Below, piece by piece: positions 1 through 64,000 of a stretch of DNA of 64,000 nt. Below the pieces are notes generated by a model. That model was not told the origin of the DNA, did not search any database, and saw only the letters and a list, made by a program, of their open reading frames with translations. Location: the NCBI GenBank assembly GCA_036279355.1, contig DASUJH010000028.1:133353-197352 (forward strand), in the 5' to 3' direction. Origin of the DNA: Gemmatimonadales bacterium (GTDB lineage Bacteria > Gemmatimonadota > Gemmatimonadetes > Gemmatimonadales > GWC2-71-9). The position numbers were made by a program, and so were the translations under genes. Positions within the stretch are counted from its first letter, which is position 1; each line of letters opens with the position of its first letter.

Positions 1-115
1 TGAGGCCGCCGCCGTCCCACCCGCACGCGGCCACGAGCGCGGTGGGCCCGGCCAGGAGCCCGAGCCGGACGAAGTCGCGGCGATCGAGCCGATGTCGCGC
101 GGTACGGTCAATCAT
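1..115 (-). CDS. N-terminal fragment (truncated by window edge) of a Tat-exported protein, probably the redox partner of the adjacent cytochrome b
   Basis: Minus-strand ATG (rc of 113-115) overlaps the stop of the upstream cytochrome b gene. Translation MIDRTARHRLDRRDFVRLGLLAGPTALVAACGW carries a twin-arginine RRDFV signal. Too short to appear in the ORF track. Confidence 0.5.
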   Translation of the reverse strand, partial: MIDRTARHRLDRRDFVRLGLLAGPTALVAACGWDGGGL

Positions 116-788
116 GACTCGGAAATCTCCCGCGGTACCAGCCGGTGAGCATGCCGCGGAGCGAGGCCGGGTCCACCGTGAAGACCAGCACTACGTGTAC
201 GATGGTGAATACGATGAACGTCCACACGGCGAGGAAGTGCCAGTAGCGGGCCAGCTCGTAGCCGCCGAAGAGGCGCGTGAGCCACGCCAGCTCCACCGGT
301 TTGTAGACCGCAAACCCGGTGAGCGCCGAAATCGCTCCGAGCAACACGATGAAGGTGTACGCGGCCTTCTGCAGCGCGTTGTGCTTGCCCTGTGGCGGGT
401 GCTCCTTCCGGAGCCGCAAATAGTAGAGCTGCATCTGGATCGCCGCCTTGGTGTCGCGCGGCCGGAAGACGAGCGAGCGCCATTCGCCCGTGAGCACGAG
501 AAAGGCGACGTACACGATGCCGGTGATGACGAACGGCCAGGCGAGCGCAAAGTGCCAGTTGATGCCCCCCGCCAGCCAGCCGCCGAGCCGCGACCATTCG
601 GGAAAGCCCCGCTGGAGGTGACGTGCGTCGAACGGGTTGGGCACCGGATAGACGTTGCCCTTCATCCCGAAATGCTGGAAGGCCATGTAAATCTGGAGCC
701 CGCTCGCGATCAGGCCGGCGAGCACCACGGCGTTGATCCAGTGGGCCGCCCGCACGAGAGCGCCATTGCGTTTGACTTGAAGCCGCAT
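108..788 (-). CDS. b-type cytochrome membrane subunit (Ni/Fe-hydrogenase B-type cytochrome / PhsC-like family)
   Basis: Part of ORF 108..863, with an internal ATG at 788 (MRLQVKRNG). Several hydrophobic helices carry conserved His residues (RAAHWINAV, INWHFAL, YWHF, IVHVV). Confidence 0.7.
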   Translation of the reverse strand: MRLQVKRNGALVRAAHWINAVVLAGLIASGLQIYMAFQHFGMKGNVYPVPNPFDARHLQRGFPEWSRLGGWLAGGINWHFALAWPFVITGIVYVAFLVLTGEWRSLVFRPRDTKAAIQMQLYYLRLRKEHPPQGKHNALQKAAYTFIVLLGAISALTGFAVYKPVELAWLTRLFGGYELARYWHFLAVWTFIVFTIVHVVLVFTVDPASLRGMLTGWYRGRFPSHD

Positions 789-875
789 GCACCTCTCTGG
801 TTCGGGCTGCCGAAGGTAACGCCGGGAGCTGGAGAACGGTTCTGCCGGGAGCCGCCGGGGCACGCCCGGGCAGGA

Positions 876-2186
876 TCAACGAAGTGCAGCCAAAGCTTCT
901 GCCGCGGCCCGATGACCGGTCGCGATGGCGCCGTGAACGGTGGCGTGCTCGCCGCCGGTGTGCGTCGCCTCTCCCGCAAAGAAGAGCGTGCCGGCCACCG
1001 GCCGTGCCAGCTCCGCCTGCGCCGGAAGCCCGCCGCTCGCAACATAGCTGTACGCGCCGCATGCGCACGGGTCGGCGGACCAATCGTGCGAGTACGCGCC
1101 GAGGAGCAGCGCATCGAGCCCGTCCCGCGGGCGCCCGAACGCGGCGGCGAGCGCGTCGAGCGCCGCCGCCGCGAGCCGCTGTACCGGGAGTCCGGCCAGC
1201 CGCTCCGCCGAGGGTCCGCCGGCCCAGCCGGTGAGCATCGGCGCGCGGAGCGGTGCCGGCGCCCACCAGATCGGCAGCGATGCGTCCGGAACGTGAATGA
1301 ACGAAACCGGTCCGGGGCCGCCTTCGTGTGGCCGCGGGTCCTCCCACCAGATTTCGCGGAACCGGAGCACCACCCGTCGCGCAACGCCCATCTCGAGCTG
1401 AGCGAGCGCAAGTCGCTTGTCGTCGAGCTCGGGATCGAAGCTCGGGCACTCGGGGCCCCTCGCCTTGAGCACGCCGACGGGCAGTGTGACGACGGCGGCG
1501 CGAGCCTCGAGTCGCGCGGCCCCGCCGCCAGCCGTCGTTGCGATTACCTGCACCCGGCCCGGCGACCAGTGTATCGCGCGCACGTGCGTGTTGAGCCGCA
1601 GGTCGAGCCCGGCGCCCGCGTAAGTCCGGAGCGCGTCGGCGACCGCGTCGTACCCATCGAGAATTCGCCAGGCGCCGTTGTGGCTCCCGCCGGCCCCGCG
1701 CTCCGCCTTCGCGATCGACTTGGCGCTCACCCGGTCGAGCCGGGCGGCATGAAATCCTTCGAGATAACGGCCGAGGGCCGGCACGTTGGCGTCGCCGGGC
1801 GGAAACTCGGCGAGGAGTTGGGCGGCCGTGTGGTCGGCGGTTGCGCGCTCGGCGCGCTCAACCAGCGCCCGGAGCCCGGCCCAGAAGTCCGGCGGCCGCG
1901 TGAGGCTTCCGCCCTTGGCGCGGAGATCCGGCTCGCCGGCCTCGATCGTAGTAAGCCCCGCGGCGCGCACGACATCCCAGATGGCCGGCGACGTTCCGTG
2001 CACGAACTCGGCCCCCAGCTCGATCGGAAGCGGATAGCCGGCCGCCCGGAGCGTGAGCAGCCGGCCGCCGATCCGTGCGCGCGCCTCGAGCAATGACACG
2101 CGCGCCCCGGCCTCTGAGAGCCGAGCTGCCGCCGCGAGTCCTGCCGCGCCGGCCCCGATCACGATCAGGTCCGCGTCGCCCGCCAT
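876..2186 (-). CDS. FAD-dependent amine oxidase family oxidoreductase
   Basis: 436 aa ORF. N-terminal dinucleotide-binding fold DLIVIGAGAAGLAAAARLSEAGARVSLLEARARIGGR and C-terminal FFAGEATH motif typical of flavin amine oxidases. Confidence 0.8.
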   Translation of the reverse strand: MAGDADLIVIGAGAAGLAAAARLSEAGARVSLLEARARIGGRLLTLRAAGYPLPIELGAEFVHGTSPAIWDVVRAAGLTTIEAGEPDLRAKGGSLTRPPDFWAGLRALVERAERATADHTAAQLLAEFPPGDANVPALGRYLEGFHAARLDRVSAKSIAKAERGAGGSHNGAWRILDGYDAVADALRTYAGAGLDLRLNTHVRAIHWSPGRVQVIATTAGGGAARLEARAAVVTLPVGVLKARGPECPSFDPELDDKRLALAQLEMGVARRVVLRFREIWWEDPRPHEGGPGPVSFIHVPDASLPIWWAPAPLRAPMLTGWAGGPSAERLAGLPVQRLAAAALDALAAAFGRPRDGLDALLLGAYSHDWSADPCACGAYSYVASGGLPAQAELARPVAGTLFFAGEATHTGGEHATVHGAIATGHRAAAEALAALR

Positions 2187-2194
2187 CCCCCAAG

Positions 2195-3418
2195 CTACTC
2201 ATAGCGAAGCGCCACGATCGGGTCCAGGCTCGCCGCGCGGCGAGCCGGCCAGAGCCCGAAGAAGAGTCCCACTGCGGCGCTGAATCCGAAGGCGATCACG
2301 ATGGCGCCCGGCGCGATCAGCGTGTTCCAATGCATCAGCCGCGACAGAACGACGGCGGCGGTGATGCCGAGCGCGCTGCCGATCACGCCGCCGCTCAAGC
2401 AGAGCACCAGCGCCTCCACCAGGAACTGGAGGAGGATGTTGAGGCGGGTGGCGCCGAGCGCTTTGCGCACGCCGATCTCGCGGGTGCGCTCGGTGACGGA
2501 CACCAGCATGATGTTCATGATCCCGATGCCGCCGACCACGAGGCTCACCGCCGCGATGCTCGCGAGCAGATAGGTAAAGACCTGCGTCGCCTGCTGCTGG
2601 GTCTCAAGGATGTCCTGCGGATTGCGCACCGAAAAATCGTCGTCGGCGCCGGGGCGGATCTTGTGGGTTTTCCGGAGCACCCGCTCCATGTCGACCATCC
2701 CCTGCTCGATCGGCACGCCGGAGTCGACCTCGATGGCGATCGAGCGCAGCCGGTCGGTGCCGAACGCACGGTAGCGGGCGGTATTGATCGGGATGAAGAT
2801 CTGCTCGTCGGGATTGGAGAAGGAACCCTGCGCCCCCTTGCTGCTCAGCACACCGATGATCTCGAAGGGAATGCCGCCGACGAAGAGCTGCTGTCCGATC
2901 ACGGACCCCGGGTTCGCGTTCAGGTTGTCCGGCACCTCGGAGCCGACCACCGCGTAGCGCTGCCGCTCCTCGTCGTCGGCATCGGTGAAGCTCCGGCCGT
3001 AGGGCACCGTATAATTGCGGACGGTGACGAAGTTGGCCGTGGTGCCCACGATCGGCACGTTGAGGTTGAGCCCGCCGTAGCGGACCTGCAGCGCGCGCTG
3101 CATTTCGGGCACCACAGCCGAAAGGAGCATTCCATCGCGCTTGAGCGCGAGATAGTCGTCCATCGTGAGGCTCACCCGGTCCTGCGAGGCGACGCCGCGC
3201 TGGAAGGACTGGCCGGGTACCACCGTGAAGATGTTGGCGCCGAGCGCCGCAATGCGGTCCTCCACCGCCTTCTGCGCGCCCGCGCCAAGCGCCACCATCG
3301 TGATCACCGCGCCCACGCCGATGATGATGCCGAGCATCGTGAGCAGCGACCGCAGCTTGTTGGCCCGCACCGACTCGAAGGCCACCGCGACCGTTTCTCC
3401 GGCGAGGAGACCGGCCAT
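2195..3418 (-). CDS. ABC transporter permease, MacB/FtsX type
   Basis: ORF 2195..3514 trimmed to the ATG at 3418 (MAGLLAGETVAVAFESVRANKLRSLLTMLGIIIGV), 1 nt after the upstream stop. Has an N-terminal TM helix, a large periplasmic domain and a C-terminal FtsX-like 3-TM bundle. Confidence 0.85.
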   Translation of the reverse strand: MAGLLAGETVAVAFESVRANKLRSLLTMLGIIIGVGAVITMVALGAGAQKAVEDRIAALGANIFTVVPGQSFQRGVASQDRVSLTMDDYLALKRDGMLLSAVVPEMQRALQVRYGGLNLNVPIVGTTANFVTVRNYTVPYGRSFTDADDEERQRYAVVGSEVPDNLNANPGSVIGQQLFVGGIPFEIIGVLSSKGAQGSFSNPDEQIFIPINTARYRAFGTDRLRSIAIEVDSGVPIEQGMVDMERVLRKTHKIRPGADDDFSVRNPQDILETQQQATQVFTYLLASIAAVSLVVGGIGIMNIMLVSVTERTREIGVRKALGATRLNILLQFLVEALVLCLSGGVIGSALGITAAVVLSRLMHWNTLIAPGAIVIAFGFSAAVGLFFGLWPARRAASLDPIVALRYE

Positions 3419-3419
3419 G

Positions 3420-4844
3420 TTAGTGGCTCTGCCCCGGCGGGGTTGCCTGCGAGCGCGCCTGCGGTGACTGCGGCGGCCGCCCGGGTTGCTGCTGCATGCC
3501 CGGCACCGCGCCACCGCCGGTGACCCGGTTCACCCGATCCTTGAAGTCCTGCTGCGACCGCACCAGGCTTGCGCTCGGAAGGAGCAGCACCGAGTCACCC
3601 GGGCTGAGCCCCGACAATACCTGGCTGTAGTCGAGGTCGGTGAGCCCGGTGCGAATGGTGCGCGGCACCGGCGCCCCGCCGTGCTTCACGAAGACGATGT
3701 ACTGGCCGCTATAGACGTAGCCCGCACCGCCTCGAGCCGAGTCGCCGCTCGCCACGCCTCCTGAGGCGCCTCGGGCGCGGGCACCCCGACCGCGTGCGCC
3801 GGGCGCTGTGGCTCCGCGGCCGGCCGCCCCGGTCGAATCACCTCGCGCCCCGCCCGCGGCGCCGGCGGCGGGCCGGCTGCTCGCGAGCTCCGCGTGCACC
3901 TGGTCCGGCGGAAGTCCGAGCACCTGCGCGGCCGAGGCTACGTCCTTCTGCGTGCGCAGCGCGGCGTTCGGCACCGCGAGCACGCTGTCTGCCCGCCCGA
4001 CATGAATCCGCACGTCGCAGTTCATCCCGGGCAGCAGCTCGTTATTGATGTTCTGCACCCGGACCCGCACGGGAAACATCGTGACGTTCTGCGAGGTGGT
4101 GTCGTTGGGTTCGACCTTGAGCACCTCGCCCTCGAACGGCTGGTTGGGATACGCGTTCACCGTCACCGTGGCGCGCATGCCCGAGCGGATCTTGCCGATG
4201 TCGGTCTCATCCACCAGCGTCACCGCCTGGACGAGCCGGAGGTCGGCCATGCGCATGAGCACGGTGCCGCCGCCCACGTTGCTCGTGGCCGAGGCGATCT
4301 GCTGCCCGCGCTCGATGCTCTTTTCGATGATCGTGCCGGTGATGGGCGCACGGACGTCGGTGTCTTCCAGCAGGATCTTTGCGTTGTCCACCTCGATCTG
4401 GGCCTTGACCAGGTTGGCCTGCGCGTTGGCAAAGGCGAGCTGCGCCTGCTCGCTCTCCTGCACCGTGGCGGACTGCTCCTTGAGCAACTGATTGGTCCGG
4501 TCACGCTCGACCCGGGCGTTGTCGAGCTGGGCCTTGGCGACGTCGAGATCCGCCTTGGCCTGGTCGTAGCTGTTCCGCGGGAGCCGCGGGTCGATCTGCA
4601 CGAGCGGCGCGCCGCGCTGGACCGTCTGTCCCGTTTCGGCCGAGAGCTTGATCACCTCGCCCGATGCGCGGGAGCGCACTTCCACGACGGTGTCGGGCTC
4701 GATCACCCCGGAGGCGAGCGCCGACACCACGATGTCCCGCCGTTCGACCGGAACGGCCTGATACACCGGAGCCGGCACAGCCTTGTGACACGCGAGTGCG
4801 GCCGGCACCGTGGCGAGGAGTGTAACGAGCAGTCTCGGGCGCAT
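3420..4844 (-). CDS. HlyD/MacA-type periplasmic adaptor (membrane fusion) lipoprotein
   Basis: Real part of fused ORF 3420..5639. The ATG at 4844 overlaps the ATPase stop (ATGA). Lipobox AALAC, coiled-coil hairpin (AKADLDVAKAQLDNA ... LVKAQIEVDNAK) and the RAPITGTI beta-barrel motif. Confidence 0.85.
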   Translation of the reverse strand: MRPRLLVTLLATVPAALACHKAVPAPVYQAVPVERRDIVVSALASGVIEPDTVVEVRSRASGEVIKLSAETGQTVQRGAPLVQIDPRLPRNSYDQAKADLDVAKAQLDNARVERDRTNQLLKEQSATVQESEQAQLAFANAQANLVKAQIEVDNAKILLEDTDVRAPITGTIIEKSIERGQQIASATSNVGGGTVLMRMADLRLVQAVTLVDETDIGKIRSGMRATVTVNAYPNQPFEGEVLKVEPNDTTSQNVTMFPVRVRVQNINNELLPGMNCDVRIHVGRADSVLAVPNAALRTQKDVASAAQVLGLPPDQVHAELASSRPAAGAAGGARGDSTGAAGRGATAPGARGRGARARGASGGVASGDSARGGAGYVYSGQYIVFVKHGGAPVPRTIRTGLTDLDYSQVLSGLSPGDSVLLLPSASLVRSQQDFKDRVNRVTGGGAVPGMQQQPGRPPQSPQARSQATPPGQSH

Positions 4845-5599
4845 CAGCTTCTCCCCGGGGTGGCGAAGTCCCGCTCGACCCGGCCGTCCTTCAGGTGAAT
4901 CTGGCGGCGGGCATAGTTGGCGATGTCGGCTTCGTGGGTCACGAGCACGATCGTCTGTCCGCCGCGATGCAGCTCCTCGAAGAGCGCGAGGATCTCGTAG
5001 CTGGTGCTGCTGTCGAGATTTCCGGTCGGCTCGTCGGCGAGCAGAATCGAGGGCTGATTCACCAGCGCGCGGGCGATGGCCACACGCTGGCGCTGGCCGC
5101 CCGACAGCTCGTTGGGCCGATGCTGCATCCGGTCGGCGAGCCCCACGCGCTCGAGGGCCGCGGTGGCCTGCTCGCGGCGTGCCCTCGCCCCGATGCCGGC
5201 GTAGACCAGCGGCAGCTCGACGTTGTGCAGCGCGGTGGCGCGCGGCAGCAGGTTGAAGGTCTGAAACACGAACCCGATCTCGCGGTTGCGGATGCGGGCG
5301 AGGGCGTCGTCGTCGAGCTCCGACACCCGGTGCCCGTTGAGCCAGTACTCGCCCGTGGTCGGCGTGTCGAGGCAGCCGATCACGTTCATCAGGGTCGATT
5401 TGCCCGAGCCGGAGGGGCCCATGATGGCGACGAACTCGTTGCGCCGGATCGTGAGGTCTGCCCCGCGGAGCGCGTGCACCACCTCGCTTCCCATGTCGTA
5501 GTCGCGCCGGAGGTTCCGGGTGACGATCACGGCGTCGGCGGGAACGTCGGCCGGCAGGCGCGCCATGCGCTCCGCGGTATTCTCGAGGGTCGCGGTCAT
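4844..5599 (-). CDS. ABC transporter ATP-binding protein (MacB/LolD-like)
   Basis: Walker [10 protein letters not shown], signature LSGGQRQR, Walker [13 protein letters not shown]-loop VTHE. Confidence 0.9.
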
Positions 5600-6930
5600 A
5601 GGTGTCTCCCCAGGACGCCTTCGATCTGGGCCTTGGCACGGAGATAGTCGAACCGGGCGCTCACCACGTCCACCTCGGCCTGGGTGAGCGTTTCCTGCGC
5701 GGTGAGCACGTCCACGATCGTGGCGACGCCAGCCCGGTACCGGTCCTGCTGCACCCGGAGCGCTTCGGTGCCCGCGGCAACGCTCGTTTGGGCGATGTCG
5801 ATCCGCTGGCGCGCGGCATCGAGCGCCGCCGCCTCGGCGATCACGACCGACTGCACGGCGCGGCGCGCGTCCTGGGCCTGCGCTTCCGCCAGGTCCACCT
5901 GGCTTTCCTGCTGCACGATCGTCTGCTCGCGCTCGAACCGGTTGAAGATCGGCCAGCTCAACTGAAGCGCAAGCTGGCGCTGGTTGATGAGGTCGTAGTC
6001 GCTCCGGCTCGATGCGTTGAAGTTGGCGCCGGCGCTGAGCGAGACCGTGGGCCAGTAATTGCCCTTGGCGCTCCGGAGCGCGGCCCGGCTGGCAGCAGCG
6101 AGCGCGGTGCTACTCTGCACCTGCGGCGCGGAATCGGCGGCAGCGCGCGCGAGCGCTCCGGCGTCGAGCGAATCCGCCATGCGATACAGGCTCGAGTCGT
6201 CCACCGCGGCCACCCGCCCGTCGGCGCCTACCTGTCGGGCCAGCGCCGCTTCGGCCGCGGCGAGCCCGCTCTGCGCGGTGAGCAGATCGGCGCGCGCGGT
6301 GCCAAGTGCCACCAGCGACTGCAGCGAATCGGCGCGGGTGGCGCTGCCCACGCGGAGCTTGGCGGCGCTCACCTTGAGTTGCTCCTCGGCCCGGCGGACG
6401 CTGGCCTCGCGCACCCGGACCAGTTGCCCGGCCGCGAGCGCGTCGAGGAACGCGCTCGTGGTGGTGAGGCGCTGCTGGTACCTCGCGTTCACGAGCCCGC
6501 TCTCCGCGGCCGCGGTCTCAGCTCGGGCCGCGGCGGAGTTGGCGCCACGCCGGAATCCGGTGAAGACATCCACGCTCGCGTTGAGTCCGAACGAAAGCGT
6601 CTGCGTCGTACTGCCACCCGGCAGGACAAGGCCAGTTGTGCGGTCGAGCACCGGCTGGCCCGAGTACAGCGTGGCACCGGAGCCGGAGGCGGTAACGCTC
6701 GGGAGGTACGCGCCGAACGCGGCCCGCCGCGCCGCGCCCGCATCCTCCAGTGCGCCCTGCGCCTGCACGACGGCCGGCTGGACTCGCTGCGCCCGGCGAA
6801 GGGCCTCATCCAGGGTGACCGACTGTGTCGCGGCGGGCGCGGCCGGCTGCTGGGCTGCGCCGATCGCGGGCTGGATCCAGAGGACGATGGCGAGCACCTG
6901 CGCCGTCTTGCGACGCCTCGCCGTCCTCAC
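5596..6930 (-). CDS. TolC-family outer membrane efflux protein
   Basis: 444 aa with a signal peptide, two repeated halves and long helical Ala/Gln-rich segments typical of the outer membrane factor family. GTGA overlap with the upstream gene and 4-nt overlap with the ATPase gene. Confidence 0.8.
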
Positions 6931-7322
6931 CGGTCCGCGCCGTTCGGCGGAGGCGGTCCGGGGCGCCGGTGTCCGCGATGTGAGGTGAGCTCGGCAAACT
7001 TCCGCTGCTGCGCGGTGTCGAGCTGCGCCGAAATCTCGCCATTCAGCGACCGCTCCAACTCGCGAAGCCGGGGCTGGAAATCACGCCAGAGCGAGTCCAT
7101 CTCCGGCCGGTGGCGCTCGAGGATGAGCCGGACGCTGTCCCGCTGCGCGGCATTCAGATCGAGCCTCCGCGCGAGGCGGTCGGCCATGGCGGCGGGAGTG
7201 CGTGCACGGGCGCGCGCCATGACGTGGCGCCTGGCCAGGGCACGCCCCTCGAAGCCGACAAGCAGTCCGATGATGAATACCGCGACGAGCAGCGCCGCCG
7301 CACGCCAACGCGTGCCGTTCAT
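6927..7322 (-). CDS. Spy/CpxP-like periplasmic protein (LTxxQ-type motifs)
   Basis: 131 aa with an N-terminal TM/signal helix and two LxxxQ-type motifs (LNAAQRDSV, LDTAQQRKF). Coupled by ATGA to the upstream gene. Confidence 0.55.
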   Translation of the reverse strand: MNGTRWRAAALLVAVFIIGLLVGFEGRALARRHVMARARARTPAAMADRLARRLDLNAAQRDSVRLILERHRPEMDSLWRDFQPRLRELERSLNGEISAQLDTAQQRKFAELTSHRGHRRPGPPPPNGADR

Positions 7323-7672
7323 GGTGCCTCCAGGAGTGAGTCGAGCACGATACCGGGTCCGCCCGGCTGCGCCGTGAGCAAGGTGGCGGGCGCGCCCACC
7401 GGCACGATTGCCTCGGCGACGTCGAGCTGCTCGATACCTTGCTCATCGGCGCGAGCTTCGAGCGCGAGCCCCGCGCCGATGAGCAGGGCGGCCGCGATGC
7501 CGGGACCGGCCCAGCGCGCGAGCGAGTCCCAGAGCGCCGCGGCGCGGCCGCCGGCGGCGCTCGCGAGCACCCGCGCGACGAACGCGTCGTGGCCGCCCGG
7601 ATCGAGATGCTCGCGCAGCAGGTGCCCGAGCGCGGGGTCGGCGCCGGAGTGGAAGACTTCGTCGCCCGTCAT
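7319..7672 (-). CDS. putative anti-sigma factor (single-pass membrane protein)
   Basis: 117 aa, immediately downstream of and overlapping (ATGA) the ECF sigma gene. One central TM helix (GIAAALLIGAGLAL). Assigned by position only. Confidence 0.4.
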   Translation of the reverse strand: MTGDEVFHSGADPALGHLLREHLDPGGHDAFVARVLASAAGGRAAALWDSLARWAGPGIAAALLIGAGLALEARADEQGIEQLDVAEAIVPVGAPATLLTAQPGGPGIVLDSLLEAP

Positions 7673-8208
7673 GTGACCTCCTCGAGGAAGGGCGTCAACT
7701 GCCGGCGCAGCGCCCGCCGGGCATGAAAGACATCGGATCGCACCGTGCCTTCAGGTATGTCGAGCAGATCGGCGATCTCGGCGTGCGAATACCCCTCGGC
7801 GTCGAACAACGTGACCGCGATCCGCGAACGCTCGGGAAGCCGCTCGAGCGCCTCGGCCAGCGCGTCGCGCATGAGCGCGCGGGCGGCGTCGCGGTCGGGG
7901 CCGGGCCGGCGCTCGGCGTGCTCGGCGAGCGGCTCGGTGGCGCGCACCCGGCGCTTGCGGCGAAGGTCGCGCGCGGCGTTCATCACGATCTGCATCAGCC
8001 AGGCGCGGAACGGGCGGCGGGGGTCGTATCGCTCGACCATCTGCCATGCCCGGAGAAAAGCCTCCTGTACGGCGTCGTCCGCATCGGCGTCGTCGCGCAG
8101 CACCAGCCGGGCGAGCCGCCGGGCGGTGGGCGTGAACTCGGTCACCATGCGTGCGAACGCATCGGGATCGCCCGCGGCAAGGCGGGCGGAGAGTTCGGGA
8201 TCGTGCAC
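7669..8208 (-). CDS. ECF-type RNA polymerase sigma-70 family factor
   Basis: Region 2 (DAVQEAFLRAWQMVERYDPRRPFRAWLMQIVMNAARDLRRKRR) and region 4 HTH (SHAEIADLLDIPEGTVRSDVFHARRALR). GTG start. Confidence 0.85.
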   Translation of the reverse strand: MHDPELSARLAAGDPDAFARMVTEFTPTARRLARLVLRDDADADDAVQEAFLRAWQMVERYDPRRPFRAWLMQIVMNAARDLRRKRRVRATEPLAEHAERRPGPDRDAARALMRDALAEALERLPERSRIAVTLFDAEGYSHAEIADLLDIPEGTVRSDVFHARRALRRQLTPFLEEVT

Positions 8209-8283
8209 TCCGAAGGATACGCGCGAGGGGCGGCCGCCGTTGAAGCGCCGGGCGTCAGGTCGCCATGTCGGGGGTGGGTGGGT

Positions 8284-9687
8284 CTAGCGGTCCACCCTCC
8301 GCCGGAAGGCCTCCGCGGCGGCGGCGAGCGCAAACCAGACGCAGACGAGGCCGAATCCATAGGCCATAGGGCGGGGCAGCACGAGGAACAGCAGACCGAG
8401 GATGATGAGGACGATGCTGACCGGGACGTAGATCGAACGGCGAGCGGCGCTGATGAGGGTGCGCGCGGCGATGGCGGCCCGGCCCCGGAATTCGCGCCGG
8501 GCGCGGCGCTGCGAAAGCTCGAGAGCGGCCCCCGACGGGCGCCGGTGCAGCCCCGACGGCATCACGCGCTGCAGCGAGCGGGGCCCGCGAAGCAGGCGGC
8601 GTTCCACCTCGAAGCTCCGCGAGAGATCGCGCGCGAACTGGGCCTCCAGATCCCGCGCGAACCCCGGGTCGTCGATGAGCACGTCGATTTCGTAATTCCC
8701 CAGCAGGCTGGAGGCATTGAGGTTGCTCGTCCCGATCCGTGCCCAGCGCCCATCCGCCACCATCGTCTTGGCGTGCAGCATCGGGCCGGCCCACTCGAAG
8801 ATCCGGATGCCGGCGCGGAGCAGGTTGCGGTAGCCGACCCGAGTAATATTGCGCACCAGCGGCAGATCGCTGGCGCCCGGCACGAGCAGCCGGATGTCGG
8901 CGCCGTCGCGCGCGGCTTCGACCAGCGCCTGAAAGAGCCGCGGTGGTGGGACCAGATAGGCGTCGGTGATCCAGAGCCGCGCGATGCTGCCGGCGGTGAG
9001 ATACTCGAGCGTGCGATACGCGCGCTCGCGCCCCGGCTCGCCCACCACGACCCGTACCTCGGCGTCGCCGCAGGCGGGAGGGTCCGCGGCACCGGCTTCA
9101 TCGGGTGGGAGCGGCGGGCCGGCAAGGCGCCAGGTGCCGGCGAACGCCGCGTCGAGCGCGGCCGCGGCGGGTCCCTCGATCTCGACGCCGGTGTCGCGCC
9201 AGGGCGGTACGCCGTGCGCCGGGTCGCCCGCCCACTCATCGCCGATGCATTGGCCGCCGATCACGCCGCGGCACCCATCCGCAATGACCACCTTGCGGTG
9301 GTTGCGGCTCAGGTTGGCGAAGATCCGGAGCGGATGAGGCGCATTGAAGCGGCGGACGTCGACGCCCGCCTCGCGCAGAAAGCGCCAGTAGCCGCGCCCG
9401 GTGCCGATGGAGCCCAGCCAGTCGTAGAGCACGCGCACCCGCACGCCATCGCGCGCGCGTGCGGCCAGCGCCTGCGCAAAGCGCCACCCGGTGCGGTCGT
9501 CGCGGATGATATAGTTTTCGAGGTGAACGGTGCTGCCGGCGCGCGCGATGAGGTCGAGCATCACCTCATACGTGCCGGGGCCATCGAGCAGGAGGCGCAC
9601 GCGATTACCCGGGATCGGCCGTGCCGAGGCCGCGCGATTCACCGCCACCTCGATCGGACGCAGCGCGTCCGGCGCGGGCCCGGTCAT
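8284..9687 (-). CDS. phospholipase D / cardiolipin synthase family protein
   Basis: Two HKD motifs (HRKVVIADG and HAKTMVADGRWARIGTSNLN) and a C-terminal pair of TM helices. Confidence 0.8.
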   Translation of the reverse strand: MTGPAPDALRPIEVAVNRAASARPIPGNRVRLLLDGPGTYEVMLDLIARAGSTVHLENYIIRDDRTGWRFAQALAARARDGVRVRVLYDWLGSIGTGRGYWRFLREAGVDVRRFNAPHPLRIFANLSRNHRKVVIADGCRGVIGGQCIGDEWAGDPAHGVPPWRDTGVEIEGPAAAALDAAFAGTWRLAGPPLPPDEAGAADPPACGDAEVRVVVGEPGRERAYRTLEYLTAGSIARLWITDAYLVPPPRLFQALVEAARDGADIRLLVPGASDLPLVRNITRVGYRNLLRAGIRIFEWAGPMLHAKTMVADGRWARIGTSNLNASSLLGNYEIDVLIDDPGFARDLEAQFARDLSRSFEVERRLLRGPRSLQRVMPSGLHRRPSGAALELSQRRARREFRGRAAIAARTLISAARRSIYVPVSIVLIILGLLFLVLPRPMAYGFGLVCVWFALAAAAEAFRRRVDR

Positions 9688-10277
9688 GCCGCGCCTAGGC
9701 CGAGCCGTTCTTCGTGGGGGCGGAGGGCCGCGAGCACGAACGCGATGTGCTCGTCGAGCGGCACCCCGATCTCCTCGGCGCTGCGGCGAACGTCCTCGCG
9801 GTTCACGCCGCGCGCAAACGCCTTGTCCTTGAGTTTCTTGATCACGCTAGCCGGCGCGAGGTCCGCGAGGCTCCGCGACGGGCGCACGAGCGCGCAGGCC
9901 ACGAGGAACCCGCACAGCTCATCCACGGCAAAGAGCGCCTGCGCCAGCGGGGTGTCGCGCGGCACGCCGGTGTAGTCCGCGTGGCCGAGAATGGCGCGGC
10001 ACATCGGCTCGGGAAAGCCCTGGACGGCGAGCAGCCGCACGCCTTCGCTCGGGTGCTCCCGATCCGCCGCGTGCGCCTCGTTAGGGAAGCGCTCGTAGTC
10101 GAAGTCGTGCAGCAGGCCGACGAGCCCCCATGCGTCGGGATCTTCGCCGGCCCGCTCCGCCATGGCGCGCATGGCGAGCTCGACCGCGTACATGTGCCGG
10201 CGCAACGACTCGGAGGTGGTGTATTCGTGCACCAGCGCGAGCGCGCGCTCGCGCGCCCACGCGGAATCGGCGGTCAT
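9684..10277 (-). CDS. HD-domain phosphohydrolase
   Basis: 197 aa with H...HD metal-binding residues (RRHMYAVE ... LLHDFDYE ... HADYTG). ATGA-coupled to the flanking genes. Confidence 0.7.
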   Translation of the reverse strand: MTADSAWARERALALVHEYTTSESLRRHMYAVELAMRAMAERAGEDPDAWGLVGLLHDFDYERFPNEAHAADREHPSEGVRLLAVQGFPEPMCRAILGHADYTGVPRDTPLAQALFAVDELCGFLVACALVRPSRSLADLAPASVIKKLKDKAFARGVNREDVRRSAEEIGVPLDEHIAFVLAALRPHEERLGLGAA

Positions 10278-10594
10278 GACTGGTTCTCGATCCCGTCGGC
10301 ATGGGCGGCGGTGAGGGCCACGCGGGTCGTAGCCTCGCCGTCGAGCACGATCTCGAAAGCGTACTGGCCGGGGGCCGGAAGGGGCACGTCGAACACGAGC
10401 ACCGCCCCCGCCTCGACATCGACCACGCCCGCGGGGGGCTCGCCGAACTGTACGGTGCCTTCGCCGCCCAGCAGCTCGGTGCCCGCCGCGTCGAGGAGCC
10501 TGATCCGCATCGTATGCACGCCGATCTCGGTACGGCGCCCACGCACCCGGATCACCAGGTGGGTGCGCGGATGCATGGCCGGGAATGCGGTCAC
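10274..10594 (-). CDS. hypothetical protein; true N-terminus probably upstream at a non-ATG start
   Basis: 106 aa ORF from the first ATG. The same frame stays open up to the TAG at 10691-10693 and encodes plausible protein sequence ([32 protein letters not shown]) with no ATG/GTG/TTG near its beginning. Confidence 0.4.
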   Translation of the reverse strand: MTAFPAMHPRTHLVIRVRGRRTEIGVHTMRIRLLDAAGTELLGGEGTVQFGEPPAGVVDVEAGAVLVFDVPLPAPGQYAFEIVLDGEATTRVALTAAHADGIENQS

Positions 10595-10685
10595 CCAGAC
10601 GTGCTGAAAGATGCCGAGAACGGAGAGCTTGCCCTGCTGGTCGATCAGGGCGTAGTCGGCGAGAACCGCGAAATCGACGTGCAGC

Positions 10686-11135
10686 TCACCCTACCCGGAT
10701 CGAGTTGATCGTGTCGTTCGGCTGGATCCGGTTCACCACGTCCATGCCCTTCGTCACCTGGCCAAAAACGGTGTGGACCCGGTCGAGATGCGCCTGCGGC
10801 GAATGGCAGATGAAGAACTGGCTGCCTCCGGTGTCCTTGCCCGCGTGCGCCATGGACAATGTGCCCGCGACGTGTTTGTGGGTGTTGAGGTGAGTCTCGC
10901 ACTTGATCTTGTAGCCGGGGCCGCCGGTGCCGACGCGCGGGTTGCCGGGATCCCGGGAAAGCGGATCGCCGCCCTGGATCATGAAGTTCTGGATCACGCG
11001 ATGGAAGCGGGTGCCGTCGTAGAACTCGCCGTTGGCGAGCTTCTCGAAGTTGGCCACGGTATTCGGGACCTCGTCATCGAACAGATCGGCGACGATGGTG
11101 CCCTTGCTGGTCTCGATCGTTGCGGTCTTGGACAC
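10686..11135 (-). CDS. peptidyl-prolyl cis-trans isomerase, cyclophilin type
   Basis: ORF 10686..11261 trimmed to the GTG at 11135 ([19 protein letters not shown]), with GAGGAG just upstream. Cyclophilin motifs [15 protein letters not shown] and GTLSMAHAG. Confidence 0.85.
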
Positions 11136-11157
11136 GGGCTCCTCGGCGAATGAGGCG

Positions 11158-13263
11158 TCAGGAAGACTCCAATGTAGCGGCCGGCGCGCGGGCGCGCAGT
11201 TCGGCTTGCCAGGCCGCTTCGTCAACCGCCGGCGGGCTGCACGCGGTGCCGCGACACGCATAGGCCGCCGCCGCGGGGCCGCGGGCGAGCATTCCGGCGA
11301 GCGCGGGCGGGAGCGTCGATCGCCCCACGTCGTCCGGCGTGAGGCGCCGCACCACGCGCCTCGGTGCGTACGCGGCGAGCGCCGTGCGGTACATCCGGGC
11401 GGCGAGGGGGTCGCGAGCGGCGCCGGTCACGACGAATTCATTTGGCGCGCCGAGGTAGCGGTCGAGGGCGAGCAGATAGGTGGCGCCGTGCAGCCCCAAC
11501 TCCGCGGCGCGGCCGGCAAACGCGCGGAGCACCTCACCTGCCCGTTCGCGCCAGCGCGCGTCGCCGGTGAGCTCGTGCAGCCGTACCGAGACGGCGGCGG
11601 CCACGCCATTGGCTGATGGGGTCGGCGTGTCCTCGACCGGTTTGATGGCGGCCGGGAGCAGTCCCTCGCCCACTTCGGGTGCGCGCGCCCGATCGAAAAA
11701 GCCGCCGCCCTTCGGGTCGCGGTAGTCGCGCCAGACCCGGTCCATGAGCCGCTCGGCCCACTCGAGCCACGCGAGGTCTCCGGTGGCTTCGTACGCGTCG
11801 AGCGCCGCGGCGGCCGCTTGCACCTGGTCGTCCAGCAACCCCCCGAGTCCACCCGGCGTGTGCGCCACCGCGTCCGGCTCGGGCGCCTCGCGGCGAATCC
11901 GCTCCAGCGTCGCGATGGCGTGGGCATGCGCCCATTCCTCATCGAGTACGGCGCCCGCGCGGAGCATCGCGGAGGCCATCATCGCGTTCCAATTGGTGTA
12001 GCGCGTGCGATCGACGAAAGGCGCGGTGCGCAGCGCCCGCGCCGCTCTGAGCTTTGCGTCGGCGGAGGCGAGGAGCTGAGCCGCGGCATCGGGGGCGACG
12101 CCCAAGCGCACCGCGACCGCGGAGAGCGTTGCCGGCACATGAAGCACGTTCTTCGCCGGGTCGTGGTGCATCTCGCCGGCGGTGCCGATGTCATAGTAGG
12201 CGGCGGCCATCTCAAATTCGGCGGGCGCCAGCACCGCGGCCGCCTCGTCGCGGGTCCAGGTGAAGTAGTCGCCGTCATCGTCGAGGCCCACGTCCGCGTC
12301 CTGACTCGCGGCGTAGCCGCCGTCGGGGTCTGCCATTACCTCGCGCACCCAATGCACGATGCCGCGGGCCACGTCAGCGTACGCCTCCACGCCGAGTGCG
12401 GCACAGGCATCGGAGTACGCGATGAGCAGCTCCGAGTTGTCATACGACATCTTCTCGAAATGGGGCACGATCCACTCGGCATCCACGCTGTAGCGATGGA
12501 AGCCGCCGCCCAGATGATCGCGGATGCCGCCGGCCGCCATCCCGTCAAGCGTGCCGACTACCGCCTCGCGGAGGCGGCGGGCCGCGGGGCCGCCGTCCGC
12601 TGCATCCCACCAGCGCCCGAGGAGGAACTCGATCGCACGCGGATGCGGAAACTTGGGCTGGGTCCCGAATCCGCCGTGCGCAGCGTCGTACGCGCCGAGC
12701 ATGAGATCGGCGGCTCCCTCGAGCAGCCGCGGCGACAGCTCGCCGGCAAGCCCGTCGTCGAGGTGACGGCCGAGCACGTCGCCGACGGCACGCGCCTGGG
12801 ATTCGACCTGGCCGCGGCGCGCGCGCCATGCCTCGAGCACGCTCGCGAGCACGGTGCGGAAGCCGGGCCGCCCGTAGGCATCCTCAGGCGGGAAGTACGT
12901 GCCGCCGTAGAACACCTGGCCATCCGGCGTGAGGAAGGCGGTGAGCGGCCAGCCGCCCTGGTGGGTGAGCATCTGCACCGCGCGCTGGTAGCGGGCATCC
13001 ACGTCGGGGCGCTCGTCGCGATCCACCTTCACGCAGACGAAGTTTTCATTGAGGATTTGGGCGGTGGCGGAGTTCTCGTACGACTCGCCATCCATGACGT
13101 GGCACCAGTGGCACCAGACGGCGCCGATGTCGAGCAGGATGGGACGCTCGGCCGCCCGCGCCGCGGCAAAGGCCTCGGGGCCCCACGCGTACCAGTGGAT
13201 CGGCTGGTGGGCAGCGGAGCGGAGGTAGGCGGAGCGCTCGTCGGCGAGGCGGTTGGCGGCCAT
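11158..13263 (-). CDS. thioredoxin-domain protein (DUF255 / YyaL-like, with six-hairpin C-terminal domain)
   Basis: ORF 11158..13374 trimmed to the ATG at 13263 ([32 protein letters not shown]). Contains [16 protein letters not shown] and [12 protein letters not shown] motifs. Confidence 0.8.
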
Positions 13264-13464
13264 GCCCGGAAATATGCACGATCGAGCGGTCGGCGCGGGC
13301 TCAGGCCGGACGAAGCGCCGCCGTTCACGCGCGCCGCTTGACCGGCGGCGCGCTATACCGTACCGTACAGCCACATCGCCCGGCGATGGAGTTCGCCCGG
13401 AACCGCCGTCCCCGACGGCTGATGACTCCTGAACGGCCTGGATCGGCCGCCGGGAGATTTTTTT

Positions 13465-14685
13465 GTGCCGCCCTCCCTCCGCTGGTCCGCAGCATGGAGG
13501 GAGTCACCCGTGCACTCCAACGTCTGGCTGGTTGCCACCGTCTGGATGGCGCTCGCGCTTCTCGCGAGCCTGATCTCGATCCGGGTCGGCGTCTCGGTGG
13601 CGCTCGTCGAGATCCTGCTGGGCGTCGTTGCGGGCAATTTCCTCGACGTACACACGACCCCGTGGATCGATTTCCTCGCCACATTCGGATCCGGCTTGCT
13701 CACCTTTCTGGCCGGTGCCGAGATCGATCCCGATTCGCTCCGGCGCCATCTCAAGCCGGCACTGGTGATCGGGGCGGTCGGGTTCACCGCTCCATTCCTC
13801 GCCGCCGGTGCCTTCGCGTACTGGGTGGCGCACTGGGAGCGGCACGCCGCCTACATCGCCGGCATCGCGCTCTCGACCACATCGGTTGCGGTGGTGTATG
13901 CGGTGATGGTGGAGACCGGTCTCAACCGCACGGAGATCGGCAAGCTGATCCTCGCCGCCTGCTTCGTGAACGATTTCGGCACCGTGCTCGCCCTTGGCAT
14001 CGTCTTCGCGAACTTCAACGGCTGGCTGGCGCTCTTCGTCGCCGTGACCGCGACCGTGCTCTGGTATCTGCCGAGGCTCACGCGCTACGTGATCCGCAGC
14101 GTAGGCCAACGGGTGAGCGAACCCGAGGTCAAGTTCGTCTTCCTGATCCTGTTCGGGCTTGGCGGATTGGCGCAGGTGGCCAGGAGCGAAGCGGTGCTGC
14201 CGGCGTATCTGGTCGGGCTGGTGATCGCCGGCGTGTTCGTGCGCGACCGCGCGCTCATGGATCGCATGCGGGCCATCGCGTTCAGCCTGCTCACGCCGTT
14301 CTACTTTCTCAAGGCCGGGCTGTACGTGTCGCTCCCCTCGGTCGCGGCCGGCGCGCTGCTCATCGCGGCGCTCCTCCTCACCAAGATGGGTTCCAAGGTG
14401 GTGGGCATCTGGCCGCTCACGCGCGCGTTCGCGTTCGAGCGCCGCGAAGGTGTGTACACGACGCTGCTCATGTCGACCGGACTCACCTTCGGGACGATCT
14501 CCGCCCTGTTCGGGCTCACCAATCACATCATCACCCAGGCGCAGTACACGGTGCTCGTTACCGTGGTGATCGGCAGCGCCATCGTCCCGACGCTCATCGC
14601 GCAACGCTGGTTCGCACCGGCGGCCGCCGGGCCGCCGGCGGTGGCGCCGCCGGCACCGGTTCCGCAGCCCGCATCGGCGATCTGA
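13465..14685 (+). CDS. cation:proton antiporter (CPA family, Kef/NapA-like)
   Basis: 406 aa, about 11-12 TM helices, LVEILLGVVAGN motif. GTG start preceded by GGGAGA 7 nt upstream. Confidence 0.8.
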   Translation: MPPSLRWSAAWRESPVHSNVWLVATVWMALALLASLISIRVGVSVALVEILLGVVAGNFLDVHTTPWIDFLATFGSGLLTFLAGAEIDPDSLRRHLKPALVIGAVGFTAPFLAAGAFAYWVAHWERHAAYIAGIALSTTSVAVVYAVMVETGLNRTEIGKLILAACFVNDFGTVLALGIVFANFNGWLALFVAVTATVLWYLPRLTRYVIRSVGQRVSEPEVKFVFLILFGLGGLAQVARSEAVLPAYLVGLVIAGVFVRDRALMDRMRAIAFSLLTPFYFLKAGLYVSLPSVAAGALLIAALLLTKMGSKVVGIWPLTRAFAFERREGVYTTLLMSTGLTFGTISALFGLTNHIITQAQYTVLVTVVIGSAIVPTLIAQRWFAPAAAGPPAVAPPAPVPQPASAI

Positions 14686-14736
14686 GACCAGTACGGGCCG
14701 GGAGGCCAGCTTGCTTCGAACGAATCTCCTGGTGCG

Positions 14737-16470
14737 ATGACCGCGCGCGCGCCGCTCGATGCGCTTGCCGCGATCGGCGATGAAGCGGGGGTGCCCGGCA
14801 CCGCGGCGGAAGCGCGCGAGTTGGCCGGACGTCTGGGGGCGGGCCGATTCTACGTGGCCTGCGTCGGAGAGTTCAAGCGCGGCAAATCCACGCTCATCAA
14901 CTCCCTCACCGGCACCTCCGTCCTCCCAACCGGCATAGTGCCGGTCACCGCGGTGCCCACCATCCTGCGCCACGGGGACCTCGGTGCGCGCGTTCGGCTG
15001 CAGGATGGCTGGCATGCGGTGGACCCGGGAACGCTCGCCGAGTACGTCTCGGAGGCGTGCAACCCCGGGAATCGCCGTCATGTGCTCGCAGTCGAGGTCT
15101 TCGTCCCGAGCCCGCTGCTCGCACGCGGGCTCTGCCTCGTGGACACGCCTGGGCTGGGCTCGGCGGTCCAAGCCAACACCCGCGCCACGCGCGAATTTCT
15201 CCCGCACATCGACGCCGTCATCGCAGTCCTCGGCGCCGATCCACCGATCTCGGGCGAGGAGCTGAGTTTCATTGCGGAAGCGGCGGCGGGGGTCGAGATG
15301 CTGCTCGTCGTGCTCAACAAGGCCGACCGCATTCCGGCGGCGGACCGCGCGGAGGCTGCTGCGTTTACAGCGCGCCTGCTCTGCGAACGGCTCGGCCGCG
15401 CGCCGTCGCGGATCTTTGAGGTGAGTGCCCTCGCCGGCCAGCGTGATGGCGTGACGCATGGCGAATGGCTCGAGCTCTTGGCGGCGCTCGAGCAACTGCA
15501 CGGCCGGGCGGCGGAGGCCGTTCTGGCCACCGCCGAGCGACGCGGGCTCGCCCGGCTGGCCGCCCGACTTACGTGGGCACTCGACGAGCGGCGCCGGGCG
15601 CTGGTGGATCCGCTCGAAACAACCGAGGCCCGCGCGCGCGCCCTCGAGGCGCTCGGTGCGGAGACGGACCGCGCGTTGAGTGATCTCGCCCCGCTGCTCG
15701 CTGCCGAACTACAACGCCTGACGCGGCAGCTTGCACGCGAGCGGGAGCGCTTTATCAGCGACGTGACTCCGCGCGGCCGGATGCTGCTGGCGGAGCGCAC
15801 GAGGGCGTCCGGCGCCGCGTTCACCCGACTCGACGCGCTCGCGGCGGCCGAAGCCGTCGCGCGAGCCGTCCTCGAGCCCTGGCTCGAAGTGATGGAGCAT
15901 GAGGCGTCGGGCCAGTACACCGTCGCCACGCTTCGGTTCCGCGAGCTGGCGAACCAGCTGATGGCGCGATTGCTCGGGTCGGTGCCGGGCAGGAACGGCA
16001 CCTTCTCACTGCCCGAGACGGCCACCGATGGGTTCGCAACGCCGCGCCGATTCTACTTCACCGCGCTCATGCAGTACCACTACCGCGCGGCACCCGGCCG
16101 GCAGCTTGCGGAGCGGCTCATGCCGGCGGCGGTGCGCCGCCGCCGCGCCACCGCCGCCGCCAACTCCTATCTCAATCACCTGCTCGAGGTCAATGCCTCG
16201 CGCGTCGAGGGCGATCTCGCCGAGCGGATCGCGGAGAGTCGCCGGTGCCTGGAACGCGCCACGCGCGCCGAAATGCGGGAGGTGCGTCGCGCGAGCCTCG
16301 ATGCGCTCGCGCGTGCACGGGCCACGCAGGAAGCCGGGGAGCGGGCCGTGGCGCACGAGCTCGGGCAAATCGAGCGCTGGCTGGAGGAAATCCGGGCGCT
16401 CATGGACTCGGGCAATCAGGCGCCGTGGCCGGCGGGATCGGGCCACGCAGCCGCCGGCTCACTCGGGTGA
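14737..16470 (+). CDS. dynamin-family large GTPase (bacterial dynamin-like protein)
   Basis: G1 GEFKRGKST, G3 DTPGLGS, G4 LNKAD, followed by a long helical Ala/Arg/Leu-rich stalk. Confidence 0.75.
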   Translation: MTARAPLDALAAIGDEAGVPGTAAEARELAGRLGAGRFYVACVGEFKRGKSTLINSLTGTSVLPTGIVPVTAVPTILRHGDLGARVRLQDGWHAVDPGTLAEYVSEACNPGNRRHVLAVEVFVPSPLLARGLCLVDTPGLGSAVQANTRATREFLPHIDAVIAVLGADPPISGEELSFIAEAAAGVEMLLVVLNKADRIPAADRAEAAAFTARLLCERLGRAPSRIFEVSALAGQRDGVTHGEWLELLAALEQLHGRAAEAVLATAERRGLARLAARLTWALDERRRALVDPLETTEARARALEALGAETDRALSDLAPLLAAELQRLTRQLARERERFISDVTPRGRMLLAERTRASGAAFTRLDALAAAEAVARAVLEPWLEVMEHEASGQYTVATLRFRELANQLMARLLGSVPGRNGTFSLPETATDGFATPRRFYFTALMQYHYRAAPGRQLAERLMPAAVRRRRATAAANSYLNHLLEVNASRVEGDLAERIAESRRCLERATRAEMREVRRASLDALARARATQEAGERAVAHELGQIERWLEEIRALMDSGNQAPWPAGSGHAAAGSLG

Positions 16471-16908
16471 ACGCAGGCGCGCCGCGATCGCCTCGAGGCG
16501 GCTGACCATTTCGGCAAGTGCGGGGTCAATCTCGCGCGCCACGCCCGGATCGACCTCGCCGTAGCCGGCCAGGCCGCGGGATCCGGCGTCTTCCAGATCG
16601 ACGATCGCACGGCTCACGAGGGCCGCCACCCGCCGCTGCCGCGATTGGACGCGGGGCTCCAGGCCGAGCCGGTCCGCCAGCTCGCCGATGCGCTCACGGA
16701 GATCGAGCACGCGGTCGCGGACGGCGGTGCCGAATTGGGGGTTCAGGTCGCGCACGTCCTCGAGCAGCCGCGCCGGGCGAGCCGGCAGGTCGGCAAGGCG
16801 CTCGATCTCGCCGAGGGCTTCCTCCAGTTGCTCGAGGAAGACGGCGAGGTGTCGCCGCTGCGACTCGTTGAGCCGGACCGTATTCGCCGGGCGGCGCGAT
16901 CGGCTCAC
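16459..16908 (-). CDS. hypothetical helical protein
   Basis: 149 aa with a heptad-like charged/leucine pattern and no recognisable motif. Its 3' end overlaps the dynamin gene's 3' end by 12 nt (convergent). Confidence 0.4.
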   Translation of the reverse strand: MSRSRRPANTVRLNESQRRHLAVFLEQLEEALGEIERLADLPARPARLLEDVRDLNPQFGTAVRDRVLDLRERIGELADRLGLEPRVQSRQRRVAALVSRAIVDLEDAGSRGLAGYGEVDPGVAREIDPALAEMVSRLEAIAARLRSPE

Positions 16909-16929
16909 GCTACGCCGCGCACCGACACC

Positions 16930-17349
16930 TTACGCGTCCGTGGCCGGCGGCGGCTCGGGCCGCCAGTGCCCTGTGCGCTCGATGTTCCAGGTGTCTCCGC
17001 GCTCCTCGGCCGGCATGCCGGGCCGATACATGATGACCCGGGCTCGCTCGAGCGTGATGAGCCCGCCGCCGATCATCTCGTCGAGCTCGGGCAGGATGGC
17101 TTCGATTCGCTCCTCCGTGTCCACGCACTCGACCACGATCGGAAGATCGAGCGAGAGCAGCTCGAGCCTGTCGGTATGCAGCTTGGAGCTGGCGCCGAAC
17201 CCCATGATCGCGCGGAACACGGTGGCGCCGGCGTAATGCCGCTCGCGCAGCAGCTCGACGATGGCCTGGTACAGCGGCCGCCCGTGCCACTTGTCCCGCT
17301 CGCCGATGTGGATCCGCATCAGCGTCCGCTCGCCCTTGAATCCGTGCAT
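16930..17349 (-). CDS. DUF190 (UPF0166) protein, the usual CrcB-associated partner
   Basis: MRIHIGERDKWHGRPLYQAIVELLRERHYAGATVFRAIMGFG matches the family pattern. Lies directly downstream of crcB. Confidence 0.75.
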   Translation of the reverse strand: MHGFKGERTLMRIHIGERDKWHGRPLYQAIVELLRERHYAGATVFRAIMGFGASSKLHTDRLELLSLDLPIVVECVDTEERIEAILPELDEMIGGGLITLERARVIMYRPGMPAEERGDTWNIERTGHWRPEPPPATDA

Positions 17350-17361
17350 GGTGACCCTCTC

Positions 17362-17751
17362 CTAGAGCCCCCGCCGCGCGTTCAGAATTTCGCGCGCGAG
17401 GCCGAAGCCCGCGAAAACGCCCGCGAGCGACACCGCCACGCTCAGCACGATGTACAGCGCGGCGCGGCTCGCTTCGCCGTCCTCGAGCAGCGCCGCGGTT
17501 TCATAACTGAAGGTGGAGAACGTCGTGTAGCCGCCGCAGAAGCCGGTGGTGAGAAGCGCGCGCACCTCGGGCGAGATGGCCGGCGTCTCCAGCGCGTAGC
17601 GCAGCAGGAAGCCGAGCAGGAACGAGCCGGTGATGTTGACGATGAGGGTTCCGACCGGAAATGCCACACCCGACCGCTGCTGCAGGAACGCGCCGAGAAG
17701 GAATCTGCTGGCGCTGCCGAGCGCGCCGCCGAGCGCCACGTACCAGATCAT
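17362..17751 (-). CDS. crcB: fluoride ion channel CrcB/FluC
   Basis: 129 aa, 4 TM helices, with GGALGSASRF, GTLIVNITGSFLLG and GFCGGYTTFSTFS motifs. Confidence 0.9.
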   Translation of the reverse strand: MIWYVALGGALGSASRFLLGAFLQQRSGVAFPVGTLIVNITGSFLLGFLLRYALETPAISPEVRALLTTGFCGGYTTFSTFSYETAALLEDGEASRAALYIVLSVAVSLAGVFAGFGLAREILNARRGL

Positions 17752-17814
17752 CCCGGCTCGCGAGCTTGGGGGGAACGAGCGCTCGGCCGGTGCGTGGCGC
17801 GAATTGCCAGGCGG

Positions 17815-18198
17815 CTACTTCTTGTGACTGATGGAGTAGACGTAGGCAGCCACCATGTTCACCTGGTCGTCCGTGATGGTGGAGCCGCCTCGCGGCGGCA
17901 TCGGAATGCCGCTCTTCGACTCTTCCTTGGTGACGCCCTTCTTGATGTATGCGACGATTGCCGGATAGCTGCCGTCGCTGTGGAGCCACGTGTGATCCAC
18001 CAACTTGGTGTTCGGCCCGAGCAGGCCCTCGCCGCTCTGGCCGTGGCAGGCGTAGCAGTTGCCGTCGCCCGTGAAGATCGCCTTGCCCTTGTCCACCATC
18101 GCCTGCGTGACCCCGGCGGGCAGACCCTGGGCGCTCGCCGGCACGGCGGCGACGAGTCCAGCGGCGACGAGCAGGCCAAGACGAGTGCGCATGTCCAT
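17815..18198 (-). CDS. class I c-type cytochrome, exported
   Basis: Signal peptide, single CYACH heme motif and a distal Met region (IPMPPRGG). AGGAG RBS upstream. Confidence 0.8.
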   Translation of the reverse strand: MDMRTRLGLLVAAGLVAAVPASAQGLPAGVTQAMVDKGKAIFTGDGNCYACHGQSGEGLLGPNTKLVDHTWLHSDGSYPAIVAYIKKGVTKEESKSGIPMPPRGGSTITDDQVNMVAAYVYSISHKK

Positions 18199-18451
18199 CG
18201 TATGTGCTCCTGTTGCGTTGGGCTCGCGGCCGCCGGTTTTGCCCGGTGCGGGATCAAGGGGCCGAATTTTTGGCTGAATACGAGTTTGAGAATACGCCGG
18301 CAGCAGGCCGGGTCAAGGGCGGGAGCAACTCCCGGGCCGACCAGCCTCACTGATTGATCGGACCCGCAAGTTGCTGGGGACGTGGGACTTGGGGCACAGC
18401 CACGCGGGCCACCGCCCGCTCCGCTGTCATCCGCCGATGTCGGAGCGGGGC

Positions 18452-19711
18452 TCAGTTCCTGGCGCCCGCGATGGGCGCGGCGGCGGGGCCGGCCGCGCTC
18501 AGCGCCTGCTCGCGCCCATGGAAGATCCCGGGATCGTACGCGCTCCGCGGGTTCCAGAGCACCCACGACTCGATGCCGACGTCCCGGGCGGCGCGGATCT
18601 GGGCCCGCACTTCCGCCGGCGTATAGCGCGGCGGCCCCAGCGTGAAGGCCTGGAGGTAGGGACGGATCTCGGCGGCGCGTGCGAGCGGCGTCGTGCGCCG
18701 GAGGCCGTCCTCGAGCGCGCGGTGCACGATCTCGTACGGCTTGCTGTTCGGCCGGCTGATGTCGTACATCCCGCGATAGTAGTGGCTCGGGTATACCATC
18801 GGCAGCACCACGTCGGCGGTGGAGACGAGATCCTCCCAGTGCTGGCCGATTCCCATGTCGCCCTGCGCCGTGGTCGTGAGGCCGAAGACGTCGATCGTGA
18901 ACCGTACGCCGAGCGGACGGGTGCGCTGGCCCAGGATCCGGAGGCCGTGCACCACGCCGTCGCGGAGCGTTTCGCCCGAGTCGCGGGAGGCGAACACGGC
19001 GGTGGCCATTCGCTGCTTCGGCTCGTCCGGAAAGCGCACGTAGTCATACTGCACTTCCGCAAAGCCTTTGCGCACCGCCTCCGCCGCGAGCTGCGACGCA
19101 TACACCCATACCGAGTCGTTGAAGGCATCCACCCACGAGAAGCCGAGCCGGTCGTGCCAGAGCCCGCCGCCGGTGCTCTGGATGGCCCAGGCGGCCTTGT
19201 GCGAGGCGAGGAGCGGATCCTTCGCGACGACGATGCGGGCGATCGGATAGATCCCGTGCTCCGCCAGCATTCGGAGCCGGGCCTCGACATCCCTCGTGCG
19301 AGGCTTGTCGTCGGCGCCGATGGCGACGGCGGTGGGCACGGCGGAGCGGTAGGTGAGATAGCCCGTGTCGTCCTTCACGTCGATGACGAAGGCGTTGATC
19401 TCGGTCGAATCGGCGAGCGCCACCAATTGTGCCAGCCGCCCGCCGCCGAACGCCCAGGCATTGACGTAGATCGCGCGGAGCGGACGGGGCGGGTCGACCA
19501 GCGGAGGCGCCGGCCAGTGCAGCGTGTCGGCTGCGGCGCCGGGCAGCGAGTGAGCCGGTGCGAGCGGCGTGCTTCCGAGCTCGTCACCCCAATGCGACGC
19601 GGTGCGCGCAGGGGGCTCGGCCGGGGGCGAGTGAGGCGAGGCGTTCTGGGCGGCGGCGATTGACATCGGTGCACACAGCGCGACGATGCCGCAGAACACG
19701 ATGCGCAGCAT
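18452..19711 (-). CDS. putative glycoside hydrolase-like TIM-barrel protein (DUF4015-like), exported
   Basis: ORF 18452..19753 trimmed to the ATG at 19711 (MLRIVFCGIVALCAPMSIAAAQ signal). Contains RAIYVNAWAFGG ... INAFVIDVKDDTGYLTY ... VQYDYVRFP. Confidence 0.65.
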   Translation of the reverse strand: MLRIVFCGIVALCAPMSIAAAQNASPHSPPAEPPARTASHWGDELGSTPLAPAHSLPGAAADTLHWPAPPLVDPPRPLRAIYVNAWAFGGGRLAQLVALADSTEINAFVIDVKDDTGYLTYRSAVPTAVAIGADDKPRTRDVEARLRMLAEHGIYPIARIVVAKDPLLASHKAAWAIQSTGGGLWHDRLGFSWVDAFNDSVWVYASQLAAEAVRKGFAEVQYDYVRFPDEPKQRMATAVFASRDSGETLRDGVVHGLRILGQRTRPLGVRFTIDVFGLTTTAQGDMGIGQHWEDLVSTADVVLPMVYPSHYYRGMYDISRPNSKPYEIVHRALEDGLRRTTPLARAAEIRPYLQAFTLGPPRYTPAEVRAQIRAARDVGIESWVLWNPRSAYDPGIFHGREQALSAAGPAAAPIAGARN

Positions 19712-19826
19712 TCGACACCCCAGGTCGAGGTCCAGGCCGACCAAGGGCGCCAACCCGCAATGTCTCGAAGAGTTGGCGCCCTGCCGTCGCCTGCGTGTAA
19801 CCGGGAATGTCGATCAGGAGCGCAAA

Positions 19827-21356
19827 TCAGGGGCCGGCGGAAAGTGGCGTGATTTCGATGCGGCGATTGAGCGCACGACCCACGGCCGAGGTATCGGATG
19901 TCACCGGCGCGGTGGCGCCGTAGAACTTCGACACAAGGCGCTGGGCGCGAACGCCCTTGCCGATGAAATAGGAGCGCACTGCCTCGACCCGGAGGTTGGC
20001 GAGGCGGCGGCTGTCGACGTCCGAGCGGGTGTTCGCGGTGTAGGCGCCGATCTCCACGCGGAGCGCCGGATCGGCATCGAGCATCGCCGCCGCGGAGTCG
20101 AGCGCCGGCTGCGCGGTGGTTCTGAGGCGCGCGCTGCCGAGGGCGAACGCATCGCCATGCAGGACGACCGGATGCGCCTGGACGGGTCGGGGCGCCGCCG
20201 GCGGCGGGGCCGCGGCCGCTGGCGGCGCGGCCGAGGCCGTGGGCGGGCGCGCCGGCGCCTCTCGCGCCGCTCCCTCCGATGGCGACGCTTCGCCCTTGGC
20301 ACAGCCCGTGGCGTTCACCGATTCGCCCGACGGAGTGCTGGGGCACTGGTCGATACCGTCGAGCACTCCGTCGCCATCCGAGTCGCTCGGGCAGCCGAGG
20401 GCATCCACCGTGGCGCCCTTTGGCGTGTCGGGGCAGCGGTCGAGGCCATCCGCCACCCCGTCCTTGTCGCTGTCCACGGGACAGCCGCTCGCGTCCACGA
20501 CCGCGTGGGCCGGCGTGTTGGGGCACTTGTCGACGCCGTCCACCACGCCGTCATGATCGCTGTCGAGCGGACATCCGGTGGCATTGACCCTGACCCCGGC
20601 CGGCGTGTCGGGGCACCGGTCCACTCCATCGGCGACGCCGTCCTTGTCGGTATCGATGGGGCAGCCGGTCGGATCGACCTGGATGCCGGCCGGCGTCGCG
20701 GGGCAACGGTCATCGGTGTCGAGGACACCGTCGCCGTCGGAATCAACCAGGGCCTTGCTGCCGAGCATCAGGCTCGCGCCCAGGTTCACGCCAAAGTTGG
20801 TGAGCTTGCGATCGCCGCTGCTGTTCCGGTTGAGCACCCCTTCGCCCCGGACGAGCACGGTCGGGACGATCGCGACGCGGAAGCCGAGGCCGCCGAGGAG
20901 CGACGTCGCGGTACCGCAGGGCCCCGCGCCCGGAATGGCCACGTCCGGGCAGTTGCCGCCGTATGTGGTGCCGCCGACCCCGAACTTGAGATAGGCCGAG
21001 TTGTTGATGCCGATCGGCACGTTGTAGAGCAACGCCCCGTTGAAGGTCTTCACCGTGACGCGCTGTGAGCCGCTCTCGGTTTTCGGTTTGGCGAACGCCC
21101 CCTCCGCCTCGACTTCGAACCGGGCGGGTAGCCAGATCCCGATTCGGCCGAGGGCACCGAAGCCGGTCTTGAGATCGGTGGCGTTGTCGAACGTCATGAG
21201 GTCGCCCGCGGCGCCGACCTCGACGATATACTTGCGCGGGGCCTGCTGGCTGAGAGCCCCGGGAGCGAACGTCGCGAGCAAAAGAAGCGGCGCCAGGGCC
21301 GTGCACGTCGCACGGCCCCGGCGCCGGCCCGGGGTCCTGCCCCTGAGGTACGTCAT
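19827..21356 (-). CDS. OmpA-family outer membrane protein with thrombospondin type-3 (Ca-binding) repeats
   Basis: Signal peptide, N-terminal beta-barrel-like region, five 30-aa DxDxDGVxDxxDxCPxTPxG repeats, a Pro/Ala linker and a C-terminal OmpA peptidoglycan-binding domain (NRRIEI). Confidence 0.85.
   Translation of the reverse strand: MTYLRGRTPGRRRGRATCTALAPLLLLATFAPGALSQQAPRKYIVEVGAAGDLMTFDNATDLKTGFGALGRIGIWLPARFEVEAEGAFAKPKTESGSQRVTVKTFNGALLYNVPIGINNSAYLKFGVGGTTYGGNCPDVAIPGAGPCGTATSLLGGLGFRVAIVPTVLVRGEGVLNRNSSGDRKLTNFGVNLGASLMLGSKALVDSDGDGVLDTDDRCPATPAGIQVDPTGCPIDTDKDGVADGVDRCPDTPAGVRVNATGCPLDSDHDGVVDGVDKCPNTPAHAVVDASGCPVDSDKDGVADGLDRCPDTPKGATVDALGCPSDSDGDGVLDGIDQCPSTPSGESVNATGCAKGEASPSEGAAREAPARPPTASAAPPAAAAPPPAAPRPVQAHPVVLHGDAFALGSARLRTTAQPALDSAAAMLDADPALRVEIGAYTANTRSDVDSRRLANLRVEAVRSYFIGKGVRAQRLVSKFYGATAPVTSDTSAVGRALNRRIEITPLSAGP
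20295..20744 (-). repeat. five tandem 90-nt (30-codon) TSP3-type repeats inside the ompA-like gene
   Basis: Protein positions about 205-354: DSDGDGVLDTDDRCPATPAGIQVDPTGCPI / DTDKDGVADGVDRCPDTPAGVRVNATGCPL / DSDHDGVVDGVDKCPNTPAHAVVDASGCPV / DSDKDGVADGLDRCPDTPKGATVDALGCPS / DSDGDGVLDGIDQCPSTPSGESVNATGCAK. Confidence 0.8.
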
Positions 21357-21409
21357 CGTACGCGAATAGATATGCCGTCCCTAGGCGGCTGACAAGCGCG
21401 GCGGCGGGG

Positions 21410-21438
21410 TTGGCATCCCCCAGGGGCGCCGCTACGAT
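21410..21438 (+). promoter_or_regulatory. candidate sigma-70 promoter for the SelW-like gene
   Basis: TTGGCA (21410-21415), a 17-nt spacer, then TACGAT (21433-21438), about 40 nt upstream of the ATG at 21478. Confidence 0.35.
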
Positions 21439-21477
21439 TCTGTCCCAAGCACCGCCCAGAGCAAGGAGCGCCGACCG

Positions 21478-21711
21478 ATGCAGGTCGTCATCGAATATTG
21501 CGTCGTCTGAAACTATCAATCGCGAGCCGCCGGTCTGGCGGCTGAAATCGAGCGGGAGTTTCCCGACAGCGAGATCCGGATGGTGCCCTCGTCCGGCGGC
21601 CGGTTCGAGATCGCCCTCGACGGGCATTCGGTGTTCTCGAAGAAGGCCGCCGGCCGCCACGCGGCACCGGGCGAGGTCGTGGGGCTGATCCGCAAGCACA
21701 AATCGGCTTAA
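21478..21711 (+). CDS. SelW/Rdx-family thioredoxin-fold selenoprotein (77 codons; in-frame UGA at 21508-21510 read as selenocysteine)
   Basis: AAGGAG RBS 9 nt upstream of the ATG. Encodes MQVVIEYCVV-U-NYQSRAAGLAAEIEREFPDSEIRMVPSSGGRFEIALDGHSVFSKKAAGRHAAPGEVVGLIRKHKSA, ending at TAA 21709-21711. The CxxU redox motif and the downstream GG.FEI..DG...SKK..GR.P pattern fit the Rdx family. Not in the ORF track because the TGA splits it. Confidence 0.75.
21525..21543 (+). promoter_or_regulatory. SECIS-like stem-loop downstream of the UGA
   Basis: Perfect 7-bp stem AGCCGCC / GGCGGCT with apical loop GGUCU, starting 14 nt after the UGA. The loop resembles the GGUC apical loop of the E. coli fdhF SECIS (recalled from memory). 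Confidence 0.55.
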
Positions 21712-21731
21712 CGGGACGGGATCAGGCGGGG

Positions 21732-22811
21732 ATGCGGATCGCCATCTCGACCGGCGGCGGCGACGCGCCGGGGCTCAATGCAGTCATTCGTGCCGTCGCG
21801 CTCTCGGCCCACCGTCGCGGCTGGCACTGCTACGGGATCCTCCGCGGCTACGACGGACTCCTCGCCTTCGACGGCGTGGTCCCGCTCGGCCCCGAGCAGG
21901 TCCGTGGCATCACCCACCTGGGCGGCACCATTCTCGGCACCAGCAATCGAGGCAATCCCTTTCACTTCACAGTCCGGGACTCCGAGGGCCGCGAGACCGA
22001 GGTCGACCGGTCGGACGACCTCGTGGCCGCGTTCCAGGCGAGCGGCTTCGACGCGCTGGTCTCGATCGGGGGCGACGGCAGCCTCGCCATCGCGTACGAG
22101 CTCTGGAAGAAAGGCGTGCCGGTGGTCTGCGTGCCCAAGACCATCGACAACGACGTGAGCGGCACCCAGCGCACCTTCGGCTACGACACCGCGGTGAGCA
22201 CCGCCACCGAGGCCATCGATCGGCTGCACTCGACCGCGGAGAGCCACGAGCGGGTGATGGTGGTGGAAGTAATGGGCCGCTACGCCGGCTGGATCGCGCT
22301 CACGAGCGGCCTCTCGGGGAGCGCGGACGTGATCCTCCTGCCCGAGATTCCGTTCGATATCGAAAAGGTCTGCGCCAAGATCCGGAGCCGTGAGGCCGCC
22401 GGCCGCCGATTCAGCATCGTGGTGGTGGCCGAAGGCGCGCGGCCGGCGGGCGGCGAGATCGTGATGGTCGAGCGGCGCGGGCCCGGCACCGTGGATCGGC
22501 TGGGTGGGATCGCGGGACAGGTGGCGCGCGCCATCCATGAGCGCACCCGCAAGGAGGTTCGCACGCTGGTGCTCGGCCACTTGCAGCGCGGTGGCTCGCC
22601 CACGACCTACGACCGCCTGCTCGCGCTCCGATTCGGGTGCGCCGCCGTGCGCACCATCGCCGACCGCTGCTTCGGCGTCATGGTCGGCACGAGCGGAACC
22701 ACGATCAGCCGGGTGCCGCTCGCCGACGTCGTGGGCCGGCCGAAGAATGTGCCGCTCGATTCCGATATCGTGGCTACCGCGCGCGATCTCGGCATCAGCC
22801 TCGGCGACTGA
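21732..22811 (+). CDS. pfkA: 6-phosphofructokinase (PfkA family)
   Basis: MRIAISTGGGDAPGLNAVIR, IGGDGS, PKTIDND and MGRYAGW motifs. Confidence 0.9.
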   Translation: MRIAISTGGGDAPGLNAVIRAVALSAHRRGWHCYGILRGYDGLLAFDGVVPLGPEQVRGITHLGGTILGTSNRGNPFHFTVRDSEGRETEVDRSDDLVAAFQASGFDALVSIGGDGSLAIAYELWKKGVPVVCVPKTIDNDVSGTQRTFGYDTAVSTATEAIDRLHSTAESHERVMVVEVMGRYAGWIALTSGLSGSADVILLPEIPFDIEKVCAKIRSREAAGRRFSIVVVAEGARPAGGEIVMVERRGPGTVDRLGGIAGQVARAIHERTRKEVRTLVLGHLQRGGSPTTYDRLLALRFGCAAVRTIADRCFGVMVGTSGTTISRVPLADVVGRPKNVPLDSDIVATARDLGISLGD

Positions 22812-22819
22812 GCGTGCCG

Positions 22820-24886
22820 ATGCCCACCGCCCGCGGCGCCGGCCGGCCGCTCGTGTATCCGCCCACCCGCCGCGACGACGTCGTCGACGTGCTCCACGGC
22901 GAGCGGATCGCAGATCCCTACCGCTGGCTCGAGAACGGCGACAGCGCCGAAACCCGGGCGTGGACCGCCGCGCAGAATGCGCTGACCGAAGCCTACCTTG
23001 CCGGTGTGCCCGCGCGTGCGCGGATCCGCGCCCGACTCGAGACGCTGCTCACGATCGGCGTTCTCGGCGCGCCGACGCCGGCGCGCGGGCGGTATTTCCA
23101 TCAGAGCCGCGAAGGGTGGCAGAACCAGGCCATCCTCTGGGTGCGCGAAGGCGTCGGGGGCGCCGACCGCGTGCTGGTGGACCCCAACGCGCTCGACCCC
23201 GGTGGTACGACCGCGCTCGACTGGTATTTCCCGAGCGAGGACGGCCGGCTGCTCGCGTACGGGCTCTCGGAGAACGGAAGCGAAGCGAGCGTGCTGCACG
23301 TGCTCGACGTGTCGACCGGCGCGCCGCTTTCCGACCGCATCCCGCACGCCCGCGCGGCCGAGGTAGCGTGGCTGCCCGACGGGAGCGCGTTCTACTACAC
23401 GCGCCTTCCCGAGCCGGGCTCGGTTGCCGAAGGCGAGGAGCACTACCATCGCGCGGTGTACCTGCACCGGCTGGGAGACGATCCCTCGCGCGACGCGCTC
23501 GTCTTCCAGCCTGCGGCCAAGGAGTTCTGGCCCGGCGTGCGGCTCTCACCCGACGGGCGTTGGCTGCTCATCTCGGTCGCGCGCACCTTCGACCAGACCG
23601 ACCTCTACCTGCAGGATCTCCGCGCGGGCAGGGCACCCCTCGCGGTGGCCGAGGGACTTGCAGCGCTTTTCGATGCCGAGGTGGTCGAGGGCCGGCTGTA
23701 CATTCGGACCAATCTCCACGCGCCCACCTACGGTCTTTACATCCTGGACGCCGGGCACCCGGCGCTGGCCTCCGCGGGTGAGCTCGTTGCGCCACGGCCC
23801 GACGCGGTGCTCGACGGCGCCGTCGTGGTCGGTCGCAGGCTGGCGCTCAGCTACCTGGAGCGCGCCACTTCCCGGCTCGAGCTCGCCGCGCTGGACGGGG
23901 CCGGGCGCCGCGAGGTGTCGCTGCCGGGCGTGGGCAGCGTGTTCGGCCTGGGGGCCGAGTGGGACGGCGACGAGCTGTTCTACGGCTACACCTCGTTCAC
24001 CGTGCCGCCAAGCGTCTACCGCATCGACCTGCGCACCGGCGAGGAGACGCTCTGGCGCCGAGTCGAGGCCGACGTACGGCCCGAGCGCTTCGAGGTGCGC
24101 CAGGTGTCCTATCCCTCGCGTGACGGCACGCCGATCAGCATGTTTCTGGTATACCCGCGCGGTCTCGTGCGCGACGGCAATACGCCCACCTACCTGAGCG
24201 GCTACGGCGGTTTCAACATCAGCATGACGCCGGCGTTCTCGCGTTCGCTCCTGCTCTGGCTCGAGCGCGGGAATCTCGTGGCGATCCCGAATCTGCGCGG
24301 TGGCGGTGAGTACGGCGAAGCGTGGCACCAGGCCGGCATGCTGGCGAACAAGCAGAACACCTTCGACGACTTCATCGCCGCGGCCGAATGGCTCTTCGCC
24401 GAGCAATACACCCGGCCCGAGCGGCTCGCGGCGGAGGGCGGGTCGAACGGGGGCCTTCTCATGGGCGCCGTGCTCACCCAACGTCCCGAGCTCTTCCGCG
24501 CGATCGTGATCCGGGTGCCGCTGCTCGACATGCTGCGCTACCATCGCTTCCTGATCGCGCGGCTCTGGCTGCCGGAATACGGCTCGCCAGACATCCCGGT
24601 GGAGTTCGGCTGGCTCCGCGCCTACTCACCGTACCATCACGTGCATCCGGGCACGCCATACCCCGCCGTCCTGCTCGCCACCGCGGAGAGTGACACCCGG
24701 GTGGACCCGATGCACGCGCGGAAGATGACGGCCGCCTTGCAGGCCGCCAGCAGCTCGTCGCATCCGATCCTGCTCCGGCTAGAGGCGAGGGCTGGCCACG
24801 GCGCCGGCAAGCCGCTGTCCAAGGTGCTGGACGAGCAGACAGACGTGTGGAGTTTTGTGTTTCAGGAGCTGGGCGTCGAGTATTAG
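22820..24886 (+). CDS. prolyl oligopeptidase (S9A serine peptidase)
   Basis: ORF 22637..24886 trimmed to the ATG at 22820. N-terminal DPYRWLE motif, beta-propeller region, catalytic GGSNGGLL nucleophile elbow and a C-terminal D/H region (DTRVDPMHARK ... AGHG). Confidence 0.85.
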   Translation: MPTARGAGRPLVYPPTRRDDVVDVLHGERIADPYRWLENGDSAETRAWTAAQNALTEAYLAGVPARARIRARLETLLTIGVLGAPTPARGRYFHQSREGWQNQAILWVREGVGGADRVLVDPNALDPGGTTALDWYFPSEDGRLLAYGLSENGSEASVLHVLDVSTGAPLSDRIPHARAAEVAWLPDGSAFYYTRLPEPGSVAEGEEHYHRAVYLHRLGDDPSRDALVFQPAAKEFWPGVRLSPDGRWLLISVARTFDQTDLYLQDLRAGRAPLAVAEGLAALFDAEVVEGRLYIRTNLHAPTYGLYILDAGHPALASAGELVAPRPDAVLDGAVVVGRRLALSYLERATSRLELAALDGAGRREVSLPGVGSVFGLGAEWDGDELFYGYTSFTVPPSVYRIDLRTGEETLWRRVEADVRPERFEVRQVSYPSRDGTPISMFLVYPRGLVRDGNTPTYLSGYGGFNISMTPAFSRSLLLWLERGNLVAIPNLRGGGEYGEAWHQAGMLANKQNTFDDFIAAAEWLFAEQYTRPERLAAEGGSNGGLLMGAVLTQRPELFRAIVIRVPLLDMLRYHRFLIARLWLPEYGSPDIPVEFGWLRAYSPYHHVHPGTPYPAVLLATAESDTRVDPMHARKMTAALQAASSSSHPILLRLEARAGHGAGKPLSKVLDEQTDVWSFVFQELGVEY

Positions 24887-24934
24887 GGGAGCGTTCGCGC
24901 CGGGCAGCCGTCTCTCAGCGGGGGTCTTACACCG

Positions 24935-25453
24935 ATGAACCAGCGTTCCGTGTCAATGCTTCATCCGGCCGAGTGGCTCGCCGTGCTACGCATCGTAGTC
25001 GGGCTTTACTTCGTGAAGTCGCTCGTGACGAAGATGTCGATCGTGCTCGCGGGCGGCGTGGTGCCGGTGCCGGCGGTGTCGGATCGATGGCTCACCGTCA
25101 TGCCCAAGATCGTGGCCAAGCAGGCGGCCGGCAATCCGATCCTGCCGTACAAGCACTTCCTCGAGCAGACGGTGATTCCGAACAGCCCCGTATTCGCGCG
25201 ACTCACCGCGTGGGGCGAAACGATCGCGGGCCTGGGCCTCACGCTCGGCCTCTTTACGCCGCTCGCGGCACTCGTCGGCATCGTGCTCGTGATCAACTAC
25301 GGGCTCGCAACCCAGTGGATGTCGGCGGGGCAGCAGGGATTCCACATCGTGCTGTTCGCGCTCATGATCGCTTTCATCTTTGCGCGAGCGGGGCGGCGCT
25401 GGGGGCTCGACGAAGTGCTCCTCGCGCGGCGGGAGCGGCGCCTCAATAATTGA
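24935..25453 (+). CDS. DoxX-family membrane protein
   Basis: 172 aa, 4 TM helices, with LRIVVGLYF and GETIAGLGLTLGLFTPLAAL patterns. Confidence 0.65.
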   Translation: MNQRSVSMLHPAEWLAVLRIVVGLYFVKSLVTKMSIVLAGGVVPVPAVSDRWLTVMPKIVAKQAAGNPILPYKHFLEQTVIPNSPVFARLTAWGETIAGLGLTLGLFTPLAALVGIVLVINYGLATQWMSAGQQGFHIVLFALMIAFIFARAGRRWGLDEVLLARRERRLNN

Positions 25454-25982
25454 TCTCGGTTTCCTTGCCCCCGATGAGCCGGGTGGCCACGCCTTCGATC
25501 TCGCAGTGGGCGTTGTGAGGAGAGTAGAGCAGACAGAAGATGCCGTCCGCCTTCCAGTGGTCCTGCCAGAGCTGCATCACGCCGCGATCGGCGCCCGAGA
25601 ACACCGGATAGGGTCGTGTATCAGGGCGGTGTGCAATGTGGGTGTGCACGGTCCCGAACCATTCCGGCGGTCCACAAGCCTCGATCGATTCCCCCGCCGA
25701 AATGTTGAGCGAATCGGCATGCGCGCCGTCGAGCAGCATGATGTGCGTGATGCGGGTGACGCTGTCGATCCGCTCGCCGGCCAGGCACGCGACGCGCTCC
25801 GCCTTGGCGGCGACACTCGCGTCCCAGAGATGGCGGAACGCCGCATCGGCGCTCGGCGTGAGCTCAAACACGAATGATGCCGCCGGGCGCGGCGTGGTTC
25901 GCCCGGGCGCGACCGGCAGGGACGGCTCGGCGGCGGCGGCGAGGGCAAAGGCGCCGGCTGCCGTCAGGATTGCGCGGAGCAT
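25443..25982 (-). CDS. exported hypothetical protein with JAB/MPN (JAMM)-like metal motif
   Basis: ORF 25443..26162 trimmed to the ATG at 25982 (MLRAILTAAGAFALAAAAEP signal), 5 nt after the upstream stop. HTHIAH...(x)...SGAD resembles the HxH...SxxD JAMM signature. Last gene of the xoxF1 transcription unit. Confidence 0.4.
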   Translation of the reverse strand: MLRAILTAAGAFALAAAAEPSLPVAPGRTTPRPAASFVFELTPSADAAFRHLWDASVAAKAERVACLAGERIDSVTRITHIMLLDGAHADSLNISAGESIEACGPPEWFGTVHTHIAHRPDTRPYPVFSGADRGVMQLWQDHWKADGIFCLLYSPHNAHCEIEGVATRLIGGKETEINY

Positions 25983-25987
25983 CTGCG

Positions 25988-27124
25988 TCAGGACGCCGGG
26001 GGTCCGCCCGGCGCGGGTGCGATCGCCACGCCCCAGGGCGACTGGCCTACCGGGATGCGCTCGGTAACCTTGAGCGATTCCGTATTGACCACGCTCACGT
26101 CGTTCGACGGGCCGTTGGCCGTGTAGAGCTCGGAGCCGTCCGGTGTGAGCGCAATGCCCCACGGCCGCTTGCCCACGGCCACCTTGCCCAGGACCTTGCG
26201 GGTATTTGCGTCGAGCACCACCACGTCACCGCCGCGGCCGGTCGAGACATAGACTTTCTTCCCGTCGTGGCTCACCACGACTCCCATCGGCTTGGCGCCG
26301 GCCGCGAACTTCACCGTATCGATCGATTGCCGCTTGGCGACGTCGATGACCCACACCGTGCCGTCGACTTCGCACGTCACGAACGCGAGCTTGCCGTCCG
26401 GCGTGAACGCGATGCCGCGGGGCCGCTTGCCGACCTCGATCGCGCCGAGCACCTTGCCGGTCGAGGCGTCGAGGATAGTCACGTTGTGCGCCGTCTCGCC
26501 GGTCACCCAGACGACCTTGCCGTCGGGCCGCACGCGGACTCCCTCCGGCTCCTTTCCGACCGGCACCGTCGAGAGCACCTTGCCGCTCGAAATGTCGACG
26601 ATAGACGCGGTGCCAGCATCCTCGTTGGAGACGAAGAGACGGGACCCGTCCTCTGAGACGTCGAAATTCTCTGGGTCCGAGCCGGCCGGAAGAATGCGCG
26701 TGACCTTGCGTGCCGCCGCGTCGACCACCGCCACGCCGTCCTTGCTCTTGTCCGCCTTGAGCTTCTCGCACTCGGCATCAGGCATCGTCGGCGGGCAACG
26801 GGGTGAGCCGCTGAGCGCGACGTAGATCGTGCGCCCGTCGTCGCTGGCTTTCACGCCGCGCGGGCGGGTGCCCACCGGAATCGTCGCCATAACCCTTGCC
26901 GTCCCCACGTCGATGACCGAGAGCGCCTCGGAGCCCTCGTTCGTCACGTACGCCACGGGGCCGGTCGTGACGAGTGGGGTCGTGTCGGCCGGGGTAGCCG
27001 CCGGGTCGCCGGCGGCCGCGCCCGAGGGTGGGGCATTGGAATTCTGCGCCAGATTGCGCGCGCTGTCGCCTGGCGCCGAACAGGCGGCGGCGAGGAAGAG
27101 CATCGCCAGCAAGCTATTTCGCAT
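25988..27124 (-). CDS. YVTN-repeat beta-propeller protein (PQQ-dependent-catabolism-associated type)
   Basis: Repeated about 40-aa units (YVTNEGSEALSVIDV, FVSNEDAGTASIVDI, WVTGETAHNVTILD, FVTCEVDGTVWVIDV, YVSTGRGGDVVVLD, YTANGPSNDVSVVN). Signal peptide from the ATG at 27124; TTG/ATG at 27160/27157 are alternative starts. Confidence 0.75.
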   Translation of the reverse strand: MRNSLLAMLFLAAACSAPGDSARNLAQNSNAPPSGAAAGDPAATPADTTPLVTTGPVAYVTNEGSEALSVIDVGTARVMATIPVGTRPRGVKASDDGRTIYVALSGSPRCPPTMPDAECEKLKADKSKDGVAVVDAAARKVTRILPAGSDPENFDVSEDGSRLFVSNEDAGTASIVDISSGKVLSTVPVGKEPEGVRVRPDGKVVWVTGETAHNVTILDASTGKVLGAIEVGKRPRGIAFTPDGKLAFVTCEVDGTVWVIDVAKRQSIDTVKFAAGAKPMGVVVSHDGKKVYVSTGRGGDVVVLDANTRKVLGKVAVGKRPWGIALTPDGSELYTANGPSNDVSVVNTESLKVTERIPVGQSPWGVAIAPAPGGPPAS

Positions 27125-28016
27125 CGAAGATCGCCTTGTCACGGTTGCGGGCCTCATCAAGGCCCTTGATCTCAGCCAGACCGGTGGCGTTCCGGAAGAT
27201 CGCGCCGTTGATGTCCGCCTTCGCGAAGTTCGCGCCGGCGAGATTGGCTCGCGTGAAGTCGGTCTGGATGAGATCGCTGTTACGGAGATCGGCGCCCACG
27301 AGCCGGGCGCCGGTGAGATCGGCGTATGAGAGATCGGCCTTGAAGAGATTGGCGCCCGACAGATCGGCGCTGCTCAGGTCCGCGCCGACGAACGTGGCCC
27401 GCATGACGCCCATCGATTGATTACCCGGATCGGCGCCGATGTTCGCATTGCGCAGATTCGCGCCGGCGAGATTCGCGTCCTTGAGATAGCCGATGATCCG
27501 CGCCTTCGACAGATTTGCTCCCCGGAAGTCGGCCTTCTCCACGATGGTGGCAAAGAGGCTCGCGCCCTCGAGGTTGGCGTCCCGGAAGTTGGCGCGGCGG
27601 AGCGTCGAGCCGTCGAGATTGGCGCCCTGGAGGTCGGCCCGCGTCAAGACGGCGCCGGTGAGATCGCACCCGAAGAGATTCGCCTTGACCAGTTTGGCGC
27701 GCACGAGTCGGGCGCCCGAGAGATTTGCTCTGTGAAAATCCAGCCCGCTCAGGTCGAGCGCGGTGAGGTCGGTGCCGGCCAGGTTGGCCGGCGCGCTCTC
27801 CGTCGCCGCGGCCAGCTTCGCCTTGACCTCTGGAACGGTGAGCGGCTTCGCCGGCTGCCGATCCGATGCACCCGCCGCGGGCGCGTCCTGGGCCGCTCCC
27901 GTCCGGGCCGCGCTCGCGAGGAGGATCGCGCTCAGAGCCCATGCGGTGAGCTGAACGGAGCGGGAGAGCGATGCCACGGGCGCCTCACGTCGAGGAAAAA
28001 AGAGCGACGGGACCAC
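27114..28016 (-). CDS. exported pentapeptide-repeat protein
   Basis: Signal peptide followed by about 40 A(D/N)LxG-type pentapeptides (ANLAGTDLTALDLSGLDFHRANLSGARLVRAKL...). Confidence 0.8.
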   Translation of the reverse strand: MVPSLFFPRREAPVASLSRSVQLTAWALSAILLASAARTGAAQDAPAAGASDRQPAKPLTVPEVKAKLAAATESAPANLAGTDLTALDLSGLDFHRANLSGARLVRAKLVKANLFGCDLTGAVLTRADLQGANLDGSTLRRANFRDANLEGASLFATIVEKADFRGANLSKARIIGYLKDANLAGANLRNANIGADPGNQSMGVMRATFVGADLSSADLSGANLFKADLSYADLTGARLVGADLRNSDLIQTDFTRANLAGANFAKADINGAIFRNATGLAEIKGLDEARNRDKAIFDAK

Positions 28017-28080
28017 CAGCGCTGGTGGCCCCGTCTCTCAAGTTACCCATGTCTTTCGACGTTGGCTACGATCGTACCGA

Positions 28081-29961
28081 CTACTGCTTGACCGCCGGTG
28101 ACTTGAGCGCGAACACGGTCAGCACGCCGCCCTGGTTGGAGAACTGACCGGCATCGCCGAACGCGCCCAGCGCGCCCAGGCCCGCCGTCGGGTCCTCGGC
28201 CCCAATGCCGGCCGCCACACCGATGCCCGCCCAGCCGCCGATGCCCGAAAGCACCGCGACGTACTGCTGGCCATCGGGACCCTGGTACGTCATCGGGTTG
28301 CCGATGATGCCGGACGGCGTCTTGTACTCCCAGAGGAGCTTGCCGCTCTTCTGATCGACCGCCTTGAGCCAGCCGTCCATGGTGCCGTAGAAGGCGAGAC
28401 CGCCGGCGGTGGTCAGCACGCCACCGTACGCCGCCAGGTTTTCCTTGTCTTCCCAGACCACCTTGCCTTGCATCGGATCCCACGCGATGAACCGACCGCG
28501 GTTACCGCCCGGGCCCGGGTACATCCGCACGATCGCGCCGACGTACGGCTGGCCGGCCGAGTACTTCACCTCGACGCCTTCATAATCCATGCAGATGTTG
28601 TTCGTCGGGACGTAGAAGTACCCCGTCAGCGGGGAGTAGGACGACGGCTGCTGGTCCTTGAAGCCGATCGCCGCGGGGCAGATGCCCTCGGTGTTGTGCT
28701 TCGAGGTCGTGCCGTACTTCGGGTCCTTGTGCGGAATGCCGGTCGAAAGGTCCACACCGGTTGCCCAGTTCACCGGGCCGTAGGGCTTGGCCACGATCAG
28801 CTTGCCGTTGGTGCGATCGATCGTGTAACCGAATCCGTTCCGGTCGAAGTGCGCGAGCAGCTTCTTCCCGTTCCGGTCGAACAGTACGTTCTCGTTGACG
28901 CCGTCATAGTCCCACTCGTCGTGCGGCGTCATCTGGTAGGCCCATTCCACCGTTCCGTCATCGGGGTGGCGCGCGAAGATGGTCATCGACCATTTGTTGT
29001 CGCCCGGCCGCTGATCGGGATTCCAGGTGCCCGGGTTGCCGGTGCTGATGTACACCAGGTCGAGCTGGGGGTCGTAGGAGTACCAGCCCCACGTGGTGCC
29101 GCCGCCGCGCTTCCACTCATCGCTGCCGTTCCAGGTGCTCACACCCAGGTCCTTGCCCTTGTGCGAGGCATAGTTCGCGTTGCCGACGCCATTCTGAATA
29201 CCGACCTCGGCATCGGGGCCGGTGCTGTACATGGTCCAGAGATGCTTGCCGCTGTTGGCGTCGAACGCCGAGACGCGGCCGCGGACGCCGAACTCACCGC
29301 CCGAGATGCCGGCGATCACGATTTCCTTGCCCGACTTGGTCTTGATGTAAATCGGGGCATTGGTCATCGTGGCGCCCTCCTTGTACCCCGTGGCTTCCGG
29401 CCCCGAGGGCGACGAAGCCGGGTGCTTCACCTTCCACAGCTCCTTGCCGGTCTTGGCGTCGAGCGCCAGGAGCTCACCCTCGAGCAGCTCGATGTAAAGC
29501 TTGCCGCTCGGGTTGTACGCCAGACCGCGGTTCACCAGGTCGCAGCAGGCGATTGGAATCGCGTCGGGCGACTGGTTGGGCACGTACTTCCAGATCTGCG
29601 GCGCGCCGGGCTTCGACAGGTCGAGCGCGTACACGATGTTGGGGAAGCTCGTCTGCACGTACATCACGTTCCCGACGACGAGCGGGTTGCCCTCGTGACC
29701 GCGGAGCGTGCCGGTCGAGAACGACCAGACGGGCCGAAGCTGGGCGATGTTTGACGTGGTGATCTGATTGAGGGGGCTGAAGCGGGTAAGGGCGTAGTCG
29801 CGCCCGGTCATCCACCACTCCCCCTTGGGAGCGTTCATTGTCCAGGCCCCGCCCGACCAGGACCCCTGCGGGACGTTCTGCGCGGCCACCGGGCTCGTTC
29901 CGAATGCCAGGAGGCACGCCATCAACCCGCCGACCGGCAGATAAGCCATCGATCGTTTCAT
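28081..29961 (-). CDS. xoxF: PQQ-dependent methanol/alcohol dehydrogenase, XoxF (lanthanide) type, paralog 1
   Basis: ORF 28081..30177 trimmed to the ATG at 29961 (MKRSMAYLPVGGLMACLLAFGTSPVAAQ signal; GAGG RBS). Vicinal disulfide IACCDLVNRG. The WDYDG motif carries the extra Asp that distinguishes XoxF from Ca-type MxaF (WDYAG). No mxaI small subunit nearby. Confidence 0.9.
   Translation of the reverse strand: MKRSMAYLPVGGLMACLLAFGTSPVAAQNVPQGSWSGGAWTMNAPKGEWWMTGRDYALTRFSPLNQITTSNIAQLRPVWSFSTGTLRGHEGNPLVVGNVMYVQTSFPNIVYALDLSKPGAPQIWKYVPNQSPDAIPIACCDLVNRGLAYNPSGKLYIELLEGELLALDAKTGKELWKVKHPASSPSGPEATGYKEGATMTNAPIYIKTKSGKEIVIAGISGGEFGVRGRVSAFDANSGKHLWTMYSTGPDAEVGIQNGVGNANYASHKGKDLGVSTWNGSDEWKRGGGTTWGWYSYDPQLDLVYISTGNPGTWNPDQRPGDNKWSMTIFARHPDDGTVEWAYQMTPHDEWDYDGVNENVLFDRNGKKLLAHFDRNGFGYTIDRTNGKLIVAKPYGPVNWATGVDLSTGIPHKDPKYGTTSKHNTEGICPAAIGFKDQQPSSYSPLTGYFYVPTNNICMDYEGVEVKYSAGQPYVGAIVRMYPGPGGNRGRFIAWDPMQGKVVWEDKENLAAYGGVLTTAGGLAFYGTMDGWLKAVDQKSGKLLWEYKTPSGIIGNPMTYQGPDGQQYVAVLSGIGGWAGIGVAAGIGAEDPTAGLGALGAFGDAGQFSNQGGVLTVFALKSPAVKQ
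28154..28254. repeat. 101-nt block perfectly identical to 32058..32158 (xoxF paralog pair)
   Basis: Direct comparison of the two 3' coding regions. The surrounding sequence matches at most positions. Confidence 0.85.
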
Positions 29962-30297
29962 TGCTGTTGACCTCACATGTGACGGTATCGTGGACGGTAT
30001 GCGGCTGCCAAACCGGCTGATTGCGGGCTGGCGGCCGGAAGGGTGCATCCCGTCGATAGGCGGTCCGCCTGGCGGGGTGCAAATACGTGGGGCGGGCGGG
30101 CTGCGGGGCAGCAAAGAGTGCCGGAGGGGGTGGGGGGTACACCCCATCCAGCCAACTATATGGGCACGCGCAAACATAGGCCTGCGTCGCTTTCTGACCT
30201 GAACTATGGGCCCTAATGTCCGACGCGCCGCACCACGGGACCGTGATCTGCATCACATCGCTCGGTCAATCGCGCGCTACCGACCCCCGAACGCGAC

Positions 30298-30324
30298 GAG
30301 GGGCCGCTCCAAGAGCGGCCCCTC
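30298..30324 (-). terminator. strong GC hairpin downstream of xoxG (likely end of the xoxF2-xoxJ-xoxG transcript)
   Basis: Perfect 12-bp inverted repeat GAGGGGCCGCTC-caa-GAGCGGCCCCTC, 66 nt after the xoxG stop. No clear U-tract. Confidence 0.5.
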
Positions 30325-30389
30325 GTTCGGTTCATCGCAAGCCGGCGGAGTTCCGGCACCGGCAGCGACAGGCGCCCCGGCGAAGCGCG

Positions 30390-30833
30390 TCAGGCGCCTG
30401 ACTTCACGGCCGGCCTTCCGATGTGGATCTTGCCGTCCGCGCGACCCTTGAGATACGCGTAGATGTTGTTGATCTTCTCCGGCTCGAGTCCGAGCGCGCA
30501 CCAGGAGGGCATCCCCTTGGCTGGCCGGCCGGCACACACGGTGGCTACGAAGATGGCCTTGGTGGGGATCGGCCCGTCGTCCTTGAGCGAATTCACCAGC
30601 GCCGGCGCGAACGAGCTGCCCACACCGTATTCCCCATGGCAGCGCGCGCAATTGAGCTCGAACTGCTTCCAGCCCTGATACGCCTCCACCGAAATCGTAT
30701 CGAGCGGCTGGGGATGGTACTTGTCGTGTACTTCCTGGGCATGCGCCGCCCGGGCGCCGCCGACCACAAAGAGGACGGCGACGGCCATGGCGCCCAGCAA
30801 TCGGGCGAGCGGCGAGGTCCGGGGAGTGCTCAT
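30390..30833 (-). CDS. xoxG: c-type cytochrome, methanol-metabolism-associated (XoxG-like electron acceptor)
   Basis: 147 aa with a signal peptide and a single CARCH heme site. Positioned after xoxJ in the xoxF cluster. Confidence 0.75.
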   Translation of the reverse strand: MSTPRTSPLARLLGAMAVAVLFVVGGARAAHAQEVHDKYHPQPLDTISVEAYQGWKQFELNCARCHGEYGVGSSFAPALVNSLKDDGPIPTKAIFVATVCAGRPAKGMPSWCALGLEPEKINNIYAYLKGRADGKIHIGRPAVKSGA

Positions 30834-30892
30834 CTCACGGTCAGTCCTTTCAGAGGAAAAGAGCCAGGGTTATGGGCTCGACCACCCATGCG

Positions 30893-31819
30893 TCAGAACG
30901 CGCCGGCGTGTCCCGACTTGCCCGGGGCGGCCGTCGTATCGCCGATCGCGCCGGTTCGGGTGGTGGTAGAATCCGCCGGGATCGGAAGCATCGGCACCTT
31001 GTACTGTTGCAGGATGGCTTCGATCTCGGGGCGGTCGTGGTCTATGAGCGTCTGCACGCTGTCGCGAAACTCGCGATCCTTGCGGCGCGTGGCCATGGTG
31101 ATACTGAAGGCGAACGGGATCCCGGTGGTGCTGTCGTCCGGGATTGGGTGAAGGACCAGTGGCACCGGCGCCTTGGCCGCGAAGTAGCCGGCGACGGGTC
31201 CCCAGACGATCGCGAGGTCGATCTTCTTGTCAGCCACGGCGTTGATGATGTCTTCCGGCCGGTGGATCTCACTAAAAAAGGTGGGGAACCCGACGAGGCC
31301 GACCACGCCGTGCGACTTGAGCGCAGCGGCAGGGGGGGCGGCATCGCCATCGCTCCCAATCATGTTTACGCCGATCCTCAGCCGCTTGAGCGCCGGATCG
31401 TCGAGCGAGGTGATGTTGAGACCGCTGTCCTTTCGGTACACGAAGAAGTAGGTCGAGCGGAAGTATGGCTTGGTCGTGGCCGCGATGTCGAGCCCGGCAG
31501 GTGCGGTCACAATCAGGTCGCAGTAGCCCCCATTAAGGCCGCGCCCGAAGTAGCCAAAGCGAACGGGCCACCACACGTACTCAAGGCGCGAATTCCACTT
31601 CTCCGCGATGTATTCGGCGATCTTGTTCTCGAAGCCCTCGCCCTTCTGGTTGGACTCCGGCATGTTATCGGGATCGGCACACACGCGAAGGACGCCCGGT
31701 GTCAGCGGTCCGGGGCGGAGGTCGGTCTCCTCCTGGGCGCCGGCAGTGCCGGCGCCTACGATCAATGCGGCCGCCGCGACGCCGCCCAGGGCCCCGATCC
31801 GACGCAGCATCGGTGACAT
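30893..31819 (-). CDS. xoxJ: quinoprotein-dehydrogenase-associated periplasmic substrate-binding protein (XoxJ/MxaJ-like)
   Basis: ORF 30893..31843; several starts are possible (31843 TTG; 31831, 31819, 31810 ATG). Signal peptide followed by LRVCADPDNMPESNQKGEGFENKIAEYIA, typical of the MoxJ family. Confidence 0.75.
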   Translation of the reverse strand: MSPMLRRIGALGGVAAAALIVGAGTAGAQEETDLRPGPLTPGVLRVCADPDNMPESNQKGEGFENKIAEYIAEKWNSRLEYVWWPVRFGYFGRGLNGGYCDLIVTAPAGLDIAATTKPYFRSTYFFVYRKDSGLNITSLDDPALKRLRIGVNMIGSDGDAAPPAAALKSHGVVGLVGFPTFFSEIHRPEDIINAVADKKIDLAIVWGPVAGYFAAKAPVPLVLHPIPDDSTTGIPFAFSITMATRRKDREFRDSVQTLIDHDRPEIEAILQQYKVPMLPIPADSTTTRTGAIGDTTAAPGKSGHAGAF

Positions 31820-31900
31820 TCTGTATCCCATCCGTCCACCCAATCTGTGGGGTCGGCCTGCCTTAGTTCGGTCCGGCGCGCCAGACCCCGTGGTGCGCGA

Positions 31901-31933
31901 ACGGCGCCGGAGCGGTCAGCACTCCGGCGCCGT
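31901..31933 (-). other. intercistronic hairpin between xoxF2 and xoxJ
   Basis: Perfect 12-bp stem ACGGCGCCGGAG / CTCCGGCGCCGT with a 9-nt loop. Confidence 0.45.
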
Positions 31934-31964
31934 CGCGTGTGTTTCCAATCTAGCCCCGTCGGGA

Positions 31965-31987
31965 GGCCGGTGGGGATGCCACCGGCC
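31965..31987 (-). other. second hairpin just downstream of the xoxF2 stop
   Basis: Perfect 9-bp stem GGCCGGTGG / CCACCGGCC with a 5-nt loop, 19 nt after the TAA at 32006-32008. Confidence 0.45.
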
Positions 31988-32005
31988 GGCCGAGGGTCCT
32001 GCGGG

Positions 32006-33820
32006 TTAGAGCGAGAATACCGTAAGCACGCCGCCCTGGTTGGTGAACTGACCGGCGTCGCCGAACGCGCCCAGCGCGCCCAGGCCCGCCGTCGGGTCCT
32101 CGGCCCCAATGCCGGCCGCCACACCGATGCCCGCCCAGCCGCCGATGCCCGAAAGCACGGCCACGTACTGCTTCTTGTCTGGGCCAAGATAGGTCATCGG
32201 GTTGCCGATGATGCCGGACGGCGTCTTGAACTGCCACAGCAGCTTGCCGGTCTTCTGGTCGACCGCCTTGAGCCAGCCTTCCATGGTGCCGTAGAAGGCG
32301 AGACCGCCGGCGGTGGTCAGCACGCCGCCGTACGCGGCCAGGTTCTCCTTGTCTTCCCAGACCACCTTGCCCGCCATCGGATCCCACGCAATGAACCGGC
32401 CGCGATTGCCACCCGGGCCGGGGAACATGCGCACGATCGCGCCGACGTACGGCTGGCCGGCCGAGTACTTCACCTCGACGCCTTCATAGTCCATGCAGAT
32501 GTTGTTCGCCGGGACGTAGAAGTAGCCGGTGAGCGGCGAGTACGCGGAGGGCTGCTGGTCCTTGAAGCCGATCGCCGCGGGGCAGATGCCCTCGGTGTTG
32601 TGCTTCGAGGTCGTGCCGTACTTCGGGTCCTTCTTCGGGATGCCGGTGGAGAGATCCACGCCCGTGGTCCAGTTGACCGGACCGAAGGGCTTGGCCACGA
32701 TCAGCTTGCCGTTGGTGCGATCGATCGTGTAGCCGATGCCGTTACGATCGAAGTGCGCCAGGAGCTTCTGACCGCCGTGCTCGAAGAGCACGTTCTCGTT
32801 GACGCCGTCATAGTCCCACTCATCGTGCGGCGTCATCTGGTAGGCCCAGACGACCTTGCCCGTCTCCGGCTTGCGCGCGAAGATGGTCATCGACCACTTG
32901 TTGTCGCCCGGCCGCTGATCGGGATTCCAGGTGCCCGGGTTGCCGGTGCTGACATACAGGTTGTCGAGCTCGGGGTCGTAGGAGTACCAGCCCCACGTGG
33001 TGCCGCCGCCGTGCTTCCACTCGTCGCCCTGCCAAGTCGAGACGCCGAGGTCCTTGCCTTTGTGCGAGGCGTAGTTCGCATTGGCGACGCCGTTCTCGAT
33101 GCCGACTTCGTCGTCCGGACCCGTGCTGTACATGGTCCAGAGATGTTTGCCGCTGTTGGCGTCGAACGCCGAGACGCGGCCGCGGACGCCGAACTCACCG
33201 CCCGAGATGCCGGTGATCACGATGTCCTTGATCACGATCGGGGCGACCGTCATGGTGGCGCCCTGCTTGTAGCCGGTCGCCTCGGGACCCGCGTTCGAGT
33301 GATCGGGGTGCTTCACCTTCCACAGCTCCTTGCCGGTCTTGGCGTCGAGCGCCAGGAGCTCACCCTCGAGCAGGTTGATGTAGAGCTTGCCGCTCGGATG
33401 GTAGGCCAGACCGCGGTTCACCAGGTCGCAGCAGGCGATTGGGATCGCGTCGGGCGACTGGTTGGGCACGTACTTCCAGATCTGCGGCGCGCCGGGCTTC
33501 GACAGATCGAGCGCGTACACGATGTTGGGGAAGCTCGTGTGCACGTACATCACGTTCCCGACGACGAGCGGGTTGCCCTCGTGACCGCGCAACGTGCCGG
33601 TCGACATGGTCCACGCCGCCTTCAGGTCCTTCACGTTCGCCGTCGTGATCTGCTTGAGCGGGCTGTACCGCTGCAAGCTGTAATCACGCCCGGTGATCTG
33701 CCAGTCGCCCTCGGGCGCGTTGCGGGTCCACTCCCCGCCGCGTGCCTGGGCGTTGGCGACGGCCGCGAACGCGAGGCTCGCAGCGACGCCGGACAACACC
33801 TGCCGGGTAATGCGGTTCAT
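32006..33820 (-). CDS. xoxF: PQQ-dependent methanol/alcohol dehydrogenase, XoxF (lanthanide) type, paralog 2
   Basis: ORF 32006..34141 trimmed to the ATG at 33820 (MNRITRQVLSGVAASLAFAAVANAQ signal; GAGG RBS). Has the same IACCDLVNRG and WDYDG motifs as paralog 1. Confidence 0.9.
   Translation of the reverse strand: MNRITRQVLSGVAASLAFAAVANAQARGGEWTRNAPEGDWQITGRDYSLQRYSPLKQITTANVKDLKAAWTMSTGTLRGHEGNPLVVGNVMYVHTSFPNIVYALDLSKPGAPQIWKYVPNQSPDAIPIACCDLVNRGLAYHPSGKLYINLLEGELLALDAKTGKELWKVKHPDHSNAGPEATGYKQGATMTVAPIVIKDIVITGISGGEFGVRGRVSAFDANSGKHLWTMYSTGPDDEVGIENGVANANYASHKGKDLGVSTWQGDEWKHGGGTTWGWYSYDPELDNLYVSTGNPGTWNPDQRPGDNKWSMTIFARKPETGKVVWAYQMTPHDEWDYDGVNENVLFEHGGQKLLAHFDRNGIGYTIDRTNGKLIVAKPFGPVNWTTGVDLSTGIPKKDPKYGTTSKHNTEGICPAAIGFKDQQPSAYSPLTGYFYVPANNICMDYEGVEVKYSAGQPYVGAIVRMFPGPGGNRGRFIAWDPMAGKVVWEDKENLAAYGGVLTTAGGLAFYGTMEGWLKAVDQKTGKLLWQFKTPSGIIGNPMTYLGPDKKQYVAVLSGIGGWAGIGVAAGIGAEDPTAGLGALGAFGDAGQFTNQGGVLTVFSL
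32058..32158. repeat. 101-nt block perfectly identical to 28154..28254
   Basis: See the partner feature at 28154..28254. Confidence 0.85.
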
Positions 33821-33863
33821 AACTGACCTCAGGATGAAGGGTGATTCTCCTGCTGTACAGCAC

Positions 33864-33955
33864 CTACGTGGTGTTGCGTTGCCCTGCGTGGTGGTGCGCT
33901 GTGGGTGGTGCACTGCGTGAAGCGTGCTGCGTGAAGCGTGCTGCGGTGGAGCGCT
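33864..33955. repeat. array of about six imperfect 14-15-nt direct repeats (CTGCGTGGTGGTGCG-like) in the xoxF2 leader
   Basis: Units: ctacgtggtgttgcg.., ctgcgtggtggtgcg, ctgtgggtggtgca, ctgcgtgaagcgtg (x2, exact, 33913-33940), ctgcggtggagcgct. Lies 45-135 nt upstream of the xoxF2 ATG. Confidence 0.7.
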
Positions 33956-34299
33956 CTGCCGCCTCGACTCGGTGCGGCGCGGGTACCCCGGAAACCCGCG
34001 CCCACCTGCCGGGGCCCTTACGACCGAGCAGCCGGAGTTCTCCGCTCGATCACCGGCCCCGCCGCGCGGCCTCGGGGGCCGGGCCACAAACTCGGGTACG
34101 CGGGCATGGAACCGGTTGGATGCATGCCTCGCTGGAGGCATGACATTGATGTACGCCTAAAAGGGCCGTTGCGCCAGACCGGCCGCACGGGAAACCCGCG
34201 ATCACACCTTTGGTCAAACCGCCGCCCACGTCTGACGATGAGGGGAAAGACGACCTCGGGTACTCCGGCTTCTACATGTTTATGCGGACTTGGGGCTCC

Positions 34300-34328
34300 A
34301 CTATATCGCCCGGTTCCCGAACTGTCAA
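34300..34328 (-). promoter_or_regulatory. near-consensus sigma-70 promoter firing toward xoxF2
   Basis: On the minus strand, TTGACA (rc of 34323-34328, overlapping the mptG stop codon), an exact 17-nt spacer, then TATAGT (rc of 34300-34305). Implies a leader of about 470 nt before the xoxF2 ATG at 33820. Confidence 0.5.
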
Positions 34329-35314
34329 TCAGCCAACGGCTTCGATCCGGCCGGCCAGGCTCGGGCCCCGTGGTTCTGAAAGGTGCCGCTCACGACAAGA
34401 CCTCCCGCGCCCACCTGGCTGCGGGCGCCGGCGGCCAGCGAGTCCGCGCGCGCCGCGCCATCCGTCAGTGCATAAACAGTTGGACCCCAGGAGCTTTGCC
34501 CCACGCCGGCGGCCCCGCCGTCGGCCAGATATCGGACCAAGCGCGCGGTCTGCCCGGGCGCAAAGACCCCACCCTGCGCCGGCGCGAACCAGCCGCCCGT
34601 GATCCGCTGAATGATGGAGAGCGACTCGCCGAATGCCGTCAGATCCGCCTCGGCGACCGCCGGCAGCAGCCGCATGAGAACTTCATGCGCGACGCGCTCC
34701 ACCTCCGATGCCGGCGGCGCGGGGAGACCCCGGAACGCGTTGGCCTCCGCCGCTCCGCTCAGACCGGACGCCGCATCCGGCACCGCCACCACATAGTGCC
34801 ACGACGCGGGCATTGGGTGCCGAGCCAAAAGCGGCGCCACCTCGTTCGAGCCGGCCCGCCGGCCCCCTTCGAGAATGAAGCCCCCGGCCTCGAACGCCCA
34901 CGTGCCGATCGCCGAGCGGCGCCCGCGCTCGACCGCCCGCGCAAGGTCGGGGGCCGACGTGGGCAGGCCATACAACTCGGCCAACCCGCGCGCCACGGCG
35001 AGGGCGAGTTGGGTTCCCGAGCCGAGCCCGGCATGCGCGGGGATAGCGCGGTGCACGCGAATGCGGGCACCGCCCCGGACGCCAGTGCGCGCGAGATAGC
35101 GGCGGGCGAACTCCGCCGCGCGTCCGCCGTCCGGACCTTCGGCCTCGATCGCGTCGGCGGTCTCGGCTTGGAGCAGGAGCGACGGGGTCGGGATCGCGGC
35201 GCCGATCCCGCCGAACCAGCGCCCCAGGTCGCCCCGCAGGTCGAGCACGCCAAAGTGCAGACGGGCGGGCGCCTCCACGAAGACGCGTCCGCCCGTTGCA
35301 GGCCGGCCGCTCAC
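34325..35314 (-). CDS. mptG: beta-ribofuranosylaminobenzene 5'-phosphate synthase (H4MPT biosynthesis, GHMP-kinase fold)
   Basis: Real part of fused ORF 34325..36073. The GTG at 35314 overlaps the upstream stop (GTGA). Contains VFVEAPARLHFGVLDL and the GHMP motif HAGLGSGTQLALA. Confidence 0.85.
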   Translation of the reverse strand: MSGRPATGGRVFVEAPARLHFGVLDLRGDLGRWFGGIGAAIPTPSLLLQAETADAIEAEGPDGGRAAEFARRYLARTGVRGGARIRVHRAIPAHAGLGSGTQLALAVARGLAELYGLPTSAPDLARAVERGRRSAIGTWAFEAGGFILEGGRRAGSNEVAPLLARHPMPASWHYVVAVPDAASGLSGAAEANAFRGLPAPPASEVERVAHEVLMRLLPAVAEADLTAFGESLSIIQRITGGWFAPAQGGVFAPGQTARLVRYLADGGAAGVGQSSWGPTVYALTDGAARADSLAAGARSQVGAGGLVVSGTFQNHGARAWPAGSKPLAD

Positions 35315-35880
35315 CCGGCCGACCCGGCGAGTGCGCGTTCCACGTACGCGCGAAGCAGCACCCACGCCTCCCGCTCGCGCGGCCCGGCGGTCTTCTCGAC
35401 CAGCACCTCGAGCCGCGCATAGTCGCCGCGGATCTGCGCCGCCGGCAACAGATGCACTCGGGTCGCGAGGATCGCTCCCTCGAGCACGGCATGGCGCGCG
35501 CGATTGAAGCCGATGAAGTCCCGCCGGACCCCGCGGTGCACCACCCGCGCTTCGATCCGCGAGCGCGGCGGCGTGTCGTCGAGCGCGGCGACCTCGAGCT
35601 CCCGCCAGGAGCAGGCCGCGGCGAGCACCACGCCGCGCACCCGCGCCGCCGGTTCGGCGGCAAACCGGGGGCTCCCGATGGCGCTCTGCGCAAAGAGCAG
35701 CACGTCGTCGGTGGTGTTCACCACCGCCGCACCCGTCGCGCGCAGGTTGCGGAACGTCGTCGTCTCGAGAAACGGCTTCAGCACGATCACGTCCTCGCCC
35801 CACTCGACACCCATCGGCGCGAAATTGACCGTGCCGGCCGGGTCCATCGAGGTGACGATGCTCTCGATGATGAGCGTCAT
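35311..35880 (-). CDS. DUF447-family protein (split-barrel fold; H4MPT-cluster associated)
   Basis: Real part of ORF 35311..36351. The ATG at 35880 overlaps the pabA stop (ATGA). Begins MTLIIESIVTSMDPAGTVNFAPMGVEW. Family call made from memory. Confidence 0.6.
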   Translation of the reverse strand: MTLIIESIVTSMDPAGTVNFAPMGVEWGEDVIVLKPFLETTTFRNLRATGAAVVNTTDDVLLFAQSAIGSPRFAAEPAARVRGVVLAAACSWRELEVAALDDTPPRSRIEARVVHRGVRRDFIGFNRARHAVLEGAILATRVHLLPAAQIRGDYARLEVLVEKTAGPREREAWVLLRAYVERALAGSAG

Positions 35881-36599
35881 TCGCCAGGCGTCCGGGGCGG
35901 GGGCGCCGCGTACCAGGGCGCTTCGTGCGCCCGCGGCGCGCTCCGCCGATCGAGTCCCTCGCGCGAGGGCTGGTAGCCCAGGCCCGAGAGGCCGAGGCCG
36001 CCGTCGGCCGTTGGGGGCAGCGCGTCGGGCGAGGCGTGGCCGTGAAGGAATCGGGCCAGCATCGGATACCCATACTCGGTGAGCACCGACTCGGGATGGA
36101 ACTGCACGCCGGTCACGGGATGCTCCGCGTGCTGGACCGCCATGATCTCGCCGTCCTCCGCGCGCGCCGTCACGCGGAGTGAAGCCGGCAACGATCCGGG
36201 GGCGATGACGAGCGAGTGGTAACGGGTGGCGGTGAGCGGACTCGGCAGGCCGGCAAAGATGCCGGTGCCGTCGTGGTGGACGCGCGACGTCTTCCCGTGC
36301 TGCGGACGCCCGGCCCGCACGATCTCGGCGCCGTAGGCGGCGCCGATGCACTGGTGGCCCAGGCAGACGCCGAGGATGGGCGTCGTGGGGCCGAAGCGGC
36401 GCACGAGCTCAGTCGAGATTCCCGCCTCGGCCGGCGAGCAGGGCCCCGGCGAGATGATGACATGCGACGGCGCGAGCCTCTTGATTTCGTCGAGGCTCAG
36501 CGCGTCGTGGCGGCGCACTACCGGCTCGGCACCCAGCTCCCGCACGTAACGGGCGAGGTTGAAGACGAACGAGTCGTAGTTGTCGATGAGGAGGATCAT
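35877..36599 (-). CDS. pabA: aminodeoxychorismate/anthranilate synthase component II (glutamine amidotransferase) with about 50-aa C-terminal extension
   Basis: The ATG at 36599 overlaps the pabB stop. MILLIDNYDSFVFNLARY, catalytic GVCLGHQ and the HPES triad region. Confidence 0.8.
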   Translation of the reverse strand: MILLIDNYDSFVFNLARYVRELGAEPVVRRHDALSLDEIKRLAPSHVIISPGPCSPAEAGISTELVRRFGPTTPILGVCLGHQCIGAAYGAEIVRAGRPQHGKTSRVHHDGTGIFAGLPSPLTATRYHSLVIAPGSLPASLRVTARAEDGEIMAVQHAEHPVTGVQFHPESVLTEYGYPMLARFLHGHASPDALPPTADGGLGLSGLGYQPSREGLDRRSAPRAHEAPWYAAPPPRTPGE

Positions 36600-38086
36600 C
36601 GCTCCGCCAACGCCCGGATGATGCCGCACGCCTTGTCCAGCGTCTCGCGGTACTCGGACTCCGGGTCCGAGTCGGCCACGATGCCGCCGCCGGCCTGAAA
36701 ATACATCCGGCCCCCGGCCGCCACGGCGGTGCGGATGGCGATACTCGTGTCCATGGTGCCGGAGACGCTCAGGTATCCGAGCGAGCCGCAATAGATCTTG
36801 CGCGTCGAGGGCTCGAGCTCCGCGATGATCTCCATAGCGCGCACCTTGGGCGCGCCGGTGATCGACCCTCCGGGAAAGGTGGCGCGCAGGAGATCCACAG
36901 CGTCGGTGCCGGGCTCGAGCTCGCCCACGACGGTCGACACGAGATGGTGCACCGTCGGGTGTTGCTCCAGCGCGAACAGCTCCGGCACCCGCACCGTGCC
37001 GGGGAGGCAGACGCGTGACAGATCGTTTCGCAGCAGGTCCACGATCATCACGTTCTCGGCCCGGTCCTTGTCGCTCTCTTCGAGCACGAGGCCAAGCAGC
37101 GCGTCGTGCATCGGCCCGAGTCCGCGCGGGCGGGTGCCCTTGATGGGGCGAGTCTCGACCCGCCGGCCTTGGAGCCGGAGAAACCGCTCGGGTGAGACGC
37201 TCAAGACCTGGGCGCCGCCGATGTCGAAGTACGCGCCGAAGGCCGCCGGATTGGTCCGGCGTAGGCGCCGGTAGAACGCGAACGGTGCTTCGTCGAGCGG
37301 CGCCGTGAAGCGCTGGGAGAGATTGGCCTGGAAGATGTCGCCGGCGAGGATGTACTCCCGCACCCGTGCCACCGCGGTGAGATAGCCCCGATGGGTGAAC
37401 GTCGACCGGAGTCCGACCTGTTCCGCGTGCTCGACTCCGACCACCGGATACGATGGCGCCCCCGGGCCGGCGAGCGACTGCGGCCGGGCGGGGGCCGGAC
37501 GGCGCCCACTGTGCGTCGTCGCAGTGGGGCTACTCTCCTCGAGCCTCGCACGGACCATCGCGAGCCGCTCGGCGCCACGCCGCGCGCGTTCCCCGCCCGA
37601 TTCCGGCAGGCCGGTCGAGATGATCCACGCCGCATCCTGCTCGTGGTCCCAGGCGAGCACCCAGTCGTAGAGGCCGAGCACGACGTCCGGTATGGCGAGG
37701 TCATCGAAGCGCGGGGTGGGGAGCCGCTCGAGCACGCGGCCATAGTCGTAACCGATGTATCCGGCGGCGCCGCCCTGAAACGGGGGTACCCCTGGCATCG
37801 GTTCGGACGCGAAGGGCGCGAGCATCGCGTGCACGGCGGCAAGCGGCTCATCGGCGACCGCGGTCCACGCTCCAGCCGTGGCGTCGAATCGCTCACTCCG
37901 GGCGCCGCGCCCGCGAATGACGGCGGCCGGATCCGCCGACAGGAACGAGTAGCGCCCGAGCCGCGCGTGCTCCGCCGTGCTGTCGAGGAGGATTGGCCAG
38001 GGGAGGTCGAGAAACCGCTCCGCCGCATCGGCGGGGTCGGGCGTCCCCTCGAGGCGGACCGCGAGCGGGAGCGCCGCGCCGCTCAT
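36596..38086 (-). CDS. pabB: aminodeoxychorismate synthase component I (chorismate-binding enzyme family)
   Basis: FPGGSITGAPKVRAMEII, IYCGSLGY, SIAIRT and GGGIVADSDPESEYRET motifs. Confidence 0.8.
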   Translation of the reverse strand: MSGAALPLAVRLEGTPDPADAAERFLDLPWPILLDSTAEHARLGRYSFLSADPAAVIRGRGARSERFDATAGAWTAVADEPLAAVHAMLAPFASEPMPGVPPFQGGAAGYIGYDYGRVLERLPTPRFDDLAIPDVVLGLYDWVLAWDHEQDAAWIISTGLPESGGERARRGAERLAMVRARLEESSPTATTHSGRRPAPARPQSLAGPGAPSYPVVGVEHAEQVGLRSTFTHRGYLTAVARVREYILAGDIFQANLSQRFTAPLDEAPFAFYRRLRRTNPAAFGAYFDIGGAQVLSVSPERFLRLQGRRVETRPIKGTRPRGLGPMHDALLGLVLEESDKDRAENVMIVDLLRNDLSRVCLPGTVRVPELFALEQHPTVHHLVSTVVGELEPGTDAVDLLRATFPGGSITGAPKVRAMEIIAELEPSTRKIYCGSLGYLSVSGTMDTSIAIRTAVAAGGRMYFQAGGGIVADSDPESEYRETLDKACGIIRALAER

Positions 38087-39567
38087 TCCGCGTCAGCCGC
38101 GGCCGAGCGGCGGCGATGCGACCGCTGGGTGAGCTTCACGTGCTCGGAGCGCCGGTCGTCGGGCGGTGTCAAATACCCCCACGAGAGCGCGCCTTCCTGG
38201 CGATACGTCTTCCCCAGCGTGATCGCGAGCCGCGCCTTCATGAGCTCGCGGCCCAGATAGAATGCGTGCGTCGCTTCGTCCACGCCGAGCTGCGTGAAGA
38301 TCTCCTGGATGTCGGTGCCGCGCACGAACAGCTCGTCGTTGAACACGGTGATCGTGTCGCGGTCGGTGAAGATCCGGAAATTCGGGTCGGTCACGGCCGC
38401 CTGCAGCTCGCGCAGCTCGGCCTCCGTGTAGGCCAGGACGGCCGGGTCCTTCACGGTGACGAGCCGGTCGTCCACGCCCTTCGGGATCCGCTGCTCGGCG
38501 ATGGCATAGTGCATGAGCCGCCGGGCGATGTCCACCTCGCGCACGGCGCCGTGCGCCCACGGAATCACTTCGGTCGTGAGCACCGCGCGCGCGCCCACCT
38601 CCTGGGCGATCGCCATGAGGATGGCGTTCACCCCGGTGGTATCGGCCGCGGTGAGCTCGGTGATGTTGCCGATGCCCATCATCTGCCCGCGCCCCGGATA
38701 GCGCCGGTGCACCTCGGCGTAGCGCTCGAGCGAAGCGAGAAAGCCGAACCCGATCGGCTCGATGACCGGATCGATGAGGCAGGGAACGCCCCAGGCGTCG
38801 AGCCGCTCGATGTTGCGGTCCAGCGTGTCGAGTCCGGCACCGAAGTCAGGAATTACCACGACGCGGGCGCCGTGCTCCGCCGCCTCGCGCGCCACATCGA
38901 GGTTCGAGCCGTTCACGCTGAGCACGAGCTCGGCGCCGTGGCGGACAGCACTACGAATCTCCTCGGGGTCGAACGAATCGATGCTTACGCGGAGCCCGGA
39001 CGCGCGGAGCTCCCGCACCACGTCACCGAGCGAGGGGAAGGCGACACCGGGCGTGCAGCCCACGTCGATGATGTCGGCGCCGCTCGCCGCGAAGTAGGCG
39101 GCGGCGTGCCGGATCTCCTCGCGCGAGAGCTTGGGTGCGTTGTTGATCTCGGCGAGGATCTCGATGTCGTAGGCGCCGTACTCGGCGGCCAGGCCCGCCT
39201 GGCCGAAGTGGCGCGGCAGCTCGCGCAGATCCTTGGGCCCCTTCTCCACCCGCACGCCGACCCGCTCCTCCAGCACCGCCGTGTCACCCTCGACGAGACC
39301 GGGCAGGAGGACGAGGTCGGTATTCGGTGGGACCTCGAGAAAGCGCGCGATCCACGGCGTCGTCATGAGCGCCGCGACCGTGATCTTCATGACCGCCACG
39401 TCGGCCGCGAAGGGGAACTGCGCCGCGGCGAGCGTGCGGCGCAGGGCGGCCTCGGCGAGCTTGCCGGTGACGAACAGGACGCGGCGGGGCGCGTCCGCGC
39501 CGAGCGGTGCCACGCCGGCCGCGCCGCCAGCGGAGTCGCCTATCGTGGCTCCCCCGGCCTCACCCAC
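38083..39567 (-). CDS. dihydropteroate-synthase-related protein of the H4MPT biosynthesis type (pterin-binding domain with N- and C-terminal extra domains)
   Basis: 494 aa, GTG start (start uncertain; overlaps the upstream gene by 28 nt). Central pterin-binding barrel (GADIIDVGCTPG ... SIDSF ... MMGIGNITE) and a C-terminal FYLGRELMKA region. Confidence 0.75.
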   Translation of the reverse strand: MGEAGGATIGDSAGGAAGVAPLGADAPRRVLFVTGKLAEAALRRTLAAAQFPFAADVAVMKITVAALMTTPWIARFLEVPPNTDLVLLPGLVEGDTAVLEERVGVRVEKGPKDLRELPRHFGQAGLAAEYGAYDIEILAEINNAPKLSREEIRHAAAYFAASGADIIDVGCTPGVAFPSLGDVVRELRASGLRVSIDSFDPEEIRSAVRHGAELVLSVNGSNLDVAREAAEHGARVVVIPDFGAGLDTLDRNIERLDAWGVPCLIDPVIEPIGFGFLASLERYAEVHRRYPGRGQMMGIGNITELTAADTTGVNAILMAIAQEVGARAVLTTEVIPWAHGAVREVDIARRLMHYAIAEQRIPKGVDDRLVTVKDPAVLAYTEAELRELQAAVTDPNFRIFTDRDTITVFNDELFVRGTDIQEIFTQLGVDEATHAFYLGRELMKARLAITLGKTYRQEGALSWGYLTPPDDRRSEHVKLTQRSHRRRSAAADAE

Positions 39568-39902
39568 TTATTCGGCGTGCCCTCGAGCGCGCCGCCGGTC
39601 GGCCGCCAGAGCACCACGTCCTCGATCTTGCGGGCCAGCTCGAAATCCTTGTCGGTAATCCCGCCCGCCGCGTGGTTCTGCAGCTTCACGATCAACCGTC
39701 CCCACGTGACGCTGAGATCGGGGTGGTGGTACGCGGCCTCGGCCAGGTAGCCGACGGCGTTCACCAGCATCAGCGTGGTAGGCCAGCCGTCGGTCTTGTA
39801 CACCCGGCGGATCCAGCCGTCCTCGTAGTACCAGCCCGGCAGCGCCTGCAGGCGCTCCGCGATTTCGGATTCATTGTAGGTGCGCTCTTTCGTCGTCGGC
39901 AT
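39540..39902 (-). CDS. 4a-hydroxytetrahydrobiopterin (pterin-4a-carbinolamine) dehydratase
   Basis: 120 aa with LPGWYYEDG ... AYHHPDLSVTWGRLIVKLQNHAAGGITDKDFELA, a typical PCD pattern. Confidence 0.85.
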   Translation of the reverse strand: MPTTKERTYNESEIAERLQALPGWYYEDGWIRRVYKTDGWPTTLMLVNAVGYLAEAAYHHPDLSVTWGRLIVKLQNHAAGGITDKDFELARKIEDVVLWRPTGGALEGTPNKWVRPGEPR

Positions 39903-39932
39903 GGCAGTCTCCTTGGTGCAGTCACGGCGCCG

Positions 39933-40721
39933 TCACATCACGACGCCACCGTTGATCATGATCGTCTGGCCGGTGAGGAACGCGGCCTCGTCGGAGGCGA
40001 GATAGACCGCGGCGCCGGCCACGTCGGCCGGCGTGCCCCAGCGCGCGAGCGGTGTGACGCCCACCACGTGGCCGCGCCAGCGTTCGTCGGCCACCTCACC
40101 GAACGCCGTCTCGATGAAGCCCGGCGCCAGGACATTGACGCGGATATGCGGCGCCACGTCCCGCGCGAGCGACTTGCTGAAGGCGAGCACGCCGCCCTTG
40201 GCGACGGCGTAGAGGCCCGGGTTCTCGCCCGCCATGCCGAAGGATACGTGGTCCCACGACATGTTGAGGATGACACCGCCGTCACCCTGCGAGCGCATCA
40301 GGTCCACCGCGGCCCACGAGGCGAGCACGGTGCCGCGGAGATCGACGCGGAGCACCTCGTCGAGCTTGTCGACTCGGGCGCGGCGCCCGGCTGCGCCGGT
40401 CAGGATGTCGGCGCCGGCGTTGTTGATCCAGACGTCGATCCGGCCGAAGGTCCGGCGAATGGCATCGGGCAGCGCGGCGATGCTCTTCTCGTCCTCGAGC
40501 GCGAGCGGCAACAACTCGGCACGACGCCCGAGGGCCCGGATCTGATCGGCCGCGGCATCCCCTCCGGCGCGGTTTGATCGATACGTGACTGCGACGTCGG
40601 CACCGGCGCGGGCACAAGCCACGGCGATCGCCTGCCCGATGCCGCTCGATGCGCCGGTCACGAGCACCGCCTTGCCCGCGAGCTGCCCGGCCACCGCCCC
40701 CCCTTCGCCAACCCTCGCCAT
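39933..40721 (-). CDS. short-chain dehydrogenase/reductase (SDR), candidate pterin reductase
   Basis: ORF trimmed to the ATG at 40721. Cofactor motif VLVTGASSGIGQAIA, NNAG, and catalytic YAVAKGG. The pterin-reductase role is inferred from context only. Confidence 0.8.
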   Translation of the reverse strand: MARVGEGGAVAGQLAGKAVLVTGASSGIGQAIAVACARAGADVAVTYRSNRAGGDAAADQIRALGRRAELLPLALEDEKSIAALPDAIRRTFGRIDVWINNAGADILTGAAGRRARVDKLDEVLRVDLRGTVLASWAAVDLMRSQGDGGVILNMSWDHVSFGMAGENPGLYAVAKGGVLAFSKSLARDVAPHIRVNVLAPGFIETAFGEVADERWRGHVVGVTPLARWGTPADVAGAAVYLASDEAAFLTGQTIMINGGVVM

Positions 40722-40806
40722 TGCCGCACCTCCCCGACCGCTCGTCACCTTGGCTTCTAAGGGCCAACATACCATTGTGTTAGCATCTCACAAGGGAGCG
40801 CAGCGC

Positions 40807-41556
40807 ATGCAACTCCTCGTGAGCGTCCGGTCGGCTGAGGAGGCGACGGCGGCGCTCGCCGGCGGCGCGGACGTGATCGATGCGAAAGATCCGGCGCAAG
40901 GCGCGCTCGGCGCGGTGAGCCGGGCCGCGCTTCGCGCCATCGACCGGGTGGTGCCCGCGGACGTTCCGCTGAGCGTCGCATTGGGCGAAGCTGCGAGTGC
41001 ACGGGAGGCGGAGGCTCGCGTCGCGGCGCTCACGCTTCGCGCCAGACCGGCGCCGCTCTACGTGAAGCTCGCGTGCGCGGGGTGTGCGGACGGGGATCAG
41101 CGATATCTCACGCACATCCTCGCGGCCGCCGTCCGCGTCGCGCGCGAGCTTCCCGCATCACCGCGCCTCATTGCCGCAGCCTACGTGGACGCGAGCGATG
41201 GGAGTCGCGCGACGGATGCGCTGGTCGACGCGGCCGCGGCGGCCGGCACCGCGGGCGTGCTGCTCGACACCGCGCGCAAGGATGGGCGGAGCCTCCTCGA
41301 TTGGCGCAACCTGCGTGAGCTCCGGCGCTGGGTGGCGCGGGCGCACGCTGCGGGCCTCCTCGCCGCGCTTGCCGGCAGCCTGCGCGCCGAGCATGTCCCC
41401 GTTCTCGCCGCGGTCCACGCGGACGTGTTCGGCGTGCGCGGCGCCGCGTGCGACGGCGGCCGCAGGGGGACGCTCTCCGGGCCCCGGGTGCGCGCCCTCA
41501 GGTCGCTGCTCGATGCGGTCGAGCCACCGCCCGGGCCGAGAGCCCATATCGGATAG
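40807..41556 (+). CDS. mfnB: (5-formylfuran-3-yl)methyl phosphate synthase-like protein (UPF0264/DUF556; methanofuran biosynthesis MfnB)
   Basis: Real part of ORF 40585..41556. ATG at 40807 with a [44 protein letters not shown] matches the family N-terminus. Confidence 0.7.
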   Translation: MQLLVSVRSAEEATAALAGGADVIDAKDPAQGALGAVSRAALRAIDRVVPADVPLSVALGEAASAREAEARVAALTLRARPAPLYVKLACAGCADGDQRYLTHILAAAVRVARELPASPRLIAAAYVDASDGSRATDALVDAAAAAGTAGVLLDTARKDGRSLLDWRNLRELRRWVARAHAAGLLAALAGSLRAEHVPVLAAVHADVFGVRGAACDGGRRGTLSGPRVRALRSLLDAVEPPPGPRAHIG

Positions 41557-41732
41557 CCCACCACCGCACGCGCTGCAAAGTCCCACACCGGCCCGCTCCC
41601 ACCGCACCGACTCGGCAGGGTAAGTGGATTCCAGCCTGAGGTTTACGGCGGGCGCCCCGGGGGGCATGTCCCTTGCCTTCGGCGGGTCGTTCCTTCCTTG
41701 AATACCCTTTGACGCGGGCGGTCCCTCCCAGC

Positions 41733-44700
41733 ATGGTGCTCCGATCGGGTCCACTCCGCAGCCGCTTCGGCCGGCGCCTTCTGGCGCTATTCGTCGGCTG
41801 CGCGCTCGTGCCGATCGGGATCCTCGCTGCGCTCTCCTTCCGGCACATGACGCGGCAGCTCGAGGCCCAGAGCGAGCGCCGGCTGCTGGAGAGCGACGAG
41901 GCGCTCGCGCGCGCGATTTTCGAGCGCCTGCTGTTGCTCGAGTCGACGCTCCGCAACGTGCCGCCGCGTGCCGTGGCCGAGCTGGTGGATCCGCCCAGGA
42001 CCCCCAGAGCGCCGCGGTACGAGCCCGCGCGCCGGCCGGTCCACATCGCGGGCAACCGCACGCAAGGCGCGCGCGCCGACGGGCGAATCGCGCTCGGTGG
42101 AATCGCGATGCGGCGAGCGGAGGCTGCGCCTCGCCGCGTGAAGCCCGCACCTCCCGCGCAGGATCCCGAGACGGCGCATCTGCTCGCCGCCGGCATCGAT
42201 CTGCTTGCGCGCCGCCGCTTCACGGCACTCGAGTGGTGGGGGCCCAAGGGCCGCCACACTGCGATCTTCGGCCGGTTGACGGCGATCCCGGCGCTCGACG
42301 ACGCCGACAGCGCCGACGTGCTCGCCGGCGGCACACTCCTGCGCACCGGACGGGGCGAGCACGGGGCGCACGTCTACATGCTGCGCGCGCTCGACCGCGC
42401 CGGCGGTCCGCCCGGTTTCTTCGTGGGCGAAATCAGCCCGGAATACCTCTGGGGAACCCACGAGGAGAGCATGCCGTCGCCCGGCACCGCGATGGCGGTG
42501 GTGAACGACGCGGGCACGGTACTCACCGGATTCGCACCGAGGCCGACCAGCACCGCGTCGCGCGACGGCATCGTGGTCGACACCCTGACCCGCGGCGCGT
42601 TCGCATCGACCATCGGTGGGCGGCCGTATCTGTCGGTGCACTGGCCCATCGTGCTCCAGAAGACCTTTGCCGCGCAGAACTGGACCCTCGTGCTGAGCGA
42701 GTCGCAGGCCGCGGTGATGGAGCCGATGACGGACTTCCAGCCGACGTTTCTCCTCATCGTCGCCTTCTGTACGCTCGCGGTGCTGCTGCTCAGCGTAAGC
42801 CAGATCCGCCGCAGCCTGGTGCCGCTCGAGCGGCTGCAGGAGGGGACCCGTCGGATCGCGCTCAGGGACTTCGAGAGCCGCGTGGAAGTGTCGAGCCGTG
42901 ACGAGTTCGCCGAGCTGGCCGACTCGTTCAACGGCATGGCGATGCGCTTGGGCCGGCAGTTCCAGGCGCTGGCGACGGCGGCCGAGATCGACCGGACCGT
43001 GCTCGCCGCGACGGACAGCACGGCCGTCGTCGACGCCCTGCTCGCGCGCATTGGCGACGTCTATCCTTGCCGCGCGGCCAGTGTCACGCTGATCTCGCCG
43101 GACCGCGCAGAGCCGCCGGTGAGCAGGGTCCAAGTGTGCGGCAGCGATGCGCGACAATATCCGGTGCCGGTGGCACTCGGCGGAGCCGAGTTGCGCCAGC
43201 TCGCGACGGGGCCCGAAATCCTCGAGCTGAATGCGGGGGAGGACCGGCCGGCGCTGCTTGCGCCCATTGCCGACGCGGGCGCTGAATCGTTCGTGATTCT
43301 TCCGCTCCGCTACCAGCGCCAGCTCGCCGGCGTACTCGCGCTCGGCGGGGCGCCGGGGCTCGAGTGCACCCCCGACGATCTGCTACAGGCGCGCCGGCTG
43401 GCCGATCAGGTGGCCGTGGCGCTCGCCAATGCGGGGATGATCGAGCAGGTACGCACGCTGGCCTACTTCGACTGTCTCACCGGGCTGCTCAACCGCTCGT
43501 CGTACACCGCGCGGGTGGATGCCGCCATCGCCGACGCGAAGCGCACCCGGCGGCAGCTGGCCGTCTACTTCGTCGACCTCGACGGCTTCGGCCGCATCAA
43601 CGATACGCTGGGGCATGAGGCGGGGGATGAGTTGCTGCGCCAGGTCGCGGCCCGGCTGCGCGCGTCCAGGGCCGACGAAGAAACGGCGGCGGTGCTGTCG
43701 GCGGGCGCACCGAGCATCGACGTGGCCCGGCTCGGCGGCGACGAATTCGCCGTCGTGCTCGCCGGGCTCGACGAGGCCGACCAAGCGATAGCCTTCGCCC
43801 GCCGCACGCTTGCCGCTCTGGCCCCGCCGTTCCGCCTCGGGGCGCACGAGATTTTCATGACTGCGAGCGTCGGCGTTGCGTTTCACCCGGGCGATGGCGA
43901 GGACGCCGCGATGCTCCTCGCGCACGCCGACACGGCGATGTACCAGGCCAAGGGCCAGGGCGGCAACGGCTATCAGCTCTACGCCCGGTCGATGAACGCC
44001 GCCGCGTTGCACCGGCTCACGCTGGAGGGCGATCTCCGCCGTGCGCTCGAGGGCGACGAGCTGGAGCTGCACTACCAGCCGATCGTGGACGCCACCTCGG
44101 GCGGACTGGCCGGCGCGGAAGCCCTCGTGCGGTGGCGCCACCCGTCGCTCGGGCTGCTGCTTCCCGGCGAGTTCGTGCCGCTCGCCGAGGAGACCGGCCT
44201 GATCTGCCCGCTCGGTGAGTGGGTGCTGCGCGCCGCGTGCGCGCAGCACCGGGCCTGGCAGCAGGCGGGGCTTCCCCCGATCCGGGTCGTAGTGAACCTC
44301 GCGAGCCGCCAGCTCCGGCAGGGCACGCTCGTGGCCACGGTCCGGGAGGTGCTCGCGGAAACCGGTATCGCCTCGCGCCATCTGGGCCTCGAGCTCACCG
44401 AGAGTGCGCTGATGGATCGCGAGCACGAGACCCTTTCTGCGCTGCACGCGCTCCGGGCGATGGGCGTACAGCTCTCGATCGACGACTTCGGCACCGGATA
44501 CTCCTCGCTCAGCTACCTCAAGCATTTCCCGGTGGACGCGCTCAAGATCGATCGCGCGTTCGTGCGCGATCTCGTCACCCGCCCGAAGGACGCCGCGATC
44601 ACGGCGGCGATCATCGCGATGGCGCACGCGCTCGAGCTCAAGGTCGTGGCCGAGGGCGTCGAGACCGATGCGCATCTCGCCTTCCTGCGCCGCCTCGGGT

Positions 44701-44831
44701 GCGACGAGATCCAGGGTCACCTGGTGGGCCGCGCCATGCCGGCGGACAAGCTCGCTGAACGGCTCGCGAGCGGGCCGGTGGTGGGCCGGTCGGCCCGGCG
44801 GGCGCGGAAGGTGGGCACGCTCGGTCGCTGA
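41733..44831 (+). CDS. membrane sensor with HAMP, GAF-like, GGDEF and EAL domains (c-di-GMP turnover)
   Basis: ORF 41673 (TTG)..44831, with an ATG at 41733. Two TM helices flank a periplasmic region of about 300 aa. HAMP (PLERLQEGTRRIALRDFESRV), an intact GGDEF motif (RLGGDEFAVVL) and EAL motifs (EALVRW, ELTES, DDFGTGYSSLSYL, EGVET). Confidence 0.85.
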   Translation: MVLRSGPLRSRFGRRLLALFVGCALVPIGILAALSFRHMTRQLEAQSERRLLESDEALARAIFERLLLLESTLRNVPPRAVAELVDPPRTPRAPRYEPARRPVHIAGNRTQGARADGRIALGGIAMRRAEAAPRRVKPAPPAQDPETAHLLAAGIDLLARRRFTALEWWGPKGRHTAIFGRLTAIPALDDADSADVLAGGTLLRTGRGEHGAHVYMLRALDRAGGPPGFFVGEISPEYLWGTHEESMPSPGTAMAVVNDAGTVLTGFAPRPTSTASRDGIVVDTLTRGAFASTIGGRPYLSVHWPIVLQKTFAAQNWTLVLSESQAAVMEPMTDFQPTFLLIVAFCTLAVLLLSVSQIRRSLVPLERLQEGTRRIALRDFESRVEVSSRDEFAELADSFNGMAMRLGRQFQALATAAEIDRTVLAATDSTAVVDALLARIGDVYPCRAASVTLISPDRAEPPVSRVQVCGSDARQYPVPVALGGAELRQLATGPEILELNAGEDRPALLAPIADAGAESFVILPLRYQRQLAGVLALGGAPGLECTPDDLLQARRLADQVAVALANAGMIEQVRTLAYFDCLTGLLNRSSYTARVDAAIADAKRTRRQLAVYFVDLDGFGRINDTLGHEAGDELLRQVAARLRASRADEETAAVLSAGAPSIDVARLGGDEFAVVLAGLDEADQAIAFARRTLAALAPPFRLGAHEIFMTASVGVAFHPGDGEDAAMLLAHADTAMYQAKGQGGNGYQLYARSMNAAALHRLTLEGDLRRALEGDELELHYQPIVDATSGGLAGAEALVRWRHPSLGLLLPGEFVPLAEETGLICPLGEWVLRAACAQHRAWQQAGLPPIRVVVNLASRQLRQGTLVATVREVLAETGIASRHLGLELTESALMDREHETLSALHALRAMGVQLSIDDFGTGYSSLSYLKHFPVDALKIDRAFVRDLVTRPKDAAITAAIIAMAHALELKVVAEGVETDAHLAFLRRLGCDEIQGHLVGRAMPADKLAERLASGPVVGRSARRARKVGTLGR

Positions 44832-44949
44832 CGCTGTAAAATGCTGCCTCATAGCTACTTAGCATGGCTCTGCCCGCTTCCTCCTGCCCTCAAGTCCGGT
44901 TAAATTTCCGTCGTTCCGAAGCGTTGGACCGGTCACCTGGAGCAGGGCA

Positions 44950-45255
44950 ATGATGGACGTAGCCATCGACTTCGCCGCAGCGGGCGGAGTCGATTTCAAT
45001 CGGTTGGAGCGGGGTCTGGAGCTGCACCTCGAGCGGGTTGGCGTGGGACAGTACCGCGTGAGCGGCGGGGCCCAGGAGCATTGGGTGGATCTCGTGAGCG
45101 CGGTGCACCCGCGCTGCGACTGCGGTGATCACCTCTGGCGCGACCGAGTGTGCAAGCACATCCTCGCGGCGTTGCTGCGCGAAGGCGACGAGCGCGTGCT
45201 CGCGGCGGTCGGTGCGCTGGTGGTGCAGCTCCGCACGGCGGCCCGGGCGGCGTGA
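44950..45255 (+). CDS. small SWIM zinc-finger protein
   Basis: 101 aa. CDCGDHLWRDRVCKHILA fits the CxCx(n)CxH SWIM signature. Confidence 0.6.
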   Translation: MMDVAIDFAAAGGVDFNRLERGLELHLERVGVGQYRVSGGAQEHWVDLVSAVHPRCDCGDHLWRDRVCKHILAALLREGDERVLAAVGALVVQLRTAARAA

Positions 45256-45268
45256 GGCCGGCGGCGCG

Positions 45269-45862
45269 CTAGCGCGCCAGCACCTCTTCCAGTCTGTCCA
45301 GCTCCGCCGGCCCGAGTACCACTGCGCGCACTCCCGCCGGCAGCACCTCACTGAACCCGCGATCCACCAGGTCCGCCGTGCCGCCCGGAATCGGCTTGAG
45401 CAGCACCAGGAGGTCGGCGTCGAGCGCGCCGGAAACGAAGGCCGCGATGCTGTCGCCGGTCACGTCCCAGGAGTGCGGCAGCACGTCGGCGGCGCGCATC
45501 CAGCGGAACGGCGCGAGCACCGGCACCTTGCCCGCGGCAAGCGCCTCCCGAATCCCTTCGCGCTCCCACGCGATGCAGCCGCCGTCGAGCCGATCCGCGA
45601 TCACGCAGGCGTATTGATCCATCGCGAGAATCGCCATCCAGTGCGCGGTGGATGGCGAGAGGCCGAGCGCGGCATCGAGCGTCCGCACAGCGTCGGCAAA
45701 CGGTCCGCCGCCCGGCACGACGATGAGCGGGCGCCGGCGCGCCGCTGACGCGATCGCGCGGGCCGCCAGGTCGAGGGCGCCCGGAATGCGCATCAGCCCG
45801 CCACCCAACTTGATCACCGTGAGCGGAAGCTCGCGCAGGTTGGCCATCGTGCCGCCCGTCAC
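45269..45862 (-). CDS. amino-acid (Asp/Glu/uridylate) kinase family protein, MfnE-like candidate (methanofuran biosynthesis)
   Basis: VIKLGGGLM ... LIVVPGGGPFAD ... TGDSIAAF pattern. GTGA-coupled to the upstream hydantoinase-like gene. The MfnE assignment is recalled from memory and is tentative. Confidence 0.6.
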   Translation of the reverse strand: MTGGTMANLRELPLTVIKLGGGLMRIPGALDLAARAIASAARRRPLIVVPGGGPFADAVRTLDAALGLSPSTAHWMAILAMDQYACVIADRLDGGCIAWEREGIREALAAGKVPVLAPFRWMRAADVLPHSWDVTGDSIAAFVSGALDADLLVLLKPIPGGTADLVDRGFSEVLPAGVRAVVLGPAELDRLEEVLAR

Positions 45863-46884
45863 GCGGCGACCGTTCGCGAGCGGGCGAGGAGCAAGGCCAC
45901 GGCGGCGGCGGGCGCCGCGCGTGCGGCGTCCATGCCGAGCCGCGCGCCAAGCGATTCCACCTCGAGCCCGGAGCGCCGCGCCGCTTCGGCGGCGATGAAC
46001 TCACCCAAGCCGGCCGTCACGGCGAGGCGCAGCTCGGGCACGCGCGCCCGCACCTCACCGATCGCGTCCTGGAGCATTCCCACCTGGGCCTCGGCCACCG
46101 CGGCCGCGAGCGCGTCGATGTCGCTGTCGCACACCATATCGCGGTCGGCGCAGATCACCCGCGCGAGGCGCTCGCGGACGAATTCGCGCGTGGCCGGGCG
46201 GCCATCGGGCGCCGGCACGGTGTAGTCCTCGGGCGCGAGCCGGCCGAGCCAGAGGTGGACATCGCCGGCGAGGGCGAATCTTTCGGCAGAGACCCTCGCT
46301 AGCCCGCTGCGGAAAGGCACCCGCGACACGATCGCTTCGACCGGCGTGCGGAGCGCGCCGGTATAGACGAGCTCGCCGGATGCGAGTCGCGCGGGATCGG
46401 TTCGGCCCGTGGCGGAGACGGCTCCGCCGACGACCGGGATGACGTCCGTCGTGGTGGTGCCGGTATCGATGAAAATGCAGTCGGCAATTTCGGTAGCGAT
46501 GAATGCCGCGCCTGCCACCCAGTTGGAGGCGGCCACGGCGAGCGGACAGTCGCGCGCATCCGCCGGCTGGCGAAACTGCCCGTCGGTACCGTAGACGTGA
46601 ATCCGCTCCGCTGTCGCTACGGCATCGAGCGCCGTGAGCACGAACCGGACGCCCTCGCGCTTGGTCCGGAAATGCTGCGACAACTCGGCCGTCATGGTCA
46701 CCGCGTGGTGGGTGCCGGGCCCCGCGCCCAGCCGCGCCGACACCTCGACCAGAAGGGGCGCGAGGCCGGCGGGGTCGCGCTGGATCTCGAACGGCGCCAC
46801 CAGCGATCGGAGCGGTGTGTCCCGCGCGACACATGCCGCCTTGGTGTTGACGCCGCCGATGTCCCACCCGATGATCCGATCCAT
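45859..46884 (-). CDS. hydantoinase/oxoprolinase-fold 'H4MPT-linked C1 transfer pathway' protein, MfnF-like candidate
   Basis: ORF 45859..46953 trimmed to the ATG at 46884 (MDRIIGWDIGGVNTKAA), with a second ASKHA phosphate motif at FIDTGTTTTDV. Confidence 0.65.
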   Translation of the reverse strand: MDRIIGWDIGGVNTKAACVARDTPLRSLVAPFEIQRDPAGLAPLLVEVSARLGAGPGTHHAVTMTAELSQHFRTKREGVRFVLTALDAVATAERIHVYGTDGQFRQPADARDCPLAVAASNWVAGAAFIATEIADCIFIDTGTTTTDVIPVVGGAVSATGRTDPARLASGELVYTGALRTPVEAIVSRVPFRSGLARVSAERFALAGDVHLWLGRLAPEDYTVPAPDGRPATREFVRERLARVICADRDMVCDSDIDALAAAVAEAQVGMLQDAIGEVRARVPELRLAVTAGLGEFIAAEAARRSGLEVESLGARLGMDAARAAPAAAVALLLARSRTVAA

Positions 46885-46905
46885 CACGCCTTCCGAGGCC
46901 CGTAC

Positions 46906-47721
46906 ATGGAAATCATACCGGTGCTCGACCTGGCGCATGGTGTCGCGATGCATGCGCGGGGCGGCGTCCGCTCGGCGTACCAGCCGGTGCGGTCGGCGCT
47001 ACTCGACACGGCCCGCGATGCGCCGGGCGATGCGCGCGCGCTGGCGCGGGCGTACTGGCGCTCGCTTGGCACGGCGGCGTGCTATGCCGCCGATCTCGAC
47101 GCCATTCAAGGGAAACCGATCCAGCGCTCGTTGCTCCACGACCTGGCCGCCGATCTGGCCGTGGACGGCGCGGGCGGCGAGCTGCTGGTGGATGCCGGTG
47201 TGAGCACCGCGGCGGGTGCGCGCCAGGTGCTCGCATGCGGTGTGACGGCTGTCGTGGTGGGTCTCGAAACCCTCCGCTCGTTCGCGGAGCTCGCCGCCAT
47301 CGTCCAGGCCGTCGGCACATCACGCGTTGTCCTGAGTCTGGACCTCCGGGACGGCGCGCCGATTCTCCATCCGGCACTGCGCCGGGACGCTGCCGACTCC
47401 AAGCCGCCCGTCGAGCTCGCGGGCCACGCGGTCGAGCTCGGCGTCGGCACGGTGCTCATTCTCGATCTCGCGCGAGTGGGCGCGGGGTGCGGCGTCGATC
47501 TCGCGCTGCTCGACCAGGTGCGCCGGCGTTGTCCGCGCACGCGGCTCCTGGCCGGCGGCGGCGTGCGCACGCGAAATGATCTGGAGCGGATGGCCGGCGC
47601 CGGGTGCGATGGTGCGCTCGTGGCCAGCGCGCTGCACACCGGCCGGATCGGCGCAGCCGACGTGGCGGCGCTCCGCGGCCGGCGTGCGGCGGTTCAGTCG
47701 GCGGCGAGCACCTCGCGGTAG
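46906..47721 (+). CDS. HisA/HisF-family (beta/alpha)8-barrel protein of the H4MPT-biosynthesis type
   Basis: Real part of ORF 46597..47721, ATG at 46906. MEIIPVLDLAHGVAMHARGG ... LLAGGGVRTRNDLERM ... GALVASALHTG. Confidence 0.7.
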   Translation: MEIIPVLDLAHGVAMHARGGVRSAYQPVRSALLDTARDAPGDARALARAYWRSLGTAACYAADLDAIQGKPIQRSLLHDLAADLAVDGAGGELLVDAGVSTAAGARQVLACGVTAVVVGLETLRSFAELAAIVQAVGTSRVVLSLDLRDGAPILHPALRRDAADSKPPVELAGHAVELGVGTVLILDLARVGAGCGVDLALLDQVRRRCPRTRLLAGGGVRTRNDLERMAGAGCDGALVASALHTGRIGAADVAALRGRRAAVQSAASTSR

Positions 47722-48197
47722 GTGGCGCCCTGCCCGAAGTTTTCCTCCACCTCGAGCTCGAGCAGCGTGAGGTGCCGGTGCCCCGCCTGATGGAGCTGGT
47801 CGCGCACGGCCGTGCCCAGATACTGGGCGAGCATTTCTGCCGTGGTGTTCGCGATCGGAAGCAGCGCGCAGTCGCCGCGCGGAAAGACGTAGGTCGGCTC
47901 CCCGAAGTAGTCGACCCTGAGCCGGTTGCCCTCTTCGTGGAACGCGAGCTTCGCGTTCCGGGTGGGGAGCAGTACCTTATGGTCGATTTCGTCCACCAGC
48001 GTGCGGACCATCTTCTTGAGCACGCTGAAGTCGAGCACGAAGAGGCACTCGTTGTCGATTGTGCCCTCGACCGCGATGCCCACTCGGTAGTTGTGCCCGT
48101 GGAGCGACTCGCACTGGTGGCCGCGAAAGGTGATGAAGTGGGCGGAGGCGAAGACGAGATAGTCCTTGTTCACCTCGACGCGAAAGCTGCTTTGCAC
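47694..48197 (-). CDS. 6-pyruvoyl-tetrahydropterin synthase family protein (PTPS/QueD-like)
   Basis: FRVEVNKDYLVFASAHF ... ESLHGHNY ... DHKVLLP. The GTG at 48197 has GGAGAG 7 nt upstream. The ORF track's TTG start at 48242 would overlap the upstream gene by 29 nt. Confidence 0.75.
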   Translation of the reverse strand: MQSSFRVEVNKDYLVFASAHFITFRGHQCESLHGHNYRVGIAVEGTIDNECLFVLDFSVLKKMVRTLVDEIDHKVLLPTRNAKLAFHEEGNRLRVDYFGEPTYVFPRGDCALLPIANTTAEMLAQYLGTAVRDQLHQAGHRHLTLLELEVEENFGQGATYREVLAAD

Positions 48198-48213
48198 GGG
48201 GACACTCTCCGAA

Positions 48214-49065
48214 TCAGTGCCAGCCTTGCTCCAAGATAACAACGCCTAGGGCGGCCGCGGTGAGATCGGCCGAGGTGCCGGGATTGCGACTATTGCCCGG
48301 GTCGCGTAGCTCGGCGTCGAACCGGGCGAGCGCTGCCCGGCCGGCATCGGTGCGGACGCCGCCGGCCGCCCGCGCGGCGCTGGCCATTCCGGACACGCGC
48401 TCCGCCTCGCCCCGACCCAGCTTCCGGGCAATGTGGCTGTCCGGGACGGCCGCGAGAATGCCAAGGTAGGCCTCGACCGCGGCATCCGTCCAAGTGAGGC
48501 CGTCGCGGCGCGCCGCGCGCACGGCCGGCGCGCCGAGCTCGAAGGTGATGGCGAAGTCGGTGACGTACTCGCGCGCGATGGAATCGCGATCGGCGGCGAG
48601 GGCCATCGCCTCGCGCAGCGTGACGGACGGCGGCTGGGCCACGTCCTGTGCAGCCGCGGTGCCGAGCCCCGCGGGGCGAGCGAGCCGGATGGCGTGGTAC
48701 ACGTCCGCCGCGTCGTGCACGGTGGTAGCCCCGAGCGCGGCTGCAACCTCGGACCGGAGCCCGCGACCGGGCTCCCGCGTGGCGAGCGCGGCCCGGCAGA
48801 GCGGCGCCAGCAGCAGGACGATGCCGAGGTTCGTATTGCGATCGGTGGTGCAGCGGGTGGCCTCGACCGCGCGGCGCACCGTCGTGCCCAGGGGTTCGTC
48901 GCCTGCGGCCGCCATCGCCGGCCCGATCGCGACAGCGCTCGCCAGAAAGTCCTCGTAGCTCGTGTCGTGGAACGGGCGTCCCGGCGACACGTTGCCGGGC
49001 TTGGCCGCGCTCGCCTCGACGAGGCACGCGAGCACGGCGGCGGCCCGCACCTTCTCCGGCGTCAC
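48214..49065 (-). CDS. triphosphoribosyl-dephospho-CoA synthase (CitG/MdcB) family protein
   Basis: LVEASAAKPGNVSPGRPFHDTSYEDF ... TNLGIVLLLAPL family pattern. GTG start overlaps the upstream stop (GTGA). Confidence 0.7.
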   Translation of the reverse strand: MTPEKVRAAAVLACLVEASAAKPGNVSPGRPFHDTSYEDFLASAVAIGPAMAAAGDEPLGTTVRRAVEATRCTTDRNTNLGIVLLLAPLCRAALATREPGRGLRSEVAAALGATTVHDAADVYHAIRLARPAGLGTAAAQDVAQPPSVTLREAMALAADRDSIAREYVTDFAITFELGAPAVRAARRDGLTWTDAAVEAYLGILAAVPDSHIARKLGRGEAERVSGMASAARAAGGVRTDAGRAALARFDAELRDPGNSRNPGTSADLTAAALGVVILEQGWH

Positions 49066-49955
49066 CCGCGCACGCTCGCCCCAAGCAGGTGGTGCACCAG
49101 GGCACCCGCCACGTCCACGCCGGTCGCCGTCTGGAGACCGCGCCAGCCGGGGATGCCGTTCACCTCGAGCACGTACACGGTGCCGTCTTCCGCCGGGAGC
49201 AGGTCAACGCCCGCGTACTCCGCGCCGACCACCCGGGCCGCCCGCACTGCGAGCTCGGCCCAGGCGGGCGGCAGCTCGATCGGCCGCGCCCGCGCGCCGC
49301 GCGACACGTTGGTGCGCCAGCCGTCCGCGGCGCGCTCGATCGCGGCGAGGACCCGATCTCCTATCACGAACGCGCGCACGTCGCGCCCCGTGTGAGGCAC
49401 GGTGCGCTGGAGATAGAACACACCGCGAATCTGTTCGACGGCCCGGAAGACGCGCCACGCGGTCTCCTCATCACTCACCCGCACCATCCCCAGGCCCATC
49501 GAGCCGAAGAGCGGTTTCACGATCGCGTCGCCCAGCGCGCGAAAGCATGCGATCGCTTCGTCGGGATCCTCGCAGACAAACGTCTCCGGCGTCGGCAGCC
49601 CGGCCCTCTCGAGGAGCGACGTCGTGTAGAACTTGTCGACCGTGCGCTCGATGGCGCCGGGCGAATTGAGTACGCGCACACCGCGGTCCTCCAGCCGGTG
49701 GAGCGCGTCCACCCGGAAAATGATCTGCTCCAGCGACCCCGCCGGAACGATGCGCGCGAGCACCGCGGGCGCGGCATCCAGCTCGACCGCGCCCGCCTCA
49801 CTGCCACCCGCTCGGAGCCCGGACAGACTCCCGGCGCGCGCCACCATACTCTCGTAGCAAACCACGACCCCCTCGTGCCCCTCATCCGCCAGGGCGCGGC
49901 GCAGCTCATCGGTGTGCCAGCCCTGGCGGGAGGCCAGAATCGGGATGCGCGGCAC
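49062..49955 (-). CDS. RimK-type ATP-grasp ligase, tetrahydromethanopterin:glutamate ligase (MptN)-like
   Basis: Real part of fused ORF 49062..51062, GTG at 49955 (VPRIPILASRQGWHTDEL). DKFYTTSLLERAGLPTPET ... IVKPLFGSMGLGM ... DLLPAEDGTVYVLEVNGIPGW. Confidence 0.75.
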   Translation of the reverse strand: MPRIPILASRQGWHTDELRRALADEGHEGVVVCYESMVARAGSLSGLRAGGSEAGAVELDAAPAVLARIVPAGSLEQIIFRVDALHRLEDRGVRVLNSPGAIERTVDKFYTTSLLERAGLPTPETFVCEDPDEAIACFRALGDAIVKPLFGSMGLGMVRVSDEETAWRVFRAVEQIRGVFYLQRTVPHTGRDVRAFVIGDRVLAAIERAADGWRTNVSRGARARPIELPPAWAELAVRAARVVGAEYAGVDLLPAEDGTVYVLEVNGIPGWRGLQTATGVDVAGALVHHLLGASVRG

Positions 49956-49960
49956 CCGGC

Positions 49961-50761
49961 CTACTGCTGCTCCCCGATCAGGCCGACGAGGCCGCCGGTG
50001 GCGAAGTTCTTGAGATCGCCGCCCACCTGCTTGAACCCGTCGGTGGCCATCCCCTTCTTGAGCGCGTCCATCGAGGGGAAGCACAGCTCGGCCTGGCGGT
50101 ATTCGGCCGGCGCGCTGCCGTCGAGGTTGCCGGTGAACTTGGTGAGGTCCGCGCGATTGAAGCCGATGTCGCCCTGGACGCGGCTCACCAGCGGCAGATG
50201 GTTGGCGGAGTAGTAGCTCTCGAACGCCGAGCTGTCCTTCGGGATGTGATACACGACGGCTACGAGCGCGGGGCACGCGGCGTCGCTCCTGTCGCCCGTC
50301 TCGACGGCCACGAGGCCCTCGAGCCCGCCCGTCGCGAAGTTCTTGAGATCCGCTCCCACCTTCTTGAATCCCTCGGTGGCCATGCCCTTCTGGAGCGCGT
50401 CCATCGACGGGAAATACAGCTCGGCCTGGCGGTAGAACGTCGGGTGCTTGCCATCGAGCGTCGAGGTGAATTTGGTGAGCTCCGCTCTCGTGAAGCCGAT
50501 TTCGCTCTGGAGGCTGCTCACGAGCGGCAGGTGCTTCTCGGCGTAGTATTTCTCGAACGCGGCCGGGCTCTTGGGCTGGCGATACAGTACGGCGACGATC
50601 GCCTGCGGACCGGCCGCGGCGGGCGCCGCTTCGGGCGCCGCGGCCGGCTGCTCGGCGGGCGCCGCGGTGGTATCCGCGGGCGTAGCGGACTTGTCGGCCG
50701 GCTTGGCGCACGCGGCAGCAAGCAACAGGGACGGCAAGAGGAGCGGGAACAGGGGGCGCAT
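49961..50761 (-). CDS. lipoprotein with two tandem EthD (dimeric alpha/beta-barrel) domains
   Basis: Real part of fused ORF 49961..52072, ATG at 50761. Lipobox LLAAAC and a Pro/Ala linker. Two homologous halves: IVAVLYRQPKSPAAFEKYYAEKHLPLV...ELYFPSMDALQKGMATEGFKKVGADLKNFATGG, and LVAVVYHIPKDSSAFESYYSANHLPLV...ELCFPSMDALKKGMATDGFKQVGGDLKNFATGG. Confidence 0.7.
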   Translation of the reverse strand: MRPLFPLLLPSLLLAAACAKPADKSATPADTTAAPAEQPAAAPEAAPAAAGPQAIVAVLYRQPKSPAAFEKYYAEKHLPLVSSLQSEIGFTRAELTKFTSTLDGKHPTFYRQAELYFPSMDALQKGMATEGFKKVGADLKNFATGGLEGLVAVETGDRSDAACPALVAVVYHIPKDSSAFESYYSANHLPLVSRVQGDIGFNRADLTKFTGNLDGSAPAEYRQAELCFPSMDALKKGMATDGFKQVGGDLKNFATGGLVGLIGEQQ

Positions 50762-50805
50762 CGACGATCTCCGGGCGTGAAGGGTGCACTCCGTCAAGCG
50801 TGACA

Positions 50806-51771
50806 TCAGCCGCACGACGCGGCCAGCACTTCGGGGTTGAGCCGTCCCGCATGAAACGTCCGCCCGCTCTCCGTGCTGGTGAGCCAGACCTCGGCCGGGC
50901 TGAAGAGCAGCGGATCGATTTTGTAGAAGTCGCCCTCGTATCGCTGGAAGATGTCGTAGAACGGCACGCCGTAGTCGTGCGAAGCCGAAGCCGGAACCTT
51001 GGGCACGAGCTCGGCCAGCTCGTCGTCGCCCGCGTGGACGGTGTAGCGCGCCTGGCCGCCATAAAGAATGCAGTCGTTGGTCCGGCCGATGGCCCGGAGA
51101 TCGTTCTTCGCCACCGGTGCGATCGGCGCGGTGCCGATGCCGCTCACGATCTTTCTCACGTCGAAGCCGAGCGTTTCCATCTTGTGGAGCCCGGTCTCCA
51201 GAATGCGGGCCGAAATCTGCACGCCGCCCGCAAGGCTCGCCGTCGGCGCGATGACGAAGGTGAGCTCGGGCGGCTGCATGCGCGCCTTGCCGGCCACCCA
51301 GTTTGCTACTTCGTCGGTCGGCAGCGTGCGGCCCTCGAGCACGAGCACACCGCGCTCCGCCGTCTCGGCGTAGCCCAGCTTTGCGAACAGCTCCTTCTCG
51401 ACGCGTGCCTGCGCTCTGAGCGGCCCCGAGCCCATGGCGAAGTACTTTCCCACCGAGATGGCCCACCCCGCGTACTGCGACGCCATGCACGACACCGCGG
51501 GATGGTCGGTCCAGACCGTAACGCCCGCCCACGTCTCGCCGCCGATCTGGAGCGGACTGTAGGTGACGCTGCCGAGCCCGCCCATGCAGATCTCGGAGAG
51601 CGCAAGGCCGGCATCGAGGCCGCCCTCGGTCTCGACGCCCGCGTCGATGACACGGGCGCCGCTCGCAAGCGCGTGCACCCGCACCCGGAGCAGCCCCGCG
51701 TGGTCCTCCATCCCATCGGCAATTTCCGCAGCGAGCGCGTTGAGGTTCGGCGTCAGCGGTTCGGTGTCCAT
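50806..51771 (-). CDS. mch: methenyltetrahydromethanopterin cyclohydrolase
   Basis: Real part of ORF 50806..51984, ATG at 51771, 321 aa. SCMASQYAGW, FAMGSGP and LYGG patterns. Position follows fhcC. Confidence 0.9.
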   Translation of the reverse strand: MDTEPLTPNLNALAAEIADGMEDHAGLLRVRVHALASGARVIDAGVETEGGLDAGLALSEICMGGLGSVTYSPLQIGGETWAGVTVWTDHPAVSCMASQYAGWAISVGKYFAMGSGPLRAQARVEKELFAKLGYAETAERGVLVLEGRTLPTDEVANWVAGKARMQPPELTFVIAPTASLAGGVQISARILETGLHKMETLGFDVRKIVSGIGTAPIAPVAKNDLRAIGRTNDCILYGGQARYTVHAGDDELAELVPKVPASASHDYGVPFYDIFQRYEGDFYKIDPLLFSPAEVWLTSTESGRTFHAGRLNPEVLAASCG

Positions 51772-52580
51772 GCCAGAATCTCTCCAGCGCCCAGCTCGGC
51801 GAGGTCGCCGCTGTAGCGTCGATAGAGGCCAGAGGAATGCTCGCGCGGCGGTGCCATCCGGTGCCGCTCGGCGAGATGCTTGAGGAGGAATGCCACGTAC
51901 TCGGGACGATAGGTGCAGGCGTACGCGTACGTGGCCGGGGGTGTGATGTTGCCGAGTGCGACGATGCTGCCGCGCCTGGACCACCGCCCGGGATTCGGAC
52001 CCACTGCGCCGAACACGACCACGGTGCCCGCGATGACGGCGCGCCCGGCACTCTCACCGACGTCGCCCGCAACCGCGACCAGGCCGCGGCGCATGGCCGC
52101 GCCGGCCTCCGGGCCGGCCGAGCCGCGCACGATGACGACGCCGCCGGTCATGCCGCGCTTGGCACCTAGGGGCGCGCCGCCCGCGCGCGGCCCGACGTTT
52201 CCGCGCACGTCGAGCACGCCCCCGGCCAACTCCAGTCCGGCGCCCCAGCCGGCGTCGCCGTGCACCTCGATCCGGCCGCTCCGCATCCGCGCGCCGGTCG
52301 CGCGCCCCGCCGCGCCTTCGATCACGACCTCGGCGCCATCGAGGCCGGTGCCGAGTCCTTCGATCTGGGTGAGGTCGCCGGCAAAGCGGATGCGGTGCGA
52401 ACGTCCGCCGCGGACCTCGAAAAACTCACCCAGCGGAACGAGCCCGACCGCGGCGACGCGTACGCCCTGGCGCGCGATCGCGCTTTCGTCGAGCTCGGCC
52501 CAGAGGTCGAGCGCCAGCGCGGACGCGTCCACTCGGCGGTCGAGCGCGCGCTTGAGCGTGAGGACGACTTCGTCGCTCAT
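51753..52580 (-). CDS. fhcC: formyltransferase/hydrolase complex subunit C (formylmethanofuran dehydrogenase subunit C homolog)
   Basis: 275 aa with the repetitive G-rich beta-helix pattern (GDAGWGAGLELAGGVLDVRGNVGPRAGG...GGVVIVRGSAGPEAGAAMRRGLVAVAGDVG). Confidence 0.85.
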   Translation of the reverse strand: MSDEVVLTLKRALDRRVDASALALDLWAELDESAIARQGVRVAAVGLVPLGEFFEVRGGRSHRIRFAGDLTQIEGLGTGLDGAEVVIEGAAGRATGARMRSGRIEVHGDAGWGAGLELAGGVLDVRGNVGPRAGGAPLGAKRGMTGGVVIVRGSAGPEAGAAMRRGLVAVAGDVGESAGRAVIAGTVVVFGAVGPNPGRWSRRGSIVALGNITPPATYAYACTYRPEYVAFLLKHLAERHRMAPPREHSSGLYRRYSGDLAELGAGEILAWTPNR

Positions 52581-53524
52581 GATGCCGGCGCGGACGGCGA
52601 AGATGCAGCCGGCGACTCCGCCGCAGGCGCCTCGCCGCCCATGATCGCGCGCAGATGGAAGTGGTATGGACCGAGCTTGCCGCCGTAGTTGCCCGCGCTG
52701 ATCGCGACCACGCCCTCGCGGCAGGCCGCGTCGATGCCGGCGCGCATCGCCCGGCTGATCGCCGGCGCGTCGAGGCCGTTGATGACGATTTCAAGGACCG
52801 AATTGACGCCCTCGGGCAGCGCCGTTTGCGTGACGGCGCGGAGCGTAGGGCAATACGCGTCGTTGGTCGAGGCGATCATCGTCTTCGAGCGGCGCGCGCC
52901 GACCTTGCTGCCGCTCCGTACGACGCCCCCGGGGAAGGGAAGGATCACGCCCGGCATGCCGTGCATCGCGTCGACCGCGGCCTCGGCGGCCGCGAGCGCG
53001 GCGCCGTCCGAGCGAGCGAGCATGAGGAAGTTGCCGCCGCCTACGGCCTTCTGCATCCCGAACTTTTCCTGCACCAGGAACTCGCCTTCCATCACGGGAA
53101 TGCGCCAGAAGCGCTCGCCGCCGATCACCTTGCTCATCTGGAATCCGTCGCCGAAGTATCTGAGCGACGAACCGACGCCGATTCGGTCGGGTGCATCGGG
53201 CAGGCCGTCGTAGCAGGCGGTCGTGGGACAGGTGAGCACCGTCTGGCCGATGCGCTCGATCAGCCGCTTGGGCAGGTCGTCCTTGCCCATCGTCATCATG
53301 AGCACGCTTACGCCGGGCCGGCCATCCGGCGTATCGCTTGAGCCGAGCTCGCGCTCGATGGCCGCTTCGACCTTGCAGCCGATGACCGACGTGGCGAAGC
53401 CGGTGAGTTTGAGCGCCGCCGCGCTCACCCAGCGCGCGCTCGCGCCGGTGATGATGATCCGCGCCGCGCGCACGGTGAACGCCTCGGCGAAGGTGTCCTC
53501 GATCAACACGCCGCGGACATTCAC
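52577..53524 (-). CDS. fhcD: formylmethanofuran--tetrahydromethanopterin N-formyltransferase
   Basis: Real part of fused ORF 52577..54586. The GTG at 53524 overlaps the fhcA stop (GTGA). IEDTFAEAF ... GGGNFLMLA ... NDAYCPTL. Confidence 0.9.
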   Translation of the reverse strand: MNVRGVLIEDTFAEAFTVRAARIIITGASARWVSAAALKLTGFATSVIGCKVEAAIERELGSSDTPDGRPGVSVLMMTMGKDDLPKRLIERIGQTVLTCPTTACYDGLPDAPDRIGVGSSLRYFGDGFQMSKVIGGERFWRIPVMEGEFLVQEKFGMQKAVGGGNFLMLARSDGAALAAAEAAVDAMHGMPGVILPFPGGVVRSGSKVGARRSKTMIASTNDAYCPTLRAVTQTALPEGVNSVLEIVINGLDAPAISRAMRAGIDAACREGVVAISAGNYGGKLGPYHFHLRAIMGGEAPAAESPAASSPSAPAS

Positions 53525-55179
53525 TGGCGGGTCTCCACGGGGGCGCCGGGCACGTCGCGCACCGGGTAGTTGTCGAACGAGACCGTGGAGTACGCATCGA
53601 AGTGGCGCCGGATGTCGCGCAGCACCGCCGAGTCGTAAGCCGGACGGACGAAAAGCCGCCGGCCCTCGGGCGCGCGGCGGAGCTGGCCCTCCTCCACCAC
53701 CACGCGGCCTGCCTTCACGACGTAGCGCGGGGTCGAGAACATGCGCGCGATGTCGGGCTCGCGTTGGTAGACGGTGGCGTCTCCGTCCGCGCCGACGCCC
53801 AGGTGTCCCTTGCTCGCGAGCCCGAGCAGGCGGGCCGGCCCGGCGCGGGTCACGATGGCGATCTCGTTCAGCGTGTACTCGCGCGCCAGCCCATCGGCCA
53901 GCGCGCTCCCGGCCAGCAGCTTCTGGTTCACCCGCGCGAGCTGCTCGTCGCGGGCCGAGCGGTCCATGAGAAGTTGAATGAGGCGGGGATATGAGAGAAA
54001 TGAACCGCCATTGGGGTGATCGGTCGAAAGCACCACGCGCCACGGGTCCCGCGAGAGCAGGAAGAGCTCGAGCCCGATGGCCCACTGCAACGCGGAGACG
54101 GCGGCCTTCTCCTTGTAGGAGTAGGGGACGATGCCGCAGCCCGTCTCCAGCTCGACATCGATGTTGACCCACTTCCGCCCGCTGCTTGCGTGGAGCAGGT
54201 ACTCGACCGGGCTGTCGGCGGTGAGTGTGGTGGCGGCGCCGAACATCGCCTGGCCCACGTCGGTGCTCACCTCGGGGTGGTCGTTCACATACTCGACGAC
54301 GCGGGACGCCGCCGAACCCCACGGCCCCTTGCCGAATTCGCCGCCGTAGCAATGGAACTGGAGGTGAGTGAAGTGCGCCCGCCGCCCGGCCAACGCCTCC
54401 ATGGTGGCGAGCGTGGTGGCGCTGTTGCCGGGCTGGCCCAGGTTGTTGCAGTGGATGTGCACCGGGTGCGGAAGCCCGAGCACATTCGCCGCATCCACCA
54501 ACGTCTCGAGGATGGCGCGCGGCGTCACCCGGCTGGTGCCGAGCGCCTGGTCCAGGTCCGTGAGATTGCGCTGGCCCGACTTCCACGCCTCGATGCCGCC
54601 CGGGTTCACGACCTTGATCGCGTAGGCGCCGACCGCGCCGAGCAGCCAGGCGGCGTAGTCGCGCGCGCGGTCGCGCTCGCCGGCATCGATCTGGCGCAGC
54701 AGGTATTCGTCGTTACCCATGAGCGCGTAGAGGCCCGCGTCCACGATCGGCGTGTCGTCGAGCTCGTGGTGGCTGTGGCGCGCCGTGAGCGGAGCCACCG
54801 CCGCGTCGAACGCCGTGGTGTAGCCGAGCCCGGCGTACCGGTAGGCGGTGGTGAAGGTGGTCGGCAGCGTGCCGCCGGTGCCCGAGCGGGCCGGACCATC
54901 CCCGGGCGCGATCGGCGGCGCTGGCGCCGGTTCGGCCGCGTGCTCCTCGGGCAGGAGCCGCCTCGCGTGGTTGCACGCCGAGCTGGCAAAGTGCGCGTGG
55001 ATGTCGACGCCGCCCGGCATCACGACCATGCCGCGCGCGTCGATCGAGGGCGCGTCGGCGGGAAGACTCGCCACGACGCGGCCGTTCTCGACGCAGACGT
55101 CGCGGACCTCGCCGTCCACGCCGTTGGTCGGATCGTGCACGGCGCCACCCCGGATGCGAAGGCGCTCGGGCGGGGTCAT
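53521..55179 (-). CDS. fhcA: formyltransferase/hydrolase complex subunit A (formylmethanofuran dehydrogenase subunit A homolog, amidohydrolase fold)
   Basis: 552 aa with the metal-binding motif PGGVDIHAHF and typical length. Confidence 0.9.
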   Translation of the reverse strand: MTPPERLRIRGGAVHDPTNGVDGEVRDVCVENGRVVASLPADAPSIDARGMVVMPGGVDIHAHFASSACNHARRLLPEEHAAEPAPAPPIAPGDGPARSGTGGTLPTTFTTAYRYAGLGYTTAFDAAVAPLTARHSHHELDDTPIVDAGLYALMGNDEYLLRQIDAGERDRARDYAAWLLGAVGAYAIKVVNPGGIEAWKSGQRNLTDLDQALGTSRVTPRAILETLVDAANVLGLPHPVHIHCNNLGQPGNSATTLATMEALAGRRAHFTHLQFHCYGGEFGKGPWGSAASRVVEYVNDHPEVSTDVGQAMFGAATTLTADSPVEYLLHASSGRKWVNIDVELETGCGIVPYSYKEKAAVSALQWAIGLELFLLSRDPWRVVLSTDHPNGGSFLSYPRLIQLLMDRSARDEQLARVNQKLLAGSALADGLAREYTLNEIAIVTRAGPARLLGLASKGHLGVGADGDATVYQREPDIARMFSTPRYVVKAGRVVVEEGQLRRAPEGRRLFVRPAYDSAVLRDIRRHFDAYSTVSFDNYPVRDVPGAPVETRQ

Positions 55180-56471
55180 CGTGCGCCTGCGGGGGCCCCG
55201 CGATTCGCGGCGCTTGCCGCGACGGCCGCCGCAATCTCGTCGAGCACCGTCCCAGCGGACACGGGCCCCGGAAGCACCGCCGCCAGCGGCAGGGGGACGT
55301 CGTCCATGCGGTAGCCGGTGCCGCCTTCGTGGATCCCGGCGACGCCGGTGTCGATCGCCACTTCGGCGGCGAACGGCGCCTCGCTCGCCCGCGGGCCGAC
55401 GACGGCCGTCGGCACCCTTGCGAGCATGCGTGCCACGGCGTCCGGCAGGAGACCCGCCGCGCCGACCACAAGTGCGGCCGCAATGGCCCCGGCCAGCGTG
55501 CTCGCGGGTTCGTCGGCGCGATAGCGCGGGTAGCCGGCGTCGAAATCCACGGCGAACGGATATCCCGTCTGCCAGATGAGCGTGGCATCGGCGCCCGACC
55601 GATTACCCCCCGCCCTGAGGCTGCTGAGGGTGCAGCGGGTCGGCCCGTTCAGCGCCTGCGCCAGGCCGATAAGTCCCTCGGCCCGCTCCGGCGAATGTCC
55701 CGCGGCCTGCGGCTCTGCGTCGTGCACGATGGCGACGTAACGCATAGCGGCCAGGCGGCGGACCAGTTCCGCCGCCGCGGCGAGCCCGGCATCGAGGCCG
55801 CCGAGCGCGCGCCCGAGCAGGGCGGCGCGCATGACACCGAGCGCGGCGATCTCCTTGTCCGGCGCGAGCGTGAGGCGCGCCTCGGCGTCCGCCGGGCCGC
55901 GCGCGCTGCCCACATCTGCCGCGATCACGAGGCGTCCCGCGCGCCCGCCCGGCACCTGCGTGCCAACCGGGTCGAGTGCGTAGCGCGACAGATAGCGCGG
56001 ATAGCGTTCCGCCGGATCGACGGCCCAGAACAGCAGGCAGTCGGCGCGGTTCCGGATCTCGCCCAGCGTCGACGTCGCGCGCCCACGGCACTGCCCGGCG
56101 AGTATGCCCGCCGCCGCGGTGTCGCTGGTGACACTGTCGAGCCGCCCGCCCACGCGATCGGCCAGTGCGATGGCCCGGCGCTGCGCGGCGGTCGAGATGT
56201 CCGGCGCGAGATAGACGAGCACCGGACGGTCCGCGTGCAACAGCTCGGCGATGCGCGACACGGCGTCAGGGCGCGAAGCGGCGGCGCCGCGCAGGAGCAC
56301 GCGACCGGGCACCCGCCCATCACCGAACCAGCGGAGGCCGAGCGGGCAGGCGTTCCGCGCTTCAACGATGTGCTCGCTCCCATCGGCGGCGACCGAGACG
56401 TCGATGTCGTCGCAGGCGCAGCCGCATCCGAGGCAGGTGGCATGCGCCACTTCGCGCACAGGCGCCGTCAT
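55176..56471 (-). CDS. fhcB: formyltransferase/hydrolase complex subunit B (formylmethanofuran dehydrogenase subunit B homolog)
   Basis: ORF 55176..56789 trimmed to the ATG at 56471 (ATGA overlap with the upstream stop). N-terminal Cys cluster CLGCGCACDD. Confidence 0.85.
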   Translation of the reverse strand: MTAPVREVAHATCLGCGCACDDIDVSVAADGSEHIVEARNACPLGLRWFGDGRVPGRVLLRGAAASRPDAVSRIAELLHADRPVLVYLAPDISTAAQRRAIALADRVGGRLDSVTSDTAAAGILAGQCRGRATSTLGEIRNRADCLLFWAVDPAERYPRYLSRYALDPVGTQVPGGRAGRLVIAADVGSARGPADAEARLTLAPDKEIAALGVMRAALLGRALGGLDAGLAAAAELVRRLAAMRYVAIVHDAEPQAAGHSPERAEGLIGLAQALNGPTRCTLSSLRAGGNRSGADATLIWQTGYPFAVDFDAGYPRYRADEPASTLAGAIAAALVVGAAGLLPDAVARMLARVPTAVVGPRASEAPFAAEVAIDTGVAGIHEGGTGYRMDDVPLPLAAVLPGPVSAGTVLDEIAAAVAASAANRGAPAGAR

Positions 56472-57718
56472 GCGACGCTCCGCCGCATGCGCCCGCCGCG
56501 CCGCGTGTCGCCGCCTGCACGCATCTGGGCGGCGCGCACCGCAGCGGCCCGGCGCACGAGTCGGCCGCGACACGACTCCGCATCGGCGCCCTGCGCGAAC
56601 ACGGTACAGATCGGCTCGCCGGCGCCGATACGCTCGCCGGGATGCGGCACGTCGCGCACCGAGCCGTCGCGCAGCCACCGCCGCATGGGTCGGGCGACCA
56701 TCCCCTCCTCCGCGAACACGACTGCCTTGCCGAACGTGTGCGCGAGCGGACGCAGGTAGGGATTCGTCGCGGGCAGCGTTCCCGCGCATGCCGCCGCGTG
56801 CAGCGCGAAGAGCGAGACGCCATGCGCCCGCTCCACCAGCTCCATCGACGCGGCGTAGCGCGGGTTCACCTCGACCGGCCAGGGAATACCGCCGCGCGCC
56901 ACGAAATCGATCCCGTTCAATCCCACCACGCCAAACTCCTCGGCCACCGCCTGCGCGAGTGCCAGCGCGGCCCGCGCCAGCCGATCCTGTTCGTCGAACA
57001 GCGGCACCGGGCCGCCCGCGAGCAGACTACCGCAATAACGAAATCCAGCCACGCCGAACGCGCGATCCCCGATGAGCTGGATCGAGAGGCCGAGCGGCAC
57101 CGCGCGCCGCCCGTCGGCGACGAACGAGATGGAGCCGGGCTGGCCGTCGATCCAGGCCTGCAGGTACGCGGCGCGCGTGAGCGGCATTCCCGGCGCCCAC
57201 GTCGTGATCCCGTGGCCACCGCCGGAGCGGCGCGGTTTCCGGAGCCACATCAAGGACCCGGTTGTCGTGCGCACCGCCCCGGCGCGGACGGCCGAGGCGC
57301 GCACCGCCGGCACCTCGAAACCGCGGGCCCGGAGCGCGCGCGCGACGAGCAACGGATCGCGGACCCGCGCCAGCACGGCGGGCCCGTTTCCGAGCAGCGT
57401 GCGGCCGGCGGCGAGGCGCTCGAGGGCGGCAGGGTGATTCTCGATGTTCGACACGTACGCCGCCGCAGCTGCATCGAGCCGTTCGGCGGCCTCGGCTGCC
57501 GCGTCGGCGCTGTAGCGGAGCCCAAGATCACGGCGGAGTGCCACGGCGTGGGCGCACGTCGCGAGATCGACGTCGCCGTACGCGTCCACCGCCGCCACTC
57601 TGAGCCCCGCCATAGCAGCCGACTCCGCCAGCGCGCGCGCCGACACGCCCGCAATCACCACGTCAAAGGCCTGTGCGCCACTCACGGCGCCGGCCGCATC
57701 GCCCAGCGCCCGCCTCAT
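56468..57718 (-). CDS. ATP-grasp domain protein of the H4MPT/methanofuran cluster (MfnD-like candidate)
   Basis: 416 aa. The WLRKPRRSGGGHGI ... VGLNGIDFV ... EVNPR pattern fits an ATP-grasp fold. Functional assignment is tentative. Confidence 0.65.
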   Translation of the reverse strand: MRRALGDAAGAVSGAQAFDVVIAGVSARALAESAAMAGLRVAAVDAYGDVDLATCAHAVALRRDLGLRYSADAAAEAAERLDAAAAAYVSNIENHPAALERLAAGRTLLGNGPAVLARVRDPLLVARALRARGFEVPAVRASAVRAGAVRTTTGSLMWLRKPRRSGGGHGITTWAPGMPLTRAAYLQAWIDGQPGSISFVADGRRAVPLGLSIQLIGDRAFGVAGFRYCGSLLAGGPVPLFDEQDRLARAALALAQAVAEEFGVVGLNGIDFVARGGIPWPVEVNPRYAASMELVERAHGVSLFALHAAACAGTLPATNPYLRPLAHTFGKAVVFAEEGMVARPMRRWLRDGSVRDVPHPGERIGAGEPICTVFAQGADAESCRGRLVRRAAAVRAAQMRAGGDTRRGGRMRRSVA

Positions 57719-58770
57719 GCGCTGCCTGCGAGCCCGAGCCTCGAGCGGGCCTGCTCGGGCGAGATGACGAAGAGATGGTCGAGCACCGTGCCGTGAGCCT
57801 CCCGAATACCGAGCCGCTCCATCAATCGTGCGTGGCTCCCGCCGCCCAGCCCGTCGGCGAGGATTGCCGCGCCCTGCGCGCCCTGCTTGGCCCGCGCGGC
57901 GAAGCCCGCGAGCCGCCGCACCGGAAGGCGTGCCACGAGGCGATCGGCGAGTGCCGCACGAAGGGCCGGGTCCTCCGCCACGCGCCCGGAGAGCAGCACC
58001 TCGCGCGCCTCGGGCGCGGAGACGTTGAGCCGCGCGACGGCCTTTGCCGCGCCTTCGAGCAGCGCCTCAACTGCCGTGTCTCGCAGCAGCGGGTTTGCCT
58101 CAATCATGGTGCGCACTCCACCGCGGAAGAGCATCGCCTTGCTCACCTCTCCCGCCAGAAAGGCGACCTCACCGTCGAGCGCGCCGGCTGCCTGCCAGCC
58201 CAGCGGCCCGCTTGTGCCCCCGATGCCGTCCACGATTTGCCCGCGCTCCACTGCGACTGCGGCCGTGAACGCGCCGCCCAGCTCGAGCAGAATGAACGAT
58301 GCCGCGTCCGGCGCCGCGAGTTCGCGCTGCATCTGATCGGCGATCCCGAGCGCCGCCGCGCAGACCTTGTCCGCCGTGCCCAGATCCACCCGATTGAGCT
58401 TCCGGTGCGCCGGCACGGTGTCGAGGTGCACGACCCCCGGCAGAAAGACAAGCGGCAGGCGGAGCTCGGTGAGCCGCCGCACCAGCCGCCGCAGCCCGCC
58501 GATGCCGCCCGCCTCACCCGGCGGCGCGAGGAACGCGAGGCGCCACTCCGCGTCGCTCGCGTCGGCGGCCCGGACGAGCGGGAGACCGTATCCCGAGGGG
58601 CCGGCGATGAGATCGGGTTCGCCGGCGGTGCGCAGGTATGCGGCGAACGCATCCGGGTCTGCCAGCGCCTCGGCCGTGGGCCACGCACGGTCGAGCGTGA
58701 GCCGGCCATCGTCGAGGCCGCACACGTCGATTGAAACCGTGCCGGGGTCGATGCCGATGACCCGCGGCAT
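57715..58770 (-). CDS. DUF1464-like ASKHA-fold protein (H4MPT-cluster associated)
   Basis: N-terminal VIGIDPGTVSIDVCG phosphate-1 motif. 351 aa, ATGA-coupled downstream. Family call made from memory. Confidence 0.55.
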   Translation of the reverse strand: MPRVIGIDPGTVSIDVCGLDDGRLTLDRAWPTAEALADPDAFAAYLRTAGEPDLIAGPSGYGLPLVRAADASDAEWRLAFLAPPGEAGGIGGLRRLVRRLTELRLPLVFLPGVVHLDTVPAHRKLNRVDLGTADKVCAAALGIADQMQRELAAPDAASFILLELGGAFTAAVAVERGQIVDGIGGTSGPLGWQAAGALDGEVAFLAGEVSKAMLFRGGVRTMIEANPLLRDTAVEALLEGAAKAVARLNVSAPEAREVLLSGRVAEDPALRAALADRLVARLPVRRLAGFAARAKQGAQGAAILADGLGGGSHARLMERLGIREAHGTVLDHLFVISPEQARSRLGLAGSA

Positions 58771-58776
58771 CGGCGC

Positions 58777-59652
58777 TCAGTCCTCGTTCCGGGCCACCAG
58801 CTCGCGCGCCACCTTGAAAATCGCCTCGGCGTCGAGCACGAGATCGTTTCGCTCGAACAGCTTGACGATGCACGCCTTGTGGAGCTTGGTCTTGAAGTTG
58901 CCTATGCCGAAAGCGCCGAACACCTTCACCCCGTCGCGCTCGACGCCGGCATCTTCGAGCTCGACGCCCTCGATGCCGAGCGGCGGCACGGCGTTGAGGT
59001 CCACGGCGATCGTGAGGCCTTTCCGGTTGGCCCACGCCGCCCTCGGAACCATGAGCACCCCGGCCGGCCCCGAGTTGAGCAGGATGTCCGCGTCCTCGAG
59101 CACCTCGGCCGCGTGCGAGGCGTCGGACATGCCGACGATGTCGACGTGGACTTGAAATCGCTCCTGGATGGAGCGGCGCGCCTTCTCGCCCTGCTCGGGC
59201 CTGCGCGAGGTGATCGTGACGTCGGCGCCGTCCTTGGCAAGGAGGCCCGCCGCGCGCTGCCCCACGGGGCCGGTGCCGGCCAGGATGACGACGCGCTTGC
59301 CGCGCACATCGCCCACCGCCTGCTCGATGCGCACCACCGCCGCCACCGCGGTGGTGTTCGAGCCGTTGGAGTCGAGCATGACGGAGACCCGGTACGACTC
59401 GAACATCGCGTCGAGCGCCATCGCGAGCAGTTGTTCGCCCGCCGCCATGTTGCTGCCGCCGATCCAGATGGCCGTGTTCTTGAGGTCCCGCGGACCGCGC
59501 GTGAAGATGCAGCCGTGCACCAGGTCACGCACGTCGGTGTCGGTGACGCCGCCGTAGCTCAAGATCACGTCGGCTGCGGCGTCGTAGGCCACCACCTGAT
59601 CGAACACGCTCGGCAACCGGGAGCTGTCGAGCTGCAGCAAGAGCTTGCGCAT
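58777..59652 (-). CDS. mtdB: NAD(P)-dependent methylene-tetrahydromethanopterin dehydrogenase
   Basis: 291 aa. LLQLDSS...PSVFD ... Rossmann motif VVILAGTGPVGQRAA ... GIGNFKTKLH pattern of MtdA/MtdB. A versus B subtype is not resolved. Confidence 0.85.
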   Translation of the reverse strand: MRKLLLQLDSSRLPSVFDQVVAYDAAADVILSYGGVTDTDVRDLVHGCIFTRGPRDLKNTAIWIGGSNMAAGEQLLAMALDAMFESYRVSVMLDSNGSNTTAVAAVVRIEQAVGDVRGKRVVILAGTGPVGQRAAGLLAKDGADVTITSRRPEQGEKARRSIQERFQVHVDIVGMSDASHAAEVLEDADILLNSGPAGVLMVPRAAWANRKGLTIAVDLNAVPPLGIEGVELEDAGVERDGVKVFGAFGIGNFKTKLHKACIVKLFERNDLVLDAEAIFKVARELVARNED

Positions 59653-59722
59653 CGCGGGCGATCACTCCTCTCGGGTCGACGGGACACGCGCGGCGCACCC
59701 GGCGGCGGTGGCGTCGTAAGCA

Positions 59723-59754
59723 ACGAGGGGCGCCCGCGGCGGGCCGCCCCTCGT
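59723..59754 (-). terminator. GC-rich hairpin between fae and mtdB (attenuator/partial terminator)
   Basis: 10-bp stem ACGAGGGGCG / CGCCCCTCGT enclosing an inner CCCG/CGGG stem. On the sense (minus) strand it is followed by TTGCTT. Lies 31 nt after the fae stop. Confidence 0.45.
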
Positions 59755-59784
59755 CGAATCTCGAACCTGCGTAGCGGCGGACGA

Positions 59785-60297
59785 TCAGCCCTCGGCGCCG
59801 CTCGCGAACGGATGCCGCGCGCTCTTGTACTTGGAGAGCACCTCGTCCACCGACGGCTTGCCGGCGAGCGCGCGCTGGATCGACTCCTTCACCGCCTGAT
59901 AGTTGTAGTCGTAGATCTTCTTGTCGTCGTCGGCCTGCCAGTGGATGAACACGCCGACCAGGATGCAGTAGTCGTTGGCCTTGTCCTTCGGAATGACGCC
60001 CGAATCGACGCTGTCCATCACCGCCCGGGCGACCGCGGCCTGCGCCGGCCCGAACATCTGCACCGCCTGCTTGGCGCCCTTGATGGTGACCTTGTTGAAG
60101 AGCACCGTGTCGGGCTTGCAGGGGAGGTTCGGGGTCACCACGGCGAGCAGGGTGGTGAAGCCATCGGTGTTGCGCGAGAGGGCCTGGGTGAAGGCGGCGC
60201 CCAGGGGCCCCGACTTCGACCCGATCATCAGGTCGATGTGGGCGACTTCATTGCCCCCGCCGACGAGGGACTCGCCAATGAAGAAATCCGCGGCCAT
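59785..60297 (-). CDS. fae: formaldehyde-activating enzyme
   Basis: ORF 59785..60564 trimmed to the ATG at 60297 (GGAGG 5 nt upstream), 170 aa. [47 protein letters not shown] and HPFA motifs. Confidence 0.9.
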
Positions 60298-60334
60298 GGG
60301 TGCCTCCATTTTCGGTTCGGTAAACATGGACAGA

Positions 60335-60340
60335 ATTTTA
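60335..60340 (-). promoter_or_regulatory. candidate -10 element (TAAAAT) for fae
   Basis: An AT-only hexamer conspicuous in GC-rich DNA, about 38 nt upstream of the fae ATG. No convincing -35. Confidence 0.3.
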
Positions 60341-60645
60341 CGGAGCATGATCGAATCCGCGCGCTGGAGTTCGGGTGCAGGAGCAGCGCGGCGGCCGGAC
60401 GGGGCCACGCAGTCCCGCCAAGGCGGGTAGCTCGGGCGTTGATTGATCCACGCGACGAAAGCGGCCCTAGTATGGGACTGGCTTGGAAGCCTGTCAAGTT
60501 TGCCGTCAGCACGTGACCGAGGCTGCGTACATGAAACTGGATTGTTCAATACGCGGTGCTCCAAGGCCCGTACAAACGCCGAAGTGGCAATCTCGCGGGG
60601 AATCTACCGGACTCCCGTGCCTCCATTCTCACGAGAGGGACCACC

Positions 60646-61653
60646 ATGACCGACGAGCTTCGACCCTTGGACCGGCAAACCTTTTGCGCTCAGCATCTTA
60701 TGACCACCACGCCTCCGATTTGGCACGATCGAAACAAGTTGGAGGTCTTCGCAATCGCCTGCCCACCAGGGAGCGTTCATGGCGGTCAGCTCGAGTACAC
60801 ACGTTGGCCCGATGTTGCGCTCCCGGCACAGGGAGCATGGGTGGGTATCAAGGACACCGTTGAACATCGAGAAGGCGTTTACGATTACGTGCCACTGGCC
60901 GAAGGCAGAAACGCGTGCGAATGGCACGTCAACTTCGCCGACCCAAACCTGTTCGTGGCCTATGGCTCCCCCCTTTTGGCACAAGACGAGCTTCAGGTGT
61001 TGGAGCACCCGGCACTCGGCGCGCTGAAAGAGGCGCTCGGCGCGGCGCGGACCCCGATGCTCACGACGGAACGGGGGCGGCCGACGCCGATTTTGGTGCT
61101 CGGTGCAGAACGCCGATGCAAGGTCGCCACGGATCGGAGCGTCGACGAGGGCCGGCCCGATGGTCTATACGGTCAGGCATTCGCGCGGGCCACACTGGAG
61201 ACCGTCCGCCGCGCGACGCGCCGCGTCGAGCCGCCGACAGTTACCAATCTCATCGCAATGACGGCTCCGAGCGGAGGGTATGGCCGATACAGCGCATCCG
61301 AAGTCGAAAATATCTTGGCCACCGCGTGGTCGGCATTTCGAGCGGCCTGCGTAGAGACGGCCCGACACGCGGGCACTGACTGCTCAGTTATCGTGCACAC
61401 CGGCTTCTGGGGATGCGGTGCTTTCGGTGGCAATCGGGAGTTAATGGCGATGGTTCAGGTGATCGCTGCTCGGATGGCGGGCGTGCGACAGCTCGTGTTT
61501 CATACCTTCGATCGCGGAGGCACGGCCGCGTTCAGCAAAGCTCTGTGCAATATCGAGCAGGAGTTCCCGACTGCCGAAGCGCTGCCCACCCGACGGCTCA
61601 TTGAAGGCATAGCGGGGCTGGGCCTCGTCTGGGGGGAGAGCGACGGAAACTGA
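60646..61653 (+). CDS. poly(ADP-ribose) glycohydrolase (canonical/eukaryote-type PARG fold) homolog with degenerate signature
   Basis: ORF 60556..61653 trimmed to the ATG at 60646 (AGAGGGA RBS). [39 protein letters not shown] parallels human PARG [39 protein letters not shown] (recalled from memory). Upstream, [20 protein letters not shown] aligns at identical spacing to DFAN..GGGx7QEE. Confidence 0.7.
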   Translation: [335 protein letters not shown]

Positions 61654-61675
61654 CCTTCGCTCGGGCGGCCTGCCG

Positions 61676-62137
61676 TCAAAGTCCTGACAGATTCGCCTCG
61701 GTCGCGCCGTCGGACAGCCGCGGGAAGTGTCCCGTCCGAACAGCGGACGCTGGGCTTGGTACTACGGTGCACAGATCGATCCGGTCGATTTCGCCTTTTG
61801 CCACCTCCAGGAGAACGAGAGCGACCGGTTCGTTGGTCCGACCCTGGTGCAACAACACGCATGGACGGCCCGGCCACGCCGACACCAGACGAATGCGCGC
61901 CCCCCGCTGGTCGCCGCACAGTCCAAGCTCCGCACGCACGGCGGCCTCAGGGGTCGCTCGGATGGTCGCCATCTTGCCGCGCAGGTATTCGGCGATTGCC
62001 TCGCGGCCCCGCAATGGCATCATAACGTTCTGTGATTCGTAGACCGCCTGCGCGCTGAGATGCGATATCACACGGTCCGCATCAAGCTCGTTCCACGCAA
62101 GTGCGTACTCACGGATCAATTGCTCTTCGGTCGGCAC
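61676..62137 (-). CDS. NTF2-like/SnoaL-like small protein
   Basis: ORF 61676..62188; probable GTG start at 62137 or 62155. EEQLIREYALAWNELDADRVISHLSAQAVYES is a typical SnoaL/NTF2 N-terminus. Confidence 0.55.
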   Translation of the reverse strand: MPTEEQLIREYALAWNELDADRVISHLSAQAVYESQNVMMPLRGREAIAEYLRGKMATIRATPEAAVRAELGLCGDQRGARIRLVSAWPGRPCVLLHQGRTNEPVALVLLEVAKGEIDRIDLCTVVPSPASAVRTGHFPRLSDGATEANLSGL

Positions 62138-62737
62138 AGTTCGCCCTCGTGGCACAGGTATGGCCAACGTGGAACGCATCGCGCGCACGCGTATTTGGAT
62201 TCAGCGGAGCCCGAACGGCACCACGTTTCGAACTGCATGTCACAGAACTGCGGCTGCTCGGGCCGCTTCGCGTAGCGCGGGCCAACGAAAACGACCGCGG
62301 CACTCAACGCCGAGTTCCTGGGAGGCGGCTCGGACATAATAGCGGTAAGTCGCGCGTAGCAGCTCATCCCGATTTGGGGCGCTGTCAGCGACATCGCGCA
62401 GCCCCTTCTCCCAAGTTTCGTCCTCCCGCTGGAAAACATCGTACAAAGCCTGCTATCATCCGGGGGCAACTCGACGTCCTTCAACTCATCTAGCACGCGT
62501 GCCCAACTCCAACAGAGCGAGCCGCTCGCCGGGCGATGTCGCGAAGACGCGGGCCGCACGTGTTTCGCGGACCGCGAACGCGAGAAAGACGGCCGCGCTA
62601 TCAGGGCTGCAAAGTTCGGGTACAGTGACGTGTGGTTCCGGGGGAGGCCCGTTGGCCTGCGCTCGCACTGGGGTCGAGATGAGCAGGAGCGCAGCTGCGC
62701 AAGTCATGACGTGCTGAAGGCGAATGCGCCATTGCAT
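62116..62737 (-). pseudogene. possible decayed gene: three abutting minus-strand ORF fragments in different frames, the first with a signal peptide
   Basis: Fragments 62486..62737 (MTCAAALLLISTPVRAQA signal), 62240..62446 and 62116..62559 tile the region without gaps but in three frames. No family recognised. Confidence 0.3.
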
Positions 62738-63186
62738 TGGGCTTACCCTCTCATTTCAGGTGTTCACCTTTCCCGCGTGCGCACTTTCCCTGCCCTCAAG
62801 TGCTCGATGAATCCCTTCGATGCGCTCGTTCAACGCGACAGGAAGCCTTTCCCAGCGAGGCGAGCTCGAGCGGGCGTTTGCGGCGGAAGCGGAACTGTCG
62901 GTTATATAAGCGGACCACAAATTGTGCGCGAGGATCCGTAAGGTCCTATCTCCGCGATAACTCTACAGCGCAATGAAATGCTCCGATCCTCGCGACAAGT
63001 GCCGCGCCTCGATGCCTGCAGCCATGATTTGACGAAGCGCGTCGCCGCACCCCCGCGCTCGCGCTACTCGTCAGCGAGGTCGTAGCCGCATTGAACAACT
63101 GCGTAGCTCGTGAACATCGCGGCCATCCAGTCGGGCAAGTGTGGAACGCGCAGTCCCACCGCTTCCTACCTCCAGGCTAAGTCGAT

Positions 63187-63215
63187 TTGACCGTCGTTTA
63201 GCTTCGGTGTATATT
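63187..63215 (+). promoter_or_regulatory. near-consensus sigma-70 promoter
   Basis: TTGACC (63187-63192), an exact 17-nt spacer, then TATATT (63210-63215), about 37 nt upstream of the ATG at 63252. Confidence 0.5.
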
Positions 63216-63251
63216 CGGTTTTCGATATACCCACAGCTCAGGACCAGTCCG

Positions 63252-63560
63252 ATGACCGCACGGAAGCTCCAGCCGAGGGAGCGCTGGCTCCGTTATCTCA
63301 ACCGGCTGAGCGCCGGTGGACGGAGCAACATGTACGGAGCCGTTCCCTATCTCGCCGCGGCATTTGGCCTCGACCGGCAAACGGCCTTTCAACTCGTCTG
63401 CGAGTGGGTGGACGCCCACCAGCCGGCGGCGGATTCGACGCCCACGCCTCCGAAGTCGCGCGGCGTCGACGCTCCGGCCACCGCAACGGTCGCGGCCAGC
63501 CGGCCTGCCAGGAAGGCTGGCGTCAAGCGCAAACGCCCGCGCGTCCGGCGCGCCGCCTGA
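63252..63560 (+). CDS. small hypothetical protein with strongly basic C-terminal tail
   Basis: ORF 63141..63560 trimmed to the ATG at 63252 downstream of the promoter. MTARKLQPRERWLRYLNRLSAGG... ends in KAGVKRKRPRVRRAA. Confidence 0.45.
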   Translation: MTARKLQPRERWLRYLNRLSAGGRSNMYGAVPYLAAAFGLDRQTAFQLVCEWVDAHQPAADSTPTPPKSRGVDAPATATVAASRPARKAGVKRKRPRVRRAA

Positions 63561-63658
63561 CCTCCCGGCCCGAAGCCGCCGCTTAACCGGAGCCGCCTCC
63601 CGGCGTCCCTCTCCGCGGATGGCCCCTCGGGTCGTCCGACTCTCACATCGAGGCCGTT

Positions 63659-64000
63659 ATGAAGACCAGCATCCTGGTGGGTGGTATCGCGCTCGCCCTG
63701 ACGCTCGCGGCCCAACCGGCTCGGGCGCAGATCGTCGAGGCGGGCGTCGTCATCCGCAGCGGGCCGGTCGCCGGACACGTCATCTACGGGCCGCCGGTGC
63801 GCCGAGTCGTGGTGGAGCGCTACGCGCCGCGGGTGATCGTGGTGGAGCGCGTGCACGTGCCGCACGGTCGGGCGAACGGCTGGTGGCGCAAGCACGGCTA
63901 CCGCGCCACGACGGTTTACTACTACGGCGACGACGGCCGCTACTACGATCGTGGCTTCGACGGCCGCACGCGCGTTCGCGCCGTTGTGGTGTACGAGCGC
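63659..64000 (+). CDS. exported hypothetical protein, 3' end outside the window
   Basis: ATG at 63659. MKTSILVGGIALALTLAAQPARAQ signal peptide, then open to the window end (114 codons) with a Tyr/Arg/Val-rich repeat-like sequence. Absent from the ORF track because no stop codon is reached. Confidence 0.5.
   Translation, partial: MKTSILVGGIALALTLAAQPARAQIVEAGVVIRSGPVAGHVIYGPPVRRVVVERYAPRVIVVERVHVPHGRANGWWRKHGYRATTVYYYGDDGRYYDRGFDGRTRVRAVVVYER

Follow-up and report, generated by a model that had tools for sequence, protein, structure and literature searches.

Introduction

Does the apparently empty stretch between an ompA-like gene and the phosphofructokinase gene pfk of a Gemmatimonadales bacterium hold a gene in which UGA is read as selenocysteine (Sec)? 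The question concerns a 64-kb stretch of DNA, referred to here as the window, in which 375 nt separate the start of the ompA-like gene (21356, minus strand) from the start of pfk (21732). The original prediction was that this gap contains no credible conventional open reading frame, but that its plus strand encodes a small protein of the SelW/SelT/Rdx family with an in-frame UGA in a CxxU motif and a hairpin shortly after it that recalls the selenocysteine insertion element (SECIS) of Escherichia coli fdhF.

Bacterial SelW-like selenoproteins with a CxxU motif have been catalogued since 2005 (PMC1088965; PMC1794560). With 48 genes, they outnumbered every other selenoprotein family in the Sargasso Sea data (PMC1088965), and they are also listed in surveys of bacterial genomes (PMC1794560). 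Profile HMMs for the family are kept by NCBI. The surveys of selenoproteins and selenium utilisation that we found do not mention Gemmatimonadota as a host, and our literature search returned no paper recording or excluding Sec decoding in this phylum. We followed the predicted gene from its reading frame to its protein family, its conservation in related genomes, its RNA structure and its genomic surroundings.

Results

An open frame interrupted by a single UGA

Starting from the ATG at 21478, the plus strand reads ten codons (MQVVIEYCVV) and then a TGA, after which the same frame stays open for 66 sense codons, encoding NYQSRAAGLAAEIEREFPDSEIRMVPSSGGRFEIALDGHSVFSKKAAGRHAAPGEVVGLIRKHKSA, before it ends in TAA at 21709-21711 (Table 1). 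When we re-checked the sequence, the ATG, TGA and TAA all lay where the original prediction had put them, as did the two signals proposed upstream of the gene. These are a Shine-Dalgarno-like AAGGAG and a promoter-like element, the latter being the sole sigma-70-like match between 21300 and 21800, where 0.1 matches would be expected. An alignment of orthologs begins at the same methionine as the window gene. The gap likewise proved to hold no credible ORF, as had been claimed. In a mechanical ORF list the correct frame is represented only by a 43-aa ORF (21580-21711), and the other entries are spurious ORFs of the kind that arise in high-GC DNA.

Table 1. Coordinates of the SelW-like gene, its signals and its neighbours in the window
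Feature	Position	Strand	Remarks
OmpA/TSP3/β-barrel protein gene	19827-21356	-	Upstream neighbour
Promoter-like element TTGGCA-17 nt-TACGAT	21410..21438	+	Consensus match only, 9/12 positions
Shine-Dalgarno-like AAGGAG	21463..21468	+	9 nt 5' of ATG
Predicted SelW-like / Rdx-family selenoprotein gene	21478..21711	+	77 residues + stop, MQVVIEYCVV-U-NYQSRAAGLAAEIE…KHKSA
Cys of CxxU redox motif, codon 8, TGC	21499..21501	+	TGC/TGT in 47/47 sequences; opposite first CxxC Cys of 2FA8
Predicted selenocysteine codon, in-frame TGA, codon 11	21508..21510	+	TGA in 47/47; opposite second CxxC Cys in solved homologs
Bacterial SECIS-type hairpin, 7-bp stem AGCCGCC/GGCGGCT	21525..21543	+	Loop GGUCU 21532-21536; codons R16-A22
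Phosphofructokinase gene (PF00365)	21732..22811	+	Starts 20 nt after SelW-like stop

We scanned the rest of the window for in-frame TGA codons of the CxxU or UxxC type that are followed by sequence of coding-like composition and found none besides the one in this gene, downstream of which GC3 is 0.80 and GC2 is 0.50. Three other same-frame TGA junctions, at 16468, 39933 and 58777, were considered as further selenoproteins and rejected because they look like ordinary gene ends, with a new start following both 39933 and 58777. The first of them (16468-16470, plus strand) ends a dynamin-family gene and is followed by at least 40 open codons of high GC3 in the same frame. This open frame most likely reflects a minus-strand gene that overlaps it (16459-16929), not read-through.

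The encoded protein belongs to the Rdx family

For profile searches we used the 77-residue protein with U replaced by C. The Pfam Rdx profile PF10262 scored 74.9 bits on residues 2-73 (cutoff 22.6; E = 5.9e-21) and was covered from position 1 to position 74 of 74, a full-length match that spans the TGA position. TIGR02174 (CXXU_selWTH) scored 64.2 bits against a cutoff of 34.2, and NF041051, which describes the SelT/SelW/SelH family of (seleno)proteins, scored 90.7 bits against a cutoff of 88. With all three profiles above their cutoffs, the assignment to the SelW/SelT/Rdx family that had been made from the redox motif and the residue pattern after it stands.

Sequence searches of the PDB matched 2FA8 (E = 5e-10), 2OBK, 2OKA, 2P0G, 3DEX, 2OJL and human MIEN1 (2LJK, E = 1.9e-7). 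In the three alignments that we inspected (2FA8, 2OBK and 2LJK), the second cysteine of the CxxC motif lies opposite the UGA. The segment IRYCTQCNW aligns with IEYCVV-U-NY, which places C8-V-V-U11 of the window protein against CTQC in 2FA8 and 2OBK and against CEPC in MIEN1.

The fold was assessed on P0001, the nearest homolog in the databases, with 71% identity to the window protein, the same synteny and an artefactual Trp at the Sec site. Its AlphaFold2 model (pLDDT 95, pTM 0.84) has the order β1(2-8)-α1(14-27)-β2-β3-β4-α2, with the redox motif between β1 and α1. Foldseek superimposed this model on 2FA8 with a TM score of 0.90 and an rmsd of 1.0 Å, followed by MIEN1, mouse SelW (2NPB) and thioredoxins. 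Judged from the model of this 71%-identical homolog, the window protein is predicted to have the thioredoxin-like Rdx fold.

The UGA is conserved in related loci

A scan of species-representative genomes yielded 46 related loci, which together with the window make 47 sequences. Thirty-one of the loci come from Gemmatimonadota MAGs, at 51-63% identity, and the closest relatives place the window's own source in this phylum. The remaining 15 are from Chloroflexota, Acidobacteriota (Thermoanaerobaculia), Myxococcota or other 'Deltaproteobacteria', Planctomycetota, Fibrobacterota, Krumholzibacteriia and a 'Candidatus Rariloculus' chromosome; the set spans at least seven phyla, with protein identities of 41-63%. 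At the position of codon 11 every one of the 47 sequences has TGA, with a Cys codon three codons earlier and an open, conserved frame afterwards, a figure that is uninformative on how frequent Cys forms are because one of several bait peptides, AAGLAAEI, overlaps the hairpin and so enriched the set for SECIS-bearing, Sec-type forms.

We then compared the two sides of the TGA in a gap-free, 72-codon alignment of the 32 Gemmatimonadota sequences. For codon positions 1, 2 and 3, the mean pairwise diversity was 0.20, 0.16 and 0.44 upstream of the TGA and 0.29, 0.24 and 0.52 in codons 23-72. Because this periodicity is present on both sides, both are translated and under purifying selection in this frame. 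A TGA and SECIS pair could not have been kept under such selection in 31 Gemmatimonadota species unless the codon were read through.

Read-through need not mean selenocysteine, and the competing explanation that fares best is that UGA is decoded as Trp, Gly or Cys, by near-cognate read-through, a suppressor tRNA or a reassigned code, with the full-length protein still being made. Database homologs described as full-length do carry W (P0001-P0003 and P0006) or G (P0005) at the site, and the Sec machinery was not found in the window. However, the W and G look like artefacts of translation, because the DNA behind P0001 (locus L050) has a plain TGA at 5433-5435, followed by GCCGCC-GGTCT-GGCGGC, and does not yield the database protein under code 11; genetic code 4 or 25 was apparently applied to the contigs behind these entries. 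Nor is the code itself reassigned, because genuine genes in the window end in TGA more often than in any other stop codon, with Pfam domains finishing just ahead of it. Moreover, the site is that of the redox cysteine of CxxC in homologs, where Trp or Gly would destroy the motif, and read-through alone would not select a covarying hairpin in a fixed register with a GGUCU loop like that of fdhF. Decoding as an amino acid other than selenocysteine is in our view very unlikely.

The machinery itself was sought in the window and in the related loci. ARAGORN found no tRNA genes in the 64-kb window; in the 46 loci its only finds were tRNA-Pro and tRNA-Arg. Neither six-frame tblastn with E. coli SelA, SelB and SelD nor Pfam scans of 30 large ORFs detected selA, selB or selD in the window, and the same tblastn queries returned a single gene from the 46 loci, a selD in the Chloroflexia MAG locus L036. 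This selD (5896-6225, plus strand) follows the SelW-like gene at a distance of 2.7 kb and is 42% identical to the E. coli protein over 78 residues. It has an in-frame TGA (5941-5943) at the position of E. coli Cys17 (SSCAG-U-ASK against SHGAGCGCK) and a 7-bp hairpin about 30 nt past it, which makes it the second selenoprotein gene of L036. Near residue 75 the tblastn match shifts frame, perhaps because of an assembly frameshift. A Sec-type selD beside a SelW-like gene lends indirect support to the use of selenocysteine in genomes that carry the latter.

Were the TGA instead a true stop, the locus would be either the decayed pseudogene of a Cys-type Rdx gene or the source of the 43-aa ORF only. 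Public annotation looks much like this. The identical locus is public only as a 2.5-kb Logan contig (SRR25158533, with an identical pfk), in which just the 43-aa C-terminal fragment is called, so that the expectation that standard gene callers would miss the gene was borne out; database entries P0004 and P0007-P0013 are similar C-terminal fragments that start after the TGA. These fragments, however, come from annotation pipelines that halt at UGA, and a 43-aa product without β1, the redox motif and α1 could form no Rdx fold. A dead gene or a short one would also not account for a TGA held at the identical codon in proteins only 41-63% identical, for purifying selection on both of its sides, or for a Shine-Dalgarno sequence and ATG conserved at the N-terminus. 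We consider termination at this codon exceedingly unlikely.

A covarying hairpin follows the UGA

The hairpin that had been proposed 14 nt past the UGA, with a perfect 7-bp stem and a GGUCU loop, is present in the window and is the minimum-free-energy element of its region. It is also the only hairpin in the 64 kb that combines a stem of at least 7 bp with a GGTCT loop, against 0.16 expected from shuffled sequences. Single-sequence folding energies were no better than those of dinucleotide shuffles (z = -0.76 and +0.36), and such z-scores are uninformative, as expected in DNA of 70% G+C. The significance of the hairpin therefore rests on comparative data and not on thermodynamics.

Counted from the T of the TGA, the two arms of the helix fall at columns 18-24 and 30-36 in each of the 47 sequences, and the TGA lies 24 nt before the loop throughout. 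Standard pairs fill 95.1% of the cells in this register; sliding the 3' arm by 1-3 nt lowers the figure to 16-58%. Compensatory changes occur at four of the seven pairs, and none of 500 column shuffles reached the observed values on any measure. RNAalifold recovered only five of the seven pairs, the Chloroflexi variants having a bulged register. Two Chloroflexi sequences, L032 and L034, fit only if the register is shifted and a C is bulged out of the stem. In place of GGUCU the loop reads AGUUU in L003, L032 and L034 and AGGCU in L024; the G at loop position 2 is invariant.

The hairpin lies wholly inside the coding sequence, and its peptide is highly conserved across the set and covered by one of the bait peptides, all of which would fit a structure that is a by-product of selection on RAAGLAAE in helix α1 and has no function as RNA. 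The synonymous sites contradict this reading. The changes in pairs 18-36, 21-33 and 24-30 are synonymous because these pairs join codon third positions, and the wobble-wobble pairs 18-36 and 21-33 change in a compensatory manner through GC, AU, CG and UA types (GC, AU, GU and CG at 18-36; CG, UG, GC and UA at 21-33). Third positions of codons 18-21 are almost invariant, with a diversity of 0-0.06 compared with about 0.5 elsewhere. In 30 of 32 sequences the loop glycine is encoded by GGT, a codon that is rare in this 70% G+C genome and accounts for 61 of the 487 glycine codons counted across seven window genes. The AGLAA peptide is, furthermore, not required by the fold, because α1 reads RAGWMAQE or RAAWLAQE in Cys-type homologs where it reads RAAGLAAE here. 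An origin of the hairpin in amino acid conservation is scarcely credible on this evidence. These patterns show that the conserved hairpin is selected at the RNA level.

A scan of the whole window with Rfam at the gathering threshold returned no SECIS family, and at E ≤ 10 the segment 21440-21640 gave only chance-level matches to the unrelated families mir-1908 and STnc70. The SECIS models in Rfam describe mainly eukaryotic elements, and this miss consequently does not weigh against a bacterial SECIS.

Comparison with the E. coli fdhF element

The SECIS of E. coli fdhF is the reference SelB-binding element. We took it from NC_000913.3, where the UGA is codon 140, and set it beside the window sequence codon by codon: fdhF reads UGA CAC GGC CCA UCG GUU GCA GGU CUG CAC, and the window reads UGA AAC UAU CAA UCG CGA GCC GCC GGU CUG GCG. 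Both hairpins lie in coding sequence just past the UGA, and both contain GGUCUG in the same reading frame, where it encodes Gly-Leu, so the likeness of the loops that had first drawn attention to this site extends to their phase. The two differ in spacing and in the stem. The fdhF loop comes 21 nt after the U of UGA, whereas the loop here comes 24 nt after it, one codon further. The stem in the window is a perfect 7-bp G+C helix (-13.2 kcal/mol) that closes a 5-nt loop with a C-G pair, whereas the upper stem of fdhF is short and closed by A-U around GGUC.

Linkage to pfk and the surrounding genes

In 18 of the 31 Gemmatimonadota loci (L001-L004, L008, L010, L012-L015, L017, L022-L024, L027, L029, L030 and L033), as well as in L050, pfk directly follows the SelW-like gene. 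The closest relatives keep the order DUF4015 - OmpA/TSP3 - SelW-like - PFK - prolyl oligopeptidase. We found no terminator-like site between the SelW-like gene and pfk in the window. The 20-nt spacing, the lack of such a site and the recurrent linkage suggest that the two genes are probably co-transcribed. Any functional link between SelW and pfk is speculative.

Other parts of the window have features of their own. A fluoride riboswitch (RF01734, 13373-13438, plus strand) scores 51 bits against a gathering score of 34 and lies directly upstream of, and overlapping, the open frame of a Na+/H+-exchanger-family gene (PF00999; 13426-14685, plus strand), which by this family assignment is not a fluoride exporter of the crcB or eriC-F type. 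On the minus strand, two paralogous PQQ-dependent dehydrogenases (28081-30252 and 32006-34156) are followed by a tetrahydromethanopterin-linked C1 module (36596-60603). The module includes DUF6513/pterin-binding, CitG-like, Mch cyclohydrolase (50806-52053) and Amidohydro_3 (possibly Fhc-like) genes, together with ATP-grasp, DUF1464, Mpt_N (MtdB-like) and Fae (59785-60603). It suggests methylotroph-style formaldehyde oxidation in a Gemmatimonadota genome.

Discussion

We put the probability that 21478-21711 on the plus strand is a genuine, functional SelW-like gene encoding selenocysteine at roughly 92%. Set against what is established for the family, the window gene is a textbook bacterial SelW-like selenoprotein in which every testable defining feature is present. 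Like its bacterial relatives, it encodes a protein of about 75-80 residues with an N-terminal β1-CxxU-α1 arrangement, it has a UGA codon for Sec with a SECIS hairpin immediately downstream in the coding region, and it has a guanosine in a small apical loop. We found no feature in which it departs from this family; in the window the gene sits directly upstream of pfk.

More distant members of the fold differ in instructive ways. The Cys-type Rdx proteins of known structure (Atu0228, 2FA8; 2OBK, 2OKA, 2P0G, 3DEX and 2OJL) share the fold, with TM scores of 0.86-0.91 and an rmsd of about 1 Å to the P0001 model, and have the redox motif at the same position. Where the window protein has CxxU they carry CxxC, their deposited sequences run to about 100-108 residues and, compared at the protein level, they have not kept the hairpin-encoded peptide RAAGLAAE. 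Eukaryotic SelW, SelT, SelH and MIEN1 also have the thioredoxin-like Rdx fold and a CxxU or CxxC motif, but the eukaryotic SECIS is a kink-turn structure in the 3'UTR, and the proteins are longer and carry extra elements.

How the gene would be expressed can be proposed by analogy with the established bacterial Sec pathway (PMC1088965). The hairpin would act as a bacterial SECIS element, binding SelB·GTP·Sec-tRNA(Sec) and delivering it to a ribosome with the UGA in its A site. Selenocysteine would then be inserted at codon 11 in place of termination, giving a CxxU site, Cys8-Val-Val-Sec11, at the N-terminus of α1. This pair would be expected to alternate between a selenenylsulfide and the reduced selenol and thiol, with the protein serving as a thiol-dependent oxidoreductase.

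The novelty lies only in the host lineage, in the conserved selW-pfk arrangement and in putting public mis-annotations right; the gene adds a lineage and a selW-pfk pair to the family and no new mechanism. A bolder reading is that soil Gemmatimonadota, which are largely aerobic, keep the whole Sec apparatus with a SelW-like protein as its major or sole client, and that the selW-pfk order reflects a functional link. We think this improbable as a whole. If it were true, the link could be, for example, that phosphofructokinase or glycolytic flux is under selenium-dependent redox control.

The gene is real and is mis-annotated in public data, where it is reduced to a 43-aa fragment or given Trp or Gly at the Sec site. 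Its presence would imply that its Gemmatimonadota host decodes UGA as selenocysteine, with consequences for gene calling, for metabolic reconstruction and for estimates of selenium dependence in soil bacteria.

Follow-up and report, generated by a model that had tools for sequence, protein, structure and literature searches.

The locus at 25.4-60.3 kb of the window (the whole 64,000-nucleotide stretch of DNA that was analysed) raises the question of what its dense run of C1 genes encodes and whether that run is native to its host. The first-pass annotation had read it as an unusually compact, possibly acquired island of methanol- and formaldehyde-oxidation genes. The source of the window is an uncultured Gemmatimonadales MAG, and an NCBI protein from a 221-kb contig of a Gemmatimonadales MAG matches its tandem-EthD protein at 100% identity. 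Genes were called with a codon-usage gene caller, and families were assigned by NCBIfam and Pfam scans with curated cutoffs. Most assignments lie over those cutoffs, MfnB, MfnE, MptN, FhcB and the xoxG-like cytochrome being below the equivalog cutoffs. Almost every gene named previously was recovered, and the functional reading, XoxF-type methanol oxidation beside H4MPT/methylofuran formaldehyde-oxidation enzymes and cofactor genes, is supported family by family. Judged by its families, the interval is a real gene set for predicted lanthanide-dependent methanol oxidation, formaldehyde oxidation and cofactor synthesis. Methanol oxidation would be encoded by the xox region.

25443..25982, minus strand: 179-aa conserved hypothetical protein, final gene in the series downstream of xox
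25988..27112, minus strand: PQQ-dehydrogenase-associated beta-propeller protein (TIGR03866, 275 bits, slightly below its cutoff, 287)
27114..27977, minus strand: pentapeptide-repeat protein (NCBIfam pentapeptide-repeat families)
28006..28035, minus strand: intrinsic-terminator-like hairpin (13-bp stem and T tract) just past xoxF-a
28081..29949, minus strand: xoxF-a, the second copy, XoxF-type PQQ methanol dehydrogenase, 622 aa (TIGR03075, 641 bits, cutoff 480)
30390..30800, minus strand: small monohaem c-type cytochrome in the xoxG position, 136 aa (Pfam Cytochrome_CBB3)
30893..31810, minus strand: XoxJ-like periplasmic binding protein (TIGR03871, 251 bits, cutoff 212)
32006..33820, minus strand: xoxF-b, XoxF-type lanthanide/PQQ methanol dehydrogenase, 604 aa (TIGR03075, 654 bits, cutoff 480)
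34300..34328, minus strand: sigma-70-like promoter, near-consensus TTGACA-17-TATAGT, about 480 nt upstream of xoxF-b (consensus match only)

The two xoxF genes and xoxJ of the first-pass annotation stand, the latter as XoxJ-like. Its xoxG is right as to a monohaem cytochrome c at that position, which carries a CARCH haem motif, but TIGR03874 scores it at 44 bits only, where the cutoff is 162. XoxF and the cytochrome bear signal peptides. Both XoxF copies contain the lanthanide Asp (DYD; DEWDYDG in xoxF-a) along with vicinal Cys-Cys, and both are closest to solved XoxF structures; the best PDB matches of xoxF-b are the XoxF entries 6OC5, 4MAE and 6DAM (E 1e-208 to 5e-200), followed by MxaF and, at a great distance, by PedH/ExaA. 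The copies are 87.7% identical, and the duplicated DNA spans only 28105-29853; relatives have a single xoxF, the second copy being specific to the window. The xox unit is bracketed by the promoter-like and terminator-like sites. Three neighbours had gone unnamed: the pentapeptide-repeat gene, whose position is conserved in relatives; the beta-propeller gene, which is kept downstream of xox in Gemmatimonadales loci; and the gene for the 179-aa protein, which has a signal-peptide-like N-terminus and an HxH...SxxD motif, no NCBIfam or Pfam match, and homologues of 44-51% identity at the same position in four loci (L004, L009, L060, L071).

Directly upstream of xoxF-b lies an operon of predicted H4MPT-biosynthesis genes.

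34325..35278, minus strand: mptG, beta-ribofuranosylaminobenzene 5'-phosphate synthase (TIGR00144, 175 bits, cutoff 113.5)
35311..35880, minus strand: DUF447 protein (PF04289 and PF20766)
35877-36599, minus strand: pabA (TIGR00566, above cutoff)
36596-38086, minus strand: pabB (TIGR00553, above cutoff)
38083..39567, minus strand: DHPS-like pterin-binding protein of the MJ0301/TIGR00284 type (203 bits)
39540..39902, minus strand: pterin-4a-carbinolamine dehydratase, PCD (NF002017, 92 bits, cutoff 80; PF01329)
39933..40694, minus strand: short-chain dehydrogenase/reductase, SDR, first gene of the operon (adh_short_C2)

The mptG, DUF447, pabAB and DHPS-like calls agree with the family scans; the DHPS-like protein contains the Pfam domains DUF6513, Pterin_bind and PterinBD-DUF4346, and the PDB matches of the DUF447 protein are structural-genomics entries only. 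SDR and PCD had not been named before. The SDR matches generic FabG-like enzymes in the PDB, and PCD, with its canonical catalytic motif, is the best-conserved protein of the operon (70-90% identity in relatives). The SDR-PCD-DHPS-like order occurs in 57 of 64 loci, and SDR with canonical PCD heads the H4MPT operon in four phyla.

The next part of the stretch combines candidate methylofuran genes, further cofactor genes and genes for a signalling and a SWIM protein; the second ATP-grasp ligase, encoded farther on, is listed with them.

40807..41556, plus strand: mfnB, 4-HFC-P synthase of the Orf22 type (PF04476, 190 bits; NCBIfam matches below cutoff)
41733..44831, plus strand: HAMP-GAF-GGDEF-EAL c-di-GMP signalling protein, not a C1 enzyme
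44950..45255, plus strand: small SWIM zinc-finger protein (PF04434; also called as a gene in L158)
45269..45862, minus strand: amino-acid-kinase-fold, MfnE-like protein of the Orf21 type (PF00696; NF040622, 70 bits, below cutoff)
45859..46884, minus strand: MfnF-like hydantoinase_A-fold protein of the Orf9 type (TIGR03123, 297 bits, cutoff 244; PF01968), start taken from the L158 gene call
46906..47721, plus strand: Orf17-like HisA/HisF-family protein (PF00977, 110 bits)
47694..48197, minus strand: PTPS-family protein (PF01242; TIGR00039 and TIGR03367 below cutoff)
48214..49065, minus strand: CitG-like protein of the Orf7 type (PF01874, 241 bits)
49062..49955, minus strand: RimK-family alpha-L-glutamate ligase, MptN/MyfB-like (TIGR00768, 208 bits, above cutoff; PF08443)
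56468..57718, minus strand: ATP-grasp_3 ligase, MfnD/Orf1-like or MyfA-like (PF02655; no NCBIfam match)

All of the cofactor calls made here earlier (mfnB, MfnE-like, MfnF-like, ATP-grasp, HisA/F-like, PTPS, CitG-like and RimK/MptN-like) find a matching family, the RimK-family ligase scoring 251 bits against NF040720 (MptN), below the cutoff of 350. Between PTPS and MfnF, 58 related loci conserve the Orf17-like gene in the opposite orientation; M. extorquens cannot make methylofuran without Orf17 (Hemmann 2021, also the source for the roles of Orf9, Orf21, Orf22, MyfA and MyfB). The HAMP-GAF-GGDEF-EAL gene, which like the SWIM gene had not been named, occurs only in the closest subclade (L009, L080, L085, L087, L091, L128). 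To describe the cofactor set as complete was too strong: many of its genes are present, but no known dihydromethanopterin reductase (DmrA, or DmrB/AfpA) and neither MfnA nor MfnC was found in the window.

The rest of the stretch holds the predicted formaldehyde-oxidation genes, together with a lipoprotein gene and the DUF1464 gene.

49961..50761, minus strand: exported tandem-EthD lipoprotein (TIGR02118 and PF07110, two domains each; lipobox)
50806..51771, minus strand: mch, methenyl-H4MPT cyclohydrolase (TIGR03120, 408 bits, cutoff 229)
51753..56459, minus strand: formyltransferase/hydrolase complex fhcCDAB, comprising
51753-52580, minus strand: fhcC (TIGR03122, above cutoff)
52577-53524, minus strand: fhcD (TIGR03119, above cutoff)
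53521-55179, minus strand: fhcA (TIGR03121, above cutoff)
55176-56459, minus strand: fhcB (TIGR03129, 233 bits)
57715..58770, minus strand: DUF1464 protein (PF07318, 287 bits; no PDB relative)
58777..59652, minus strand: methylene-H4MPT dehydrogenase, Mtd family (PF09176 Mpt_N)
59785..60348, minus strand: fae, formaldehyde-activating enzyme (TIGR03126, 248 bits, cutoff 118)
60469..60497, minus strand: sigma-70-like promoter, TTGACA-17-CATACT, upstream of fae (consensus match only)

The fae, mch, fhcC/D/A and DUF1464 calls hold. For fhcB, the match to FwdB/FhcB structures bears out the call, but the score is under the NCBIfam cutoff of 328. The gene read as mtdB belongs to the Mtd family (272 bits to M. 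extorquens MtdA structures), and its subtype may be A, B or C. Because the TIGR03126 alignment opens at residue 23 of the long call, the start of fae is likely to be 60297. The EthD lipoprotein, another newly named gene, has a single-domain version at the same place in relatives. Junctions from mtd to PTPS had been described as mostly 4-nt overlaps; five of the 11 are such ATGA/GTGA overlaps, but one overlap is 19 nt long and five junctions are gaps of 5-44 nt. Tight or overlapping junctions are compatible with operons, and gene spacing and consensus scans suggest about seven transcription units.

The following pathway is read from known family functions, from which its enzyme roles, substrates and metal dependence are taken. 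The two periplasmic XoxF enzymes, with lanthanide and PQQ, would oxidise methanol and pass electrons to the small c-type cytochrome, with the XoxJ-like binding protein as an accessory. In the cytoplasm, Fae would couple formaldehyde to H4MPT, the Mtd enzyme would convert methylene-H4MPT to methenyl-H4MPT, Mch would open the latter to formyl-H4MPT, and FhcABCD would transfer the formyl group to methylofuran and release formate. H4MPT would be made by pabAB, mptG and the DHPS-like, PTPS, CitG-like, DUF447 and DUF1464 proteins, and methylofuran by mfnB, the MfnE-like, MfnF-like and Orf17-like proteins and two ATP-grasp glutamate ligases. As the first-pass annotation had stated, there are no mxaFI, pqq, lanmodulin, lanthanide-uptake/TonB-receptor or formate dehydrogenase genes among the called genes of the window. 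Since C1 assimilation and formate-oxidation genes are likewise missing from the 64 kb, growth on methanol cannot be inferred from the window alone; formate oxidation or assimilation and PQQ synthesis would have to be encoded elsewhere in the genome. These absences, together with the occurrence of H4MPT pathways in non-methylotrophs, would also fit a module for formaldehyde detoxification or alcohol co-oxidation rather than methylotrophic energy or carbon metabolism, in which the main substrates of XoxF may be other alcohols or aldehydes. Such a role is unlikely, because the XoxF copies resemble XoxF methanol dehydrogenases (E 1e-208) far more than the ethanol dehydrogenases PedH/ExaA (1e-101), related MAGs have serine-cycle and PQQ genes elsewhere in the genome and XoxF was among the most abundant soil proteins (Butterfield et al., 2016), and a Gemmatimonadales MAG was obtained from 13C-methanol-enriched soil DNA, where cross-feeding is possible.

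Methanol oxidation remains the preferred function, and gene order bears on its origin. The whole order, flanks included, turns up again in dozens of loci, from species representatives of Gemmatimonadales and from soil metagenome contigs. Among 45 species-representative loci labelled as Gemmatimonad, xoxF comes directly after mptG in 36, and the SDR-to-cytochrome order is unbroken in 24 of them. Of the 32 metagenome loci that measure 9 kb or more, 20 have the full fae-to-mch order. Conservation extends to the DoxD, oligopeptidase B-like and pfk genes of the flank. The xoxF adjacency is found in none of 32 non-Gemmatimonadota loci. The best MptG relatives are all from Gemmatimonadales, and an NJ tree built from the MptG, DHPS-like and DUF447 proteins has the window within the Gemmatimonadales clade. 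The synteny comparison proposed with the first-pass annotation thus met the exact arrangement in close relatives, where it had already been described (Butterfield et al., 2016), and its novelty is removed. With the same layout known from dozens of genomes of related soil Gemmatimonadales, and in print for the group since 2016, the 35-kb stretch is ordinary for its lineage.

Recent insertion of the 35 kb into this genome as a horizontally acquired island could draw on one further feature, which adjoins fae.

60484..63641 (approximate): low-GC3 DNA of about 3.2 kb, not part of the C1 module and absent from the closest relative

This patch, noted previously, is real as an insertion relative to the closest relative, and with the second xoxF it is specific to the window. 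It contains a PARG-like macro-domain ORF (GC3 0.70), a SnoaL-like ORF (Pfam) and unassigned ORFs, with a GC of 0.63-0.65; about 170 bp separate the fae region of L085 from its homologue of the gene at 63659. Foreign-looking DNA is limited to the patch, which holds no C1 gene. The GC3 of the island genes (0.80-0.93) is the same as in the flanking DNA, and codon positions 1 and 2 account for the lower total GC of xoxF. No tRNA and no flanking repeats were found in the window, nor integrase or transposase families in any family scan. With the shared order and housekeeping flanks in dozens of species, these observations largely refute recent acquisition, which is highly improbable. A rough NJ tree puts the H4MPT cofactor operon of Acidobacteriota (Vicinamibacterales) in among the Gemmatimonadota lineages, and an ancient transfer from one phylum to the other would be compatible with that placement. 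The 35-kb stretch is, with a probability of about 0.88, a methanol-oxidation module that is native to an uncultured soil Gemmatimonadales bacterium and was inherited vertically, not an acquired island.

Two loci (L011, L062) with the gene order of the window carry the MAG names 13_1_40CM/13_1_20CM, which we take to be from the Butterfield study. In the Gemmatimonadetes MAGs of that study, the genes next to xoxF on its upstream side are those for H4MPT biosynthesis, and fae, mtdB, fhc and mch belong to the same neighbourhood (Butterfield et al., 2016; PeerJ 4:e2687, Fig. S3); phylum, order and xoxF/H4MPT neighbourhood are shared with the window. Protein identities are about 45-80%, and the window differs in its second xoxF, its tandem rather than single EthD lipoprotein, its 3.2-kb insertion beside fae and its GGDEF-EAL/mfnB insert, the last common only to its closest subclade.

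The contrast once drawn with alphaproteobacteria was overstated, because the H4MPT, fhc and methylofuran genes of M. extorquens form one 'archaeal-like' cluster. As in the window, a single chromosomal region of Methylorubrum extorquens holds fhcABCD, mch, fae and H4MPT genes together with Orf9/MfnF, Orf21/MfnE, Orf22/MfnB, Orf17 and the Myf ligases, and xoxF (META1_1740) is about 25 locus tags from mch (1763), myfB (1764) and fae (1766). Identities to M. extorquens are low (about half of the aligned residues match MtdA, for example), the window lacks DmrA and has the SDR and PCD pair leading its H4MPT operon instead, and an EthD lipoprotein lies inside its fhc-mch operon. Its order is xoxF-xoxJ-cytochrome, whereas the proteobacterial order is xoxF-xoxG-xoxJ. 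Operons of Vicinamibacterales/Acidobacteriota MAGs share the order MfnE-like, SDR, PCD, DHPS-like, (pabBA), DUF447, mptG at 54-85% identity; unlike in the window, xoxF is not adjacent, and in some (L041, L056) fae and mtd directly follow mptG.

The C1 gene block at 25443-60297 is an ordinary, already published methylotrophy locus of soil Gemmatimonadales. The GC content of the window is ~70%, so that raw ORF lists are full of spurious frames; genes were called with a codon-usage model for which the evident long genes served as the training set, and all called genes from 21.7 to 64 kb, together with nearly all of the left flank, were scanned against NCBIfam and Pfam. These scans uphold essentially the whole gene list of the first-pass annotation, which had been read from the sequence alone, and give the left-flank genes functions unrelated to the C1 module. 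An Rfam scan revealed no RNA element within the island, and no genes for formate oxidation or assimilation, PQQ synthesis or lanthanide uptake were found in the 64-kb window. An exact-match look-up of FhcA returned no identical protein on record. In the left flank, a fluoride riboswitch (RF01734; Rfam, 51 bits) at 13373-13438 (+) lies directly upstream of a Na+/H+-exchanger-family gene at 13510-14685 (+), and crcB and DUF190 genes (16930-17349 (-) and 17362-17751 (-)) are situated ~3 kb from it on the other strand.

The formaldehyde-oxidation genes form a 13-gene run on the minus strand, comprising fae, an Mtd-family dehydrogenase gene, DUF1464, an ATP-grasp_3 ligase gene, fhcB, fhcA, fhcD, fhcC, mch, a gene for a tandem-EthD lipoprotein, a RimK-family ligase gene, a CitG-like gene and the PTPS gene, with a promoter-like site (a consensus match only) upstream of fae. 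Fae (TIGR03126), Mch (TIGR03120), FhcA (TIGR03121), FhcC (TIGR03122) and FhcD (TIGR03119) all score well above their equivalog cutoffs. FhcB reaches 233 bits against TIGR03129 (cutoff 328), lies inside the fhc operon and aligns along its entire length with FwdB/FhcB structures (E 3e-45). The Mtd protein has an Mpt_N domain and scores 272 bits against the M. extorquens MtdA structures, a family-level result, as MtdB and MtdC were not among the references; the earlier label mtdB thus holds for the family, but its B subtype is positional only. The 4-nt overlaps said to join most genes from mtd to PTPS are present as ATGA or GTGA at 5 of the 11 junctions; of the remaining six, one is an overlap of 19 nt and five are gaps of 5-44 nt. 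DUF1464 matched nothing, or only uncharacterised structures, in the PDB.

The methanol-oxidation genes occupy 33.8 to 28.1 kb of the minus strand and are bracketed by a promoter-like site and a hairpin.

Features of the xox unit and of the genes downstream of it
34328-34300 (-): near-consensus promoter-like site, TTGACA-17-TATAGT (consensus match only)
32006-33820 (-): xoxF-b, 604 aa
next on the minus strand: XoxJ-like gene, then cytochrome c gene
28081-29949 (-): xoxF-a, 622 aa
28035-28006 (-): strong terminator-like hairpin
downstream of xoxF-a: pentapeptide-repeat protein and beta-propeller protein genes
25443-25982 (-): 179-aa exported protein without a family

Both XoxF copies exceed the cutoff of the PQQ methanol/ethanol dehydrogenase family TIGR03075 (641 and 654 bits; cutoff 480), and carry a vicinal Cys-Cys (residues 135 and 130) and the lanthanide motif DEWDYDG (residues 344 and 333), which was judged by the extra coordinating Asp, DYD where MxaF has DYA; the alignment to XoxF1 (6OC5) has the same motif. 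In a PDB comparison, the best structures for xoxF-b are the XoxF entries 6OC5, 4MAE and 6DAM (E 1e-208 to 5e-200), whereas MxaF structures (1e-181 or worse) match more weakly and the PedH/ExaA ethanol dehydrogenases (PedH, 1e-101) much more weakly; as ranked by structure matches, the predicted enzymes are nearer to XoxF than to MxaF or the ExaF/PedH type. The XoxJ-like periplasmic binding protein scores above the cutoff of TIGR03871, and the beta-propeller protein, of a PQQ-dehydrogenase-associated type, slightly under that of TIGR03866. The monohaem c-type cytochrome (136 aa) scores no more than 44 bits with the XoxG model TIGR03874 (cutoff 162) and is not a member of that family; the XoxG slot is therefore filled by position, and from its equivalent place in the operon this cytochrome probably acts like XoxG. 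The 179-aa exported protein contains an HTH...SGAD (HxH...SxxD) motif that resembles JAB/MPN metalloenzymes, and one or two copies of it end the run downstream of xox in several relatives.

XoxF-a and XoxF-b are 87.7% identical as proteins, and the duplicated DNA (87% identity) is confined to the mature coding part (28105-29853 versus 32009-33739), the signal peptides and upstream regions being different. The duplication is lineage-specific, because the nearest relative, L009, has a single xoxF that is 82-85% identical to both copies. Both genes have long upstream untranslated regions (33821-34324, ~500 nt; 29950-30389, ~440 nt), which are unrelated to each other and which, among relatives, show no conserved block beyond ~25 nt before the start codon.

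The genes for the two carriers lie between these units.

Features of H4MPT and methylofuran biosynthesis
40694-34325 (-): tightly packed H4MPT operon: short-chain dehydrogenase (SDR), pterin-4a-carbinolamine dehydratase (PCD), DHPS-like gene (TIGR00284 type), pabB, pabA, DUF447, mptG
divergent from the H4MPT operon (+): mfnB, then a HAMP-GAF-GGDEF-EAL protein gene and a small SWIM protein gene
beyond the SWIM protein gene (-): MfnF-like gene (TIGR03123, above cutoff) and MfnE-like gene
46906-47721 (+): HisA/HisF-family gene, Orf17-like

The cofactor set thus comprises MptG, the DHPS-like protein, MfnB/Orf22, MfnE/Orf21, MfnF/Orf9, Orf17 and glutamate ligases; the matches of MfnB, MfnE and MptN are at the Pfam level or below cutoff only, and DUF447 found nothing, or only uncharacterised structures, in the PDB. 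The HisA/F-like gene proposed earlier is real, as it scores 110 bits in Pfam, is listed as His_biosynth in L158, a publicly available contig of this organism, where PTPS and the hydantoinase-fold gene flank it, and occupies the same place on the opposite strand in 58 related loci. A 105-aa gene at 47320-47637 (-) was rejected as its antisense shadow on the grounds of the L158 gene list, Pfam and conservation; the codon-usage caller selects the antisense frame here. The start of the Orf17-like gene is ~21 nt from that of the divergent MfnF-like gene (46884-46906), and its 3′ end overlaps that of PTPS by 28 nt (47694-47721). The gene matters because M. extorquens cannot make methylofuran without Orf17, its member of this family (Hemmann et al., 2021). 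The same study equates Orf22 with MfnB, Orf21 with MfnE and Orf9 with MfnF, and reports that the RimK-like Orf5 (MyfB) and OrfY (MyfA) lengthen the polyglutamate tail of methylofuran (Hemmann et al., 2021). By analogy, the RimK/MptN-like gene, which had been filed under H4MPT, more likely encodes a glutamate ligase for methylofuran.

The first-pass annotation regarded the block as a compact, possibly acquired island, and its lineage and gene order were compared with those of relatives. A search for MptG in one genome per GTDB species gave 77 loci, of which the best matches (60-66% identity) were all Gemmatimonadales/Gemmatimonadota MAGs, followed by Vicinamibacterales and other Acidobacteriota, and then by one Acidimicrobiia and two Isosphaeraceae MAGs. 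In a rough neighbor-joining tree of concatenated MptG, DHPS-like and DUF447 proteins, built without support values, the window falls inside the Gemmatimonadales clade. All window proteins were then mapped onto the 77 MptG loci and onto 80 loci retrieved from soil metagenomes by Mch, and a standard layout emerged: fae, mtd, DUF1464, ATP-grasp, fhcBADC, mch, (EthD), RimK, CitG, PTPS and, on the opposite strand, Orf17; MfnF, MfnE, (mfnB), SDR, PCD, DHPS-like, pabB, pabA, DUF447 and mptG; and xoxF, xoxJ, cytochrome, pentapeptide and beta-propeller genes, with DoxD, oligopeptidase B-like and pfk genes on the other strand. MptG is followed directly by xoxF in 36 of the 45 Gemmatimonad-labelled loci, most of the rest being cut by contig ends, versus none of the 32 other loci. 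The complete order from fae to mch is present in 20 of the 32 metagenome loci of at least 9 kb, the remainder being mostly truncated. The arrangement is therefore standard in relatives, and also published, and the block loses the noteworthiness first claimed for it.

The same comparison bears on horizontal acquisition. The flanking housekeeping genes (DoxD, oligopeptidase and pfk) are conserved along with the block; the GC3 of the island genes (0.80-0.93) is like that of the flanks, and it is codon positions 1 and 2 that lower the total GC of the xox region; a tRNA search of the window found none; and no integrase or transposase family was found among the called genes with NCBIfam or Pfam. Taken together, these features argue that the block is ancestral and vertically inherited in Gemmatimonadales and against its recent acquisition. 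The GGDEF-EAL gene beside mfnB is common only to the closest subclade. In the rough tree, the acidobacterial H4MPT cofactor operons (L018-L073, Vicinamibacterales and others) form one clade among Gemmatimonadota lineages, and the MptG identity of the acidobacterial loci to the window (54-62%) is nearly as high as that within Gemmatimonadales; this tree and these identities hint at an old transfer between Acidobacteriota and Gemmatimonadota.

The lower-GC accessory patch noted beside fae is real, being an insertion of ~3.2 kb (~60484-63641) with low GC3, but has no C1 function. It is absent from the related locus L085, in which the fae region and the homologue of the gene on the far side of the insertion are only ~170 bp apart.

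Genes inside the insertion, which also holds further ORFs without assignment
60556/60841-61653 (+): PARG-like macro-domain protein
61676-62188 (-): SnoaL-like protein

Flanking direct or inverted repeats were not found at its borders, nor was a mobility gene within 60484-63641.

Three conserved genes without an assignment, those for the EthD lipoprotein, SDR and PCD, are highlighted here as testable. The exported EthD-domain lipoprotein (49961-50761 (-)) is kept between mch and the RimK-type ligase gene in most Gemmatimonadales clusters, and the gene after mch encodes an EthD domain in 26 of 32 metagenome loci. The lipoprotein has two domains in the window and the closest subclade, whereas most other relatives have a single-domain version of 136-146 aa that bears a lipobox, as at 10986-11399 of L109 and 10988-11428 of L085. 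No match was found in the acidobacterial loci that carry fae and mtd, and the PDB gave nothing or only uncharacterised structures. To our knowledge, this lipoprotein inside the fhc-mch operon has no counterpart in proteobacterial clusters. An NCBI entry located on a contig of 221 kb, 'MAG TPA: EthD family reductase [Gemmatimonadales bacterium]', matches the tandem-EthD protein with 100% identity.

Scans of the genes called in the 64 kb turned up no DHFR or flavoprotein family, as in the known dihydromethanopterin reductases (DHFR-like DmrA and the flavoprotein AfpA/DmrB). Two lineages of this reductase are recognised. Afp is absent from Planctomycetes and some Proteobacteria, and DmrA is its non-homologous substitute in Methylobacterium (Chistoserdova, 2016), Planctomycetes being reported to lack both. 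SDR and PCD head the H4MPT-biosynthesis operon (39540-40694 (-)), and the order SDR, PCD, DHPS-like occurs in 57 of 64 loci overall and in 24 of the 28 that lie outside Gemmatimonadota, and spans Gemmatimonadota, Acidobacteriota and one Acidimicrobiia MAG. In the Isosphaeraceae (Planctomycetota) locus L075, SDR (1119-1841) adjoins the DHPS-like gene, DUF447 and mptG without PCD. PCD is the best-conserved protein of the operon (70-90% identity), and the window copy carries the canonical catalytic motif. SDR matches only generic FabG-like enzymes in the PDB, which speaks neither for nor against a pteridine-reductase role. Because PCD and an SDR-type dihydropteridine reductase are the standard pterin-recycling pair, as in the PCD and dihydropteridine-reductase/FolM pair of biopterin metabolism, a role for SDR and PCD in the final reduction or in H4MPT recycling would be reasonable. 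By this analogy, the pair may constitute a third system, not homologous to the known ones, that converts dihydromethanopterin to H4MPT or recycles oxidised H4MPT, a tentative proposal that we rate as rather improbable. A literature search found no paper that pairs 'dihydromethanopterin reductase' with 'short-chain dehydrogenase' or that proposes such a role for SDR or PCD. In the Acidimicrobiia MAG locus L072 (600-10950), most H4MPT-operon genes align to the window proteins in frame-shifted pieces, which look like assembly indel errors rather than pseudogenes.

The functions of these families are established, and we infer that they apply to the window genes. Periplasmic XoxF, with lanthanide and PQQ, would oxidise methanol and reduce the small cytochrome c; in the cytoplasm, Fae would condense formaldehyde with H4MPT, and Mtd, Mch and the Fhc complex would carry out the conversion to formate via methylofuran, the remaining genes supplying both carriers. 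The window is another well-assembled example of the gene set of predicted, uncultured methanol-oxidising Gemmatimonadales, which are abundant in soils and whose XoxF was very highly expressed in one proteomic study. It leaves knowledge of the organisation and spread of methylotrophy modules unchanged; its practical value is as an annotation template for this clade, in which the Orf17 gene, being on the opposite strand, can escape gene callers.

The contrast first drawn with classical alphaproteobacterial methylotrophs is weak. In M. extorquens, the H4MPT, fhc and methylofuran genes form one 'archaeal-like' cluster, and XoxF (META1_1740) is ~25 locus tags from mch (1763), myfB (1764) and fae (1766). 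The gene order of the window is the same in L011 and L062, two loci that we take, from their MAG names, to be from the 2016 study of Butterfield and colleagues. A Gemmatimonadales MAG has also been recovered from the DNA of 13C-methanol-enriched soil. Novel soil Gemmatimonadetes genomes encode an XoxF-type methanol dehydrogenase with the lanthanide Asp and the entire H4MPT formaldehyde-oxidation pathway, a figure legend places fae, mtdB, fhc, mch and xoxF on one contig, and the Gemmatimonadetes XoxF was the most abundant protein of the soil proteome (Butterfield et al., 2016). Like that locus, the window is of Gemmatimonadales origin, its H4MPT-biosynthesis genes directly precede xoxF, and fae, mtd, fhc and mch lie nearby.

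Follow-up and report, generated by a model that had tools for sequence, protein, structure and literature searches.

A PARG-like gene with a conserved QDE catalytic-loop motif beside a one-carbon cluster of a Gemmatimonadales bacterium: a predicted ADP-ribosyl O-glycohydrolase

The PARG-like gene and its surroundings

The window, the whole 64,000-nucleotide stretch of a Gemmatimonadales contig analysed here, carries a PARG-like gene of 335 codons plus stop on its forward strand (60646..61653), as delineated by the open reading frame list and translation, a match to Pfam PF05028 and an AlphaFold (AF2) model. The product matches exactly an NCBI entry named 'hypothetical protein VFW66_08420 [Gemmatimonadales bacterium]'. 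A longer reading frame could start from a GTG at 60556; the ATG at 60646 is favoured because the N-termini of homologues agree with it and a Shine-Dalgarno-like site (GAGAGGG, 60633..60639, forward strand) lies 6 nt 5' of it. As the earlier note had described, the gene diverges from fae, which encodes formaldehyde-activating enzyme (59785..60327, reverse strand; PF08714, E 6e-69), and is convergent with a SnoaL/NTF2-like gene 22 bp away (61676..62188, reverse strand), whose match to PF12680 falls just under the cutoff (26.5 bits vs 27). The fae gene is the last of an H4MPT C1 cluster, with which the PARG-like gene is functionally unconnected. No ADP-ribosyltransferase is recognisable nearby, again as the note had it: a Pfam scan of 46 ORFs of the window returned no match to the ART, PARP, DarT, Tpt1 or sirtuin families.

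The GC drop noticed at the gene is borne out by a GC content of 0.642 in the bin 60001-64000 against 0.696 for the whole window, and by a GC3 of 0.70 for both the PARG-like and the SnoaL/NTF2-like gene compared with 0.92 for fae, 0.93 for mtdB and 0.85–0.88 for other neighbours. Together with small ORFs lacking family hits, the two genes form a compositionally atypical patch (60600..63600; GC3 about 0.70 vs 0.85–0.93). A search for mobile-element boundaries of the patch revealed neither a tRNA nor an Rfam family, and no flanking repeats that were convincing. This composition fits horizontal acquisition from bacteria, in favour of which we also count the patchy spread of the family. Since all close relatives are bacterial, any such transfer would have come from another bacterium and not directly from a eukaryote; the horizontal origin proposed in the note agrees with the composition. 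For this window, the gene is best described as an intact, probably horizontally acquired orphan lying outside the adjoining methylotrophy cluster.

Across about 87 homologous loci the PARG-like gene has no conserved neighbour. A conserved operon partner was sought by clustering the ORFs within 6 kb over 87 loci and was rejected, the largest cluster (8 loci) reflecting synteny of closely related cyanobacteria. The 131 directly flanking ORFs are scattered over 119 Pfam families with at most three members each and no enrichment, and PADLOC distributes them over 106 different models, again with at most three ORFs each; it returns no match for the 335-aa protein and no consistent defence-system context at the homologous loci. 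Neither C1 genes nor a PARP gene lie beside the PARG-like gene at any of the about 87 loci. The SnoaL/NTF2-like gene also adjoins an identical PARG-like gene on an independent Logan contig (L006), and at two further loci (L019 and L020) an NTF2-like gene likewise lies convergent and directly downstream. A functional link between the two genes was considered and the arrangement taken as coincidence; the two NTF2-like proteins have no detectable relatedness (BLASTP E 0.8), and no NTF2-like neighbour was found at any other homologous locus.

Informative fusions and neighbours are rare, involving a few per cent of family members. The recurrent fusion is to a DSP-PTPase domain, present in six proteins including representatives of Vicinamibacteria and Pseudomonadales, and single fusions join the family to nucleic-acid-binding or nuclease-like domains, namely a CCCH zinc finger, DUF429 and an RNAP alpha-CTD. 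Genes for ARH (PF03747) adjoin the PARG-like gene at four loci, one of them encoding a DSP-PTPase-ARH fusion, and in Chloroflexia a UvrD-PD-(D/E)XK helicase-nuclease gene lies directly downstream.

Family assignment and predicted fold

The similarity of the product to PARG is far above chance level. PF05028 (PARG_cat_C) matches residues 201-290 (61246..61515, forward strand) at 48.8 bits, above its gathering cutoff (26.3 bits; E 8.6e-13), covering only profile positions 116-202 of 207. A phmmer comparison with the human, mouse and rat PARG chains gives E about 4e-6, a PDB search with the family profile gives E 3e-9, and hhalign against a vertebrate PARG profile gives a probability of 97% (E 7e-11) over residues 92-305. 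HMMER, Pfam and single-sequence hhalign align the C-terminal half only, the catalytic loop being aligned once the PARG profile was built. That profile is restricted to vertebrates. In searches for more diverse canonical PARGs, the matches listed for the 529-aa human domain all came from vertebrates, and a 103-aa fragment gave only short fragments.

The AF2 model (pLDDT 87.9, pTM 0.89) has the PARG-class macrodomain fold. In a Foldseek search of the PDB with this model the top 42 matches consist entirely of canonical PARGs (E 1e-10 to 7.5e-9; query-normalised TM 0.45–0.57), the best being the human, mouse, Drosophila and Tetrahymena enzymes (E 1e-10 to 1e-9, with human PARG at E 1e-10). Among viral matches, baculovirus PARGs rank first. 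The bacterial-type TcPARG matches more weakly than the canonical PARGs (E 3e-7), and TIGR02452, the model for the bacterial type, reaches only 18.6 bits against a cutoff of 50 and aligns with residues 195-292 alone. The earlier note had called the protein a homologue of canonical PARG, unlike the DUF2263 type, and had suggested profile searches and a structure prediction as checks; both the Pfam and TIGR02452 scores and the predicted fold agree with that assignment.

The product differs from vertebrate PARGs in its domain content. The accessory domain PARG_cat_N (PF20811), present in all vertebrate PARGs listed, has no match in it at E up to 1. Residues 1-89 (60646..60912, forward strand) form a family-specific N-terminal region, recognised in alignments, with conserved motifs of its own (HPPxW..NK, R53-W54 and Y-D-Y81), which is mostly well predicted in the AF2 model apart from residues 81-89 (pLDDT 66 for a 10-residue block). 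The protein ends in a second family-specific motif, WGxSDGN (residues 329-335; 61630..61650, forward strand), which forms the very C-terminus of nearly all members. Other macrodomain classes fit less well. The Pfam Macro family (MacroD type) is not reported at E up to 1, and of the MacroD-type motifs G[VIA][YF]G is present (as GAFG) and Nx6GG[VLI] is absent. The Arg-specific macrodomains MavL, Larg1 and DUF4804 resemble the product in being divergent and in lacking the PARG and MacroD signatures, yet they are active hydrolases with a new linkage specificity (PMC10951314). Their own motifs, [VIL]xGxGxGx[FWY] and WDxx[SA]xPGN[DE][FY][FWY] (PMC10951314), are absent from the product (pattern searches find no WDxx[SA] and no PGN), DUF4804 has no Pfam match, and both MavL and Larg1 are missing from the listed top 50 structure matches.

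Thousands of bacterial proteins, at 37-67% identity, are nearest to the product, compared with 17-20% for eukaryotic PARGs. Clustered at 50% identity, the family they make up has at least 1,282 clusters; it is referred to here as the QDE family after the catalytic-loop motif described below. A pattern-limited search through 185,579 species genomes recovered 288 relatives, and the 80 loci listed span at least 12 bacterial phyla. A phage- or plasmid-borne gene family is ruled out by its occurrence on 1 of 2.9 million viral contigs and 1 of 72,556 plasmids, the latter a 382-kb replicon of Treponema. A literature search found no paper that deals with the QDE family or 'DSP-PTPase', or that treats PARG together with gcADPR; canonical-type PARGs in bacteria are mentioned only in passing, with their role given as 'unknown' (PMC11833690).

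Catalytic loop and conservation

The region corresponding to the PARG catalytic loop spans residues 93-125 (60922..61020, forward strand), the counterpart of human PARG residues 734-766 (DFAN...GGG...QEE), and is near-invariant among 267 relatives. As in canonical PARG, the loop is placed between a β-strand ending in F-A and a helix starting with Q-acid-E. The correspondence is based on hhalign against the vertebrate-only profile and on predicted secondary structure, with posterior confidence of 8-9 for the NFAD/DFAN and QDE/QEE segments and 4-5 for FVAYG/FVGGG. The motifs quoted in the earlier note, NFAD (96-99), FVAYG (103-107) and QDE (113-115), are all present. Q113-D114-E115 (60982..60990, forward strand) align with human Q754-E755-E756, so that E115 pairs with the general acid Glu756 (confidence 9) and D114 stands at Glu755; the replacement of the first catalytic Glu by Asp that the note had read is thus recovered in the alignment and shared by 266 of the 267 relatives, with Q113 and E115 each kept in 265.

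Two loop changes come in addition to those in the note. N96-F97-A98-D99 (60931..60942, forward strand) align with human D737-F738-A739-N740, exchanging the positions of acid and amide (Asp737 to Asn at N96, Asn740 to Asp at D99); N96 is kept in 263 and D99 in 229 of the 267 relatives. The roles of the canonical catalytic residues are described in PMC3519477 and PMC4030884, and in bovine PARG the D737N and E755N mutants are inactive and still bind inhibitor (PMC3519477).

PARG enzymes are defined by the signature GGG-X6-8-QEE, which bacterial-type PARGs keep and the 335-aa protein lacks. GGG-x6-8-QEE occurs in 119 of 120 vertebrate PARGs, whereas even the relaxed GGG-x5-9-Q[ED]E occurs in 0 of the 267 family members. 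That the glycine triplet is replaced, as the note had stated, therefore holds, although the register is ambiguous: in place of GGG to F-V-A, hhalign favours the pairing FVGGG/FVAYG, a shift of two residues in which GGG corresponds to A-Y-G.

The C-terminal half retains the diphosphate-binding loop (residues 251-264; 61396..61437, forward strand), supported by phmmer, hhalign and conservation. Here GCGAFGG is identical to human 871-877 and F260 is the counterpart of Phe875 (Phe or Tyr in 260 of the 267 relatives), whereas F254 stands at Asn869, a position that is Phe or Tyr in the family. The note had placed this 39-residue PARG-like stretch at the end of the protein; the stretch is indeed present (residues 251-289), but 46 further residues follow, ending in WGESDGN. 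Y175 (61168..61170, forward strand) is a candidate counterpart of Tyr795, the 'tyrosine clasp' of canonical PARG, with a posterior confidence of only 1-2 in hhalign; it is present in 265 of the 267 relatives. The tyrosine clasp is absent from bacterial-type PARGs.

The altered loop is a family trait and not a sign of decay. QDE occurs in 265 of the 267 relatives (37-66% identity), and the present copy keeps all 55 of the 55 columns conserved at 90% or more, which speaks against the note's description of the catalytic signature as degenerate. E120-H121-P122 are likewise near-invariant in the 267 relatives, and the clade as a whole shares the near-invariant signature W-x-x-N-F-A-D-x2-L-F-x-A-Y-G-x2-L-F-A-Q-D-E-x-Q-V-x-E-H-P, found also in a Treponema homologue of 34% identity. 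Such constancy across a large bacterial family indicates strong purifying selection.

Predicted activity and alternatives

We interpret the product as an intact cytoplasmic member of a large bacterial clade of PF05028 type, predicted to act as a stand-alone ADP-ribosyl O-glycohydrolase whose catalytic loop has been rewired, and give this reading a probability of roughly 0.55. The relation to PARG combined with a strictly conserved catalytic motif of the family's own makes an ADP-ribose-removing enzyme with a changed target probable. At the level of sequence, the diphosphate-binding loop with its Phe875 counterpart and the counterpart of the general acid Glu756 are conserved. The product would bind ADP-ribose and, with E115 as the acid, cleave the O-glycosidic bond at C1'' of the distal ribose, catalysis being completed by rewired helper residues, namely Asp for Glu755 and the exchanged Asn/Asp for Asp737/Asn740. 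An aromatic residue would take the place of the glycine triplet, and combined with the helper-residue exchanges this suggests an altered leaving-group side. The protein may thereby serve as a stand-alone 'eraser' of ADP-ribose that a transferase encoded at another locus, or the toxin of a competitor, has attached; the leading candidate substrate is RNA or DNA bearing ADP-ribose on a ribose or a phosphate. Two observations weigh against a hydrolase: of the three acidic residues described as critical for canonical PARG, two are exchanged here, D737N alone being sufficient to kill the bovine enzyme (PMC3519477), and the GGG triplet that forms part of the defining signature is absent.

These same changes raise the possibility of a catalytically dead reader of ADP-ribose or PAR, in which the pocket is kept for binding and the altered loop no longer hydrolyses. 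The bovine mutants, inactive yet still able to bind inhibitor (PMC3519477), provide a precedent for the Asn and Asp counterparts of D737 and E755 and the lost GGG, and the lack of partner genes is compatible with such a role. However, readers usually let their catalytic positions drift, whereas here Q-D-E, E120-H121-P122 and N96/D99 hardly vary among relatives of 37-66% identity; the general-acid Glu is retained, and the recurrent fusion partners are enzymes (phosphatases, with ARH as a neighbour), as expected in a processing cascade, so that we consider a dead reader rather unlikely. An ordinary poly(ADP-ribose) glycohydrolase acting on PAR from a bacterial PARP whose gene lies in another part of the genome is quite improbable. 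The fold and diphosphate loop are those of canonical PARG, the candidate Tyr795 counterpart (of low hhalign confidence) would fit, and PARP/PARG sets exist in some bacteria (PMC4245714), but the GGG-X6-8-QEE signature is missing, scans of window ORFs and of genes beside the about 87 homologous loci revealed no PARP, and the 288 relatives contrast with 28 bacterial PARP homologues in 27 species, a figure from an old survey of 2014 (PMC4245714).

Hydrolysis or other processing of a small NAD-derived nucleotide instead of a macromolecule (ADP-ribose-1''-phosphate, 2'-phospho-ADPr, O-acetyl-ADPr, or signals with a ribose-ribose linkage such as gcADPR or di-ADPR) would agree with the fused DSP-PTPases, which match Pfam PTP-SAK, Tc-R-P and PTP-NADK, names suggestive of NAD kinase fusions and polymorphic toxin systems. 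An ARPP-1 domain in one neighbour points the same way, as do the bulky residues that, judging from hhalign, replace GGG where the n-1 PAR unit would lie. Against this, no TIR, SIR2 or cyclase partner occurs among the flanking ORFs, no paper linking PARG to gcADPR was found, and nucleic acids are suggested instead by the fusions to zinc-finger, alpha-CTD and DUF429 domains; we regard this assignment as improbable. Two further readings, a role within the fae/H4MPT one-carbon cluster and a recent transfer directly out of a eukaryote, could be argued from the intergenic region shared with fae and the mainly eukaryotic membership of the Pfam family. Both are effectively refuted by the homologous loci, none of which has C1 genes, by a GC3 sharply unlike that of the cluster, and by nearest relatives that are bacterial and far closer than the eukaryotic PARGs.

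Returning to the predicted O-glycohydrolase, a role in nucleic-acid processing or toxin immunity is inferred from the rare fusions and neighbours and by analogy with DUF2263-type PARGs. The bacterial type (DUF2263/TIGR02452; T. curvata 3SIH, D. radiodurans DRB0099, S. coelicolor SCO0909) also comprises PARG-class macrodomains of bacteria that are often orphans and horizontally mobile, with proposed roles in removing ADP-ribose from nucleic acids and in immunity to ART toxins (PMC11833690). PARG-type enzymes were recently found to reverse ADP-ribosylation of RNA 2'-OH groups and phosphate ends, including 5'-phosphate-linked ADP-ribose, and orphan PARGs of bacteria confer protection from the RhsP2 toxin (PMC11833690), which makes the QDE family timely. 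At the same time, the family departs from the canonical PARGs with which it matches best (human 4B1H and 6OAK, Tetrahymena 4EPP, baculovirus) in being bacterial, without a fixed partner and at times fused to DSP-PTPase. In at least 1,282 clusters, preservation of the PARG fold, diphosphate loop and general-acid Glu is paired with exchanges that inactivate the canonical enzyme (D737N and a change at E755). Activity of the QDE proteins, if borne out, would mean that a PARG active site can be built in another way, and would probably add a new substrate class for ADP-ribose erasers.

A bolder and on balance doubtful proposal is that the QDE clade constitutes a distinct fourth class of PARG-like hydrolases, its rewired loop conferring a linkage specificity unlike that of any characterised macrodomain, either removing ADP-ribose from nucleic-acid ribose or terminal phosphate or cleaving intramolecular ribose-ribose bonds in NAD-derived immune signals (gcADPR). 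If true, it would be a widespread orphan detoxification or signal-erasing enzyme of soil and freshwater bacteria. In the nucleic-acid version, the fused cysteine phosphatase would trim the phosphate exposed by ADP-ribose removal. A comparable association is seen in D. radiodurans, where an operon joins PARG with a phosphatase/kinase (PMC11833690) much as the QDE family is joined with DSP-PTPase.

Gene, profile matches and predicted fold

The PARG-like gene occupies 60646-61653 on the forward strand, 335 codons followed by a stop (ORF list and translation), and its exact product is recorded as a 'hypothetical protein' in a Gemmatimonadales MAG. An alternative GTG 90 nt 5' of the ATG would lengthen the ORF; the ATG is preferred because it coincides in alignment with the start positions of homologues and has GAGAGGG 6 nt 5' of it. 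Both strings quoted in the earlier note occur in the protein, NFAD...FVAYG...QDE at residues 96-115 and the string closing with LVFHTFD at residues 251-289, though the second does not form the end of the protein as had been stated, 46 more residues following it.

The sole Pfam family for the protein is PF05028 (PARG_cat_C; 48.8 bits, cutoff 26.3), the match taking in the C-terminal part of the profile only, whereas the bacterial-type PARG model TIGR02452 gave 18.6 bits, below its cutoff of 50, in agreement with the proposed likeness to eukaryote-type rather than DUF2263-type PARG. PADLOC returned no match for the protein. An AlphaFold2 model built from a 20-sequence alignment (pLDDT 87.9, pTM 0.89) was compared with the PDB by Foldseek, and the best 42 matches were canonical PARGs only (human, mouse, rat, Drosophila and Tetrahymena; E 1e-10 to 7.5e-9), followed by T. 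curvata PARG (3e-7) and then MacroD-like proteins. In the viral library baculovirus PARGs were the named matches near the top, where several entries are unnamed. From sequence and predicted fold we put the probability that this is a PARG-class macrodomain binding ADP-ribose at about 0.9.

Catalytic loop and its conservation

The human PARG catalytic domain (529 aa, an exact match to PDB 6OAK chain A) served as reference, its numbering agreeing with the literature residues E755, E756, N740, N869, F875, F902 and Y795. While single-sequence comparisons aligned only residues 200-306 of the bacterial protein, hhalign against a profile of 13 vertebrate PARGs lengthened the match to residues 92-305 (probability 97%, E 7e-11). 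With high confidence this pairs N96-F-A-D99 with human D737-F-A-N740 and Q113-D114-E115 with Q754-E755-E756; with moderate confidence, and a two-residue shift, F103-V-A-Y-G107 with F742-V-G-G-G746; and with low confidence Y175 with Y795. The glycine triplet is thus gone, as the earlier note had it, in either register, but its pairing of GGG with F-V-A differs from that of hhalign and is kept as a possible ungapped alternative. The GCGAFGG diphosphate loop is the same in both proteins, F288 corresponds to F902, and N869 is replaced by F254.

Across 267 aligned members, 37-66% identical to the query, the catalytic loop is near-invariant: W93 (262 members), N96 (263), F97 (265), D99 (229), F103 (263), Y106 (250), Q113 (265), D114 (266), E115 (265), E120 (265), H121 (261) and P122 (265). 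By regular expression, F[AS]-x13-16-QDE occurs in 265/267 members and GGG-x5-9-Q[ED]E in none, while GGG-x6-8-QEE occurs in 119/120 vertebrate PARGs. At every one of the 55 columns with conservation of 90% or more the query has the consensus residue, which together with the near-invariance argues that QDE is a selected trait of the family and not decay. The earlier observation as a whole is borne out and its interpretation in part, 'degenerate' being better read as 'differently conserved'. Although the Pfam threshold is passed, the defining signature and the accessory domain of canonical PARG are missing, and we accordingly treat the query not as a PARG proper but as belonging to a variant clade within the PARG-like macrodomains, while sequence and model predict that it works like PARG. 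A single sentence in PMC11833690 refers to 'canonical PARG types' in some bacteria, with role unknown; our literature search found no description of the QDE signature, the clade size or the phosphatase fusions.

Relatives fall into 2,034 clusters at 90% identity among the candidates scored; clustering at 50% identity leaves at least 1,282 representatives, and 359 of these have E below 1e-30. A pattern-limited search through 185,579 genomes, each standing for one species, yielded 288 relatives; among 2.9 million viral contigs a single one encodes a relative. The 80 listed loci span Acidobacteriota, Planctomycetota, Chloroflexota, Gemmatimonadota, Hydrogenedentota, Synergistota, Actinomycetota, Myxococcota, Bacteroidota, Cyanobacteria, Verrucomicrobiota and Armatimonadota. 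Direct eukaryotic origin of the gene is effectively excluded. Among spirochaetes, a Treponema replicon of 382 kb encodes a homologue; the Treponema protein WP_002704062.1 (T. saccharophilum pTS2, NZ_AP025290.1 179429-196316) is 34% identical and keeps QDE and WxxGDGN, and around its gene about a dozen small hypothetical genes on the same strand, interspersed with leucine-rich-repeat proteins, resemble a set of orphan immunity genes.

Neighbours, fusions and predicted activity

ORF clustering within 6 kb at 87 loci gave no partner common beyond close relatives, and the 131 directly flanking ORFs fall into 119 Pfam families and 106 PADLOC models with at most three ORFs each. Four loci have an ADP-ribosylglycohydrolase (ARH, PF03747) gene close to the PARG-like gene, in one case overlapping its stop codon and in another as a DSP-PTPase-ARH fusion, with RmuC directly between the two genes and a WYL regulator nearby. 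This last arrangement forms a compact ADP-ribose-related neighbourhood in Candidatus Eisenbacteria and Deltaproteobacteria MAGs (L019 1-7040, L020 1-6891), in the order WYL/WCX regulator, 473-aa ORF (HEAGH motif; putative FtsH-like AAA/metalloprotease), fusion, RmuC and PARG-like gene, with a convergent NTF2-like gene 13 bp downstream. ORF clustering places WYL/WCX regulators in up to six loci, two of them confirmed by Pfam; tblastn found the L024-type regulator in four. In two uncultured Chloroflexia MAGs the neighbour is a helicase-nuclease. At L072 (10962-14834) the start of a 1,290-aa UvrD-helicase/PD-(D/E)XK-nuclease fusion overlaps the last 7 nt of the PARG-like gene, at its stop codon, which suggests translational coupling; at L064 (11074-14790) the equivalent position is the start of a 178-aa ORF from the same cluster, and a 1,239-aa helicase-nuclease ORF begins about 100 nt downstream. 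At L088 (1471-5653) a 1,120-aa HEPN_Swt1 and DUF499 protein begins 14 bp after the gene, together with a NOV_C protein; downstream of a Singulisphaera homologue (L002 9431-9700) lies a fragment sharing 74% identity with the HEPN part. Of the family proteins exceeding 385 aa, 21 in all, six begin with a DSP-type cysteine phosphatase domain (PTP-SAK, Tc-R-P or PTP-NADK), two of these from Vicinamibacteria and Pseudomonadales; DUF429, an RNA-polymerase alpha-CTD and a CCCH zinc finger are each found in one. One more, the 593-aa P0121 from a Logan contig, is a tandem duplication, residues 1-256 matching query 57-313 (E 2.5e-34) and 272-593 the full length.

In canonical PARG Glu756 is the catalytic acid and contacts the 1''-OH; the 2''-OH is bound by Glu755, which also takes part in positioning or activating water, and the 3''-OH by Asn740. 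Buried Asp737 steadies Glu755 and may relay protons, while the backbone at Gln754 and residues 871-875 holds the diphosphate, which Phe875 restrains (PMC3519477, PMC4030884). In the QDE family the counterparts of Gln754, Phe875 and the general acid Glu756 are retained along with the diphosphate loop, whereas all three distal-ribose residues are changed in a fixed and coordinated way (Glu755 to Asp, Asn and Asp swapped at 737 and 740) and the small glycines become Ala-Tyr-Gly (or Phe-x-Ala). ADP-ribose would still be bound and C1'' chemistry still performed by E115, helped by D114 and D99, with space and contacts altered on the leaving-group side, so that the acceptor may be other than the n-1 unit of PAR. 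An ordinary PAR-degrading PARG fits poorly with the unmatched GGG-QEE signature, and no PARP was seen among the 46 window ORFs scanned or next to the gene in about 87 homologous loci.

The D737N-like change would suit an inactive ADP-ribose reader, D737N and E755N having abolished activity but not inhibitor binding in canonical PARG (PMC3519477); against this the Q-D-E is invariant and the fusion partners are enzymes, and on sequence grounds we lean towards an active hydrolase. Hydrolysis of a small NAD-derived molecule would suit the PTP-NADK-type fusions and the single ARPP-1 neighbour, but neither TIR nor SIR2 occurs in the context. Given fusion partners that are phosphatases, nucleic-acid-binding domains or nuclease-like domains, ADP-ribose on nucleic-acid riboses or terminal phosphates is the leading, if tentative, candidate substrate. 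As a precedent, PARG-type enzymes can reverse ADP-ribosylation of RNA at 2'-OH groups and phosphate ends, and orphan PARGs of bacteria give protection from the RhsP2 toxin (PMC11833690). The lack of a fixed partner, the patchy phyletic spread and the atypical local GC3 would suit an orphan enzyme of protection or repair that is exchanged horizontally.

Local composition and the adjoining C1 cluster

The gene diverges from fae (59785-60327; PF08714, E 6e-69) and converges on a SnoaL/NTF2-like gene across a 22-bp gap, and the noted drop in GC there is real and chiefly a third-position effect: GC3 is 0.70 in both the PARG-like and SnoaL-like genes and 0.71 in ORF 63141-63560, against 0.92 in fae, 0.93 in the mtdB-like gene and 0.85-0.88 in the remaining genes compared. 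The rest of the low-GC3 patch (62200-63600) holds small ORFs only; 62486-62737 (reverse strand), 62360-62941 (forward) and 63141-63560 (forward) had no Pfam or NCBIfam match, and the patch showed no tRNA, Rfam family or flanking repeat that would delimit an island. A convergent NTF2/SnoaL-like gene 13-22 bp away occurs in two unrelated loci (L020 6481-6891; window 61676-62188), the two proteins having no detectable homology (BLASTP E 0.8); such a gene is absent from the other loci. The 46 ORFs scanned within the 64-kb window include no ART, PARP, DarT, Tpt1 or sirtuin, consistent with the lack of a nearby transferase in the earlier note.

The 26 kb upstream of the PARG-like gene (34-60 kb) is an H4MPT-dependent C1 cluster. 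A functional link of the gene to the fae cluster is effectively excluded, C1-type neighbours being found in none of the homologous loci. The full H4MPT-linked formaldehyde-oxidation cluster of this Gemmatimonadales MAG lies within 28081-60327 and comprises, among others, fae, mtdB-like, DUF1464, two ATP-grasp genes, fhcA/C/D-like genes, mch, CitG, PTPS, hydantoinase_A, pabB-like, a pterin-binding/DUF6513 protein and a GHMP kinase; with two PQQ-dependent dehydrogenases upstream (28081-30177 and 32006-34141) it suggests methylotrophic or formaldehyde-detoxifying capacity. The gene of a 1,052-aa HAMP-GAF-GGDEF-EAL signalling protein (41673-44831) separates the pterin-biosynthesis genes of the cluster from its hydantoinase-like gene.
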